Shown: positions 1 to 64,000 of the stretch, piece by piece | How positions within the stretch are numbered: position 1 is the stretch's first letter | Layout: every line of letters starts with the position of its first letter | Assembly (NCBI GenBank): GCA_965202585.1 | Contig: CBDBBG010000103.1 | Coordinates: 1 to 64,000 of the forward strand | From: Thalia democratica | Taxonomy: Eukaryota | Length of the DNA: 64,000 nucleotides | Reading direction: 5' to 3' | Notes under the pieces: generated by a model | Database searches by the model: none | The model's input: the letters and a program-made list of their open reading frames with translations, nothing else | Told to the model about the DNA's origin: nothing | Position numbers and translations under genes: made by a program

Positions 1-222
1 TTTTAGCACATTGAAAAAATATCTGCATGGGAATCTGTTATCAGGTAGTAAGCCAGGCCGAACCCCTTTCTGACTGTTTCTGGGCTTACAACAACTATTC
101 GCATAAAAACTATTTACTTTTCAGTTGTAAGCGTTTATGTTCTGTGAATAAAAATATATTTTTTTATTTTAATAAACAAAAGTTATTTTTTAGTTTCTTT
201 AATAAATTACATAACAAAAGCT

Positions 223-1879
223 ATGGAATCCATTAAAAGAAAAGTTGAAGAGTTTACGAAAAGTCACCCTGGCTGTAGAAGTTTTCTACAAGATATGGTC
301 AGGAAGGCGGAAGAAGAAAAACATGATTACAAAAAAGAGAAGTTATTTAAAAAAGCTAAAGAGTTGTGTGAATATAATGTTGCAAATTTCAAAAAATGTG
401 TTCTTCCTGGTTTTAAATACAAAATTGAGCTGCTAGAAACAAACCACCCAGACTACGAACTTCTCGAAAGTTCTATAAAAGCTAACCATAGTTCTAAAAA
501 TCAAATGACCATAATGCAAAAGACTAATTGTTTGAAAATATACAGAGTAGTATGTAATGAAAAAATTTCAACTGAGACGAGCAGTTCTAATCAGATACTT
601 TTGCTTCATGGAACAAAAGCACCAAATGTAGGAGGAATCTTAAAGTCAGGATTCAATCCATCTCAAAAAGGATCTTATGGACCTGGAGTATATCTTACTA
701 ACAGTTTTAGTTATGCTTATGGTTACGGTAACTACTTTGCAACAGAAGATAATATGATTAAACATCTTAGATACTATTTTGTGAACAGTGTACCGTTTCC
801 TGAATTACATTCATATGGTAAGGAATTTAAAATAACAAAATCCTTTGAAGACTATCTTAGTAAAGAGCCATCAGTTGAATTTTATAAGTTTGGTTCACAA
901 CAAAAAATCAAAATTGAAGAGTCTACATTAGACTTGTTTGATAGCCATAACAGAAAACTTTTAAAAGGCTCATTTCAAAATATTGAGCAACAAAGTATAG
1001 CTTTAGCTCACCATAGTTTAGTAGTGCCTGCTTATTTAATTGAAATTGAAGAAAAAACTAAAGTAGACGATATAGTTAATGAAATACTCTATAGTTGTTT
1101 AAAAATATTCAGGTATACGAAAAATACTGCTAATTTTGATATAAATCGTAAAACTAACAGAGAAAATAACACCCAAAATGAAGTTTCCGAATTTTCTTTT
1201 TCAATGATTGAAAAGAGCTAAAGAATGAAATTATTCGACACTATCGAGCAAAAACTGATCGTCTTACTTTTGCATTAGAATATAATATCAATTCGATGAT
1301 AAAACAACTTTCTTTTCAATTAAGCAGTATTTATGAGGTAAAAAATAACGAAAAACGAAAATTTAGTACAGAACTTCTACATAAAGATGACAATGACTAC
1401 AAGTTTATTTTGCGTTCAATTGATAACAAAAATGGTGACAATTTTCGAAAAATTAGACAATTGTTCAGAGTTAACCCTACTAATAAAAATGAAGTCCTCA
1501 ACTATAAACATAAATACCTTTATCTAAAAGGAGTAAAAGCGGACAAAGTAAAACACGTTTTGACGAATGGTTTTACTGATTTAAATAGGCTAAATATGTT
1601 TGACTCAATTTTACGAACAACTGCAACGAACTTGAATTTTGCAACATTTGTTGGTAGTAATTATTGTGAAGTTGACAACACAGTGAAAAAGTTGTCATTT
1701 GTATTTGTTGTCTGTTCAAAAGAAAATTATAAACATCAAAACGATGATAAAACAATCGAGGATAGCAGGAAAAGTGTAACAAGAGAAGGAATACTTAGTA
1801 ATTTGGAGCATGGGGTTATAAAAATATTTCGGGTTCAGTTCCAGCCTACTTGATTATATTTGAGTTAGATGAACATTGA
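223..1879 (+). CDS. Intronless tandem ADP-ribosyltransferase (PARP catalytic-like) domain protein, copy 1 (~550 aa); reading frame broken by two 1-bp deletions in A-runs
   Basis: ORFs 223..1221 and 1296..1853 join into one protein if one A is added at 1211-1214 and one at 1820-1824 (copy 2 has the extra A at both sites). PARP signature LLLHGT...ILKSGF...YGPGVYLTNSFSYAYGY and C-terminal VVPAYLI. A second degenerate domain follows (YLKGV...VLTNGF...VPAYLIIFE). Stop TGA at 1877-1879. Confidence 0.85.
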
Positions 1880-2609
1880 AGTAAAGAATATGTTCAAATT
1901 TCTTTCTTTTTACAAAAATTAATTTAAGTATAATTATTTGAACGTTTTCCTAGTGAAATATATCTTTTATAAAATTTCTTTCCACTTCAAATAACTTATT
2001 TTAATTTTAAGTAATATGTACGTTACTTAAAAAATTAATAGTAGTAAAGTATTTCTTAACTGACATTGTTTAAATGTCTGTTTTATTTTATCTGTTTATT
2101 TTAAACTTATTCTAATGTACTTTATTAGTTTCTAGAGTAAAACGGTTTTAAATTTTAATTAAGAAAAAAAACCTAGAACTTTTTTCTGCTTTAAAGATAA
2201 TAGTCACTTATTATTTTTAAATTTTACATGTAATTCTGTATATTGAAATAAATTTGAGCAATTAAATACTGTTTTCTATTATATTATTTATAAAAATCCT
2301 TAACAATAAATATAAATTAATTTTTACATATAAATTTAAGTTATAAAGTTATCTTAAAGTTTTAAAAAGACAAAAGTTACTTATTAAGAAGTTATATTTT
2401 TATTGATGAATTATTAGAGTTATAATTCAAAGTTTTGCCCGATATTTATCAATATATGTTTTTTAATTCTATAATTCGCTAGCACTGATTTATGTTTTTT
2501 AGTTATTTATGATAAACTATACTAAAAATGTTAGTTTTCGTTAAAATTTAAACTAAGACAAAAATTACTATGGCTTGTTAGTTAAAAAAGCAAAACTAAG
2601 CTGCTACAC

Positions 2610-2690
2610 TTAGCTTTTTTTTTCTTTTAAGCAAAATTAGCTTTTTTTTTTCCTTTAAGCAAAATTAGCTTTTTTTTTCCTTTAAGCGAA
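2610..2690 (+). repeat. ~28-bp x3 tandem repeat (TAGCTTTTTTTTTCCTTTAAGCAAAAT)
   Basis: Three copies here and at ~13104-13180; a single copy at ~48376-48400. Confidence 0.85.
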
Positions 2691-3121
2691 ATATATATTA
2701 AAGTAGGACGAGTAAGTATATATTAATTCTAAAACACAATTGCTATTTCTATAACAAAAAGATAGTATACTTAATTTATTCTAGTCATGAATTATACATA
2801 GTTCACAATCAGTAACTAATACTGATGCTTAATGGCTTATATTCACTTTTTAAATTTTTTTTGCTACAATTTATGAAAACATGATTTATTTCTTTAGTGG
2901 GAAAATTTATTGATTTATGAGGTCTTTTGTAGCTATATAGGCTTTTTTATTCTTATATGATGTAATTATTAGTTTTACTTTTTAAAATAATTTTTTTAAA
3001 TTGATTTTAGATAGCTAATAGTCTTCACTATTTTTTAAAACTTAAGTTACACATCATTTTGAGTTATTTTTGTGCATAAAGCATAAGAGTCAATAATGCA
3101 CGAAGTAAACTATGCACTATA

Positions 3122-3463
3122 TCAACAAGCATATCTTTTGCACGGTGATGGGTCAGATATGCACGAAAACACTTTTAAAGAAATTGTCAAGTATGCACGA
3201 ATAGTCACTTTGCAAGAAAAGTCACTTTTATACGAAGACAATTTTGCATGGCGTCACTTTTCACGAAGGGTCTTTTTTTTTTCATGAAGATAGTTTTGCT
3301 CGTGGAAAAGTGAGCCTTCGTGAAAAGTGTCTTTGTGCTAAAATTTCCTTCGTGCCAAATTGTTTTTGTGCAAAATTGACTATTCGTTTATATTTGACAT
3401 TTTGTTTAAAAGTGCCTTTGTGCATATTTGACCAATTACCGTGCAAAAGATATACTTATTTGT
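3122..3463. mobile_element. Palindromic MITE/foldback-like element with ~120-bp terminal inverted repeats
   Basis: Left arm CAACAAGCATATCTTTTGCACGGTGATGGGTCAGATATGCACG... matches the reverse complement of the right arm ...GTGCATATTTGACCAATTACCGTGCAAAAGATATACTTATTTG. Internal GTCACTTTTGCACG-like short repeats. No TSD identified. Confidence 0.7.
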
Positions 3464-4224
3464 AACAAATATTGTCAACTATTAATTAAATATTCTAATA
3501 AAGATGAAGATATTCTATAAAAGGTATTTCAAAACAAATGACTAGATCAAAACATTGTTTTGAACATTTTTTACTCTTTTTATATTGTGATACGGAAGCG
3601 TTAAAAATAACAAGCTTGATTGAACAGTGGCAGTAGTAATTAATTATTTATAAGTAGTCTGACATTAAAAGTCTAACTAATAATCTGGTTGCTGTTTTAT
3701 TGTTGAATTTAGTACAGTATTGTAAAATATTGGTTCAAATTAATAACTTTTTGTAGTAAATGTAAATTCGTCTCGACAATGTTTAATAAATTAAGTGGAA
3801 CCCGGTCTGTGAGCATGTAAATCTGGCCCGCTAAACCAAATTTTAAACTTACACTAGATAAGGGGTCAGAAAACCGCAGCCTATGAAGAGCAAAACAAAA
3901 TGCATCCCATAAAAGGTACAAACTCGTGCCCACGAAAATAACATCTTTAAATATAAATCTAGATTTCAGGATATTTAAAATTAAGAGTATAAACAGAATG
4001 AACGGGAAATTTAAAACTTGCACTATATTTACTGAAGTTTGAAGCGGCAAACTAAATAAAAAAACTTTCAAAATTAGTTGAACTATTTATTTCTTTTAAA
4101 CTTTTGAAACTATGCTGCCCGCCAAAAACTAATGTTGCTCATCTATTTTCTAGAGTGTACTTTTTTCAACCAAACATGCTGAGATAAAAGCAGGAGTCGG
4201 CAAACTGTGAATTTTATTTCAAAT

Positions 4225-4481
4225 CAAATGCAGCCAACGAAAAGTTAAATACGGATTGCAACATGTAAATGTTCAAAAACTTTAACGAAGTAGTCAGGAA
4301 TATAATATTAAAGGCAAAATGTTTGACAAATGGTACATCTTACGGGAAATTCATAACTCGCACTAGGTATTTCGGGTATGTTATGAAGAATGATAACAAA
4401 ACTACGATTGATAGTAGCAAATATTATGATTTGCAAAATTTTTTTTGTGAAAATTATATGCCAGCTGACTTCTGGTTTTAA
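4225..4481 (+). pseudogene. Decayed CTLD exon of the same family as the receptor-kinase ectodomain (also ~14690..14949 and ~49990..50259)
   Basis: Unit 2 reads TCTRYFEYVMKNNNKTTIDSCKYYNFQNLICEH, against KCAEFVRVMGANVKTLKSCRPLPRPHRVVCAEK in the kinase gene. Unit 3 has YGLQHVNVQKILRSS, against KGLTEVNF...RKILSGS. Stops and frameshifts differ among copies. Confidence 0.55.
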
Positions 4482-7400
4482 GTCAAAGGAGCAATGATTA
4501 AGAATAAAAAGAAATAAAAATTCTATAAAACAGAATTTCTGTGATTGTTTTTAAAAACGATAAATACAATTGAAACTTAATTTAACGCTTCAACAAAGTT
4601 TCCATTAATACTATGTTTATTTACTAAAGATTTAAATTTTAATAAACTAAAAAAAATTGGTTCTATAAAATCTCCCCCTTTCACTATGCAAAAATTTTAA
4701 TCTCAAAGTATCTATCAAATATTTTCGATAGTTTTGTTTGAGGTTAAAATGCTTCCAGCAACAAAACAGACGCTTTGTTTCACTTTATCTAATATTATAA
4801 TACTATTAAAACTTAAATCTATAAGTTGCTCTCATAATTTTTTGTTAGTATTAATAAACTGCTTAAAAGTTCACGTTTCAATCTCACAGTGCTACCAATG
4901 GTGTGAAAATACACATTATGGTAGACTCTTTTATTAAATAAAATTTACAATAAAGTTAAAATACTTTGTATAAGTTTATAGAATTTTTATCCTATTTAAA
5001 TTTCGTTCTTATAAGTTTATTGTAAAATGCTAAAATTATAAAGACATTTTTGTATAAAATAGTATTCAATAAAGACTGTTTTTTTAATCTTAAAACAATT
5101 TTTAATGTATATTAAATAAATCAGTAAATTAAATCAAAAACTAATTCTTTGATATGATCAATTTAAATAGTTTAAACCTCGAAGACAACTAATAATAAAG
5201 AATGTTGAATTCTATGTGGGGAATGCCCCGGAGTGGTGATCACGTTAGTGGCCACGTAAAACCGTATGAAGGTTTTTAGAGGGTAGCTTTGCTCTATTTG
5301 GACTGGTGGAGGTTCTATAACTAGTCAATGATAGGTAATGAGACTAAGATAATCAACTTGAGACTAAGATATTTTCAATCAATAAACAAAATGAAGACAA
5401 CGCAATTATAAATAATGAAATTATTAAGCTTTTAATACCAATAAATACAAATCTAAAAAATTAGTAAATTAGTCAAATGTAAACTAAGTTGTGTAATAGT
5501 TTAAATGAGTATAAGCCGTAACTTAATTGTATATATCAGCAGTTATAAATGTTATTTTATTTTGAACTAGAAACAAACTGCTGAGTTTCAATTCAACTAT
5601 TTAAAGCCAAATACAGAACTTATGTTCCAATAAGCAGCAAATACAAATCAGTTAAGTGAACTGCTTCCAATCTCAATGCCAAGTCAACAACCAATAAGCA
5701 GTGAATTGACAGCAAGCCAATTATGAAAAAAAAAAGAATTTGTTTTTCTCTAATGCATCAGGAATAATGCCTTTAATACTTAATTACAAGTTATTTGCAG
5801 TTTACAATTTTGTTGATTGATGACTGGTTGTTTAATTTCAAGTTGTTAATAAAAATACTACTTATTATTACGGATGCATTACCAATGCATTGCAAGGTGA
5901 TAAAAAATATACATGGATAAAAAAATGATTATTCAAAGAGGGTAGAAGTTGATTGAAAACTAAACCAAATTTTAAGCTAAAAAAAAGTATAGTTTTAAGT
6001 TTTAAAAGCGAATATTTTTAACCTTTAACCGAAATATTTCTTTTTTTTTTACTTTAATCTGTGAAGATTTGTATGTGGGAGATTTTTTACAATTAAATAA
6101 ATAGGCAATATAAAACATCAACTTCATTAATATAATTTTTTGTTCAGTCTTGATTTGTAAATATTTTTGGCAATTTAAAGCAGTTGTTTTCTTCGAATTA
6201 GACACGTAGTGTATGTTTAGTTATTTAGTAGCAGTTGTCCTCTTCAGATCTACCAAGTATACTTGGTTATTGTTTACTAGTTTTAACTTTTGTTTATTAG
6301 TTGTCAAGTTCAGTGTAGTGTGCGTTTCTACATTCTCGTTATTAGGCTGCATTTTCATTCTCGCAGACCACAGTTGGCTGTACCCTGATGTAATCTAATT
6401 TTTTAGAGGTTTCTAGGCCTTAGAAAGGTTAGAATGTTTGAGAATTATGTAACTACTTTTTAGCAAATATGGTTTATCAAGGTTTAGGTAGAAAGTAAGC
6501 ATTATATCCGTAAACTCTATTTCTCTGTAACAAGTTCTTCATTTAAAAGCAATGGCCTAATGCAGTGAGAAAATGTTAAATTAAAATATTTTATACACTT
6601 TCAAGAAGTTATTCTAACTAGAATTTTATTTGTTAAATAAAGTATCAAAAACTTCTAAACAGCTGAAATTACACCTTACTTTCTCAGGTCGACCCAAAGT
6701 TCTTAAGGAACAATTCATAATTGAATTTATTTTTTTACCCATATAAAATAACAATGAATGTTTTACCATAAAAGTTTAAAATATTTTCACTCCAAATCTT
6801 CAGAAACTTACTGCAAAAATTTAAATACAACAATAGCTTTTTAAAAAAACAATAACTTTAAAAACTACTTAAGTAATTAGATTGCTGTAAAAAATCAATT
6901 AGCAAAATCAATTAATGTATTATTGATTTTAGTTAATTATAATATATTACCTTACAACTCATATACATTTTGCACCCCCAGATTATTCATTAATTTATGA
7001 AAAGAAAAGTGTGACATTTTTCAACAGCTTGACTTAGTATAAAAAGTATGTAAGATAAAACCTAAAACATTTTACCAAAAAGTGCAGCTCTTGTATAAAA
7101 AGCCTAATAAATCAAAAGTGAATGAATAAAATAAATTCTTAAAAATAAAAAAAAATAGACAATTCTTTTTGGAATATAATATTAATAATTTCATTTAATA
7201 AAACCTTTAGTGAACTTTATGTCAACTTTCGACTAAGTTTCGACAGAAAAATGTCACAGGTACACTAAAAGTAAACGTAAGATATTTAATGTTTTAAAGT
7301 TTACTGTATAAATCTCTCTATAACCAAAAAACGATTCATAATCGAGTAAAAAAAGAGCTAAATACTTTATAAACTTAGAAAACGTTTTTAACAACTAAAG

Positions 7401-10270
7401 TTTATCAATATAAGAAGTACACATCAGTAATAATAACTCGTTTTATTAGTTGCATCTTTTCATGTTACAGGTACGCAGATTGCTTAAAGGTTTAATAAAC
7501 AATTAATACTAATTTTGTAGAAAATTTGAGTCAAAAACATTTAAGTTTTCCGTTTTTTTTTCATTGCTTTAAGATCAAATTTAAATTAAGTATTTACAAT
7601 ACTAACGCTATAAGCAATTTGTTACTTTAAATAATTGGAGCATCCAAAACAACTTAAAGAAATAAAACGAGTAAAAGAAAATCTCATTAAACTACTAACC
7701 AAAAAAAAAACTAGAACCTTTAGTCCGACTATTAACTTAAAAAAAAACGTTTAAACAAACAAAGAATAGTTAAAATTACAAGAAATTTAACTAGTTGTTA
7801 TTTTTCAGAGAAAAAAAGTATACGCAACTGTTTATTTCAAAACATTTGTATTTAAATTAAGGGTAAAGTTAAATTTAAATCTTAAACATATAAAACAGTT
7901 TTAAAGAAAAAAGAACTGAACGAATTGTCTAAATGTATAACAATTAGTCAGATTAGTTAAAACGACAATTTATCTAGTCACTAAAATTCTGTTACTAAAA
8001 ATAATCTGTTTTGGTTAAAAGTTTACTAGAATAGTTAAACTAATCTAATAAAAGACTAACTGCAAAAAACTAAAAACAACATATTTGACTTACAATTTAA
8101 ACTCCCAAAACTAATTTACTGCTACGTTTACAGACTGTGAAAATAAAAAAAAATCCGAAAGTTTATTAAAGTCTAAACAAACTTAAATTATTTATAGCCA
8201 TAGTGGCTTCCATGTTGAAATTTACAAGTTTGACTTTTTGGCATTATACTTAAGCTTCCAATTTTGCGTAATAATTTAACAAATTTTCAAGTAGTTTCAT
8301 ACTTCCATACCATACTTAGATCAAATAAATATAAGTATATCAAAGTAAAATGAACAAGTTATTTCCACATGAAAAGTATTAACAAAATGGCTAAAAGAAA
8401 CTTATTTTTTAATTATAAATTCCAAGTTTTATAATATAACTTCTTAAAATTTTGACACCTCAAATTAAGTTTAAAAAATATTTTGTAAATAAGTTTTATA
8501 GTTTTAGAAAAAGTCTGTTTTATTATAAAGAAATTTATTTTAAACTTCTATCAAAAATAAATCAATTTTACTACAGAATTTCATCAAAAGCTTTAATCCT
8601 AAAAGAGTATATATTCTAATAATATTTAAGTTTTAGTACATAAACAAAGATTTTTTAAACAATTATTTATTGCGGTAGAGACTTTAAAATTACTTTTTAA
8701 AAGCAGCCACACACCAGGTTGCTTAAAATTTTTAAAAAACTTAGGCTAATTAAAAACTGTTTGAAGTAACTCGAAAAATGCTTATTTAATATTGCAAAAC
8801 TGAGAAATTAAATTTTCTTACATTTCATACTTTTTTTACAACTTTATTCTAAAAGTTACGTTTTTCTTCTGATTGTAAAGTATTTTTTTTTGTTATTATG
8901 ATTTGTTTTTTTTTTTAGTTATATGATTATTTTTTAGTTTTTACATTATTTTTTACGATAAATTAGGCTAGTTTAAAAAAAGTTTACGTCAAGCCAACTC
9001 AATCTTGTTTGCTCAATTTGCAAAACTGGGCTGTTTAAATATTTATTATAGGTTATAAGCTAGCTTTTTAACAATTTTTTATTTCTAAAGTTTTGTATAA
9101 TTAAATTTTATAAATAGTACTATTTATAGGCTATTAAGTAATTTTGAAGTGTTCAGTCATTTTAAAGTGTTTAGGTAGTCTTATGTATAATTTACTATTT
9201 TTAATTGACAGTTATCTCTTAAATCATGTTTATGTATTTGAAGTAAATTAGTTTTGGATTGGTTATATAATTTAAGATTATTTCTCTTAATCTAGTGTTT
9301 TTAGAATTTTATATATTCTTTTGTTTATTAAGATTTAAGTTCTATTCTAATGAAACTACTTTATTTTTTCCTGTTTGCAGAACATTTAGAGTCAGAATAT
9401 AAATTAATCATAAATAGAATACTACCATATAGTGTAGTTAGGATTGATATTGAAAAAAATCTATTTAGTTATATTTTTACTAGTTTAGTTTTGAATAAGA
9501 ACTAGAAACTATGAATTAGAGCCATATTGTATAATAAAAACTAAATTTTAATTTATCAGTCTAGTTTTGTGGTATAAGTATAAGAAATATATTTAAAACA
9601 TTATCTATTGATTTATAGTTTTAATCATTTTTTAGTCCACATTAGTTTAAGTTTTGTAGTATTGTTCCCTTAAACTTAAATTTTTCTTAAGTATTATTTT
9701 TCCAAGTTGCTTTTAAAAGTAACTTATAATTTTGAATACAATATAAACATACAAGTTTTTATAATAGGGGTTCGTTTTTTTAATGTATACATTACTTAAA
9801 AACTGTGTCTGATTTGATTAAAGTAGTCAAAAGTAGCATTTGTTGTTTATATGATAGTAAGTAAAGAAGTTTCCATATATTTATAATTTATATAGTTGAT
9901 ATATAAAATAACCTACAATCTGTCTGTAATTACACCATTAAACATTTTATACTTATAAAAAGATATTTTAAATTAAAATTTGATTATTTTTGTACCAAAA
10001 ATTCACAAACCTATCCTGTTCAGTTTCGTTATTTTAAATTGGTCATTAGTAAACGACACCTAATAGCTAATATTTATTTATTATTAACTAAACAAAAATG
10101 ATGTTGTGATCGAAGACGTTTAAAGTCTGTTAAATTTAGTTTGTTTTTAAAGCTTTAAAAAAAATAATCAATTTAATGTTGGGCTATATCAAAAAAAAAA
10201 TTTAATTATATTTAATCATTGATTTTATTTTTAATTGTTACCTTTGTAAACTTCAATAGATTTTAACCCA

Positions 10271-10458
10271 CTGTTTGTTGAAGATCGTATTTGTTTGATG
10301 CAGATCAAAAACTGTAATTTAAAGACCTTGAACTGTTTGTTGCAGATCTTAAACTGTGTATTGAAGATCTTAAACTTTATGTTAAAGATCCTAAACTGTT
10401 TGTTACTCATCTTTAACTGTTTGATGCACATCTTGAACTGTTTTTGCAGTTCCTAAAC
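10271..10458. repeat. 21-bp minisatellite (GATCTTAAACTGTTTGTTGCA-like), ~9 units, upstream of ART copy 2
   Basis: 21-bp periodicity is visible directly; minus-strand translation gives 7-aa repeats. Confidence 0.9.
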
Positions 10459-10712
10459 GCAAACGTTCTAGAGTGTCAGCCCGTTTTAATTAATAGCACA
10501 TTAAAAAAATATCTGCATGGGAATCTGTTATCAGGTAGTAAGCCAGGCCGAACCCCTTTCTGACTGTTTCTGGGCTTACAACAACTATTCGCATAAAAAC
10601 TATTTACTTTTCAGTTGTAAGCGTTTATGTTCTGTGAAAAAAAATACATTTTTTTATTTTAATAAACAAAAGTTATTTTTTAGTTTCTTTAATAAATTAC
10701 ATAACAAAAGCT

Positions 10713-12370
10713 ATGGAACCCATTAAAAGAAAAGTTGAAGAGTTTACGAAAAGTCACCCTGGCTGTAGAAGTTTTCTACAAGATATGGTCAGGAAGGCGA
10801 AGAAGAAAAACATGATTACAAAAAAGAGAAGTTATTTAAAAAAGCTAAAGAGTTGTGTGAATATAATGTTGCAAATTTCAAAAAATGTGTTCTTCCTGGT
10901 TTTAAATACAAAATTGAGCTGCTAGAAACAAACCACCCAGACTACGAACTTCTTGAAAGTTCTATAAAAACTAACCATAGTTCTAAAAATCAAATGACCA
11001 TAATGCAAAAGACTAATTGTTTGAAAATATACAGAGTAGTATGTAATGAAAAAATTTCAACTGAGACGAGCAGTTCTAATCAGATACTTTTGCTTCATGG
11101 AACAAAAGCACCAAATGTAGGAGGAATCTTAAAGTCAGGATTCAATCCGTCTCAAAAAGGATCTTATGGACCTGGAGTATATCTTACTAACAGTTTTAGT
11201 TATGCTTATGGTTACGGTAGCTACTTTGCAACAGAAGATAATATGATTTAACATCTTAGATACTATTTTGTGAACAGTGTACCGTTTCCTGAATTACATT
11301 CATATGGTAAGGAATTTAAAATAACAAAATCCTTTGAAGACTATCTTAGTAAAGAGCCATCAGTTGAATTTTATAAGTTTGGTTCACAACAAAAAATCAA
11401 AATTGAAGAGTCTACATTAGACTTGTTTGATAGCCATAACAGAAAACTTTTAAAAGGCTCATTTCAAAATATTGAGCAACAAAGTATAGCTTTAGCTCAC
11501 CATAGTTTAGTAGTGCCTGCTTATTTAATTGAAATTGAAGAAAAAACTAAAGTAGACGATATAGTTAATGAAATACTCTATAGTTGTTTAAAAATATTCA
11601 GGTATACGAAAAATACTGCTAATTTTGATATAAGTCGTAAAACTAACAGAGAAAATAACACCCAAAATGAAGTTTCCGAATTTTCTTTTTCAATGATTGA
11701 AAAAGAGCTAAAGAATGAAATTATTCGACACTATCGAGCAAAAACTGATCGTCTTACTTTTGCATTAGAATATAATATCAATTCGATGATAAAACAACTT
11801 TCTTTTCAATTAAGCAGTATTTATGAGGTAAAAAATAACGAAAAACGAAAATTTAGTACAGAACTTCTACATAAAGATGACAATGACTACAAGTTTATTT
11901 TGCGTTCAATTGATAACAAAAATGGTGACAATTTTCGAAAAATTAGACAATTGTTCAGAGTTAACCCTACTGATAAAAATGAAGTTCTCAACTACAAACA
12001 TAAATACCTTTATCTAAAAGGAGTTAAAGCGGACAAAGTAAAACATGTTTTGACGAATGGTTTTACTGATTTAAATAGGCTAAATATGTTTGACTCAATT
12101 TTACGAACAACTGCAACGAACTTGAATTTTGCAACATTTGTTGGTAGTAATTATTGTGAAGTTGACAACACAGTGAAAAAGTTGTCATTTGTATTTGTTG
12201 TCTGTTCAAAAGAAAATTATAAAGATCAAAACGATGATAAAACAATCGAGGATAGCAGGAAAAGTGTAACAAGAGAAGGAATACTTAGTAATTTGGAGCA
12301 TGGGGTTATAAAAAATATTTCGGGTTCAGTTCCAGCCTACTTGATTATATTTGAGTTAGATGAACATTGA
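10713..12370 (+). pseudogene. Tandem ART-domain gene, copy 2 (1-bp deletion near 10799 and nonsense TAA at 11249-11251)
   Basis: Near-identical to copy 1. It has GCGAAG where copy 1 has GCGGAAG (frameshift) and ATT TAA CAT where copy 1 has ATT AAA CAT. ORFs 10713, 10853 and 11270 tile the full protein. Confidence 0.8.
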
Positions 12371-13614
12371 AGTAAAGAATATGTTCAAATTTCTTTCTTT
12401 TTACAAAAATTAATTTAAGTATAATTATTTGAACGTTTTCCTAGTGAAATATATCTTTTATAAAATTTCTTTCCACTTCAAATAACTTATTTTAATTTTA
12501 AGTAATATGTACGTTACTTAAAAAAATTAATAGTAGTAAAGTATTTCTTAACTGACATTGTTTAAATGTCTGTTTTATTTTATCTGTTTATTTTAAACTT
12601 ATTCTAATGTACTTTATTAGTTTCTAGAGTAAAACGGTTTTAAATTTTAATTAAGAAAAAAAGCCTAGAACTTTTTTCTGCTTTAAAGATAATAGTCACT
12701 TATTATTTTTTAAATTTTACATGTAATTCTGTATATTGAAATAAATTTGAGCAATTAAATACTGTTTTCTGTTTTATTATTTATAAAAATCCTTAACAAT
12801 AAATATAAGTTAATTTTTACATATAAATTTAAGTTATAAAGTTATCTTAAAGTTTTAAAAACACAAAAGTTACTTATTAAGAAGTTATATTTTTATTGAT
12901 GAATTATTAGAGTTATAATTCAAAGTTTTGCCCGATATTTATCAATATATGTTTTTTAATTCTATAATTCGCTAGCACTGATTTATGTTTTTTAGTTATT
13001 TATGATAAACTATACTAAAAATGTTAGTTTTCGTTAAAATTTAAACTAAGACAAAAATTACTATGGCTTGTTAGTTAAAAAAGCAAAACTAAGGTGCTAC
13101 ACTTAGCTTTTTTTTTCCTTTAAGCAAAATTAGCTTTTTTTTTCCTTTAAGCAAAATTAGCTTTTTTTTTCCTTTAAACGAAATATATATTAAAGTAGGA
13201 CGAGTAAGTATATATTAATTCTAAAACACAATTGCTATTTCTATAACAAAAAGATAGTATACTTAATTTATTCTAGTCTTGAATTATACATAGTTCACAA
13301 TCAGTAACTAATACTGATGCTTAATGGCTTATATTCACTTATTAAATTTTTTTGCTACAATTTATGAAAGCATGATTTATTTCTTTAGTGGGAAAATTTA
13401 TTGATTTATGAGGTCTTTTGTAGCTATATAGGCTTTTTTTATTCTTATATGATGTAATTATTAGTTTTACTTTTTAAAATAATTTTTTTAAATTGATTTT
13501 TAGATAGCTAATAGTCTTCACTATTTTTAAAAACTTAAGTTACACATCATTCTGAGTTATTTTTGTGCATAAGGCATATGAGTCAATAATGCACGAAGTA
13601 AACTATGCATTATA

Positions 13615-13953
13615 TCAACAAGTATATCTTTTGCACCGTAATGGGTCAGATATGCACGAAAACACTTTAAAACAAATTGTGAAATATGCACAAATAGTCA
13701 ATTTTCACGAAAAGTCACTTTTATACGAAGACAATTTTGCATGGCGTCACTTTTCACGAAGGGTCTTTTTTTTCATGAAAATAGTTTTGCTCGTGGAAAA
13801 GTGAACCTTCGTGAAAAGTGTCTTTGTGCTAAAATTTCCTTCGTGCCAAAGTGTTCTTGTGCAAAAGTGACTATTCGTTTATGTTTGACACTTTGTTTAA
13901 AAGTGTCTTTGTGCATATTTGACCAATTACCGTGCAAAAGATATACTTATTGC
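13615..13953. mobile_element. Same palindromic MITE in unit 2
   Basis: Orthologous copy of 3122..3463. Confidence 0.7.
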
Positions 13954-16900
13954 AACAAATATTGTCAACTATTAATTTAATATTCTAATAAAAATGAAGA
14001 TATTCAGTATAATATATTTCAAAAGAAATGAGTGGATCAAAACATTGTTTTGGCCATTTATTTTTTACTCCTATTATCTCTTTTAAATATATTACGGAAG
14101 CGTTAGAAATAACAAGCTTGATTGAAAAGCGGCAGTAGATAAATTATTTATAAGTAGTCTTGCTTTAAAATTCTAACTAATAATCTGGTTGCTGTTTTAT
14201 CGTTGATATTAGTACAGTATTGTAAAATATTGGTTCAAATTAATAACTTCTGTAGTAAATGTAAACTCCACTAGTTAAGGGGTAAGAAAATCGCAGCCTA
14301 TGGAGAGTTAATCAAAATGCATCTCATAAATGGTACAAACTCGTGCCCACGAAAATAACATCTCTGAATCTAAATCTAGATTTCCAGATATTTAAAATTA
14401 AGAGTATTAATAAATATAAGGGAAATTTCAAACCTACACCATATTTACTGAAGTTTGAAGCGGCAAACTAAATAAATAAAACTTTCAAAATTAGTTGAAC
14501 TATTTATTTTTTTACATTTAATGAAACTATCCTGCTTACCAAAAACTAAATTGACCCTCTGTCTGAAAACATTGCTCATCTATTTTCTAGAGTGTACTTA
14601 TATTAACCAAACATGCTGAGATGAAAGCAGGAGCCGGCAAACTGTGAATTGATACGGGTTAAAGTGCTTGCCGTGAGCTTGCCGTTTTTATTTCATATTA
14701 AATGCAGCCAACGAAAAGTTAAATACGGATTGCAACATGTAAATGTTCAAAAAAATTTACGAAGTAGTCAGGAATATAAAATTAATAGTATTTGACATTA
14801 GGTGCATCTTACGGGAAATTCATAACTTGCACTAGGTATTTCGAGTATGTTATGAAGAATAATAACAAAACTACGATTGATAGTTGCAAATATTATAATT
14901 TTCAAAATTTGATTTGTGAACATTATATGCCAGCTGACTTCTGGTTTTGAGTCTAAGAAGCAATGGTTATAAATAAAAAAATTAAAAAAGTTCTAAAAAA
15001 ACGGAAATTTTGTGATTGTTTTTAAAACAATAAATACAATTGATACTGAATTTAACACTTAAAAAGAGTTTTCATTATTACTATGTTTATTTAATTAAGA
15101 TTTTTATTTTAACAAACTAAAAAAAAGGTTCTATAAAATGTCCCCCAGACACTATGCAAAAGTTTAAACCTCAAAGTATCTATCAAATATTTTCGATAGT
15201 TTTGTTTGAGGTTGAAATGCTTCAAGCAACAAAACAGACGCTTTGTTTTACTTTATCTAAAATTATTTACTATTAAAACTTAAATTTATAAGTTGCTCTC
15301 ATAATTTTATGTTAGTATTAATAAACTGCTTAAAAGTTCACTTTTAAATTTACAATAAAGTTAAACATACTTTGTATAAGTTTATAGAGTTTTTATCCTA
15401 TTTAAATTTCGTTTATATTAGTTTATTGTAAGATACTAAAATATTAAGACATTTTGTTTAAAATTGTATTAAATAATGACTGTTTTTTTTAATTATAGAA
15501 CAACTTTTAATGTATATTAAATAAAATAGTAATTTAAATCAAAAACTAATTCTTTAATATGATCGATTTAAATAGTTTAAACCTCAAAGACAACTAATAA
15601 TAAAGAATGTTGAAATCTAAGGGGGGAATGCCCCGGAGTGGTGGTCACATTAGTGACCATGTAAAACCATTGTGAAGGTTTTTAGAGGGTAGCTTTGCTA
15701 CATCTGGACTGGTGGAGGGTTTATAACTAGTCAATGATAGGTATAAACTTGAGACTAAGACAATTTCAATCAATAAACAAAATGAAGACAACGCAATGTT
15801 AAATAATGGAACTATTAAGCTTTCAATACCAATAAATACAAATCTAGAAAATTAGTAAATTAGTCAAATATAAACTAAGTTGTGTAATAGTTTAAATTAG
15901 TATAAGCCCTAACTTAATTGTATATATCAGCAGTTAAAAATGTTATTTTATTTTAAACTAGAAATAAACTGCTGGGTTCCAATTCATTTATTTATAGCCA
16001 AATACAGAACTTTTGTTCCAATAAGCAGCAAATACAAAAAAATTAGTGAACTGCTTCTAATCTTAAAGCCAAATACAGAAGTTTTGTTTAAATATGCAGC
16101 AAATACAAATCAGTTAAGTGAACTGCTTCCAATCTCAATGCCAAGTCAACAACCAATAAGCAGTAAATTGACAGCAAGCTAATTATGAAAAAAAAGTTTT
16201 TCTCTAATGCATCAGGAATGATGCCTTTTGTACTTAATTACAAGTTATTTGCAATTTACAATTTTGTTGATTGATGACTGGTTGTTTAATTTCAAGTTGA
16301 TAATAAAGAAACTACTTATTATTACGGATGCATTACCAAAGCATTGCAAGGTGATAAAAAATACGTAGATAAAGAAATGATTATTCAAAGAGGGTAGAAG
16401 TTGATTGAAAACTAAACCAAATTTTAAGCTAAAAAAAGTATTGGTTTCAAGTTTTAAAAGCGAATCTTTTTTAAGCTTTAATCGAAATATTTCTTTTTTT
16501 TTTTACTTTAATCTGTGAAGATTTTCATATGGGAGATTTTTTACAATTAAATAAATAGGCAATATCAACATCATTAATATAATTTTTTGTTCAGTCTTGA
16601 TTTGTAAAAATTTTTGGAAATTTAAAACATTTGTTTTTTTTTCAAATTAGACACGTAGTGTATGTTTAGTTATTTAGTAGCAGTTGTCCTCTTCAGATCT
16701 ACCAAGTATACTTGGTTATTGTTTACTAGTTTTAACTTTTGATAATTAGTTGTCAAGTTCAGTGTAGTGTGCGTTTCTACATTTTCGTTTTTAGGCTACA
16801 TTTTCATTCTCGCAGACCACAGTTGGCTGTACCTGATGTAATCTAATTTTTTAGAGGTTTCTAAGCCTTAGAAAGGTTAGAATATTCAAGAATTATGTAA

Positions 16901-17174
16901 CTACTTTTTTAGCAAAGATGGTTTATCAAGGTTTAGGTAGAAAGTAAGTATTATATCCGTAAACTCTATTTTTTGTAACAAGTTCTTTATTTTAAAAGCA
17001 ATGGCCTAATGCAGTGAACAAATGTTAAATTAAAACATTTTATACACTTTCAAACTTAATTCTAACAAGAAGTTTATTTGTTAACTAAAGTATCAAAAAC
17101 TTCTAAAGAGCAGAAAATTACACCTTACTTTCTCAGGTTGACCCAAAGTTCTTGAGGAACAATTCATAATTGAA

Positions 17175-17710
17175 ATATATTTTTAACCCATATAAAATAA
17201 CAATGAATGTTTTACCATTTAAGTTTTAAAATATTTCCACCGCAAACCTTCAGAAACTTACTGCAGAAATTTAAATAAAACAATAGTTTTTTAAGTAAAA
17301 CATGAACTTTAGAAAACTACATAAGTAGTTAGATTGCTGTAAAAAACCAATTAACAAAACCAATTAATGTATTATTGATTTTAATTAATTTTATTTAATT
17401 TGTTTTAAAAGTATCCTTAGTTATTTTATTTACTTAAAAGTGTCTTTGTTCGTGTTAAACATTTTGTTTCGTTTTGTAATTTAAAATGTTTTTTTTTGTG
17501 TTTGTTAATTTTTTACATTAATTGATTTTTTGATTGGTTTTTTACAGCAATCTAATTACTTAAGTAGTTTTCTAAAGTTATTTTTTTTACTTAAAAAGCC
17601 ATTGTTCTATTTAAAATTTCTGCAGTAAGTTTCTGAAGATTTGCGGTAGAAATATTTTAAAACTTTAGTGGTAAAACATTGATTGTTATTTTATATAGGT
17701 AAAAAGTATA
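17175..17710. repeat. Foldback inverted repeat (~200-bp arms, ~140-bp T-rich spacer)
   Basis: 17515..17710 is a diverged reverse complement of 17175..17375 (e.g. CTTCAGAAACTTACTGCAGAAATTT vs AAATTTCTGCAGTAAGTTTCTGAAG). Confidence 0.9.
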
Positions 17711-19499
17711 GTAGACTTATGTTTTTAATGTTGAAATATAGTTGTTTTAAAATACCTAATTATAGATTAACCCCTATAACAAACTTTTTAAACAAATTTA
17801 AATACCAAATTGTTTTCCAGCTCGACCCAAAGTTCTGTAGGAACATTTTATAATTAAAATAAGCATCATATTTTTTAACAACTAATCGCAAAATATACCC
17901 CTAAAAATAATTTAAATTGAAAACGTATTAAAAATTTATTTTTAACTTTCACTCCAGGTCGACCAAAAATTCTTGAGGAACATTTTAAATTTTATAGTCG
18001 TGTTAGCAAATCTTATAATAATAAAAGAACTAAATTAAATTCAAATATTAAACAAAATTTAAAATGCTTACGATAAAGTTTATTGTGTTAGCAATCGACG
18101 ATTTATTATTTTTAAACTATACAATAACTATATCACCTTTAGGTTTTAATTTGAATGTTTTGCTTTTTCTTAACGTTACATAGATTTTTTGTTTACTTGT
18201 TCAAGATAAGGGATGGGCAGCGTACGGGCCCCGGAATGAAAATGTTTAGCAAACTAAGTGAAATCAAAAACTTAGTACGTGCTTTACCTAGCTATTTTAA
18301 GTTGATTATTGAGAAATAAGTATTCTAGTAACTTTTATTGTCATCTTGTTAGTTTACAGAACACAAGATTAGAATTTAAACACAACTTACTAGCCATTTG
18401 ATAAACATTACAAACCAAATTATAATTTAAAACTTTGCTTAAACATGTTAACTTTTAACTATATAAAACGTGTTTCTGTATCTGTATATCCTACAGTAAA
18501 ATATTTTCATCATCAGACGAATAAGCCTAAACTCTAAAACAGTACATACCAGTATTTTTATTGGATAAATTAGAGTTTTTATTGTATGTTTCTAAAAACA
18601 TTAGTCTGAAAGTTTAACAAACATTAAATTCAATTTAAAACTATATGGCTATTCTTCCAGTCATATTTTATAAGCATTCAAAATGTTATTATATCTTATA
18701 AATTTTCATCATTCAAGTAAGTTATAATACAATTTACATAAAAATAATGTAGAAATTTGGATAAAAAAATAAATAAAATTTTTAATAAACTATCTTAATA
18801 CACGCTTTTGAACATATAGCAAACTTTAAAATTATAAAATGTTCTAATTCGTAATAGAGATTAAATGAATGAGGTAGAGCTTTTTATTACCTAACACACA
18901 GTCTTTGTAAGTTTGTAAATTGAAAATTTTTAAAATATGAGTAATAAAACGAAAATAGTATATAAATTTCAACAAAGGTCGAACAAAGTACAAACTGTTT
19001 AAACTAATAGATTATAATGTCTTTCACCTTAAAAAATCATTAGTTATAGCAAGTCAATGCTAAATTTTCTTTATGCACTATAAATTGTTTACCCTAAAGT
19101 TTTGCTATGTAAGAAACTTTACCATTAAGAAGATTAATATATTAATAATTTACTTAAATGAGTATGTTAATTTTACTATTATTCTATTGTTTACACACAA
19201 CTTTAATATTTTTGCGTCCCAAGGTTATTCATACGAACATAAAAACAACGTGCAAAAATAGTTAAAGTAAAACCTAAAAAAACATTATAAAGCCTAACAT
19301 GTCAGTAGTTAATGATTTAAAATCCTAAGATGCGGACAAACCCGTTGGTTTATAAAGTTGATAATTTCAGTTTGTAATTATTTTAGTGCACAAAATGTTG
19401 TTATATCCACTTTTGACTAAATAGACAAGAAAATATCAAAAGTGCTTTTTAACTTGCGTAAAATATTTAATATTCTGTTAACCACTACAATAAAAAAGT

Positions 19500-20250
19500 T
19501 GTAAATATATTGAAGTCTAAAAAAACTACTACATATCTTATAAACTCAAACAAGATCTTTTAACAATTAAAATTTATTAATCTAAAAAGTACACATCAGC
19601 CATCTATAACAAAACAGATTGCTTGAAGTTATAATAATCAATAAATATTATTTTTTGTTGAAAATTGAGATCAAAAAAATTTAATTGTTAAGATTTTTTT
19701 TTTTTCATTTTCTTAGTCAGTGAAACTTGAACACACTCTATTTTGCCTAAAGATCGAATTTAAATTATGTTTTTTTTATTATACTAAAATATAAACAATC
19801 TACCAGTTAAAAAACTAAAGAATCTAACACAATTCAAAGAAAAAACAAGTAAAGAAAATCTCACAAACCTACTAAACACTAAAAACCCTAAAACCTTTAG
19901 TCCGACTACTAACTTGAAAAAAAAAACGTTTCATCAAAAAAAAATTAATTTAAGTTACAAAAATAATACTACTATCTTTTTTTAGAGAGATAAAATATAA
20001 ACTTTTATTATTTTTTAAAACAACTGTGGTTGAATTAAGTTTAAAACTTAATTTCAAGTTTAAACACATAGAACAGTTTTAAAGAAAAAAGAATTAAACG
20101 AAATTACCTAAATGTATAACAATTAGTCTAAGTAATTAAAACGACAATTTATATATTCACTATAAATTATACCAAAAATGACCTGTTTTGTTTTAAAGTT
20201 TTTAAAACTATTTAAACTAGTCTAATGAACACAAACTGAAAAAAACTAAA
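19500..20250 (+). repeat. Diverged paralogue of unit-1 segment ~7370..8080
   Basis: Shared anchors AAGTACACATCAG, CCTTTAGTCCGACTA(C/T)TAACTT and CTAAATGTATAACAATTAGTC in the same order. Confidence 0.75.
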
Positions 20251-20551
20251 AATAAAACCTGCACTTTAATAAAAATACTTATATTAATGTTGTTTTTTTC
20301 TTGTTTTCAAATAAAAACTATATAAGAAAGCTTAATTAAAAACAAAACTTATAACTTCAAAGCTTTCGAAAATCAAATATTTAAACTTTTAATTAATCTT
20401 CAAAAAGCCCTTTACTAACCAAAAAAGTTTGTTTTAAATCTAAATAACAAACAACATAATCATAATTATAAAACATAAACGAAAAAAGAAAAAAATCTAA
20501 TGTTCAAAGATGTTGAACTTCAAACATAACTACCATGAATTCAACTACCAC

Positions 20552-23500
20552 CTAAACTACATCCACCTGTTGAAGTTAAATTGTCTAAGTTGAGTAATTA
20601 ACTACTAATAAACAAAAAAAATCTACAATTAAACGACGTTACTAGCAAAATGCATAAACTATATCTAGCTTATATTTTTAAACGTCATTAATTTGCATTT
20701 CAGCTCAATTACTTTTCTTAACAAGAGTTTTCAAGTTGAGATTTGTTTAAGCGTTTGAAAAACAAATGATCAAAACCTTTTATGACTTATGAATACTGAT
20801 ACAACTGTGAAATAAGTAACAACCATGGATTTAAACAAATAAGTGCAAACTAGATAAACACAGGTAAACGTTTAGAAAACTGATTATAAAACAGGTGAAA
20901 GTTTCAAAGATTAATTATTAAGAAAAAACAAAACTTACCATCTCCCCCTTGATTTTTGCCAGCTCCTCCCTGAACGCTCCTGCCAAGGGTCGAAGCGTTC
21001 CAGTCTTGAACAGAACCTTCTTCAAAAGTTCAGCCTGAAATTGTTTACGAGTTTTATAAAACGATCACGAATGATATCATTGAATAACTATCAATTATTT
21101 TAGATTCATGAAAAACAAGGCAGCAAAACAAACCAGATCCGGGTTTATTTCGCGTGGCAACGTCAGCATCCTGGCCTCCTCAACTGCGGCCCTGATGTTC
21201 CTCGGGCGAGAGAAGAGCAACACGGCCACGAGTGCACTTGAGTACACGTCTACACTTGAAGTGAATGGGCTTGTGTGCTGTTTGGAACAAAAAAACGTTT
21301 AACATGTAATTGTATTAAGACAAACTTTTATGAAAAAAAATTGACTGTAAACTTTTTTTGGAACCAGTTATTAAAAAACGCTACAATTTATAATTACCTG
21401 ATCAAGAGGCGAGTAGAGTTCTGTGCCGACGAACATCTTCGGGTCAACAAAGACCAGACCGGTCGGCGAATTGTCACTGGTCGGCACTGTAAGTATTGAG
21501 CAACAGTTTATAAAATATATCCATACTTATTTAGTTTTCAAAAGTTTTACGTTTATACTGAAGTTTGTACTGTTAGCTATACCACGAATATATATAACTT
21601 TTTTTTGAGTAAATCTTTAAAAAGTGTAAAGGAACTAAGACGAAAAACATAATGTTTATAAAAAAAAACTCACTGGAACTCTGAGACTCTCCGAAATCTG
21701 AAAGCTTTACCTGATGGCGCTCATCCAGAAAGATGGTTTCCGGATTCACATTGCAGTGGACCATCAGGTGTTCCTCGTGGAGGTACTGCAGCGCATCGAG
21801 GATCTGGTAAAAATTTTTAAATTTTTTACTTAATGAACAAAAAGATTCTTTTTTCATAAAATATTGTAAACTAGCCTACCAAATTTTATATGTTGATTTT
21901 TTCGTTAGTTTATAACTTTATAGCTAAATACTTTAGTCAAATAGTCCTGAATTCTTCACAGTCTATATATAAAGTAGATTTAAGAATCATAATAATGTCT
22001 ACAAACAAAAGCTAATTAAAATATACAATGTTATTGTGAAAAAAAAGGTTTACTTATGTCATATTATCAAAACGAAGGTTATCATCTTTATCTGGCAGAT
22101 TTGATTTTAATTATAATCAGAACGAAACTTAGGTATTTCAGCTTTAAGTTCATAGCTTTTATTTTTCCAGTTAATGACAGTTTATACGTATCTAATTTTA
22201 CATACCTCGTCAACAACACGAAAATTTTCGTTAGGACACACAACCTCTGCCCCACTGTGTCCTGTAGTTCTTTTAAAAATTGTTTTGTTTGCGCTTTGAA
22301 ACTGGACAATACATATCTGCGAGGCTGAAGTAAAATTATTTTATAAGTTTTTTTTTGTTGACTAGTAACGAAAAAAGTTAAAAACCATGTCTCTATGGAA
22401 TATTCTTTATTCTACCGAATTTATACTTGTTCATGTTATGCTTAATTTCAATATTGTACTGTTTGATTGGTGAAAATACTAAAATTTCTATGAATGTACT
22501 TTTGTTTAATTTAAGGCTAAATTGGTACTAAAAAAACTTACATATTCAAATGATACAAAACAAAACATTTTATAACCACCTATATTTTAAAACGTGTGAA
22601 GTCTTTAGTAAAATATATTACAATATAATATATTTAGCATGAAATACTAAAATATAACTTAATGTTCAATGTAGGAAAAACTCTTTTACATTTTTACTAC
22701 GGGTAGCTAATCTTAGTTATGAAATTAGTTTAGAAGTACAGCTAAAAGAATAATTTTGTTAGTTGTAAGTTTTTTTTTCATTGACAGAAACATTTTACAA
22801 AAAACTCAAAAAAAAATTGTAACCTTTCACACTTCAGAATATATTTTGTCGTATATGAACAGTAGTTTTAAATAAACATTAAATTTTTTATTTATCTAGT
22901 ATTAATATAAAAAACTATTCATTTTGAATAAGACCAAATGAAAATTTTTATTATGAATACTATTCATATAAATAATCATAATTGTAAACTTCGCAGCCTA
23001 GACATTTTTGTCTCAGTTTGTCGACCCTTACTTTAAAGTGTTAAATAATTTAAATGTAAATAAGTTACATTAAGTTAAGAAAAACATAAAGTTTGGTTTA
23101 AACAATATGTGCTTAGATATTTTTTTGTCGATTAAATATTTTTGTGTAGTTATTTTTTCAATAATTTATTTATACAGATTTAGCACAGGAATCAATTCAA
23201 AACAAACTGAATATAATATATTTAAAAAGATAACTTATTGAAAATTTACAGTTACTCAGTTTCATCGCAAAACGGATTTTCAAGTGTGGTTCTTCAATAA
23301 AAAAAATCACAAAGCATGTTTATTCTAAAACTTTGGCTACACTTTTATCAATTTTTGCAGTTTGTCAGTTTAATAGATTTTTTATTGCAAAATCACAGTT
23401 TGAAAATCCGTTTTGCGGTGAACTGTAAATTTTGTAATACATTACGTGTATTTTTTTCGAAATAAGAAAGTAAATTAAATTTAAAAAATTAAACAAAGTA

Positions 23501-25819
23501 AAAGTTTATATCTAACGTATTTGTTGGCACTTCCTTTGCAAATCCAGAACAATTTCCTCGTCCAAACTGGTTGAAAGGAGATCTCTATAAAAAAATAAAG
23601 TTGAAATTGAAAAAATATATATAGAACAACTTAGACGTTTATTTTTGTGTTTGTATTGTCTAAAAAATTTGTCAAGTTTTTTAACTTTCTGGTTAAGCAG
23701 AACCTTTTAATCTTTAAACCTTTCAATTTCCATTTTGATTCATTCAAATTTAACATTGTTTATTACAAATACTATCTTTAATTTTAATTTGTAATAAAAA
23801 CAAAAGTGTAAATGTAATGTTGAATCTACACATTATTTAAAACTTGTTATAGTTACTATTAACTCGCTTTGTGATGAAAAACAAAAGTGTAAAATTTAAT
23901 TTTTTTCTTTGTTCATAACTAGTTAAGAACTTCAACTAACCTAAGCTTGTCATCAAAGCTCTCCCACATAACGTCCACGTATTTCAACACGTTTTTGTGG
24001 GAGAACTTCGAAGAATGAGAGACCTCCTTTTCAGCGGTCATCTTGTCGTAGCTTAAAATTAATTTTATTTTAAGCGATTCCATAACTTGTATGTTGCTTT
24101 TGATATTTTAAAACAAAATATGTAAAATAAGCATTTGTAAATATACTAGATACAACTTATCTGCTTAAGTAATATAAATAAACTTAAAATTGTTTAGAAA
24201 TCATTGAGTTATGAAATATTTCTTCTAGAAGAGTTTAACATAGATATAAAATTTAAAACTTTTCTTTACTATTAAACACTAACAAACGTTTTTATACAAC
24301 TTAACTTTTATAACAGTCAAGCAGTAGATTCTTTGAGAAAGCACTTTAACTTTGCACATTACAAATGCGATATTTATTTTGGTGAAAAAATATGAAACTT
24401 ACAGGTTGTTGATAGTTTTAAAGTTTATAACATATTTCCGTTCGTCTGGCTGGTAGACAGCCTTGACCATCGTACCAAACGCTCCCTAAAATAAATAAAA
24501 CATAGTATGTTATTTAGCAATTAGATTGTTTTAAATATGAGATATTTTATTGGCAAGATTTATAGGACTTTGTATAGCTTACGTTTATAACAGTTCAAAA
24601 AGTTAAAACTATTTTGATAAAGTTGTACGACTATCGAAATATAAAACAGTTTTATTATCACATTTCTATACACTTTTAGATTTTTTTAACAATTGCAAAG
24701 TTTTGTTTAAAAATCTAACCTCTCTTATCCCTTCCAAAAAGTTAAACTTTAAAATCTTTCTGTACTTAATTTCTACCATCTCCATCTTTTTCCCAGCCTT
24801 TTTCATTCGCAGATCTTGCTAAACAGACAAAATAACTTATTAAAATCCAACAGGCATTTGTTTTCTTTTCAAGATAAAAAAAGTTTAACTTCTATGAGTG
24901 TTAAAAACTAGAAATTTAGAAAAAAAAACCTTTTTATTAACTTTACACTTGCATTATTTTTTGTTTAAAGCTTGGTGTAGAACAAAAGCAATATTTTGGT
25001 TAAAAAGACCTAAAACAAAATGTATTTTGCAACATTACATAAACAGAATCTTTTCTATGTAAAACTGTCATGAAAACCCTACAAAGTCTTACAAATAAAA
25101 ACTTGTACTAACGAAAAGAAGAGCATAAAACGAAGTAGCAGTTTAAACAAAATCCAAATCTAATCACTTTATTAAGACCTTTGGATTTAAAAAATATGTT
25201 TATCGCTCACGCACGAGTACTAAAACAAAACCGCTAACTTTTACTTTTTGCTCTCTTTTACAGCGCCAACAGCACAAGAAGCCAACCAGGACACCCAACA
25301 TCAACAGGACACCCGCAGCAATTCCCACAGCGAGAACAATTGTCATTGTACCGTCACCACTTCCGTTTGCACACCGTCTCCTTCACCCTCTTCATCGTTC
25401 TTCTCCGCGCAGACCACTCTGTGAGGCCTGGGCAGAGGCCTGCAGCTCTTCAAAGTCTTGACGTTTGCACCCATAACCCTCACGAACTCAGCACATTTTG
25501 TACGGCTCCCTTCCTGGGGCAGCCGATAGTAGCCGTCCAAGCCTCCCTCCAACTCCCCGCTCCCGCTCAAGATCTTTCTCACTCCCTCCGATTCCACGCC
25601 CCTGAAATTCACCTCCGTCAAACCCTTTTCTCCACACAAATCGCCAGCTTGTTCCCCCGGTCCAACCACAAACAGCTTGACCTCCCCTGCGTCTTTAATA
25701 TTAATATAAACTATTATGAAGAATGTTCGGATATAAAAATCTAAATAGTTTACAAAAAAATATACCTACCTGTACATAAACCAAAATCAGTTCCAAAAAT
25801 AAACATAGTTAATCCAAAC
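20552..25819 (-). CDS. C-type-lectin-domain receptor pseudokinase (CTLD-TM-kinase fold), 12 recognisable exons, one frameshift between CTLD and TM
   Basis: Exons with AG/GT boundaries and matching phases: 25770-25819, 25245-25710, 24720-24818, 24403-24485, 23941-24051, 23517-23584, 22206-22324, 21674-21803, 21398-21486, 21134-21277, 20939-21034, 20552-20566. The translation gives CTLD (LCGEKG...GLDGYY...KCAEF...SCRP...VVC), TM (IVLAVGIAAGVLLMLGVLVGFLCCW), LEGIREGAFG, AEKEV...HKNVLKY, LQYLHEEHLMVHCNVNPETIFL, KLSDFG, GTELYSP, SVDVYSSAL and LLKKVLF...LRP. The start exon was not found; the first and last small exons are less certain. Confidence 0.85.
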
Positions 25820-27073
25820 CTGCACAACAAAAAAATGATTTTAAAAATATTGTTAAACAGTATTTTATCAATTTTGCCAATTAATTTAATTAAAAACTAT
25901 AAGCACTATTCATATTGTTGTATGTTTGTCTTTATCAAAGTTAATAACTAATAGTTTTTGTATGAGACTATCAGTTTAAATTTCTTTGGGTCTAATTTAC
26001 AACGTAATTAAAGTTTAGTGTTGTTTAGTTGCTATCTATGTACTTTAAACTTAACCAACAACAACTTTACAGCTTTTACTTAAAAAATACAAATGCTTCA
26101 TTTGAGACTACGTTAAAAGTATTAATTGTTAATGAAGACGATGTCCCAAATATAAATTAAAACTTACATAAGTATACCTTTCAAAAATACCAAAAGATTA
26201 ATAGTGAGTTTCTCATATATAGTTGTTTATAACATAGCCTTAGAAAAAAAATAACAAAGGTTTTTAAAAGAAACTCACAATAAAATGCTTTTCAACAAAG
26301 CCATCATTTTCTTTTTTTATCAAAATAAATCTGTAAAAATTTAGATAGTTAAAGATACTTTCTAGAACGTATAGTAATTATACAGTTTTACAGTTAGCAA
26401 TAATTTCTTTAGATTTTGTTTAAAAATCTTTTTCTAAAAAACAAAGTTTCGATACAAGCTTTTATACAATTGACCTTAAGACTAATGCTACAAATTCATA
26501 CTAAAACTGTGGCTAAAAGCCAGCAAATGATAACATAATGTAGAAACTTTCGTTTTTACTATAAGAATAGATAATATACTAGTTAAACTTATTTTGTTAG
26601 GTTTAGATAAAATTTAATTTAATATGATTAGAATAAAATGCAAAAAAATCTGAGTTTACTGCCATTTGTTATAATTAAAATGGAACACAAATGTGAAACT
26701 AAACTATAACTTGTTCATTGGATTTAACAACTGTGCTTTCTGTATAGTATGGTATTTAAAAGAAAACGTAAAAGGCCATTTTCTCAATGCAACGTATCGT
26801 TTACATAGTTGGTTACTTTGCTTTGTTGGCTAGTACAGTTGTTAAAACTTTGTTTGCTTATAATACACTTTTGAAAACTATTTAGCTGTTTTTTGTGTTA
26901 GCTAAACTAAAATAATGTTAATTTGTTCATTTAAGGTGGTCCAATAAAGTATTCACCTATATTAAAGTATTTATTTTAAACTTATAGTAGATACTTTTTA
27001 AATATATTGGTAAAAGTTATATTTTAATTTAGTGATAGAAAATTTAACTTTACTTAACAATTTTTTTTTTTAG

Positions 27074-27790
27074 ATTCAATTTAACATGTCGTGTTCACAT
27101 TCAGTAAAGACCAGGACAGGTATTTTCACTGCTTATACTGAGAAAGTTACAAAATGTGAGGCAGAAAGGAGATGCAGAAAAAGAGGTGAAATCCTAGCAC
27201 CTATTACGAACAAGAGGGACGCTCATAAAATTTTAAAGCTTTTCAAGTCAAACACTAAAAACGCAACGTGTGGTGTCAGCATTGACGACGGTTCTGACTA
27301 TTGGGTAGGTTTAGATGTGACTTACACAAAAGATGAAGATTCAAAGATATTTTCTAATGGAATAAGGTGGCATGAGAGGAAGCACGGCAAGATCTACCAT
27401 AACATGCTTGAATCGCACACCGATTGCGCTGAAGCATTGTTCATGCCCGTCTTTCACGAGGATAGACCTTATGCGATTGTTAACACGCAAAAGAAGTGTT
27501 TGAAAGAAAACAAGTACAAGTACCTGTGTCTGAAACCGGCTGAAAAAGTATCTGCTGAACCTATTAGTCAAGATGGTGAACTTGAAGATGGTGAAATTGG
27601 TGTTAATGGTGTTTTTATATCATCAGATATTGGGCTGCTTGTGATTCTAGTGTGTGTTATTTTGGCTTACATTCGATGGCAATCAGTTAGGAGAATGAAA
27701 ACGGAAATCAGTGAATTGAGGGAAGAGATCGGAATGTTGAAAAGAACTGCGTTCAAAGATGAAGGAAAAGATAAGCTTCAAACAAACTAG
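27074..27790 (+). CDS. C-type lectin-like type I membrane protein (CTLD + TM + short coiled-coil tail), main exon
   Basis: EAERRCRKRGEILAPI, DYWVGLD, DCA and KKC...KYLC give the CTLD cysteine pattern. TM is IGLLVILVCVILAYI; tail is ISELREEIGMLKR. An in-frame acceptor TTTTTTTTTTAG lies at 27061-27073. A candidate signal-peptide ORF (MQRIVYIVGYFALLAST) starts at 26787, splice join unresolved. Confidence 0.88.
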   Translation: MQFNMSCSHSVKTRTGIFTAYTEKVTKCEAERRCRKRGEILAPITNKRDAHKILKLFKSNTKNATCGVSIDDGSDYWVGLDVTYTKDEDSKIFSNGIRWHERKHGKIYHNMLESHTDCAEALFMPVFHEDRPYAIVNTQKKCLKENKYKYLCLKPAEKVSAEPISQDGELEDGEIGVNGVFISSDIGLLVILVCVILAYIRWQSVRRMKTEISELREEIGMLKRTAFKDEGKDKLQTN

Positions 27791-28759
27791 GCTTTTCAAT
27801 ACTGCTTCTATTTACTTACAAAATTTTAGTATATATGTAGATTTCAATACCTTGATTAAAAGGTTTAAATTTAAAGTTAAATGTTTGAAATTTTTAAGAA
27901 TTTATTTTTGAAGCTATTTTTTTAATTAAAACAGTGACAACTTGAAAAGCAACACGTAAAAAGTTATTTTTTCTTACAGAGGTTTCAGAATGAGTTTGAT
28001 CTTAATTTTTATGTTCGATTTTTTTTAATAAATTTACCATTGCAATTTACTAACTCTTATAAATAAATAATGACAAATAATATAATTAGTTTTAATTATT
28101 TTTGTTATTTCTATGTTCTTTTGATAGATTAAAAATACTTAATATAGTGTACTGATGTTGTTATTAATCTAACCAAAGCTTTGTATTGCTTAATCAGTTC
28201 TGTTATGCTTAGGTAATTAAGTAACTAGTTATTAATGTTATTTAAGGATAAGTTTAAAATTATAAACACTTGTATCTACTTGTATAGTAAGTTACCTTCA
28301 ACCTAGTTCATAAAACAATTAATATTTAAAACTACCACAAAGATAAATAGCTCTTAATCCAAAAAAAATAACAATAACTTTACGAAACAAACTGCTAGAT
28401 AGCTTGCAATTTTCATTAAACTGAAATATTTTGGAAATAAATTCTTGTATTTTTCAAAAAGTGTTCACAAAAATTTAATAGACGAGTTAAAAATAGTAGC
28501 TAATCCCATACCTAGTATAGTTAATAAACAAGTAAAGCAGACTTTTTATTTAAAGTTTTTAAGTTTAAGAAAAATATTTATATAATGACTGATATTACTA
28601 TCTCAAAAACTAAACAAGTTTTAAATGTTAAACTACTTATTGTTTAAAAAACAAACTATAGTTTTTTTGTAAGAAAAAGTTTGTTTCTTGTAACATTATT
28701 AAACTTAAAACTAGTTATCTTAAATTTTGTTTTAACAATAACTTTTTTTTAAACAATAG

Positions 28760-29260
28760 TTGTATAATCTAATCCTAAGCCCAACCACAGTATCTTAATT
28801 ATTTTCTACAAAAAAGATAAACTTAAAACAGAGTTTAGCCTATTATACTCATTGGTTATCTTGAGTACTAAAGTAGAAACTAAATATACTAAGGGTAAAT
28901 GACCAATGTATCAGTGCATCAGTAAAAACTGACTTTCAGTTGTGGTAAATAGAGCTTGATATATGTTACTGATATTTTTTTCATACCACTTCACTCAATT
29001 AGACAGAACTTTCTATCTCTACCTTTGTACTTAAAACCTAATCAAATCAACGATCATAAAAGCTAATATTGTTTCAAAAATGTTTGTCTCAAAAAGCTTC
29101 AAAATTTTATGAGCATCCCTTTTAAAGGTAATAGGTGCAAGGATTTCACCTTTTTCCTTGCACCTTTTTTCAACCTCTAATTTAGTTCAGTATAAGCAGT
29201 GAAAGTACCCGTCTTTGTCTTTACTGAATGTGAACAAGACATAAAACATGTTTGCACTTA
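28760..29260 (-). pseudogene. Inverted, decayed CTLD paralogue
   Basis: Minus strand has SCSHSVKTKTGTFTAYTE, KGEILAPITFKRDAHKILKLF and later KVLSN*VKWYEKNISNIY (cf. KIFSNGIRWHERKHGKIY), with multiple stops. Confidence 0.8.
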
Positions 29261-31617
29261 ACTATTACTCATAGTCAAAACTTATTTAGCATCATTAGAA
29301 ATAATGCTATTTAGTAACAGTAAATTAATGGTAGTTATAAAAATGTATTTCAGACAATAGATACACCATGATCATTAATAATAAATGAATAAAACACTTT
29401 AAGCTAAAAACCATAAAAAACTAAATTTACTATGTGTGAGATCAAATTTTTTTGAATATAAATTTCTAAATAAAATTCAACTACTTCAGACAGTTCAGCA
29501 CCAACAATAACAAACAATTTTAGTGATTAAGAATAGTTTACAACTTAAAGATGTGTTTAAAACATTTGAAAACATGGTTTCTATAGCTTTACCTTTTTGT
29601 CGTACACAAAGTATAAAACTATTACCAACAAAAAAGTTTTGTGCCTAATAGACTCTTACAAGTTTTGTAAAAATATTTACTGAACTATTATATTACCACT
29701 TTGTAAAACTATTTCTATCCACATACCTAATACATTGTTTTAGTTACAAAGAGAACAATTTGATGTTTACAGCTTATTAAAGTATAATTATGTATGACCT
29801 GTAAAAAAACTAAACTTTGTTAACAAAATCATATTTAAAAAAATTAGCATACTACCCAAAACAAATATGAAAAAGGTTTTATTAGAGTATATTTTTGTAA
29901 TAATATATATCCTATACAAAGACAGTGTACAACCAAACTACTTTTTGTAGGTTTTTTTGACAAATAGTATAGTACAATAGTAGTGTTACTAGATCCTCAA
30001 ATATAATGCACAATGCTAGCTTACTAAAAACAAAGTTCTCTAGCTAATAACAAAGTAAGTAAGCTAAACAACAGTTGAGTTGTTTAAAGCTTATTCGAAC
30101 AAAGATATTTCACAGCTTCACATGAAGATTTAGTATTACTACTACTGTAGAATTTTATTAATGACAAAAGAACTTAACTAACAAGTTAGTAAAGTATTTA
30201 TTGTTTTAAAACCATAGAACTTATGTTTATTTAGTATGTTTGTGTTAAAATTTAATAACCAATTCTTACTGCTTATAAACAACCAACAAAACTTTTACAA
30301 GTTTTTAAAAGTACAACTAAAACTAAATATACTTTGAAAATTTTATACTTAAACAGGTTTTCTATATCCCAACTACACTTATAGAACCACAACATTTTTA
30401 TCAACTCTTTTAGAAAATAGTTAAGAGTATTGATAAACTACAGACATAATATGCAAAACATTTTCTTAAACAAATAACTATTATATAAACATCTTTTTAA
30501 TTTCTTACATAGCTAAAAAATATCTTAATGAAAAATAAACAACTACTAACTTAAATTAAGCAAGCTTATAAAAATAAATGATAAAATTTTCTATCCTTTT
30601 ACATGTTGTAGTACTTTCTTCACGCCAGTTAGTTGTCTTCGTTTATGAAAAATTTCAATGTTTTTTCAAGTATAACTTCAAATATAACAACATTCTTCAT
30701 ATAATATATAACAAACTCAAAATATCTTCTTGTAATATTTTGCATTCCAAACTGAGAATAAAAATTTCTGTACTACACATAGACCAAAACGTCATAATGA
30801 AAATATTTAGCTACAGAACGATCGTTACGCCGATAAAATTTTTATGAGAAATTACCTAATTTGGAAAAAATTCGCTAATCTTTCTATCTTACTTGAACAT
30901 TTTGTTTAAACTAATATCTGAGCTATACAATCAGCAGAAACAAAACGTTTAACTAAACATTATAACATTTTTATTTAGCTTAACAATAGGGCTCATGAAA
31001 TAAGTTTTATTTTTAACGTTTTAAATTCCAATCTAGTAGTTTTAAAAAACTGTTATTAGAATGTTTTGAAGTAAATAAAATTATTCAAAACCAATATAAA
31101 CTTGTAAACCACACTCGAAGATTTAAAAGGCTCACATGTGTAACGCTGGTAAACTCAAAATCGAAGTTTTGTAGGCAAAAAAAATGTGCATATCATTTGT
31201 AATTGAGCTTAACAACTTGCGTTTAATCATATACAATTTTTATTAAACTTAATCAAACTCAGATTAAAACAATACTACTTCGTTTGTTTTAGATTTGGGG
31301 CAGGAGACTTTACAAGTCTGCAAGTTAATTTATCAGAAAAAGAGCTTCGCTTGCCAAACTTTAATAAGTCTTTGCAGGTCTTGATTTAGTTTAAAGTTTT
31401 ACTATAATACTTATGATTAAAATAATATTTTATAAAAACTCCTAACAAAAAAATAAAGCTTGTTGTAGTATTATAAAACTGTTAAAGTTGTTATTCTTTT
31501 AATAAACTTTTGTTTACAAACAATTTTTTATAACTATTGCTTTTATACTTCACTAAAATAGTATTATACAAAAAGTGTTTTTAATCGCTTGTAAATTTTT
31601 CGCACCCCTTAACAAAT

Positions 31618-32993
31618 GGCAAGGTGTCAGAATGGCACAGCGACGCTTTAGCACGGTTCGTCAATTGTGCACAGTGGGTTACTTTAGCACGGCGTCACTT
31701 TCGCACGAGGTCATTTTAGCACAACGAGTCACTTTTGCACAGTGGATCACTTTTGCAAGGCGTCACTTTTGCACAGGGGGTCATTCTTGCAAGGCGTCAT
31801 AGCACGGTGCGTCACTATAGCACGGTGGGTTACTTTAGCACCGTAGATCACTTTTGCACGGCGTCACTTTTTCACGGGGGTCAAGTTCGCATGGAGCCTT
31901 ATTTTTGCAAGAACTAAACCTTTTCAATATGAGGATTTATGTAACATTTTATTTAACTGATTTAACTGTTAGTTTGAACTAATTTTTGTTTTTTAATTGT
32001 TAATAGTTTTTTAAGAAAAACTTAACTTTATATTTTATATTACTTATGTATATAGTAATAGTATTAAGTATTAAAACACTACTTAATATCAAACCTAAAA
32101 GTGCTTAAATTTGTTACTTCCAATCATATCAAATTTTAACAATACATTTTAAATTAAGTAAATAATAAATAATATGTTAAGATAGTAAAGATAGTAACTA
32201 ATCAATGCTTAAATGTATTTTTTTTAGTTAAACGACAGCTTAAATTTTTCAAAACTTTGTCAAAAAAAAACTCAAGAATACAAAGTAGTAAAATTGTTTA
32301 AAAACAAATTAAAATCTGTTTTTAGATACTTTTAGTGTATTATTTTTACGGGTTTCGTGATTAAAATATAATTATTTTTTTACTTTGTACCATATGGTAA
32401 TACAATAATCTTAACATTCTAAAGTTTTCACTTTAATTTTTTTTAGGCGAGAAAATTTAGTAAAACTAAGAAAAGCTTTTAAGTATTAACCCTGTTTCTT
32501 TAAATTAAGCCTTATAAATTTAATTAAATTGACCAAATAGCTTAAAATTTTTGTACTATACTTTTTGAAACAACTATATTTTTTTAAATATCGAATTTAG
32601 TTTCATACAACATAAACTTGTTTTAGATTAAATTTTACTTAGTACTACATTTAAAAAATTATTACAATACTTCCAAAATAAAGTTGTAAATTAAGTTTAA
32701 ATATTTTACGAATCTAACGCTTATTTACTTTTAACTTTCAGTTTAGTTTTTAAACACGTGTTTATATATTACAGTGTTCTAAGTATTTATAATTAACAAA
32801 AAACTTTCAAATGAATTTTTCAAACGTATTTGTGCGAAATAACGCTCAGTCAAAAAAAAACTTTTTTCAAAGACGCATCAAGCAAAAATAAAAAAGAAAG
32901 AAGGAGTGCAAAAATGACGCTTGGTGGTAAACTGACGCCGTGCTAAAGTTACGCACCGTGTTAAAGTGACGCCGTGCTATTCTGACCCGCTCC
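31618..32993. mobile_element. Non-autonomous Mutator/foldback-like DNA transposon (~1.38 kb) with 9-bp TSD
   Basis: Termini GGCAAGGTGTCAGAATGGCACAG / reverse complement GGAGCGGGTCAGAATAGCACGG. Subterminal 16-17-bp tandem repeats (GTCACTTTTGCACGG) in opposite orientation at each end. Flanks TTAACAAAT (31609-31617) and CTAACAAAT (32994-33002). No transposase ORF. Confidence 0.8.
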
Positions 32994-33084
32994 CTAACAA
33001 ATATACTATGCATTGCCACTGCTGTGTACTAAAATGGAATGAAATGTATTTCAAAATATTTGTTAAACAAAACGCAATCTTTTT

Positions 33085-33142
33085 TCTAGCGAAAAATGCG
33101 GGTAGAATTTGACCCGCTGGCCGAAGGTTACTCGCTTCTGAT
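33085..33142 (-). mobile_element. Possible hAT-type MITE terminus remnant
   Basis: Minus strand CAGAAGCGAGTAACCTTCGGCCAGCGGGTCAAATTCTACCCGC resembles the CAG..GGCCCGCGGGCCAAAT..GCCCGC subterminal pattern of hAT MITEs. Similar fragments occur at ~3790-3830 and ~49515-49555. No partner end found. Confidence 0.35.
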
Positions 33143-36100
33143 TTATAGTGTTGTGACTTTATATCTTCTAACTTAGTGTCTAATTCGAGTTTTTTTTTAA
33201 ATTGGCTAGAAAGAGTGATACTCACATAAATACTTAAGAAATAAATTTATATTACTTTTAATTTCTATTTAGCATTATGTTTTTTAAAGTTTGAAAGTGT
33301 CTTTTTTTCAGCAACTTAAGTTCTTTTTTTAGAGTACTTTTAAATTAAGACAAACATCTTGTAAGCTTATGTTAATAAACAAAAGTACTTTTTCCTACAT
33401 TTATTTAATGTAGGTTAAACCGTATTTGTAAGCTTTATGTGTAACTAAAAACACATATAAAACTTCAGTTTAATTTATTATATTTGTTGAAAACTACATA
33501 TAAAGTAACTTGGCATTTTAAAATAATTTACCACTCAGAAAAGTAAATGCAAAAGTGTTTAAATTTTGTTATAAACATTTTGGAAGAACTATTGTTGTAA
33601 ATTTTTAGAATGGTTAAACTGTTTTACTTTTAACATTTGTAATAATTAAGAAACTTTTTTAGCTTTACTCAAAACTTAGGTACTAGTTAACTTCTTAAAG
33701 CATTAGTGTTGAAGTTCTAAATGGATAAACAAAACGCTTATCACATGCCAGAAAAGTTTGCTTTGAAAGCCACATTTTTCAGATCTATGATTAAAACTAA
33801 ACATTAAAAAGAAATTTCTAAATATTAAGAAAAATTTAACTATTTTCAATGTTTCATGCTTTAAAAAAAATTTATTGAACCAGTTAAGTTTAAAATTATT
33901 ATACAAATACACAAACACTACTTTTAAGATATGAAACTTTGTTTTCTTTACTGTTAGTATATATTGAATGTAAAGCTTGTTTATGTAAAACTAGTATCAC
34001 AATACTATACTCAACGTTCGGACAGTTAAAAAGTGATATTCCTTTTAATATTTTTAACTTTTAATTTTACTAGTTGAGCAAATTTAATATCAAAATAAAC
34101 AGCTAAACCGTCTTAAAATAAAAACAGTTTGTACTTTTAAATTTCAACGCTGACTGTATTAATCGTTTAAACTGTATATAACTAATATTACTAATGATAG
34201 AACATAACTAACATATTTAATTTTTTGTGAGGAAAACAATATAAACAAAACATCATTCAAAACCTTAAGATAAATTCGTAGATTGAAACAAAACCAATTA
34301 AATACCAGAAATTTTGTAAGTTTTACTAACATCACCTTCTATTGTAAAGTTACAATTATAACGTTTTATTAGAAAATTACTTATTGCATTTTAATTAATT
34401 CAAAAATTAATTATACAAATGTTTTCGACCAAAAACTAACCTTTTTACACTATAGTATGTATAGTTCTACTAATAAATTGGTACTTCTATTTACGAACCT
34501 TCTTTTACCTGTTACATTCACTTTTAAAAAAATGTTCTTAACCTAGTGAACCTTTGAAGATTATGAAAACTCTTAACTAGGACCACACATATGTATGTTT
34601 CTAAATAGTTATCTTATTATGTTATTATATATTTTGTATATCGTAAAAATATAAAAGAAAATAGTCCTTATAAGACTTATAGTTAATCCTTATAAGATTC
34701 ACTAAGACTTATTATTTTGTAAACTGTTTTAGCTGATGTGAAGGTCTACTTACCTTTTATTTAACTTTTACAAATATATTACAATTTACTAGACATCTAT
34801 AAGTTGTTACAATAAATCAAAGCTTAACTTGATTAACTTTTATATGAAAAAACACCTTTTTCTAATAGGAAAAAATGAATTCATCAAGAGTTACTACATA
34901 AAGTCTGATAACTTTGGTTATTACTGGAACTATTTTATTTAGTTTTATTAGATATATTCTTAGACTTTACTAAAGTTTGATCCTTGGTTAGACCTAAAAA
35001 TATGGATTTTATAAAACATTTAATTCACTTTTCACTTAAACGTAGTTTAGATTCACTTTGAGTTTACCACATGGTTCTTTTTTTTATTAACCGAACTTTA
35101 TTATAAAGCTACTTGAATAAGTGTACAAAAATTTTATTTAAAAATTCTTGGAAACATCAAAAAAATAAAACTTTGAGAATTATTCTTGTTTATTTTTGAT
35201 GTATGGTACTTTTTTGTTTGAGATTAAAAGTTGCTGTTGTAGGTTAGTACAAATCTTGTGTTGGAAAAGGTATACATTTCTTATTCAAATAAAATAATTG
35301 TTTATACTATGTAGTTTATGTTATCTCAGATTAACTTAACACGAAGTATTTATTATAATAGTCAACAAATTTGCAGTATTAAAAGTTATATATAAATATG
35401 TAGCACATACACTTGATCAATCTTTCTTTAAGCTTAAGAACTTAAACTCTTTAAATGATTCTCAAAATTCAAAACGTGTTATTAGTTTTTGTCATTATAA
35501 GAGTTCTTATTTTAGTTAACATAAATGGTGTTAGTTCATGATCTTAGAATATAAGTAGAGAAAGAATATGTGATATTTAGCTAAAACAAGGTTTGAACTT
35601 AAGTATATTCTAGAACGCTATAAAACCAGAAGAGTATTAAAAAGCTCTCAGAGCTTAGTGACGTAATAATCAAACAAATTACTTTTTTTTAATAAAAATT
35701 CTCTTTACAATTCATTTTTGATATATGATCTAGGAGTATGCATGCTTCTTGTCTTTTAGATATTTTCAATTTTAAAGTTTTAACTTTCTTTTATAAATTG
35801 ATTTTTTTACTGCTTAGATTTAAACTAAATTAAGTGAAAGATTTTCTTTCCACATAAATACAGAGCTTATCAGCTTATGTAATAGCAGCTTCAATATTAT
35901 TAAAGTTTTGCTTGCAGTTTCGTTAAAGAATATATCAACAAATTAATCTTGTAGACTTATATAGTCCTCTAAACAAACTATGTCTAGATTAAGAATAAAT
36001 ATTGTTTTTTCACAAGAGTCATTTAGCAGAGAACATTTTAGTATAATAACAAGTTAGCTTTTTAAAGCTTAGTTATAGAGTTTTTTTCATTGTTTTATTA

Positions 36101-36399
36101 GTAAGCTTGTTATATGTGAATAAACATTTTTGTTTAGTTCTGCTCTCTGTACAACAACTTTCTTTGCCTGAATAACAATGAAAAGTTATTTCTGTGTAAA
36201 GTTACTCTAATGGCTGCAGTCATTTTTAGCTTATTTTAAACAAACATCTTTTAGATTAGGTCAAAATATTCTTAAAGATGCTTGCTAAAGGTCTTTTCGA
36301 TGCTTTGTTGTCAGAAAGAAATAGAATTTGTAGATAAATTAATTTTTAAACTAGTATTCGTTTATTACTGTTCCCAAAATATGAATTAAAGCTGAACAG

Positions 36400-37790
36400 T
36401 ACCTGAACGTACCTTCTGCTCTCCTTGCGGGTGCCACCTCTATTTATGTAACATTTTCTGTGCCTGAAAATTATTAAAACCAAACAATAAGTTTTAAAAA
36501 TAATGAAAAAGTTAAATTGCTCATGAAGAACTGCCTTTACAAAATGTTTAAAATAAATTAAAATACTGCATAAATTTCTCACTAGTGATAGTATGTAGCT
36601 ACATTTAAACACTGTTTGAAATTTACTTGTTTAACAGCCCAAAGCAAGTTGTAAGATTTGAATAATTATAAACAATAAGATTTACCAAAATGTATTAAAG
36701 TTGTTACTTACTTGAACATCACTTTTCCTCTTATAATGCATCCAGCAAGACTACTACCAGGACAACCACCTGCTATAAGGGCCACAACCATTACATTCCA
36801 ATGGTTGTTCTTTTGTTCTGCCCTATTGCTGCTTGGTGAAATGCTTGGACCCTTTTCACAAACAATTCTATAAGTTTTAAGCATCGGCCTGCAGCTAATG
36901 ACCTTTTTTAACCTAGAATTTAGTAAAAATTCTGCACAGCTTTTTCTTTAACAATGCCATAGTATATGTCAAACTCTGTCTCCTGGCTTACATTTTATTA
37001 CTTCCAAAAGAAATAAATAATGTTTAAGTAACTTTAATAACTTGAGCTTTATTCTCCCCTTGTAGTACAGCCACCAGAACAACGACCGCAATACAACAAA
37101 CAATGATTGCAACAACCATAGCAGTTCAATGGTAGCTGTTCTCTTCTTCAGCTCCACTGCTGTTTGCTGAAAAACTTGCTACCTCGTCCTCTTCGCACAC
37201 AACACTAAAACGGCAACGTCATTGGCCTACAGCTGCTGACCTCTTCCGTGGCCTGACTCAAGGACGAAAATAAAAGTAATACAGCCGCTGCTTGCTGTTG
37301 AAAGGCGGTAGTATTTGTGGTTCTTGACCTCCTTGCTACCATCCAAACCCTCGAGGTACTCCCTCACTCTTTTACTATCCATGTACCTCAATCCATTTCC
37401 CTGACAACCTTCTGCTCTCCTTGCGGGTGCTACTTCCACCAGATTTTCTGTGTCTGAAAATTGTTAAAACCAAATATTAATAGCGAACACCAGTTGCATT
37501 AACGGTTTTCCTCTGCATCAACTTCAGTGTTGCTTGCTGAAGTACTTTCCCACGACGTCATCAGCCTGAAGCTGCTAACCTCTTCTGGTACTGATTTTAG
37601 TACTATCAGAAACGCTTCTAGTACTTATCAAGCTGATTTTCTTGACTTTCATTTAGATTATCAGGTGTATCCTCACTTTTTACCGTCTATGTTCCTAAAA
37701 CCATATCCCTTACATGTTCAAAGACAATAAGATTCAAGTTTACAAACTTTTTTTACAACCACTTTGAAGCCCTCTATACTAGTAGTTTTG
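36400..37790 (-). pseudogene. Tandem decayed CTLD-TM exons of the receptor-kinase family
   Basis: 37040-37460: ARRAEGCQGNGLRYMDSK...YYRLST...GCITF...SSCRPMTLP/SVVCEEDE...MVVAIIVCCIAVVVLVAVL. 37500-37790: CKGYGFRNIDGK...EEVSSFRLMT. 36720-36880: IVCEKG...MVVALIAG. 36410-36470: start of another copy. Stops and frameshifts throughout. Confidence 0.75.
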
Positions 37791-38779
37791 ATGAGCAATA
37801 AATATATTTTATTCTGCATTTCAACTTTACTAACTTTTCCATCTTTACATATAAATTTGAGAAAAGCTATTTGGTATTTCATTTTTTAATAACTTAATTT
37901 GCACAACTATTAAATTAATTCTACCAGCTCTTCTAAATAAATACAATTTTGCAAAGCAAAACCGTCATTTTTTTGCTTTATTTAATTTTATTGAAAATTA
38001 ATTGAAATTTTGATGTTTGTATCTTTTTCAATCACAGTTTCAAAGCATCTTAAGTTAATTTCCTTGTACAGCTTAAACAAATCTTCTGAACTACATTACA
38101 AGATTTTTTTAACCCAGCCATGAAGCTTTTAATGTGTAAACAGAATTATGATAACTTAAAAGTTCTCCACATCCATAAACTCAATTTGTAGAACTGTTTG
38201 ATTAGTTCTACCAACTCATCTAAAAAATTTCATTTGAGAAAAATTAAAACTGTATTTTTTAAACTTGCTTTGAGCTTGTTGATATTTCACAACTGAATTT
38301 AGAATTTGTTAATTTTACAATGTCAAAAATCTTTTTCAAAAAGAAGTCAGTATACACAATAATCAAAGTCAATAGATCTTTAACTAAAGTTTAAATGAAA
38401 CTAACTTCCTCGCCTCCGAACTGGGTGGGGCATTTCTGTGTATTTTCTCACTTGGAACACATGCAGTAGTTTGTGTGAAAATGTTAACTGTATTTTTTTC
38501 TACTTTTTTACATCAATTTTGATTTAAGTAATTTTTATCATCGCATTAAATAAATATTATTTGCGATAGCTGTCTAAACATTTGTACAAATTGTTTTAAC
38601 TAAAGATAAACTTATTATGAGCTGGCTAATGTTTTTATTGCTGTTTTGAGAGCATAGCCGAAAAAAATGGGTACTACAAGTTCTTATTTTAACAGTTATG
38701 AAACAGCACAAAAATTGTTAAAGTTTATTAAAACTTAACTTTATTGGACAGTCTTTTTTTAACATTCACACCTCTACAG

Positions 38780-41700
38780 AGGTAAAGAACACCAATTCTA
38801 AACTTTTTATTACTTTGCACACCTTATCATTGGGCCCGTACAATGGTGTGCCACTAAGGAGATCGTTTCTCACATTCACAATTTCTTCTTAACCTTTCTT
38901 AGCTGTTAGAAATTAAAAGAAAAGCAGCATTTCTATCCATAATAATTCTTTTTGGAATGCTTTTCCAGCTTTGTGGTAAACTCGAACAACTTTGAACCCG
39001 TCACCGATTCAAAGGCTTGCTTTGGTGTGTGCGGGCAAGTGAACAGGAGTACAGCTATCAATTCTCATCAATACATGTCCACTGAAGACCTTAACTTATC
39101 TGAGAAAAAATTTTAGTAATGAAAGACGACTACCAACCATAACATTTGAAAGTTTTAAGCTTTACTCTGAACCCTTAGCTGTCGGTTTCGCCATCGGAAC
39201 CTCTAACAGTGCCGATTGCAGGCTTCTGATAGATAAATTAAACGATTTATTTTAAAATTACATTCATATAGCTTAATTCATATACATTTTACATAAAAAC
39301 TTTTTATATATCTTAATTATCATTACACTTTAACTTTTTTTAGGTTTTATTTAAGTATAACTTCTAAAAAAAGTTTATGAAAAACCTTTCGGTCTTTCAC
39401 AAACCACTTTTTAAATTTTGTTACTGTTACAACAAACCAGCCTATAACAAACCTAGTCAATGGACATAAAGAGATCAGTGCCAACGGCTATATTTGGGTG
39501 AACGAATAAGATCATTTGCATTTTTAAGCTTTTCTTGTTTTTAATTTATATCTCATCGTTTAGATTTTTCTGCAGTTTTAAAAGCAGGTTTTCTAAATTT
39601 TGAACTGGAGAAAGCAAATCTTGAAAGCTTAAACAATTGTTAAACATTGAAAATGGTTTCTGGGTTCACATTGCAGTGGACAATCAGTTGTTTTCGTGCA
39701 GATACTGCAGTGAATCGAGGATCTGGTTATTTAATTAAAAAATGATTAATGAATTAATTGACTTATAAAGTTTTTGTAATAATTTTATATTTATTACTTA
39801 TAGAATACTAAAAAGTTCTCAAAGCATAGTGACGTAACAATTTAACCAACTACTATTTTTCATAAAAATTCTCTTCACATTCATTTTGAATTTACATTCT
39901 TAGAGGAAGCAAACTTTTCATATTGCTATCCAAATTTAAAGTTCTAGTTATGTTAGTTCAGTTAATTTACATTTTAGCTGCATAGCTTGAATAATATATT
40001 TTAAGTTACTGAAGTTCTTAACTTGTTGATCTTATTAACTAGCTGCTTTATTATCATTAAAGTTAAGCTAGTGGTATTATCCAAGAAAATGTTGACAAGT
40101 AAATCTTTTCCCTTGTAGACTTTGTGTAATTTAGTTAACAAAACATGCCACGCTTAAAAGTCTTTGCTCATTACAAAAGTTCTTGTATAGAGATTACTTT
40201 ATCATATAAGCAAACAAGTTAAGCTTTCTAAAGCCTATTTAAATAACCTTTATAGCTATAAGTGAAACCAACAAAACTCTTGTTTAGTCTACAGAAACAA
40301 ACTTAGTTCATGTCTTAATCATTGAATGTGAATTTTTATCTTAATTAATTTATTTTTCTTTTATACTTGATATTTCTTTAACATTTCATACAACTCAGTA
40401 ATGCTCATAGTTCAAAGTGAACTCTAGAGAACTGGATACTGTTTAAAATATACAAATATTTTGTTTTCTCATGTCTAAGAAAATGACTGCATTGAGTAAA
40501 ACCCATTTTGACATAATACTGTTTTTTATTATTTTTGTACTTATGCTCATAAAACCCAGTTTGATTAAACTCTGTGATACAAAGAGAATCTATGCATTGC
40601 AAATATTTCCTCAAAGAAGAACCCGTCACTATGCTCATATAGATATTTTTCTGACGTATTTGTTAGATTCTAATACAAGCAACATACCTCTTAGTACAAT
40701 TTAAACTACACACAACGGATTTTATATCTGAAAACTTGCTGGAAAAATATGACAACATCAGTTTCAACGATGACGTGTGTATTTAAACGGTTCACATGTT
40801 CAGTTTCAGATGAGCCATCATCTTTGAACCAAGTAACTCGACAGCTTTGAAAATTTGCAAAAAAATATTTTTGCCCTCAGCTCTAAAAGACGAAATAACG
40901 TGGTAAAAGATTTTAACTCTTTTTGTTTTAAAGTTGCTGAATTTTTTAGTTTAAAAAAAAACTAATAAACAAGATAGATCAATTGCAAGTTTATTTTAAC
41001 CTAGCTATACACGCTGTTTTGTTTTTAGTTTAAACAACTTTTTTTAATTACCACACATATAAACTTTTTCTTTAAACAAACTAAGGTTGAAACATAAACA
41101 TTCACATATCTAATAAGAAAGTAATTAAAAGGACGACTTATAAAGTTTTTGTAATAATTACTATTATGAATTTGTTTACCTGTTTTTCAGGCATGTACAA
41201 ATAAGTCCTTGATTGATATTCTGGTATAAATTTTACAAGTCATTCTTTGGAACAAACCTTCATCCACAACTGCTTATTATCTTTCATCAACAGCTGCTGG
41301 TTCATTTTTTTTAGAACGAACTTTCATGGATGGTAATTAACTGCTGGTTCTCTTTCATCCACAACTGCTGCTTCTCCTTAACCCACAACTGATGATTCTC
41401 CATAACCCACAATTGCTTGTTCTCTTTCATCCACAGCTACTGGTTTTCCTAAGTCTTTAGTAGTACCAACAGTAGTTTTACATTTTCAACTAGTTCTTTT
41501 AAAACAAGAATGGTAGTTGCTGGGTTCTCCTTTCCAGCTACCATTTGTGTTTTAGCTACCTTTTTTTTGTTACCTTTTTTTTTTCTTTATCTCTCTAAGC
41601 TACAAGTAGTATTTATAGCTTAACGAAATTTATTTTTTGATATATCTATACAAAGTTGAGGATACAAACTTTTTGTAATTAATGGTTACTTAAAGAACCT

Positions 41701-44700
41701 ACAACTAAAACATGCAAAAAAATACAGCTCAATTGTTTAACACGACCATCAACACCAATTATATGTATTTATCTCAGCAATGCTGATGATGGCCGAAAAC
41801 ATTACCACTTCATGTTTTGTCGAAGTTAAGACTAACTTTGCGTTTTGCACAATCTTTGGATTTCAAAGATTATATTTACGTTTAAACCCCGACAACCAAG
41901 CAGCATTCTTCTGTAATTATATAGTTTCATTCAGCCAGTTATAGTCCAAACTTCCAGTTTTAGAACAAATATAGCTTGAAAGTCTACTTGTATAAAAGTG
42001 TACGAGTAGTAACAAACAAGAATAGTTTATTTTTATCTGAACTTTCAAGAAAAACATTTTAATTAAAAAGTCTTTAATTAAAAAATCCTTGTTAGCACTT
42101 ATAAAAGTACTAACAAATTTTACTTTCCAACTCTTCGTAGAACACATCAATATATTTAATGATGTGTTCGTAGTGAAACTCGACAAGTTTTCCAGCTTCT
42201 TTTCTAACATCTTGCCAGACGGTGTTGAAAAAACTAATTATTTCCAGTTTGATTAAATATAAACAGTTATCTGCAGTTTATAAAAATGTTAATTGCAGTC
42301 ACTTTTTTTTATACTTGACTTTTAAGCACATACAAATGATTTCCAACTTTATTTAAACAATTTAGGAACTCTTCTTTTAGCATCTTGAGTTGTTAGGAAT
42401 TCTTAGTTTGAAACTTCCTTTCAAGTATTTGGTGATATTTAATCGGATAATATTGAAACAAAATACATTTTCTTTCAACAATTTTTATATGCAGTAAATT
42501 TTGACTTCTAAAACTTTTTTTTGTCTATCCTGCTGGTAGACTAATATATTCAATGTAGCAAAAGTTCCCTATAAAGCAAATTAAGTGTTATTTATAACCG
42601 AACTATTACCTTTTTAAGAAAGCTGAGGTCTTCTGCAAAAAATTAATTTCAATTGTTAACTAACTTCTCTTAGCTCTTCCACCAAATCAAACTTCAATAT
42701 CTTTCCTGTGGTGTTAGACAACATTCAACTCTATTTTCTCCTAAATTTTTTTGACTGCCATCTTCACATGCAGATCTTGCTAATAAGAGAAAATAAAATT
42801 GTTAAAAGTTAACATCTGTTTCTTTTCAATATTTAATAAGAAAATTCTTTAAAGAAGCACTTTTAACTATTCAAATACAATATTAATTTTGTTGGAAAAA
42901 GTTATGAATCTTTAACTTAGAGGTTTTGGACAGTTTTAAAATTTTATGACGTATTTCTGGTAGACAGCCTTAATCATCGTACCAAAAGATCCCAATTTAA
43001 AACAAGTTAAAATGAAACATAAGGTACTTTTATTGGTATAACTTACTTTTATAATACTCTATAAACGTTTATACTGATTTTGTAAGTTTTTACGAAAGTG
43101 AAAACATTAAATAGTTTAGTTGGCACAAACTCTTATGCTTTTAGATTTTGTAGTTATTGGAAAATTTATTTCAAAAAATAACTTCTCTTAGCTCTTCCAC
43201 CAAATCAAATTTCGAAATCTTTCTGTGTTTGACAACATTCAACTCTATTTTCTCCAGAACCTTTTCGACTGCCTTCTTCACATGCAGACCTTGCTAATAA
43301 GAGAAAATAAATTTGTTAAAAGTTAACATGTGTTTCTTTTCAATATTTAAAAAGAAAATTCTTTAAAGAAGCACTTTTAACTTTGCAAACACAATTTTTT
43401 TTTTGGAAAAACACACGAATCTTAAACTGAATATTTTGGACAGTTTTAAGGTTTATGACGTATTTCCATTCGTCTGGCTGGTAGACAGCCTTAACCATCG
43501 TACCAAAAGCTCCCTACAAATAAGTAAAACATAAGTATCTTATTTAGCAATTAGATTGTTTTAAATATGAGATATTTAATTGGTAAGATTTATAGGACTT
43601 TGTATAGCTTACGTTTATAACAGTTCAAAAAAATTAAAACTATTATGATAAAGTTGTACAACCATCAAAATATAAAACAGTTTTATTATCTCGTTTCTTT
43701 ACACTTTTAGATTTTTTTAACAATTGCAAAGTTTTGTTTATAAATCTAATCTCTTCCAAAAAGTTGAACTTTAAAACCTTTCTGTATTTAGTTTCTGCCA
43801 TTTCCATCTTTTCTCCAGCTACTTTCTTCATTCGCAGATCTTGCTAAAAATATAAAATAATTTTATTGGAAAATAAATTTAATTTTTTTTGGAAAAACAC
43901 ACGAATTATAAACTGAATATTTTGGACAGTTTTATGACTTATTGCTGATGTCTGACTGGTAGACAGCCTTGACCATCGGACCAAAAGATCCGAATAAAAA
44001 CAAGTTTAAATGAAGCATAAGATGATTTGGTTAGCTATAAATACTGTGTATAGCTTACTTTGATAATAATCTATAAACATTATTAATAATTTTGTTAAAA
44101 TTTGCGAGAATAGAAACATTAAGTAGTTGCCATAAAATCTTTTGTTTTTAAATTAGATAATTTTTGAAAAACTTTATTTTCAATCTAACTACTCTTAGCT
44201 CTTCCTCAAAATCAAGTTTCTTACAACCTTCTATTTACTCCTTAACCTTTTCGACTGCTTTCTATACATGCAGATCTTGATACTAAAATGAACGTGTATT
44301 TGTTTTCAAATCTTTCCTGAAAAAAATAGAGGATAAGTTATGGTGAAAAAATTGTTCAAAAATCTTCTACTTCGTGTTTTGCAGATTATTAGTTGTAGTA
44401 ATGTATTAGTGTTGATTGTACCTTTTTGTTGATTGTAGTAAAACTAATGTACTTAAGACAAACAACAATTTATTAGTATTTCATCTAAAAATTTCCTTAT
44501 TACCAGTACAATTAATATGAAAACATATTTAGTTGTTCTCTGTACTTAATTAAAATCTCTTCGCACCTGCAACTTTTTACAATTTATTTGTAACTAACTT
44601 AAGTTTTATTTTTTCGATACAGTCCAACAACCTATTGCTATCTAGACAACAGCGATTAACAGTTTGCTTGTTGCAGAACTATTTGCAAACTCAATTTCAC

Positions 44701-44760
44701 ACTTCTAGGGTAACTACAACAAGTAGACTCGTGTTATTATACATATGCATCAGAACTTAA
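38780..44760 (-). pseudogene. Decayed paralogue of the CTLD receptor pseudokinase
   Basis: Exon remnants in the expected order: TM (44610-44720), juxtamembrane/Gly-loop exons repeated (42665-44279), alphaC WQDVRKEAGKLVEFHYEHIIKYIDVF (~42110-42230), IIFEIQRLCKTQ (~41851-41917), ILDSLQYLHENN/LIVHCNVNPETIF (~39650-39723), VGTDLFMSID* (~39455-39515), SSVDMY**ELIAVLLF (~38930-39100). Confidence 0.8.
41240..41450 (-). repeat. 24-bp minisatellite encoding AVVDEREP-like octapeptides
   Basis: Unit TTCTCTTTCATCCACAACTGCTG recurs about 6 times; the minus strand reads VAVDEREQAIVGYGESSVVG*GEAAVVDEREPAV. Confidence 0.7.
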
Positions 44761-45703
44761 CTATAGACAAATATCACACATTACTTGATTTTTTGTGATT
44801 TATCTTCTAATAAAACACCAACTTAAACACCTTGTTTTTAATATTGAATAGAATAGTTAAAATTTGAATTATGTGCAGTAAAATTTTAGCAACTTCATAA
44901 TAAAACATTTTAAAATTGTTATTATATTAATGCAGTTATCTACACGCTTTTTACAAGAAACGTTCTCTAAACATTTGGGTGATGTATCTTTTATACAAAA
45001 AACCACACAACAAGTTTACAAAATTACTTACTCAAAAAATATAAGCTGCTTTTAAAACTTTTATCAAATACTAGGCAAAGTTTTTGATGAAATTTTTATC
45101 ATTGATTTTAAGCCTTATTTCTTATAACTGCAGCAAGCACTAAATTATCTCCTAATAATCAGAGTTCAACAATAAATAATGCAAGTAGTTTATTATAGAT
45201 TAACTAAGATTTTATTGATAACACAATTTTTTTTTAGAACATTGTTTTAAAAAAAAATACTAAAATGTATGAAGTTATAACATATATGTCATAAACTAAA
45301 ACTACCAATAAAACAAATATTATATTAACAAAAATTATATAACTAAAAGTATGCAAGCATCTGATTTAATGTTACATATATAAGTCGATTTTTTTCTTGG
45401 TATAAATAATGCAGCAGTTCATTCAATCAGCAAACATAAAAAACTAAGCATATATATGATGAATTAATAAGAGCTGTTATCCAGAAAGATGAGATTAAAC
45501 ACTTTAGGTATGTACTTAATTTTATTTAAGAGTCTAAATAATATATCATAGTTTTTTTAATTTGCGCAAAACTCTAAGTATAAATTGATAAGGCTTTTCT
45601 AAGTGTACAAAACCATTTTTTATCCACTTAAGCGTGTAATCATAAACTATTTTTATATTTCATTTATCTAATGCAACAATTAAGTAAAATTCAAAAAGTT
45701 TAA

Positions 45704-45812
45704 AGTAGTCTACCGAAACCGAATCTTAATTTGAAAATTAGGATTCGTCCGAGTCCAAAAAGGGCGGATTTATCCAAATCCGAGGCCGAATCTTGGATTT
45801 GGTAGATCAATA
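45704..45812. mobile_element. Short GC-rich MITE
   Basis: Left end TAGTCTACCGAAACCGAATC; right end reverse complement TATTGATCTACCAAATCCAAGATTC. A related end GTGATCTACCGAATA lies at ~46422-46437. No TSD seen. Confidence 0.55.
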
Positions 45813-46983
45813 GTAATAACTTTAATAAAAAGTTTATCTAAAGTATTTATAACAAATTTGATATTTTAATACATTTGATTCTTAAAAATTATTAGACAGT
45901 TACACTTTAAGTTTGTAAAAAAAAAGTTTTTTGCGTCATCAGTTTTTGTTTCCCGCAAATAAATTTTTATTGTTTATTATTAAACATTGAAAAAAAAAAA
46001 GATTAATTAACAATCTTTATTTAATATATAAAAAAATGTTCTCACTTATTTGCATGCCTGCAATACTTGATTAACATATAAAATTAAAACAATTTGCAGT
46101 CTTTATAACTGTACTAGCCTTATTAGAAAAAAAATCACTGTCCAACTCCACACAAACAGAATATTTAAATAAAGACTTATATTTTATGTTAGAAGGTCTA
46201 TAGTAAACTAAGTTAATAGCTTCTTTACTATAAAGAAGCTTCTTTACCAATTGAGATATAGCCATTTATAAAGATTTTGGTTTAAGGTTTTAATTTATAA
46301 ATAGATAGATTGTTTTTTTTGATAATTTGTTTAAAATTTTGTTTTTTTGAGCTGTTATAGTTTTATGCCTAATCATAAACATAACATTGTAAGAATTTAC
46401 TATGTTTTTTTGTTTCATCGAATATGTGATCTACCGAATAATTAACTAAAGTTTTTTTTTTGGTTAACTTAATTTTAAATAATCAACGAAAGTGATTTTT
46501 TTGGTAGTTTAATAATGTTTGTTTTTTATATGTAAATCTGTTACAAAACAGCAGAGTTGCTAAATTGCCAATTAGCAAATTGCCATAAATTATTCAAGCA
46601 TTAAGTTTAAATTCAAAACAAACACTATTTTAATTAACATTAGGAGTTCTTTTTTTATTGGACTCTATAAGCCGTAAAAATTATAAAAAAAACTATTTTG
46701 GAAAACTATATATGTATGATTTAATAAGTTTATTAAGTTTTATTTCAAGAAAAAGCAATGTTAAAAAAATACCTTAAAGTTTTACTTGCTTAGTTTTTAG
46801 AAACAGCTTAAATGGATAAATTATTTTTAAAGTTCAGAATCCGTTTTAGTCCATTTTGTCAATTTCCTTTTATTTAATACTTAGTTTTGTATAAGCACAA
46901 TCAAATTTACATCTAACACTTTTTGTCATAACCACAAATAGATTGCCAAAAATGTTTGAGGTATAATATCTTTAATGGATATC

Positions 46984-47636
46984 TTATTCGACACTATCGT
47001 GCAAAAACTGATCGTCTCACTTTTGCATTAGATTATAATATTAATTCGATGATGAAACAACTTTCTTTCCAATTAAGCAGTATTTATGAGGTAAAAAATA
47101 ACGAAAAACGAAAATTTAGTACAGAACTTATACATAAAGATGATAATGACTACAAGTTTATTTTGCGTTCAATTGATAACAAAAGTGGTGATAATTTTCG
47201 AAAAATTAGACAGTTGTTCAGAGTTAACCCTACTGATAAAAATGAAGTTCTCAACTACAAACATAAGTACCTTTACCTAAAGGGAGTTAAAGCAGACAAA
47301 GTAAAACATGTTTTGACAAATGGTTTTACTGATAATTTAAACAGCCTAAACAAGTTTGACTCACTTTTACGAAAAACTGCAACGAACTTGAATTTTGCAA
47401 CATATGTTGGTAGTAATTACTGTGAAGTTGATAACACAGTGAAAAAGTTGTCATTTGTATTTGTTGTCTCTTCAAAAGAAAGTTATAAAGATCAAAACGA
47501 TAATAAAACTATCGAGGATAGCAGGAAAAGCGTCACAAGAGAAGGAATACTTAGTAATTTGGAGCATGAGGATGTAAAAAATATTTCGGGTTCAATTCCA
47601 GCCTACTTGATTATATTTGAGTTAGATGAATATTGA
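46984..47636 (+). pseudogene. Tandem ART-domain gene, copy 3, 5'-truncated (second, degenerate ART domain only)
   Basis: Homology to copies 1 and 2 starts abruptly at TTATTCGACACTATCG (46984); upstream sequence is unrelated. The ORF ends ...IPAYLIIFELDEY*. Confidence 0.85.
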
Positions 47637-48834
47637 AGTTAAGAATATGTTCAAATTTCTTTCTTTTTATATAAATTAATATAAGTATTTGTACGTTTTC
47701 CTAGTGAAATATATCTTTTAAAATAATTCTTTCAACTTCAAATAACTTATTTTAACTTTAAGTAATAAGTACGTTAGTTAAAAAATTATTAATAGTAAAA
47801 TATTTCTTAACTGACATTGTTAGAAGTGTCTGTTTTATTTTATGTGTTATTTTAAACTTATTCTAGTGTACTTTATTAGTTTCTAGATTAAAACGGTGTT
47901 TAAATTTAATTAAGAAGAAAAGCCTAGAACTTTTTACTGCTTCAAAGATAATAGTCACTTATTATTTTATGAAATTTAGTTTAAACATGTTGTTTCGTAT
48001 ATTTAAATAAATTCGAGCAAATAAATACTGTTGTCTGTTTTATTATTTATAATAAACCTTACCAATAAATATAAATTAATTTTTACATATAAATTAAATT
48101 ATAAAGTTATTTTAAAGTTTTAAAAACACAAAAGGTTACTTATTAAGAAATTTTATTTTTATTAATGAATTATTAGAATTATAATTCAAAAATTTTCCCG
48201 ATATTTGTCAATATATGTTTTTAATTCTATACTTCGCTAGCACTGATTTATGTTTTTAGTTATTTATGATGAACTATACTGAAAACGGTAGTTTTCGTTA
48301 AAATTTTAAAGTAGTACAAAAGTTACTATGGCTAATAGTTAGTAAAAAAGCAAAACTAACTAATTTAGGTACAATTAGCTAATTTTTTTCCGTTAAGCAA
48401 AATATATATTAAGATAGGACGAGTAGGTATATATTAATTCTAAAACACAATTGTTATTTCTATAACAAAAAGATAATATACTTAAATTATTCTAGTCTTG
48501 AATTTTGCATAGTTCACAGTCAGTAACTATTACTGATGCTTAATGGTTTGTATTCACTTTAAAAAAAAATTTTCTACAATTTTTGAAAGCATGATTTATT
48601 TCTTTAGCGGAAAAAAATTTATTGTATAATGAGCTCTTTTGTAGCTATATAGGCTTTTTAATTCTTATATGATGTATTTATCAGTTTTACTTTTATTTAA
48701 TAATTTTTCTAAATTTATTTTAGATAGCTAATAGTCTTCACTATTTTGAAAAACTTAAGTTAACTATCATTCTGAGTTATTTTTGTGCATAAGGCATATG
48801 AGTCAATAATGCACGAAGTAAACTATGCACTATA

Positions 48835-49173
48835 TCAACATGTATATCTTTTGCACGGTGATGGGTCAGATATGCATGAAAACACTTTTAAACAAATTGT
48901 CAAATGTGCACGAATAGTCACTTTGCACGAAAAGTCACTTTTATACGAAGACAATTTTGCATGGCGTCACTTTTCACGAAGGGTCTTTTTTTTCATGAAG
49001 ATAGTTTTGCTCGTGGAAAAGTGAACCTTTGTGAAAAGTGTCTTTGTGCTAAAATTTTCTTTGTGCCAAAGTGTTCTTGTGCAAAATAGACTTTTCGTTT
49101 ATATTTGACACTTTGTTTAAAAGTGTCTTTGTGCATATTTGACCAATTACCGTGCAAAAGATATACTTATTGT
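48835..49173. mobile_element. Same palindromic MITE in unit 3
   Basis: Orthologous copy of 3122..3463. Confidence 0.7.
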
Positions 49174-52100
49174 AACAAATATTGTCAACTACTAATTTAA
49201 TATTCTAATAAAGAAGAAGATATTCTATAGGTTATATTTCAAAAGAAATGACTAGATCAAAACATTGTTTTGACCTTTGTTTTCCTATTATTTCTTTTAA
49301 ATATATTGTGATACGGAAACGTTAAAAATAAAAAGCTTGATTGAACAGCTGCAGTAGTAATTAATTATTTATAAGTTATTTGACATTAAAAGTCTTACTA
49401 ATAATCTGGTTGCTGTTTTATCGTTGATGTTAGTACAGTATTGTAAAATATTGGTTCAAATTAATAACTTTTTTGTAGTAAATGTAAATTCGCCCCGACA
49501 ATATTTTATAAATTGAGTAGAACCCGGTCCGTGAGGATGTAAATCCGGCCCGCTAAACCAAATTTTAAACTTACACTAGATAAGGGGTCAGAAAACCGCA
49601 GCCTATGAAGAGCAAAACAAAATGCATCCCATAAAAGGTACAAACTCGTGCCCACGAAAATAACATCTTTGAATCTAAATCTAGATTTCCAGATATTTGA
49701 AATTAAGAGTATAAACAGAATACACGGAAAATTTCAAACTAACACCATATTAACTGAAGTTTGAAGCGGCAAAATAAATAAAAAAAACTTTCAAAATTAG
49801 TTGAACTATTTATTTTTTTTTAATTTAATGAAACTATCCTGCCCACCAAAATCTAAATTGACCATCTGTGTGAAAATGTTGCTCATCTATCTTCTAGAGT
49901 GTAATTTTTTCAACCAATCATGCTCAGATAAAAGCAGGAGTCGGCAAACTGTGAATTGATACGGGTTATAGTGCTTGCCGTGAGCATGTTTTTATTTCAA
50001 ATTAAATGCAGCCAACGAAAAGTTAAATACGGATTGCAACATGTAAATGTTCAAAAAATTTTACGAAGTAGTCAGGAATATAAAATTAAAGGCAAAATAT
50101 TTGACATTAGGTACATCGTACGGGAAATTCATAACTTGCACTAGGTATTTCGGGTATGTTAAGAACAATAATAACAAAACTACGATTGATAGTTGCAAAT
50201 ACTAGAATTTTCAAAATTTGCTTTGTGACCATTATACGCCAGCTGACTTCTGGTTTTAAGGCTAAAAAGCAATGATTATGAATAAAAAACATTAGGAAAA
50301 TTCTAAAAAAACAAAAATTCTGTGATCGTTTTTAAAAACGATAAATACAATTGAAACTTAATTTAACACTTAAACAAAGTTTCCATTATTACTACTTTTA
50401 TTTAATAAACTAAACAAAAAGGTTCAATAAAATGTCCCCCTTTCACTATGCAAAAATTTTAACCTCAAAGTATCTATCAAATACTTTCGGTAGTTTTGTT
50501 TGAGGTTAAAATGCTTCCAGCAACAAAACAGACGCTTTGTTTTACTTTATCTAAAATTATGATACTATTAAAACTTAAACTTATAAGTTGCTCTCATAAT
50601 TTTATGTTAGTATTAATAAACTGCTTAAAAGTTCACGTTGCAATCTCACGATTCTAACAATAGTGTGAAATGCACATAATGGTAGACTCTTTGATTTAAA
50701 AAAATTTACAATAAAGTTAATTTATACTTTGTATAAGTTTATAGAATTTTTATCCTATTTAAATTTCGTTCTTATTAGTTTATTGTAAAATACTAAAATT
50801 ATAAAGACATTTTTGTTTAAAATTGTATTCAATAATGATTGTTTTTTATCATAAAACAATTTTTGATGTATATAAATAAAATAGTAAATTAAATCAAAAA
50901 CTAATTTTTTGATATGATCGATTTAAATAGTTTAAACCTCAAAGACAACTAATAATAAAGAATGTTGAAATCTATGTGGGGAATGCCCCGGAGAGGTGGT
51001 CACGTTAGTGGCCATGTAAAACCGTTATGAAGGTTTTAAGAGGATAGCTTCGCTACATCTGGACAGGTGGAGGGTTTATAACTAGGGTCAATGTTAGGTA
51101 TAAACTTAGACTAAGATAATTTCAATCAATAAACAAAATGAATACAACGCAATAATAAATAATGAAATTATTAAGCTTTCAATACCAATAAATGCAAATC
51201 TAGAAAATTAGTAAATAAGTCAAATATAAACTAAGTTGTGTAATAGTTTAAATTAGTTTAAACCCTAATTTAATTGTATATATCAGCAGTTATAAATGCT
51301 ATTTTATTTTGAACTAGAAACAAACTGCTGGGTTCCAGTTCAAATATCTAAAGCCAACTACAGAAATTATGTTCTAATCAGCAGCAAATACAAATCAGTT
51401 AAGTGAACTGCTTCCAATCTCAATGCCAAGTCAACAACCAATAAGCAGTGAATTGACAGCAAGCCAATTATGAAAAAAAAAATGTTTTTCTCTAATGCAT
51501 CAGGAATAATGCCTTTTATACTTAATTACAAGTTATTTACAATTTACAATTTGGTTAATTGATGACTGGTTGTTTAATTTCAAGTTGTTAATAAAGAAAC
51601 TACTTATTATTACGGATGCATTACCAATGCATTGCAAGGTGATAAAAACATACATAGATAAAGAAATGATTATTCAAAGAGGATAGAAGTTGATTAAAAA
51701 CTAAACTAAATTGTAAGCTAAAAAAAGTATTAGTTTTAAGTTTTAAAAGCGAATCTTTTTTAAGCTTTAATCGAAATATTTCATTTTTTTTACTTTAATC
51801 TGTGAAGATTTTCATATGGGAGATTTTTTACAATTAAATTAAAAAGTAATATAAAACATCAACATCATTAATATAATTTTTTTGTTCAGTCTTGGTTTGT
51901 AAATATTTTTGGCAATTTAAAACAGCTGTTTTCTTCAAATTAGACATGTAGTTTATGTTTGGTTATTTAGTAGCAGTTTTCCTCTTTAAATCTACCAAGT
52001 ATACTTGGTTATTGTTTACTAGTTTTAACTTTTGGTTATTAGTTTTCAAGTTCAGTGTAGTGTGCGTCTCTACATTTTCGTTTTTAGGCTACATTTTCAT

Positions 52101-55100
52101 GCTCGCAGACCACAGTTGGCTGTACCCTGATGTAATCTAATTTTTTAGAGGTCTCTAGGCCTTAAAAAGGTTAGAATGTTTAAGAATTATGTAACTACAT
52201 TTTTAGCAAAGATGGTTTATCAAAGTTTAGGTAGAAAGTAAGTATTATATCCGTAAACTCTATTTCTCTGTAACAAGTTCTTCATCTTAAAAGCAATGGC
52301 CTAATGCAGTGAAGTAGTTTTAAATTAAAATATTTTATACATTTTCAAAGTTTTATTTCTAAAAAGAAGTTTATTTGTTAACTAAAGTAGCAAAAACTTC
52401 TAAGAGCAGAAATTACACCTTACTTTCTCAGGTCGACCCAAAGTTCTTGATGAACAATTTATAATTGAAATATATTTTTTACCCATATAAAATGACAATC
52501 AATGTTTTACCATAAGAATTTTAAAATATTTTTACTCCAAATCTTCAGAAACTTAATGCAAAAATTTAAATAGAACAATAGCTTTTTAAAAAAATAATAA
52601 CTTAAAAAAACTACTTAAGTAATTAGATTGGTGTAAAAAACAAATTAGCAAAATCAATTAATGTATTGTTGATTTTAATAAATTATAATATATTAGCTTA
52701 CATCTCATTTACATTTTTTGCATCCTTAGATTATTCATTAATTTATGAAAAGAAAGTGTAATATTTTTTAACAGCTTGACTTGATATAAAAAGTATGTAA
52801 GGTAAAACCTAAAACATTTTCACCAAAAAGTGCAGCTCTTATATAAAAAGCCTAATAAATCAAAAGTGAATGAATAAAATAAATTCTTAAAAGTTAAAAA
52901 AACAGACAATTCTTGTTGGAATATAAAATTAATAATTTCATTTGATAAAACCTTCAGTGAACTTTATGTCAACTTTCGACTAAGTTTCGACAGAAAAATG
53001 TCACAGGTACACTAACAGTAAACGTAAGATATTTAGTACTTTAAAGTTTACTGTATAAATCTCCCTGTAACCGCAAAACTAGTTTCACAATGAAGTAAGA
53101 AAAGAGCTAAATATCTTATAGACTCAGACTAGGTTTTTAACAACCAAAGTTTATCAATATAAGAAGTACACAGCAGTAATAATAACTCGTTTTATTATTT
53201 GCATCTTTTCATGTTACAAGTATGCAGGTTGCTTAAAGTTTAGTAAACAATTAATACTAATTATGTAGAAAAATTAAGTCAAAAACATTTAAGTTTTCCG
53301 TTTTTTTTTTTCATTGCTTTAAGATCAAATTTAAATTAAGTATTTATAATACTAACACTATAAGCAATTTATTAATTTAAAAATTTAGAGCATCCAAAAC
53401 AACTTAAAGAAAAAAAAAGTAAAAGAAAATCTCATTAAACTACTATACACAAAAAAACTAGAACCTTTAGTCCGACTATTAACTTAAAAAAAAACGTTTC
53501 AACAAACTAACAATAGTTAAAATTACAAGAAATATTACTAGCTGTTATTTTTCAGAGAAAAAACAGTATAAGCAATTGTTTATTTCAAAAACAATTGTAT
53601 TTAAATTAAGTGTAAAGTTAACTTTAAATCTTAAACATATAAAACAGTTTTAAAGAAAAAAGAACTAAACGAAATTGTCTAAATGTATAACAATTAGTCT
53701 AATTAGTTAAAACGACAAATTATCTATTCACTAAAATTCTGCTACCAAAAATAATCTGTTTTGGTTAAAAGTTTACTAGAATAGTTAAACTAATCTAATA
53801 AAAGACTAACTGCAAAAAACTAAAAACAACATATTTGACTTACAATTTAAACTCCCAAAACTAATTTACTGCTACGTTTACAGACTGTGAAAATAAAAAA
53901 ATCCGAAAGTTTATTAAAGTCTAAACAAACTTAAATTATTTATAGCCATAGTGGCTTCCATGTTGAAGTTTACAAATTTGACTTTTTGGCATTATATTAA
54001 AGCTACCAATTTTGCTTAATAACTTAACAAAATTTCAAGTAGTTTCATACTTCCATACCATACTTAGATCAAATAAATATAAGTATATCGAAGTAAAATA
54101 AATAAGTTATTTCCACATGAAAAGTATTAACAAAAACGGCTAAATGAAACTTAATTTTTAATTATAACTTCTAAATTTTATAGCATAACTTTATAAAATT
54201 TTGACACCTCAAATTAAGTTTTAAAAATATTTTGTAAATAAGTTTTATAGTTTTAGAAAAAGTCTGTTTTATTATAAAGAAATTTATTTTAAACTTCTAT
54301 TAAAAATAAATCAACTTTACTACAGAATTTCATCAAAACCTTTAAATCTAAAAGAGTATATATTCTAATAAAATTTAAGTTTTAGTACATAAACAAAGAT
54401 TTTCTAAAGAATTATTTATTGCGGTAGACACTTTAAATTTATTTTTAAAAAGCAGCCACGCACACAGGTTGCTTAATATTTTAGAAAAACTTAAGCTAGT
54501 TAAAAACTTTTTGAAGTGACTTGAAAAATACTTGTTTAATATTGGAAAACTGAGAAATTAAACTTCCCTACATTTTATACTTTTTTACATTTTTAATCTA
54601 AAAGTTATGTTTATCTTCTGATTATTAAGTTTATTTCTTGTTATTATGATTCGTTTTTTTATTTAATTATATGATTACTTTTTAGTTTTTACATTACTTT
54701 TCAGAATAAGTTAGACTAGTTTAAAAAAAGTTTATGTCAAGCCAACTCAATCTTGTTTGCTCAATTTGCAAAACTGGGCTATTTTAAATATTTTTTATAA
54801 GTTATAAGCTAGCTTTTTAACAATTTTTTATTTCTAAAGTATTGTATAATTAACTTTTATAAATAGTACTGTTTAAAGGCTATTAAGTACTTTTGAAGTG
54901 TTAAGTCATTTTAAAGTGTTTAGCCCTTTTAAGTAGTCTTATGTATAATTTACTTTTTTTAATTAACAGTTATCTTTTAAGTCATGTTTATGTATTTGCA
55001 GTAAATTAGTTTTGGATTGGTTATATAATTTAAAATTTTTAAACTTTATCTTGTGTTTTTAGAGTTTTATATATTCTTTTGTTTATTAAGATTTAAGTTC

Positions 55101-56042
55101 TATTGTAATGGAACTACTTTATTTTCTTGTTTTATAATTATTGTAAGCAGAACATTTAGAGTCAGAATATAAATTAATCATATATAGAATACTACCATAT
55201 AGTGTTGTTAGGATTGATATTGAAAAAACTCTATTTAGTAAAATTTTAACTAGTTTTGTTTTGAATAAGAATTAGAAACTATGAATAAGAGCCATATTGT
55301 ATAATAAAAACTACATTTAAATTTATCAGTCTATTTTTGTGGTATAAATATAAGAAATAGATTTTAAACAATATTCTATTGATTTATAGTTTTAATCATT
55401 TTTTAGTCTACATTAGTTATAGTTTTGTAGTATTTTTCACTTAAACTTAAATTGTTCTAAGTATTATTTTTCCAAGTTGTTTTTAAAAGTAACTTATAAT
55501 TTTGAACATAATATTAACATACAAGTTTTTATAATAAGGGTAAGTTTTTTTAATATATACATTACTTAAACACTGTGTCTGATTTGTGAAAAAGTAGTGA
55601 AAGTAGTATTTGTTGTTTATAACGTAGTAAATTAGGAAGTTCTCATATATTTATAATTTATAGATTTGATATATCAAATAACTACAATATGTCTGTAATT
55701 ACACCATTAAACATTTTATAGTTATAAAAAGATATTTTACATTAATATTTGATTCTTTTTATACCAAAAATTCACAAACTTACCGTGTTGTGTTTCGTTA
55801 TTCTTAATTTGTCATTAGTAGAAGACACCTAATAGCTAGTATTAATTTATTACAAACAAAACAAATGATGTTATGATCAAAGACTGTTAAAATCTGTTAA
55901 ATTTAGTTTGTTTTTTAAGCTTTAAAAAAAAAATAATTAATTTAATGTTGGGCTATATTTAAAAAAATATTTTGAAATTATATTTAACTATTGGTTTTAT
56001 TTTAAATTGCTCCCTTTGTCAACTTCATTAGATTTTAACCTA

Positions 56043-56315
56043 CTGTTTGTTGAAGATCGTATTTGTTTGTTGTAGATCAAAAACTGTGATTTGAAGACCT
56101 TAAACTGTTTGTTGCAGATCTTAAACTGTGTTTTAAAGATCTTAAAGTTTATGTTAAAGATCCTAAACTGTTTGTTACTCATATTTAACTGTTTGTTGCA
56201 GATCCTAAACTGTTTGTTACTCATCTTTAACTGTTCGATGCACATCTTGAACTGTGTATTTAAGATCTTTAACTGTTTGATGCACATCTTGAACTGTTTG
56301 TTGCAGTTCCTAAAC
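56043..56315. repeat. 21-bp minisatellite, ~13 units, upstream of ART copy 4
   Basis: Same unit as 10271..10458 with about 4 extra repeats. Confidence 0.9.
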
Positions 56316-56566
56316 GCAAACGTTCTAGAGTGTTAGCCCGTTTTAATAAATAGCATATTGAAAAAATATCTGCATGGGAATCTGTTATCAGGTAGAAAGC
56401 CAGGCCAAACCCCTTTCTGATTGTTGTTGGGCTTACAACAACTATTCGCATAAAAACTATTTACTTTTCAGTTGTAAGTTTTTATGTTCTGTGAATAAAA
56501 ATATGTTTTTTTTCAATAATCTAAAGTTATTTTTTAGTTTCTTTAATAAATTACATAACAAAAGCT

Positions 56567-57556
56567 ATGGAACCCATTAAAAGAAAAGTTGAAGAGTTTA
56601 CGAAAAGTCACCCTGGCTGTAGAAGTTTTCTACAAGATATGGTTAGGAAGGCGGAAGAAGAAAAACATGATTACGAAAAAGAGCAGGTATTTAAAAAAGC
56701 TAAAGAGTTGTGTGAATATGATGTTGCAAATTTCAAAAAATGTGTACTTCCTGGTTTTAAATACAAAATTGAGCTGCTAGAAACAAACCACCCAGACTAC
56801 GAACTTCTTGAAAATTCTATAAAAACTAACAATAGTTCTAAAAATTAAATGACCATAATGCAAAAGACTAATTGTTTGAAAATATACAGAGTAGTAAGTA
56901 ATGAAAAATTTTCAACAGAGACGAGCAGTTCTAATCAGATACTTTTGCTTCATGGAACAAAAGAACCAAATGTAGGAGGAATCTTAAAGTCAGGATTCAA
57001 TCCGTCTCAAAAAGGATATTATGGACCTGGAGTATATCTTACTAACAGTTTTAGTTATGCTTATGGTTACGGTAACTACTTTGCAACAGAAGATAATATG
57101 ATTAAACATCTTAGATACTATTTTGTGAACAGTGTACCGAATCCTGGATTACATTCACATGGTAAGGAATTTAAAATAACAAAATCTTTTGAAGACTATC
57201 TTAGTAAAGAGCCATCAGTTGAAATTTATAAGTTTGGTTCAACACTAAAAATCAAAATTGAAGAGTCTACACTAGACTTGTTTGATAGTCATAACAGAAA
57301 ACTTTTAAAAGGCTCATTTCAAAATGTTGAGCAACAAAGTATAGCTTTAGCTCACCATAGTTTAGTAGTACCTGCTTATTTGATTGAAATTGAAGAAAAA
57401 ACTAATGTAGACGATATAGTTAATGAAATACTCTATAGTTGTTTAAAATTATTCAGGTATACGAAAAATACTGCTAATTTTGATATAAATCGTAAAACTA
57501 ACAGTGAAAATAATACCCAAAATGAAGTTTCCGAATTTTCTTTTTCAATGATTGAA
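56567..57556 (+). pseudogene. Tandem ART-domain gene, copy 4 (nonsense TAA at 56846-56848; runs into assembly gap)
   Basis: ORFs 56567..56848 and 56849..gap match the first ART domain of copy 1. AAT TAA ATG replaces AAT CAA ATG. Confidence 0.8.
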
Positions 57557-57656
57557 NNNNNNNNNNNNNNNNNNNNNNNNNNNNNNNNNNNNNNNNNNNN
57601 NNNNNNNNNNNNNNNNNNNNNNNNNNNNNNNNNNNNNNNNNNNNNNNNNNNNNNNN
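57557..57656. other. Assembly gap (exactly 100 N)
   Basis: Run of N; a round length typical of an unknown-size scaffold gap. Confidence 0.99.
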
Positions 57657-58309
57657 TTTAGATTTTGTTTAAAAATATTTTTCTAAAAAACAAAGTTTCG
57701 ATACAAGCTTTTATACAATTGAACTTAAGACTAATGCTACAAAAACATACTAAAACTTGCTAAAAGCTAGCAAATGATAACATAATATAGAAACTTTCGT
57801 TTTTACTGTAAGAATAGATAATATACTAGTTAAACATATTGTGTTAGGTTTGGATAAAATCTAATTTAATATGATTAGAATAAAATGCAAAAAAATCTGA
57901 GTTTACTGCCATTTGTTATAATTAAAATGGAACACAAATGTGAAACTAAACTATAAGTTGTTCATTGGATTTAACAACTGTGCTTTCTGTATGGTATTTA
58001 AAAGAAAACGTAAAAGGCCATTTTCTCAATGCAACGTATCGTTTACATTGTTGGTTGATTTGCTTTGTTGGCTAGTACATTATTTAAACTTTGTTTGCTT
58101 ATAATACACTTTTTATAACTATTTAGCTGTTTTTTGTGTTAGCTAAACTAAAATAATGTTAATTTGTTCATTTCAGGTGGTCCAATAAAGTATTCACCTA
58201 TATTAAAGTATTTTAAACTTATAGTAGATACTTTTTAAATATATTGGTAAAATATATTTTTTAATTTAGTGATGGAAAATATAACTTTACTTAACAATTT
58301 TTTTTTTAG

Positions 58310-59026
58310 ATTCAATATAACATGTCGTGTTCACATTCAGTACAGACCAGGACAGGCACTTTCACTGCTTATACTGAACTAGTTACTAAATGTGAGGCTG
58401 AAAAAAGGTGCAGAAAAAGAGGTGAAATCCTTGCACCTATTACGAATAAAAGGGATGCTCATAAAATTCTGAAGCTTTTTAAAACAAACACAAACAACGC
58501 AACGTGTGGTGTCAGCATTGACGACGGTTCTGACTATTGGGTAGGTTTAGACGTGACTTACACGAAAGATGAAGATTCAAAGATATTTTCAAATGGAATA
58601 AGGTGGCATGAGAGAAAGCACGGCAAGATCTACCATAACATGCTTGAATCGCACACCGATTGTGCTGAAGCATTGTTCATGCCCGTCTTTCACGAGGATA
58701 GACCTTATGCGATTGTTAACACGCAAAAGAAGTGTTTGAAAGAAAACAAGTACAAGTACCTGTGTCTGAAACCGGCTGAAAAAGTACTGGCTGAACCTAT
58801 CAGTCAAGACGGTGAACTTGAAGATGGTGAAACTGGTGTTAATGGTGTTTTTGTATCGTTAGATATTGGGCTGCTTGTGATTCTAGTTTGTGTTATTTTG
58901 GCTTACATTCGTTGGCAATCAGTTAGGAGAATGAAAACAGAAATCAGTAACTTGAAGGAAGAGGTCGGTATGTTGAAAAGAATTGCATTCAAAGATGAAG
59001 GAAAAGATAAATTTCAAAAAATTTGA
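58310..59026 (+). CDS. Second intact copy of the CTLD-TM protein
   Basis: 234-aa ORF collinear with 27086..27790, with the same upstream acceptor. Confidence 0.88.
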   Translation: MQYNMSCSHSVQTRTGTFTAYTELVTKCEAEKRCRKRGEILAPITNKRDAHKILKLFKTNTNNATCGVSIDDGSDYWVGLDVTYTKDEDSKIFSNGIRWHERKHGKIYHNMLESHTDCAEALFMPVFHEDRPYAIVNTQKKCLKENKYKYLCLKPAEKVLAEPISQDGELEDGETGVNGVFVSLDIGLLVILVCVILAYIRWQSVRRMKTEISNLKEEVGMLKRIAFKDEGKDKFQKI

Positions 59027-60009
59027 ACTTATCAATACTGCTTCTATTTACTTATACAACTTTAGTATATATGTAGGTTTCACGACCTTAATTAAAAGCT
59101 TTAAATATAAAACTTTGTGCTAAGAATTTGTAAGAGTTATTTTAAAGCTATAAAGTGGATTTCTTTTATTGAAAAAGTGACAACTTAAAAAGCACACTTA
59201 TAATGTTTTTTTTTTAAAGAGGTTTCAAAATAAGTTCGATGTTAATTTTGGTATTCGAATTATTTCAATAAAAATACCATTGCAATTTACTAGTCTTATA
59301 AATAAAGAATAACAAATAATATAATTAGTTTTAATTATTTTTGTTATTTCTATGTTCTTTTGATAGATTAAAAATACTTAATATAGTGTACTGATGTTGT
59401 TATTAATCTAACCAAAGCTTTGTATTGCTTAATCAGTTCTGTTATGCTTAAGTAATTAAGTAACTAGCTATTTATGTTGTTTAAGGATAAGTTAAAAATT
59501 ATAAACAATTGTATCTACTTGAGTAGTAAATTACCTTCAACCTAGTTCATAAAACAATTAATATTTGAAACTACTACAAAGATAAATAGCTTTTAATCCA
59601 CAAAAAAAACTAACAATAACTTTACGAAACAAACTGCTAGATAGCTTGCAATTTTCATTAAAGTGAAATAGTTTGAAAATAAATTATTATATGTTTTAAA
59701 AAGTGTTCACACAAGTTTAGTAGACGAATTGAAAATAGTAGCTGAACACATATATTGTATAAATTAATAAACAAATAAAGTACACTTTTAATCTATAGTT
59801 ATTAAGTTTAAGAAATGTATTTATATAACGACTGGTATTCCTATCTCAAAAACTAAACAAGTTTTAAATGTTAAACTAATTATTGTTTAAAAAACAAACT
59901 ATACTTTTTTGTACGAAAAACTATGTTTCTTTTAACATTACTAACTTAAAACTAGTTTCCTTAAATTTAGTTTCATCAATAACTTTTTTTTCAAACAATA
60001 ACTATATAA

Positions 60010-60510
60010 TCTAATCCTAAGCCCAACCACAGTATCTTAATTATTTTCTACGTAAGAGATAAACTTAAAACAGAGTTTAGCCTATTATATTCATTGGTAA
60101 TCTTGATTACTTAAGTAGAAACTAAATATATTAAGGGTAAATGAGCAAAATATCAGTGCATCAGTAAAAACTGAGTTTCAGTTGTGGTAAATAGTGCTTG
60201 ATATATGTCACTGATTTATTTTTCATACCATTTCACTCAATTAGACAATACTTTCTATCTCTACCTTTTGTACTTAAAACCTAATCTAATCTAGAACGAT
60301 CATGAAAAATAATATTTTTTCAAAAGTGTTTGTCTCAAAAAGCTTCAAAATTTTATGAGCATCCCTTTTATTCGTAATAGGTGCAAGGATTTCACCTTTT
60401 TCCTTGCACCTTTTTTCAGCCTCACATTTAGTAACTAGTTCAGTATAAGCAGTGAAAGTACCTGTCCTGGTCTGTACTGAATATGAACAAGGCATAACAC
60501 ATGTTTGCAC
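60010..60510 (-). pseudogene. Inverted, decayed CTLD paralogue (second copy)
   Basis: ORF 60286..60510 matches the CTLD N-terminus; downstream sequence degenerates as at 28760..29260. Confidence 0.8.
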
Positions 60511-63122
60511 TTAACTATTACTCATAGTCAAAACTTATTTAGCAACTTTAAAAATAAACAGTGACATTATAAGTTATAACAAATAGTAACAGTAAATTAA
60601 TGGTAGTTATAAAAATATATTTCAGACAAGTGATACACCATGATCATTAATAATAAATGAATAAAACACTCTAAGCTAAAAACCATAAAAAGCAAAATTT
60701 ACTATATGAGAGATAAAGCATTTTTGAATATAAATTTCTAAATAAAACTCAACTACTTCAGACAGTTCAGCACCAACAATAACTAATAATTTTAGTGATT
60801 AAGAATAGTTTACAACTTAAAGATGTGTTTAAAACATTTGAAAACACGGTTTCTATAGCTTTACCTTTTTGTCGTACACAAAGTATAAAACTATTACCAA
60901 CAAAAAAGTTTTGTGCCTAATAGACTCTTACAAGTTTTGTAAAAATATTTACTGAACTATAATATTACCACTTTGTAAAACTATTTCTATCCACATACCT
61001 AATACATTGTTTTAGTTACAAAGAGAACAATTTGATGTTTACAGCTTATTAAAGTATAATTATGTATGACCTGTAAAAAAACTAAACTTTGTTAACAAAA
61101 TCATATTTAAAAAAATTAGCATACTACCCAAAACAAATATGAAAAAGGTTTTATTAGAGTATATTTTTGTAATAATATATATCCTATACAAAGACAGTGT
61201 ACAACCAAACTACTTTTTGTAGGTTTTTTTGACAAATAGTATAGTACAGTAGTAGTGTTACTAGATCCTCAAATATAATGCACAATGCTAGCTTACTAAA
61301 AACAAAGTTCTCTAGCTAATAACAAAGTAAGTAAGCTAAACAACAGTTGAGTTGTTTAAAGCTTATTCGAACAAAGATATTTCACAGCTTCACATGAAGA
61401 TTTAGTATTACTACTACTGTAGAATTTTTTTAATGACAAAAGCACTTAACTAACAAGTTAGTAAAGTGTTTATTGTTTTAAAACCATAGAACTTATGTTT
61501 ATTTAGTATGTTTGTGTTAAAATTTAATAACCAATTCTTACTGCTTATAAACAACCAACAAAACTTTTACAAGTTTTTAAAAGTACAACTAAAACTAAAT
61601 ATACTTTGAAAATTTTATACTTAAACAGGTTTTCTATATCCCAACTACACTTATAGAACCACAACATTTTTATCAACTCTTTTAGAAAATAGTTAAGAGT
61701 ATTGATAAACTACAGACATAATATGCAAAACATTTTCTTAAACAAATAACTATTATATAAACATCTTTTTAATTTCTTACATAGCTAAAAAAATATCTTA
61801 ATGAAAAATAAACAACTACTAACTTAAATTAAGCAAGCTTATAAAAATAAATGATAAAATTTTCTATCCTTTTACATGTTGTAGTACTTTCTTCACGCCG
61901 TTTAGATGTCTTCGTTTATGAAAAATTTCAATGTTTTTCAAGTATAACTTCAAATATAACAACATTCTTCATATAATATATAACAATCTCAAAATATCTT
62001 CTTGTAATACTTTGCATTCCAAACTGAGAATAAAAATTTCTGTACTACACATAGACCAAAACGTCATAATGAAAATATTTAGCTACAGAACGATCGTTAC
62101 GCCGATAAAATTTTTATGAGAAATTACCTAATTTGGAAAAAATTCGCTAATCTTTCTATCTTACTTGAACATTTTGTTTAAACTAATATCTGAGCTATAC
62201 AAACAGCAGAAACAAAACGTTTAACTAAACATTATAACATTTTTATTTAGTTTAACAATTAATTATCTTCCATTGCTCATAAAACAAGCTTTATTATTAA
62301 CGTTTTAAATTCCAATCTAGTAGTATTAAAAAACAGTTATTAGAATGTTTTGAAGTAAATAAAATCATTCAAACACAATACAAACTTTTAACCCACACTT
62401 GAAGATTTAAAAAGGCTCACATGTGTAACGCAGGTAAACTCAAAATCAAAGTTTTATAGGCAAGAAAAATGTGCATATCATTTGTAATTGAGCTTAACAA
62501 CTTGCGTTTAATCATATACAATTTTTATTAAACTTAATCAAACTCAGATTAAAACAACACAACTTCGTTTGTTTCAATTTGGGGCAGGAGACTTTACAAG
62601 TCTGCAAGTTAATTTATCAGAAAAAGAGCTTCGAATGCCGAACTTAAATAAGTCTTTGCAGGTCTTGATTTAGTTTAAAGTTTTACAATACTACTTAAGA
62701 TCAAAACAATACTTCTTTGTTTGTTTATCAATTGGGGCAGGAGATTTTACAAATCTGCAATATTGATTAATCAGAAAAAGGGTTTCGCTTGCCGGACTTT
62801 GAAAACATGAACGCATAATCTTGATTTAATTTAAATATTTTACAATGCTAAAAAATCTTTTTAATAACAAAGTTGTGATGAGATGATTAATTGATAAACA
62901 CTGCGTACCAGGGGCGTCGCGTGGTATGGAGCATTGGAGCAGATGCTCCAACTAAAAATAAATCCTGTTGTAGTATTATAAAGCTATTAAATTTATTATT
63001 CTTTTAATAAGCTTTTGTTTACAAAATTTTTTTATAAATATTGTTTTTTATTTTACTAAAACAGTTTTAAAACAAAAGGTGTTTTTTAATCGCTTATAAA
63101 TTTTCCACAGCCCTTAACAAAT

Positions 63123-64000
63123 GGCAAGGTGTCACAATGGCTCAGCAACGATTTAGCACGGTGCGTCATTTCAGCACAATGAGTCACTTTTACAAGGCGT
63201 CAATTTAGCACAGTTGGTCACTTTTGCACGGCGTCATAGCACGGTGCGTCATTATAGCACGATGGGCTACTTTAGCACGGAGGGTCACTTTTTCACAGCG
63301 TTACTTTGGCACGGGGGTAACTTTTGCATGGTGTTACTTTAGCACGGTGGGTCAATTTCGCATGGAGCCTTATTTTTGCAGGGACTAAAGCTTTTCAATA
63401 GGAGGATTTTTAAAAACTTTAAGTTCTAAATTCTAAATTTGTAGGATTTTTAAGCTTAAATTAAAGCTTTTTTTTATTGTCTATAAGTTTTTTAGGAAAA
63501 AACTTATTTTTATATTTTCTACTACTTTGTAGATGTAATAGTATTAAATATTTTAACACTCTTTATATCAAACCTAAAAATGTTTAAGTTTGTTACTTAA
63601 GAATCATATACATTTTAAACTAAGTAAATTATAAATTTTACGATAAGATAGTTAAGATAACAGCTAATCATACGATAATATATCTTTGAAAAATTAAAAG
63701 AAAGCGGAGAATTTTCAAAACTTTGTAAAAAAATCTCAAGAATACAATGGAGCAAAATTGTTTCAAAACAAACTAAAATTTGTTTTTAGAAATTTTTAGT
63801 GTATTATTATTTACTGATTTTGTAGTCTATGTATAATGATCTTTTTATTCTCTATACCATATGGTAATATAATTATCTTAACATTCTAAAGTTTTCATTT
63901 TTTAGGTATAATAGTTTAGTAAAACTAAGAAAATCTTTTAAGTATTAACCCTAATTAATTAAAATAAACCTTGTAAATTTAATTAGATTTACTAAAAAAC
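63123..64000. mobile_element. Left part of the same Mutator-like element in the duplicated segment
   Basis: Same left flank TTAACAAAT, terminus and 16-17-bp repeats; truncated by the window edge. Confidence 0.8.

Follow-up and report, generated by a model that had tools for sequence, protein, structure and literature searches.

The window, the whole 64,000-nucleotide stretch analysed here, comes from the unplaced contig C112 of Thalia democratica and is a copy of a locus at 31.15-31.23 Mb on C1. As the sequence-only reading had said, all of its recognisable genes belong to three families, and no window ORF of at least 100 aa has a recognised family beyond these. The first, called ART in that reading, encodes an intronless protein of ~553 aa that contains two domains of PARP fold; the second, CTLD-TM, a short lectin-like protein made of a divergent CTLD and a C-terminal membrane helix; and the third, TM-kinase, a compact ectodomain of predicted CTLD fold joined through a membrane helix to a Ser/Thr kinase. 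The features are as follows.

4-10494 and 10494 to ~20250, + strand: tandem units of ~10.5 kb with one PARP gene each (self-blastn)
223-1874, + strand: PARP copy 1, both domains, with a frameshift between ORFs 223-1221 and 1296-1853
10713-12370, + strand: PARP copy 2, with a stop at reference codon 180 and indels
20921-25806, - strand: TM-kinase gene A, multi-exon
25770-25806, - strand: gene A, signal exon
25245-25692, - strand: gene A, exon for the compact CTLD-fold ectodomain and TM helix
~23934-24050, - strand: gene A, alphaC exon
22185-22340, - strand: gene A, hinge exon, partly out of frame relative to the C1 copy
~21660-21857, - strand: gene A, catalytic-loop exon (HCNVNPET, SDFG; Pkinase)
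21374-21526, 21098-21298 and 20921-21064, - strand: gene A, remaining exons
27086-27790, + strand: CTLD-TM gene 1, intact, 234 aa (ORF; profile match to the CD93 CTLD)
28941-29242, - strand: CTLD-TM fragment, residues 1-110
36711-37463, - strand: kinase-family remnant with two ectodomain-like exons (phmmer E 6e-4 for 36711-36947; translations)
~38769-43870, - strand: kinase-family gene C remnant
38960-39097, - strand: gene C, alphaF exon with two TGA stops
39643-39726, - strand: gene C, catalytic exon
42116-42217, - strand: gene C, alphaC exon
~43643-43831, - strand: gene C, juxtamembrane exon
~45750 to 57556, + strand: additional PARP-bearing units (self-blastn)
46984-47636, + strand: PARP copy 3, C-terminal degenerate domain alone
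56567-57556, + strand: PARP copy 4, N-terminal half alone, with a stop at codon 94 and cut by the assembly gap
57557-57656, no strand: assembly gap, where homologous paths elsewhere hold ~14.7 kb including a kinase gene
58322-59026, + strand: CTLD-TM gene 2, intact, 234 aa, 94% identical to gene 1
60325-60495, - strand: CTLD-TM fragment, twin of 28941-29242

Duplications within and beyond the window

Self-blastn confirmed that the families are duplicated within the window. The ~10.5 kb PARP unit is repeated in tandem (4-3766 against 10494-14265, 97% identity), the region 4-3766 also matches 46984-56215 at 90% identity, and a second duplication pairs 26408-31427 with 57657-62711. The earlier placement of a kinase-family CTLD exon inside each ART unit was not borne out: tblastn, phmmer, the ectodomain profile A2 and reading of the GC-rich islands found no such exon in 1-20 kb or 45-57 kb. 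The left edge of the assembly gap falls at codon ~330 of PARP copy 4, and the sequence resuming at its right edge is homologous to that at 26408, which lies upstream of the lectin gene. The points matching both edges lie ~14.7 kb apart in copy 2 and on C1, so the flanks do not form one continuous reading frame, and the ORF at 56849-57661, which runs into the N, is therefore an artefact.

The window and C1:31.147-31.227 Mb align collinearly in opposite orientation, with 92-97% nucleotide identity, and that locus itself holds two blocks, each with a lectin, a kinase and a PARP gene. Much of the apparent co-amplification might be assembly redundancy: C112 would then be either a mis-joined contig or an alternative haplotype of the C1:31.15-31.23 Mb locus and would add no set of gene copies, a possibility that we regard as real but less likely than not. 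In its favour are the unplaced status and inverted collinearity of C112, the position of its gap at the very point where ~14.7 kb carrying a kinase gene is expected, the mirroring of C1:31.150-31.154 Mb by C112:74-77 kb, and the C1-type frame at ~25362 in contigs from other samples. However, the synonymous divergence of matching genes (0.05-0.18) is high for alleles, and the block order differs, the kinase-remnant region (33-45 kb) lying between the blocks in the window and after both of them on C1. The tandem duplication within each assembly is real either way.

A kinase-less CTLD membrane protein

CTLD-TM gene 1 stands head to head with kinase gene A, the two start codons being 1.28 kb apart. 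A 16-member CTLD-TM profile matches the CD93 CTLD (E 1.6e-6), the alignment conserves C24/C30/C114/C148 and YW-x-GL, a WIGL-type motif, and the Atlas neighbours are Lectin_C clusters throughout. Profile match, cysteine framework and WIGL-type motif place the short kinase-less protein in the CTLD superfamily. In Ca-dependent carbohydrate-binding C-type lectins, the long loop and beta-4 bear the motifs EPN/QPD and WND; we sought these sugar/Ca motifs in the CTLD-TM alignment A1 and found no conserved ones. Judged by its sequence, the short protein is thus a CTLD, though not evidently a lectin in the strict sense. The dN/dS of 0.13-0.27 indicates that the gene is under purifying selection.

With its CTLD, stalk, single membrane helix and short charged tail, the protein resembles the Group XIV proteins (CD93, thrombomodulin) as well as chondrolectin and layilin, and the resemblance to CD93 extends to the profile match, motif and cysteines just described. 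Unlike all of these, it has no signal peptide, its conserved Met-x-Cys start sitting directly on the domain; it has no visible EPN/QPD or WND; and single sequences reach only 15 bits with Pfam Lectin_C, below the cut-off of 22.6.

A receptor kinase with a predicted CTLD-fold ectodomain

The catalytic exon of the third family matches Pfam PF00069 Pkinase with E 4.8e-10 and a score of 39.7 bits, above the cut-off of 31.7, and is generic as to kinase subfamily. A 36-position alphaC exon profile found GCN2 (2e-6) and HRI (4e-6) first, followed by ZAK, JAK1, PERK and PKR at 1e-4, which weakly suggests that this exon is nearest to the eIF2-alpha kinases. The window kinase and both C1 copies have lost catalytic residues, reading H-C-N-V-N-P-E-T with SDFG or SGFG, whereas HxDxKxxN and DFG are retained in each of the ten paralogues from other loci. 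The kinase is therefore degenerate in the window/C1 lineage only, a local pseudokinase in a family that overall looks active; the earlier label of pseudokinase fits this lineage and does not extend to the family. Despite the lost catalytic residues, the kinase exons of both C1 copies have a dN/dS of 0.37. Relative to the C1 copy, gene A has a 1-nt deletion, a frameshift, at ~25350-25362.

The kinase ectodomain comprises ~90 residues with four cysteines. At the sequence level, hhalign against A1 gave a probability of 0.3, and the PDB profile search and Pfam gave no match. An AF2 model from a 10-row alignment has a pLDDT of 87, and when it was compared with 48,161 chains the best 50 matches were all CTLD folds (Z 4.7-7.0, 77-93 of 95 residues); the best Foldseek E was 0.13. 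The model thus gives good support to a CTLD fold, support at the level of fold and short of proof of homology.

A lectin-like ectodomain, a membrane helix and a cytoplasmic kinase are also combined in the plant LecRLKs and in the Hydra ‘Sweet Tooth’ receptor tyrosine kinase (PMC7758398; PMC3531485, which cites Reidling et al. 2000), and the window kinase shares this order of parts, with one membrane helix. Its ectodomain differs from those of the plant LecRLKs, being a ~90-residue four-cysteine domain of predicted compact CTLD fold rather than L-, G- or C-type, and it is shorter than the SWT domain of ‘Sweet Tooth’, which has ~180 residues. The kinase is of Ser/Thr type, unlike that of ‘Sweet Tooth’, and in contrast to both systems each gene has a kinase-less lectin gene as its partner. 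As in the vertebrate NK/myeloid clusters (CD94/NKG2), CTLD membrane genes duplicate rapidly here and signalling members stand beside non-signalling ones, and the predicted ectodomain aligns to the CTLDs of CD94-NKG2A, CD72 and CLEC-2 (Z 5.6-6.3). The topology is reversed relative to CD94/NKG2, with the CTLD N-terminal and the TM helix C-terminal, and the window family would signal through a fused kinase and not through ITAM/ITIM adaptors.

An expanded family of double-PARP genes

The intronless proteins belong to the PARP family (Pfam PF00644, E 4.2e-12, with 46.4 bits where the cut-off is 26.7). Their profile matches PARP3, PARP1, PARP15 and PARP4, and an AF2 model (pLDDT 82) has the PARP catalytic fold, with Foldseek matches to PARP3/PARP1 at E 3e-8 (range 3e-8 to 1e-6). 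Domain 1 shares this fold and the NAD-binding His and Tyr with the catalytic domains of human PARP3, PARP1, PARP4 and PARP15; both residues, H129 and Y157, are almost invariant among 30 members. An H-Y-E triad marks poly-ARTs and H-Y-hydrophobic mono-ARTs. The HMM alignments of domain 1 end short of the third triad position. The spacing to the YLI strand puts a conserved A-H-H-x-L-V (His-His/Ser) stretch there, so this position is probably not Glu; its exact residue can be assigned only tentatively, from alignment A3.

The family departs from other PARP/ARTD proteins in several ways: it has a short helical N-terminus followed by two ART modules per chain; it has no WGR, macro, WWE or zinc finger domain and no introns; the conserved His-His/Ser stretch probably occupies the position of the catalytic Glu; the second module is degenerate, its His replaced by Lys or a variable residue; and the genome holds at least 122 copies, a count that is a lower bound. 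About 95 of these lie at C7:48.5-54.5 Mb, with the bulk of the family at C7:51-54.5 Mb, and the rest on C2, C14, C30 and elsewhere. The local PARPs share 93-95% protein identity with one another and at most 82% with the nearest C7 copy. One intact copy (553 aa) is found on C1, compared with which copy 1 has 5 nt of internal deletions and a dN/dS of 0.40. All four window copies are broken or truncated (dN/dS 0.4-0.74). The three families had been described as decaying together; this is true of the PARP genes and fails for the CTLD-TM genes, both of which are intact and constrained.

A conserved divergent gene pair

At all ten loci that we fetched, the CTLD-TM and TM-kinase genes are divergently paired, the kinase exons running on the strand opposite to the lectin, and the lectin ORF is intact at nine. 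Among the 28 other ectodomain-exon matches, 20 are accompanied by a lectin ORF at a distance of 1.4-6.2 kb, again head to head, where chance would give a divergent partner in ~6e-4 of matches. The two genes have duplicated together (Mantel r 0.87, a value reached by none of 5000 permutations). Orientation, short spacer, recurrence at many diverged loci and co-duplication are all those of a conserved bidirectional pair: these are real, conserved head-to-head membrane lectin genes, one of which carries a kinase.

We suggest that the native content of the region is this lineage-specific pair, a kinase-less CTLD membrane protein opposite a CTLD-fold receptor kinase. It is an old pair whose members have stayed together and have spread through the genome by joint duplication. 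The shared spacer of 1.3-6 kb most likely co-regulates both genes, and their products may act jointly at the membrane. The pairing could instead be a mere by-product, left by a two-gene block that duplicated in tandem, its products not functionally coupled, a view to which we give limited credence. Co-duplication proves common history and not interaction, and many more distant CTLD-TM genes (for example the array at C4:31-32 Mb) have no detected kinase partner. Yet the pair persists where protein identity has fallen to ~35% in the lectin and to ~15% in the kinase ectodomain, it lies on at least six contigs or chromosomes in divergent orientation with a short spacer every time, and over such divergence random rearrangement and gene loss would be expected to split many pairs.

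A tentative proposal for the function of the pairs is a lineage-specific paired-receptor recognition system. The fast-diversifying signalling receptor would consist of compact CTLD, TM helix and stress-type Ser/Thr kinase; the slower-evolving kinase-less CTLD partner might be a co-receptor or decoy; a single bidirectional promoter might drive the expression of both; and the window locus would be a derived variant whose kinase has turned pseudokinase. The proposal needs no role for the neighbouring PARP, and such a role is highly improbable.

Linkage of the PARP genes to the pair

Linkage was surveyed genome-wide with two CTLD-TM queries (the best 150 of ~330 candidates each) and with two profiles for which every candidate was scored, A2 for the ectodomain (50 of 50) and A5 for the alphaC exon (115 of 115). 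Only five of the at least 122 PARP genes lie near a lectin or lectin-kinase gene, all on C112 and at C1:31.19/31.22 Mb. No CTLD-TM gene was found on C7:48-55 Mb or by the other PARP sites among the best 150 of ~330 candidates per query, and neither A2 nor A5 matched there. Among the candidates scored in this survey, the three families thus co-occur only on C112 and at the paralogous C1 locus.

The sequence-only reading had proposed a single innate-immune pathway in which selection maintains a lectin sensor, a pseudokinase transducer and a PARP effector side by side. In other animals, CTLD receptors and PARP-family mono-ARTs do have immune roles. The three families are adjacent in both C1:31.15-31.23 Mb blocks and on C112, one C1 PARP copy is intact, and the constraint on the C1 kinase exons is as for a working pseudokinase. 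This linkage, however, is that of a single locus, assembled twice and internally duplicated: at least 117 other PARPs have no such neighbour, no PARP accompanies at least 20 other lectin/kinase pairs, and every window PARP copy is broken. The PARP and kinase genes are also convergent, tail to tail with ~8.5 kb between them, and therefore share no promoter. A three-part immune module is not supported, because the PARPs adjoin the pair nowhere but at a single duplicated locus, where the window copies are broken, and we consider it very unlikely. What endures of the proposal is the link between sensor and transducer, seen at the 20 other loci; the PARP drops out, being unlinked elsewhere in the genome and present here through segmental duplication, which is an outcome that the reading itself had named as refuting it.

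The best explanation overall, which we hold with considerable confidence, is a lineage-specific lectin/kinase pair beside which a PARP landed and whose block then duplicated locally, with no module. A copy from the hugely expanded double-PARP family, whose home would be the multi-megabase C7 array, probably landed beside one pair; local duplication of the entire block, as well as of the 10.5 kb PARP unit inside it, would then have followed. At the window locus the PARP copies appear to be dying and the kinase lineage is without catalytic residues, which marks these genes as neighbours through duplication and not as sensor, transducer and effector. Some observations count against this explanation. 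The PARP was kept beside the pair through at least two local duplication rounds, with one C1 copy intact, and eight kinase catalytic-loop exon matches lie within the PARP supercluster at C7:52.47-52.71 Mb, in an arrangement that recurs on C567; these kinases are provisionally set apart from the CTLD-kinase family by negative profile searches.

A three-part module, if true, would represent an immune pathway of a kind new among animals. The evidence points instead to a duplication artefact of genome architecture, and follow-up effort is spared. The double-PARP family has expanded strikingly, to more than 120 intronless copies, and forms a story separate from the lectin pair. Of interest are the at least 20 conserved head-to-head pairs of a kinase-less lectin-like membrane protein and a lectin-fold receptor kinase, a combination for which the animal literature searched gave no description. 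In the kinase member, the fast evolution of the ectodomain fits a role in recognition.

Gene content of the window

The window lies on an unplaced contig, C112, of a genome of ~802 Mb in 1833 contigs, and its GC content is 21-34%. Self-comparison reveals two kinds of duplication:

4-10494, tandem unit of ~10.5 kb
10494 to ~20250, the same tandem unit
~45750 to 57556, the tandem unit again
26408-31427 and 57657-62711, the two copies of a second duplication, 93% identical

We found four intronless genes of PARP type, two intact lectin-like membrane genes (234 aa) plus two fragments, and a single membrane kinase gene with several exons (20921-25806, minus strand), whose exon model is based on splice motifs and comparison with paralogues, together with two further kinase genes present as remnants. 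The other long ORFs are either without a family or antisense to a GC-rich exon; as the sequence-only reading had it, the recognisable genes are of three families. The GC-rich exon encodes the ectodomain and membrane helix of the kinase gene (25245-25692, minus strand) and reaches 55-59% GC vs ~25% for the genome, as is also observed at 36701-37700. The 134-aa antisense ORF at 25340-25744 is therefore spurious.

A second ORF, of 270 aa, enters the run of N at 57557-57656. The left edge of this gap (57556) falls at codon ~330 of PARP copy 4, and the right edge (57657) corresponds by homology to position 26408, upstream of a lectin gene. The points that match the two edges are ~14.7 kb apart, with a kinase gene in between, both in copy 2 and on C1, a sequence of the same genome that carries a locus paralogous to the window. 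The flanks therefore form no single reading frame and the ORF is an artefact.

Two kinds of repeat accompany the genes. Downstream of each lectin block are GC-rich (up to 52%) short-period repeats (31551-31950, 32826-33125 and 63076-63425), open in several frames with motifs such as RHFSTV and VTFAR, and these are probably a satellite or transposon relic. Each PARP tandem unit contains a segment of ~335 nt (3123-3460, 13617-13952 and 48836-49172) that matches the other units at ~76% in reversed orientation, a self-complementary, foldback-like element.

The PARP protein

The protein previously termed an ADP-ribosyltransferase (ART) belongs to the PARP family (Pfam PF00644, E 4e-12). Each of the four window copies is either broken or truncated (dN/dS 0.4-0.74), and C1 has an intact paralogue of 553 aa. 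His129 and Tyr157 are kept across a 30-member alignment, whose profile matches PARP3, PARP1, PARP15 and PARP4, and the AF2 model (pLDDT 82) resembles the catalytic domains of PARP3 and PARP1. The third triad position, the Glu site, appears to be a residue other than Glu, and its exact identity is one that we infer. The model contains two helix-plus-ART modules, and the earlier description of a double ART with a degenerate second copy is correct because the second module lacks the His. An affinity to PARP16 (ARTD15_N), hinted at by Atlas, found no backing from Pfam, a PDB sequence search or Foldseek.

The short lectin

The short, kinase-less lectin is a divergent C-type lectin-like domain (CTLD) protein. 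Single sequences score below threshold against Pfam, and a 16-member profile matches the CTLD of CD93 (E 1.6e-6); the cysteine framework and the WIGL motif are conserved among the members. Purifying selection acts on the lectin copies (dN/dS 0.13-0.27). No signal peptide is found in the lectin proteins, despite an extracellular domain of disulfide type. A Met-x-Cys start is invariant in the 16 members of the lectin alignment, genomic and transcript-derived alike. In the window, an AG acceptor stands immediately 5' of the lectin ATG (27074-27790 and 58310-59026), and it may be a trans-splice site.

Among the matches listed, a dense array of ~25 more distant CTLD-membrane genes (27-35% identity) occupies C4:30.9-32.2 Mb, on another sequence of the genome. 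This array contains no matches to the kinase ectodomain, and thus the lectin family is larger than its kinase-paired subset.

The kinase gene

Going by its predicted structure, the kinase ectodomain is best seen as a compact CTLD-like fold with four cysteines: in an all-against-all fold search, the 50 best matches of the model (pLDDT 87) were all CTLD folds, with Z of 4.7-7.0. Sequence similarity between the ectodomain and CTLDs is undetectable, and hhalign against the lectin family shows no relation. The SWT (Sweet Tooth) domain was considered as a match and rejected, since the beta-sandwich that forms it is larger and of another kind (PMC3531485).

The catalytic exon encodes a genuine piece of a protein kinase. 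The alphaC-exon profile hints, weakly, at eIF2-alpha kinases: GCN2 (2e-6) and HRI (4e-6) are its first matches, ahead of ZAK, JAK1, PERK and PKR (1e-4). In the copy of the window, and likewise in the two on C1, the catalytic exon reads HCNVNPET with SDFG or SGFG, and for these three the term pseudokinase is apt; it does not extend to the ten paralogues elsewhere, all of which keep HxDxKxxN and DFG. The kinase exons of the two C1 copies, compared with each other, give a dN/dS of 0.37, a value that fits retention as a pseudokinase.

Set against C1, the copy in the window has a 1-nt deletion (~25350-25362) in the stretch that joins the ectodomain to the membrane helix, and its hinge segment is locally out of frame. 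Contigs from other samples have the C1-type frame at this position; they are only 96.5-97.5% like the window and may represent the C1 paralogue. The alphaC exon occurs as four closely spaced copies at C112:74025-77437 and at C1:31150813-31154269, which suggests either that single exons were duplicated in tandem or that remnants of several genes stand in a row. With these clusters on both, C112 stays collinear with C1 past the window.

Linkage of the PARP genes

Genome-wide we found at least 122 PARP matches, ~95 of them on C7:48.5-54.5 Mb, with smaller groups on C2, C14, C30, C6, C8, C10 and some unplaced contigs. Two independent lectin queries each gave at least 150 matches, on C1, C4, C5, C6, C8, C9, C10 and elsewhere; among the matches listed for the two queries, none lies at C7:48-55 Mb or next to one of the other PARP groups. 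For the kinase family every candidate was scored, which gave 29 matches to the ectodomain profile and 48 to the alphaC-exon profile; of these, the only ones close to PARP genes lie on C112 and at C1:31.15-31.23 Mb. This C1 stretch is an inverted, collinear version of the window, 92-97% identical, with two lectin-kinase-PARP blocks. From these searches, the PARP-lectin-kinase neighbourhood is a single locus that was assembled twice and carries duplications within it. The local PARPs share 93-95% protein identity with one another and no more than 82% with the closest C7 copy, a pattern that fits one arrival followed by local duplication.

Kinase exons are also found within the C7 PARP array. Eight minus-strand matches to the catalytic-loop exon, spaced at ~33 kb (C7:52470208-52712709), fill the hole between a plus-strand PARP sub-array (52.22-52.45 Mb) and a minus-strand one (52.78-54.5 Mb), and on contig C567 (38639-38767) the order PARP-PARP-kinase is repeated. 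The catalytic-loop exon is generic and does not place the C7 matches in the CTLD-kinase family, an alphaF-exon query is too divergent for classing distant kinases, and the family-specific ectodomain and alphaC profiles have no match at the kinase exons of C7:52.47-52.71 Mb. The proposal that lectin sensor, pseudokinase transducer and ART effector make up one innate-immune module is not supported: in the searches above the trio adjoins only at the C112/C1 locus, the outcome that the sequence-only reading had itself named as its refutation.

A divergent lectin/lectin-kinase pair

What stands of that proposal is a two-gene unit. The lectin and the lectin-kinase are a conserved, co-duplicating bidirectional pair: at all ten loci read, the lectin ORF stands head to head with kinase exons on the opposite strand, and it is intact at nine. 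Elsewhere in the genome, at least 20 of 28 other ectodomain-exon matches have a divergent lectin ORF 1.4-6.2 kb away. Moreover, the pairwise distances of the two genes over the ten loci are correlated (Mantel r 0.87, 0 of 5000 permutations).

Across these loci the kinase ectodomain diverges 2-4 times faster than its partner lectin in the respective alignments. For example, ectodomain vs lectin distances are 0.63 vs 0.23 between the loci C1A and C1B and 0.42 vs 0.11 between the C209 and C4:80.6 loci. A predicted complex of lectin residues 1-160 with the kinase ectodomain scored 0.00, in a prediction that used no alignments and in which the partner's fold is uncertain, and this score speaks neither for nor against a contact. 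The paired arrangement points to genes that would share their regulation and function jointly at the membrane.

Follow-up and report, generated by a model that had tools for sequence, protein, structure and literature searches.

A predicted tunicate receptor family pairing a compact lectin-like ectodomain with an eIF2alpha-kinase-like domain, and a probable pseudokinase clade within it

The 64,000-nucleotide stretch of Thalia democratica DNA analysed here (the window) carries one copy of what appears, from its sequence, to be a lineage-specific family of about 25 single-pass receptor genes in this pelagic tunicate. The explanation that we favour, and hold to be probable, is that of a tunicate receptor family with a lectin-fold ectodomain and an eIF2alpha-type kinase domain, in which one conserved clade is catalytically dead and the window copy is broken. 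To our knowledge, animals have no single-pass receptor Ser/Thr kinases beyond the TGF-beta receptor family. The eIF2alpha kinases are four conserved stress sensors, and we know of no instance in which they form an expandable receptor family. If transcripts confirm it, the joining of a minimal lectin-fold ectodomain to an eIF2alpha-type kinase in about 25 genes, with a conserved, catalytically dead subclade among them, would be a receptor design new to the chordates' lineages known so far and a natural system for studying the origin of pseudokinases from active paralogues and their influence on these. None of the public collections searched contained a full-length protein of this design.

The window gene was resolved into 11 exons on the minus strand, with canonical AG/GT borders and phases that are compatible from exon 3 to exon 11; a start exon is followed by an exon for a four-Cys ectodomain and a transmembrane (TM) segment, and then by the nine exons of a kinase-like domain. 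The candidate start exon (exon 1, 25770-25806; MFIFGTDFGLCT), with phase 1 and the donor GTAGGT, is conserved in the copy on contig C1; its reading as a signal peptide is doubtful because its hydrophobicity is weak, and several paralogues have much better signal-peptide exons. Exon 2 encodes a four-Cys domain of about 95 aa (25373-25692), predicted to adopt a compact C-type-lectin-like fold, and then, in a different frame, a TM helix and a basic juxtamembrane stretch (…CCWRCKREQK; 25245-25346). It ends at the 5' splice site GTAAAAGT, whose read-through signature recurs in most ectodomain and TM exons of the family. Exon 3 (24720-24818) supplies the juxtamembrane region and the start of the N-lobe, ending in …LEGIRE, and exon 4 (24403-24485) contains the Gly loop GAFGTM and the beta3 motif KYVIN, with Asn at the Lys position; both this substitution and the Gly loop IREGAFG had been named in the initial annotation, and the latter was found to straddle the exon 3/4 junction (IRE|GAFG). 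Helix C, with its Glu kept, and beta4 lie in exon 5 (23941-24051), the bulk of the beta4-beta5 insert in exon 6 (23517-23584), and the region from beta5 to helix D in exon 7 (22206-22324). Exon 8 (21674-21803) carries helix E, DFG and the degenerate catalytic loop HCNVNPET, which reads as first described, without the HRD Asp, and exon 9 (21398-21486) the activation segment with a degenerate APE region, GTELYSPLDQ, in which the GTELYSP noticed earlier is contained. Exon 10 (21134-21277) spans helix F to the helix G region, and exon 11 (20918-21034) covers helices H-I (to 20939), with a likely short tail, since read-through of GEM|gtaagt gives VSFVFS before a TAA at 20918-20920. The gene had first been drawn with twelve phase-consistent exons, of which these 11 stand; the twelfth (about 20552-20570, VDVV*) is unsupported, and the final kinase exon of each of the three remoter paralogues examined meets a read-through stop shortly after helix I. 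ORF-based annotation cannot see the gene, in agreement with the earlier remark that the ORF track hides it almost entirely.

As assembled, the window copy is frame-broken and could not make a full receptor. Relative to an intact gene on contig C1, gene B, one G of a GGG run is absent at 25363-25364 on the minus strand, so that the ectodomain frame reaches a TGA at 25343-25345 and the TM segment lies in another frame; the description of lectin-like domain and TM as a single open exon consequently fails for this copy, the break occupying 25343-25364. Exon 7 differs from both C1 genes by an additional T (22275-22279) and an additional GT (22236-22242), two compensating indels that leave an out-of-frame patch of about 15 aa, and the X1/X2 contigs show the same two differences. 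The window flanks are collinear on both sides with C1:31.20-31.22 Mb at 90-96% identity, and the window copy is either gene B's counterpart on another haplotype or a duplicate of it of very recent origin. All three indels fall in a homopolymer or a GT microsatellite, typical sites of consensus error on a small unplaced scaffold, and those in exon 7 total 3 nt and create no stop; we nevertheless give an even chance to the possibility that these slippage-type changes are real and that the copy is a pseudogene or null allele, in which case the locus would yield no receptor, leaving the C1 genes as the only functional ones. The premature stop at 25343-25345 and the scrambled exon 7 point in this direction, and runs X1/X2 contain gene B exon 2 perfectly, but just 34% of the window's words. 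A clearly decayed copy 11 kb away, and a dN/dS of 0.58-1.0 between the window copy and gene B on few changes, are also consistent with loss of function, whereas the exons are otherwise intact, every splice site is kept, and the copy has diverged only slightly from gene B (dS about 0.04), which leaves little time for decay.

The receptor architecture itself is supported by two intact gene models on contig C1 (474 and 477 aa), which have the same splice sites as the window copy and read through without a stop; in both, a start exon, a small Cys-rich ectodomain, a TM segment and a Ser/Thr-type kinase fold without catalytic residues are predicted in one intact frame. Exon 8 alone passes the Pfam Pkinase profile PF00069 (33.9 bits against a cut-off of 31.7; E = 2.9e-8), and the family profile of this exon matches 2588 PDB kinase chains. 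In the dead clade the beta3 Lys is replaced by Asn (KYVIN/KYLVN), HRD reads HCN, the Lys and Asn of the catalytic loop have become Asn and Thr, respectively, and the APE Glu is also lost. The DFG motif, which had been called intact, is so in the window copy but reads GFG, with loss of the Asp, in both intact C1 genes. For a pseudokinase, one or more of the beta3 Lys, the HRD Asp and the DFG Asp must be missing, and such losses are found here. Comparison of the kinase domains of genes A and B, both with intact ORFs, gave a dN/dS of 0.32 (bootstrap 0.19-0.53, Fisher p = 2e-5), and comparison of the ectodomain/TM exon with Tara fragments gave 0.29-0.33; this retention by selection covers the intact C1 genes and does not extend to the window copy. 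Given that the dead clade is under purifying selection, the two intact C1 genes and the window copy are predicted to form a clade that encodes true pseudokinase receptors, their catalytic death being read from the residues lost.

At least 25 ectodomain and TM exons are present in the genome; in nine cases, spread over six contigs, a kinase exon 8 of the same orientation follows 3.8-7.2 kb downstream. At the eight more distant loci examined, DFG is conserved, as are the Asp, Lys and Asn of the catalytic loop, and the three distant paralogues for which N-lobe exons were found keep the Gly loop and the beta3 Lys, with APE kept in two of them; the motifs concerned are GxGxxG-like loops, an AIK/ALK Lys, HCD/HSD..K..N and DFG. 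Most family members look catalytically competent by these residues, which makes kinase death a clade trait: catalytic loss had been proposed for the family as a whole, and is instead confined to one small clade (C1:31.17-31.21 Mb and contig C112).

The kinase domain appears most like those of the eIF2alpha kinases (PERK/EIF2AK3, PKR, GCN2 and HRI), which likewise are Ser/Thr kinase domains with a beta4-beta5 insert, a likeness, absent from the initial annotation, that is drawn from short exon profiles with marginal E-values (0.0015-0.3). These four kinases are ranked first by the N-lobe and helix C profiles of the family: with exon 4, GCN2, PKR, HRI and PERK outrank all other natural kinases (E 0.016-0.3), and with exon 5, GCN2, PKR and PERK come first (E 0.0015-0.015). 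With exon 8, GCN2 is level with MAP2Ks, and the exon 10 (helix F) profile gave no matches. In the intact models 123 residues separate beta3 from the HRD position, against a textbook value of about 94, and 54 separate the helix C Glu from beta5, against about 25-29, while HRD to DFG takes 18; the surplus is located between beta4 and beta5 (an insert of about 29 aa), where the initial annotation had placed an insert. The Ser/Thr-type lineage suggested there is borne out by the active paralogues, whose catalytic loop reads H-[CSA]-D-[IV]-K-P-x-N and which lack the Tyr-kinase loop (HRDLAARN/HRDLRAAN), and by a higher score for the Pkinase profile than for PK_Tyr_Ser-Thr. In addition, PKR and PERK carry ..SPEQ, which the GT..Y.APEQ of the active paralogues resembles. 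With PERK the family shares a type-I order of sensor domain, TM and kinase; unlike the PERK/IRE1-type luminal domain, the sensor of the present family would be a 95-aa lectin-like fold, and whereas eIF2alpha kinase genes are single, this family is multigene (about 25 members), with a window clade that is predicted to be catalytically dead.

The ectodomain is predicted to be a compact C-type-lectin-like domain (CTLD) fold that lacks the sugar/Ca loop. Its AF2 model (pLDDT 83.5, pTM 0.76) has the CTLD topology (beta1, alpha1, alpha2, beta2-5) and resembles solved CTLDs at moderate Z. CTLDs dominate its Foldseek matches in PDB and Swiss-Prot (TM about 0.5, E at least 0.24), and make up nearly all of the top 50 chains in a Foldseek-independent exhaustive scan (Z 4.6-6.8, about 3.2 A over 81-91 residues), all Z-scores being below 8, in the range where the tool warns of a common arrangement. 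An Atlas search with the model returned Lcl_C and Fib_succ_major domains. Among the best structural matches are the compact CTLDs of the intimin C-terminal domain, Link/LYVE-1, bacterial Lcl_C/DUF1566 and the Bd2740 C-terminal domain, which share the beta-alpha-alpha-beta core and the lack of a long loop region, and show no detectable sequence relationship to the family ectodomain. Sequence profiles are blind to the fold: none of 25 family members matches Lectin_C (PF00059) at E <= 1, the family ectodomain profile found no CTLD in PDB sequences, and hhalign against the CTLD of the neighbouring gene returned a probability of 0.8%. Four near-invariant Cys (19, 66, 83 and 94 in gene B exon numbering) are placed by the model in helix 1, before the strand 67-73, after the strand 76-82 and in the strand 90-95. 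These places appear to correspond to those of the two disulfides canonical in animal CTLDs, which suggests that the domain descends from an animal CTLD that lost its loop. The whole domain measures about 95 aa, with about 8 residues between beta2 (YYRL/WYRF) and the beta3 Cys, and the family alignment contains neither the EPN/QPD nor the WND Ca/carbohydrate motif and lacks the long loop region. The CTLD label originally given thus survives as a predicted fold and a putative disulfide pattern, but not as membership of Lectin_C or as a sugar-binding lectin.

Comparable designs are known. The animal pseudokinase receptors ErbB3, PTK7, RYK and ROR, and the receptor guanylyl cyclases with their kinase-homology domain, are single-pass receptors with a conserved kinase fold that is devoid of catalytic residues and works through partners; they belong to tyrosine-kinase or cyclase lineages and have unrelated ectodomains, whereas the present family is Ser/Thr-type and eIF2alpha-kinase-like. 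Hydra Sweet Tooth (Reidling, Miller and Steele 2000, as cited in PMC2680970) combines four CTLDs with an active tyrosine kinase, in contrast to the one compact CTLD-like domain and the Ser/Thr-type loop found here. Plant C-type LecRLKs, of which each genome has a single member and whose lectin domain depends on calcium (PMC7758398), share the order of C-type lectin domain, TM and Ser/Thr kinase. The tunicate family differs from them in having no Ca/sugar loop and in kinase exons that rank eIF2alpha kinases and not plant receptor-like kinases, and the two are independent inventions.

Dimerisation is what activates eIF2alpha kinases, and the dead-kinase receptors would accordingly most likely bind a ligand outside the cell and pair with themselves or with active paralogues, serving as an allosteric partner, a scaffold or a dominant-negative decoy. 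This dimerisation and decoy mechanism is purely inferred; a role in non-self sensing is plausible. PERK spans the membrane as a type-I protein, with its sensor in the lumen and its kinase in the cytosol, and the topology of the tunicate proteins is the same (N-terminal domain, one TM, basic stretch, kinase), their kinase exons ranking PERK and the other eIF2alpha kinases first; the proteins might accordingly be ER-resident PERK-like sensors with the lectin-fold domain in the ER lumen, the dead members modulating an unfolded-protein or glycoprotein-sensing pathway. We consider such a location unlikely, as about 25 fast-diverging ectodomains, tandem duplication and pseudogenes fit surface or non-self receptors under birth-and-death evolution better than a housekeeping ER sensor. 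A little less likely again is a specific elaboration of the surface-receptor reading, in which lectin-fold pattern receptors wired to an eIF2alpha-kinase-type domain would translate a non-self ligand outside the cell into translation shutdown, as a membrane-bound functional analogue of PKR, with the dead members as regulators or as decoys against pathogen inhibitors.

Among 1.84 billion representatives no full-length protein with the family ectodomain was found, and for this reason the join of exon 2 to exon 3, which would bring ectodomain and kinase into one transcript, is one that we infer. That the ectodomain and TM exon and the kinase exons are transcribed separately, the former giving a lectin-like membrane protein with no tail and the latter, downstream of it, a cytosolic pseudokinase, would agree with a junction known from genomic DNA, of which the sequencing runs used consist, and with the tail-less CTLD and TM genes next door. 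It is nevertheless very improbable, as nine loci on six contigs repeat the order, orientation and 3.8-7.2 kb spacing, the family-wide 5' splice-site signature closes exon 2 in phase 0 with no stop codon before it, exon 3 begins in phase 0 without an initiator Met context, and no stop interrupts the intact C1 models.

Two further features of the window lie close to the receptor gene. A decayed second family copy (36771-43991, minus strand) comprises duplicated exon 3/4 pieces, exon 8 and exon 10 pieces, and frame-shifted ectodomain pieces. Its exon 8 piece (39740-39601) reads HCNVNPET and has in-frame stops, and its exon 10 piece carries two stops; the sequence at 39650-39723, previously cited as a paralogue, does contain the loop but is part of a pseudogene, and the pseudogene exon with KYVIK mentioned alongside it was located at 42992-42939. 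The head-to-head neighbour (27074-27787, plus strand) has a single open frame for a CTLD of classic appearance, a TM segment and a short tail, and this neighbour and the receptor gene have been duplicated together as a module.

The receptor family is represented in the window by a frame-broken gene copy, lying on a small scaffold (C112) within the 802-Mb genome assembly. The window is AT-rich (~26% G+C), with G+C-richer exons, and three-frame translation places the kinase motifs on a chain of short open segments on the minus strand at 20.4-26.0 kb. Exon borders, set by inspection from splice sites and phases, give exon 1 at 25806-25770, exon 2 at 25692-25245, exon 3 at 24818-24720, exon 4 at 24485-24403, exon 5 at 24051-23941, exon 6 at 23584-23517, exon 7 at 22324-22206, exon 8 at 21803-21674, exon 9 at 21486-21398, exon 10 at 21277-21134 and exon 11 at 21034-20939, all on the minus strand. 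AG/GT is present at every border, and exons 3-11 are phase-compatible. The motifs listed in the initial annotation were all recovered in this copy, namely IRE/GAFG over the exon 3/4 junction, KYVIN, HCNVNPET, DFG and GTELYSPLDQ; the Pfam Pkinase threshold is passed by exon 8 alone, and the Tyr-kinase profile scores lower. A twelfth exon, also proposed there, found no support: in the three more distant paralogues inspected, a stop closes the last kinase exon soon after helix I, and in the window copy read-through of exon 11 past GEM/gtaagt adds six codons and then a stop.

Exon 2 had been taken as one open frame, which does not hold in the window copy, since the ectodomain frame ends at a TGA (25343-25345) and the transmembrane (TM) helix lies in another frame. 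Alignment with the C1 copy shows that one G is missing from a GGG run at 25363-25364. A micro-intron bridging the frame change was rejected, since on inspection none of the GT..AG pairs there falls in the required length class. Compared with both related genes on contig C1, exon 7 carries one additional T in the T run at 22275-22279 and two additional nucleotides (GT) in the GT run at 22236-22242, which together swap the conserved …ILKELQDTVGQRLC… for an out-of-frame patch. Because each of the three indels lies in a run liable to slippage, real mutations and consensus errors are indistinguishable here. Two run searches yielded only DNA sequencing runs matching the sequence; two of these (X1 and X2) contain gene B exon 2 exactly, against only 34% of the window's words, and in their contigs both exon-7 indel sites are in the gene B state. 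None of the splice joints occurs in the X1/X2 contigs, which are genomic and come from a diverged haplotype or individual.

The two related genes were found by whole-assembly search on C1, a chromosome-scale contig, and were modelled with the splice sites of the window gene. Gene A (L017) is predicted to encode 477 aa and gene B (L016) 474 aa, with no stops in either and with ectodomain and TM in one frame. Both have Asn for the beta3 Lys and HCN for HRD, and at the DFG site of the window copy they read GFG. Over introns and exons alike, the window gene shares 90-97% identity with gene B, and on either side its flanking sequence is collinear with C1:31.20-31.22 Mb (90-96% identity); this indicates that the window copy is either gene B's other haplotype or a duplicate of very recent origin. 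The start exon of the window copy and of gene B is a weak signal-peptide candidate. Between the kinase domains of genes A and B, dN/dS is 0.32 (dS 0.16, dN 0.05; bootstrap interval 0.19-0.53; Fisher p = 2e-5), and because the dead state is already common to both genes, the kinase domain has been retained after catalytic death. The ectodomain is much more diverged between A and B than the kinase domain, with saturated dS; comparing the ectodomain/TM exon with fragments from related animals in Tara Oceans data gives a dN/dS of 0.29-0.33. Between the window copy and gene B the ratio is 0.58-1.0, from very few changes.

The kinase type was searched exon by exon with exon profiles. The exon 4 profile (Gly loop to beta3) ranks GCN2, PKR, HRI and PERK above all other natural kinases, that of exon 5 (helix C to beta4) has GCN2, PKR and PERK on top, that of exon 8 retrieves GCN2 alongside MAP2K7 and MEK1, and that of exon 10 (helix F) has no match in the PDB. 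From beta3 to HRD there are 123 residues, the excess falling between beta4 and beta5; the HRD-DFG distance has its canonical value of 18. The insert before beta5, estimated earlier at roughly 25 aa, measures ~29 aa between beta4 and beta5 and sits where the eIF2alpha kinases have theirs. E-values are marginal, and it is the agreement of independent exons that makes an eIF2alpha-kinase-like origin of the domain moderately likely.

The label of C-type lectin domain (CTLD) given to the ectodomain fails by sequence profile but stands by predicted fold. None of 25 family members matches Lectin_C even at E <= 1, the ectodomain family profile retrieves no CTLD among PDB sequences, and its hhalign comparison with the CTLD of the neighbouring gene is insignificant. 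A first model from a 3-sequence alignment was discarded (pLDDT 48); the AlphaFold2 model from a 25-sequence alignment reached pLDDT 83.5 and pTM 0.76, with a predicted element order of beta-alpha-alpha-beta-beta-beta-beta. Foldseek with this model returned nothing significant (best E = 0.24), and its PDB and Swiss-Prot-model lists consist almost wholly of CTLDs at TM ~0.5. A separate scan that did not use Foldseek and ran exhaustively over 48,161 chains has a CTLD at nearly every one of its top 50 places, with intimin and other compact forms among them, at Z 4.6-6.8 and ~3.2 A over 81-91 of ~100 residues; according to the tool's own warning Z < 8 may reflect a common arrangement, and the more persuasive point is how uniform the list of matches is. 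A structure search of the Atlas matched bacterial Lcl_C and Fib_succ_major domains, which share a Pfam clan with Lectin_C. In alignment and model, four near-invariant Cys are located at positions that would suit the two canonical CTLD disulfides. The long loop that would carry Ca/sugar motifs is missing, which argues for a compact CTLD-like fold and not a C-type lectin.

At least 25 ectodomain+TM exons were found in the genome by profile search, nine of which are co-oriented with a kinase exon-8 match and lie 3.8-7.2 kb upstream of it (three on C1, two on C4, and one each on C112, C7, C8 and C5). Most of the ectodomain+TM exons share their 5' splice-site type, and the recurrent ending of read-through translations in -KVS or -KVG argues that the exon is internal rather than terminal; convincing signal-peptide exons occur in several paralogues. 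The active and dead states were compared side by side in alignments A5 and A7. All three distant members examined closely keep the Gly loop (GGFGFV, QGSFGMV, QGGYGQV), the beta3 Lys (KYAIK, MYALK), HCD-[IV]-[KT]-P-x-N and DFG, and two of the three keep APE (YMAPEQ, FTAPEQ), with RPKDQ at that place in the other. Judged by these motifs, most family members look active. Catalytic loss had been proposed as a family trait; it is indeed found in genes A and B, the window copy and the decayed copy on the same scaffold, but since distant paralogues keep the residues it marks only that clade. The paralogue at C1:42.9 Mb (L024; L025:3998-4447) looks active in GGFGFV, ALK, HCD and DFG and reads GTPLFRPKDQ at the APE position, so APE degeneration is not confined to the dead clade.

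Comparison of the predicted proteins shows the architecture in intact genes, loss of catalytic residues, purifying selection and active-looking paralogues of the same layout; the earlier observation is partly confirmed and its interpretation partly supported. The proteins would be type-I membrane receptors; a position facing the ER lumen, as in PERK, is a viable alternative. Kinases of the eIF2alpha type are activated by dimerisation, for which reason dead receptor members would most likely act by pairing in a ligand-dependent way, either among themselves or with active paralogues, in the role of allosteric partner, scaffold or decoy. A birth-and-death family that may serve the recognition of variable ligands would fit the rapid evolution of the ectodomains, the tandem duplication, the pseudogenes nearby and the CTLD+TM gene duplicated along with the receptor.

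By its predicted domains, the family is a lineage-restricted variant of receptor pseudokinases, CTLD receptors and eIF2alpha-type kinases. An exhaustive search of 1.84 billion representative proteins with the ectodomain profile matched seven exon-sized ORFs only, and no full-length protein with this ectodomain. Two of these ORFs were traced to marine metagenomes of Tara Oceans, on contigs of 647-845 bp, too short for linkage to kinase exons. Hydra had been weighed as the host, given the AT-richness and the Sweet Tooth comparison, and was rejected since relatives were found in marine plankton metagenomes only. Using the open frame of exon 8, a word-indexed search of proteins gave no candidate, and a search of the ESM Atlas by features gave no usable match; the top AlphaFold DB cluster match, the fish protein A0A6J2S7J3 (476 aa), matches the ectodomain model with its N-terminus at 23% identity. 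A full-text literature search found no description of a receptor joining a lectin fold to an eIF2alpha-kinase-type domain. The family differs from Hydra Sweet Tooth, in which four CTLDs sit on a tyrosine kinase (PMC2680970), and from the plant C-type LecRLKs, which are single-copy genes with a Ca-dependent lectin domain (PMC7758398), whereas here the genes form a multigene family and the Ca/sugar loop is absent.

The paralogue cited at ~39.7 kb does carry HCNVNPET, but stops inside it mark it as decayed. In this copy (36771-43991, minus strand) stops interrupt the exon 8 and exon 10 pieces. Its exon 3/4 pieces have been duplicated in tandem several times (43991-42939), with the beta3 Lys (KYVIK) retained in one of them, and it has two frame-shifted, stop-containing ectodomain pieces (37463-37090 and 36947-36771). 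Head-to-head with the window gene lies a plus-strand gene (27074-27787) that encodes a CTLD with a WVGL motif, a TM and a short tail in one open frame; its CTLD looks classic and scores 14.9 bits, under threshold, with Pfam Lectin_C. The 5.4-kb block of this neighbour and the pseudokinase receptor gene were duplicated jointly as a two-gene module, with further block copies at window 57657-62714, C1:31203831-31209278 and C1:31163052-31168373 (96%, 93% and 82% identity). A 100-N assembly gap (57557-57656) immediately precedes the second block copy, which leaves it uncertain how the scaffold's second module is built. An inverted ~170-bp pair (27086-27254 and 29081-29242, 79-85% identity) flanks part of the neighbour block and, as it also occurs at the C1 copies, may be a small foldback element. 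A ~2.3-kb unit at 12000-14269 recurs within the scaffold at 1510-3769 and 47263-49491 (96% and 88% identity) and in dozens of copies on C7 (52-54 Mb, 72-82% identity). At 31600-33000 lies a ~1.3-kb dispersed repeat, probably a transposable element, that recurs dozens of times across many contigs (70-77% identity).
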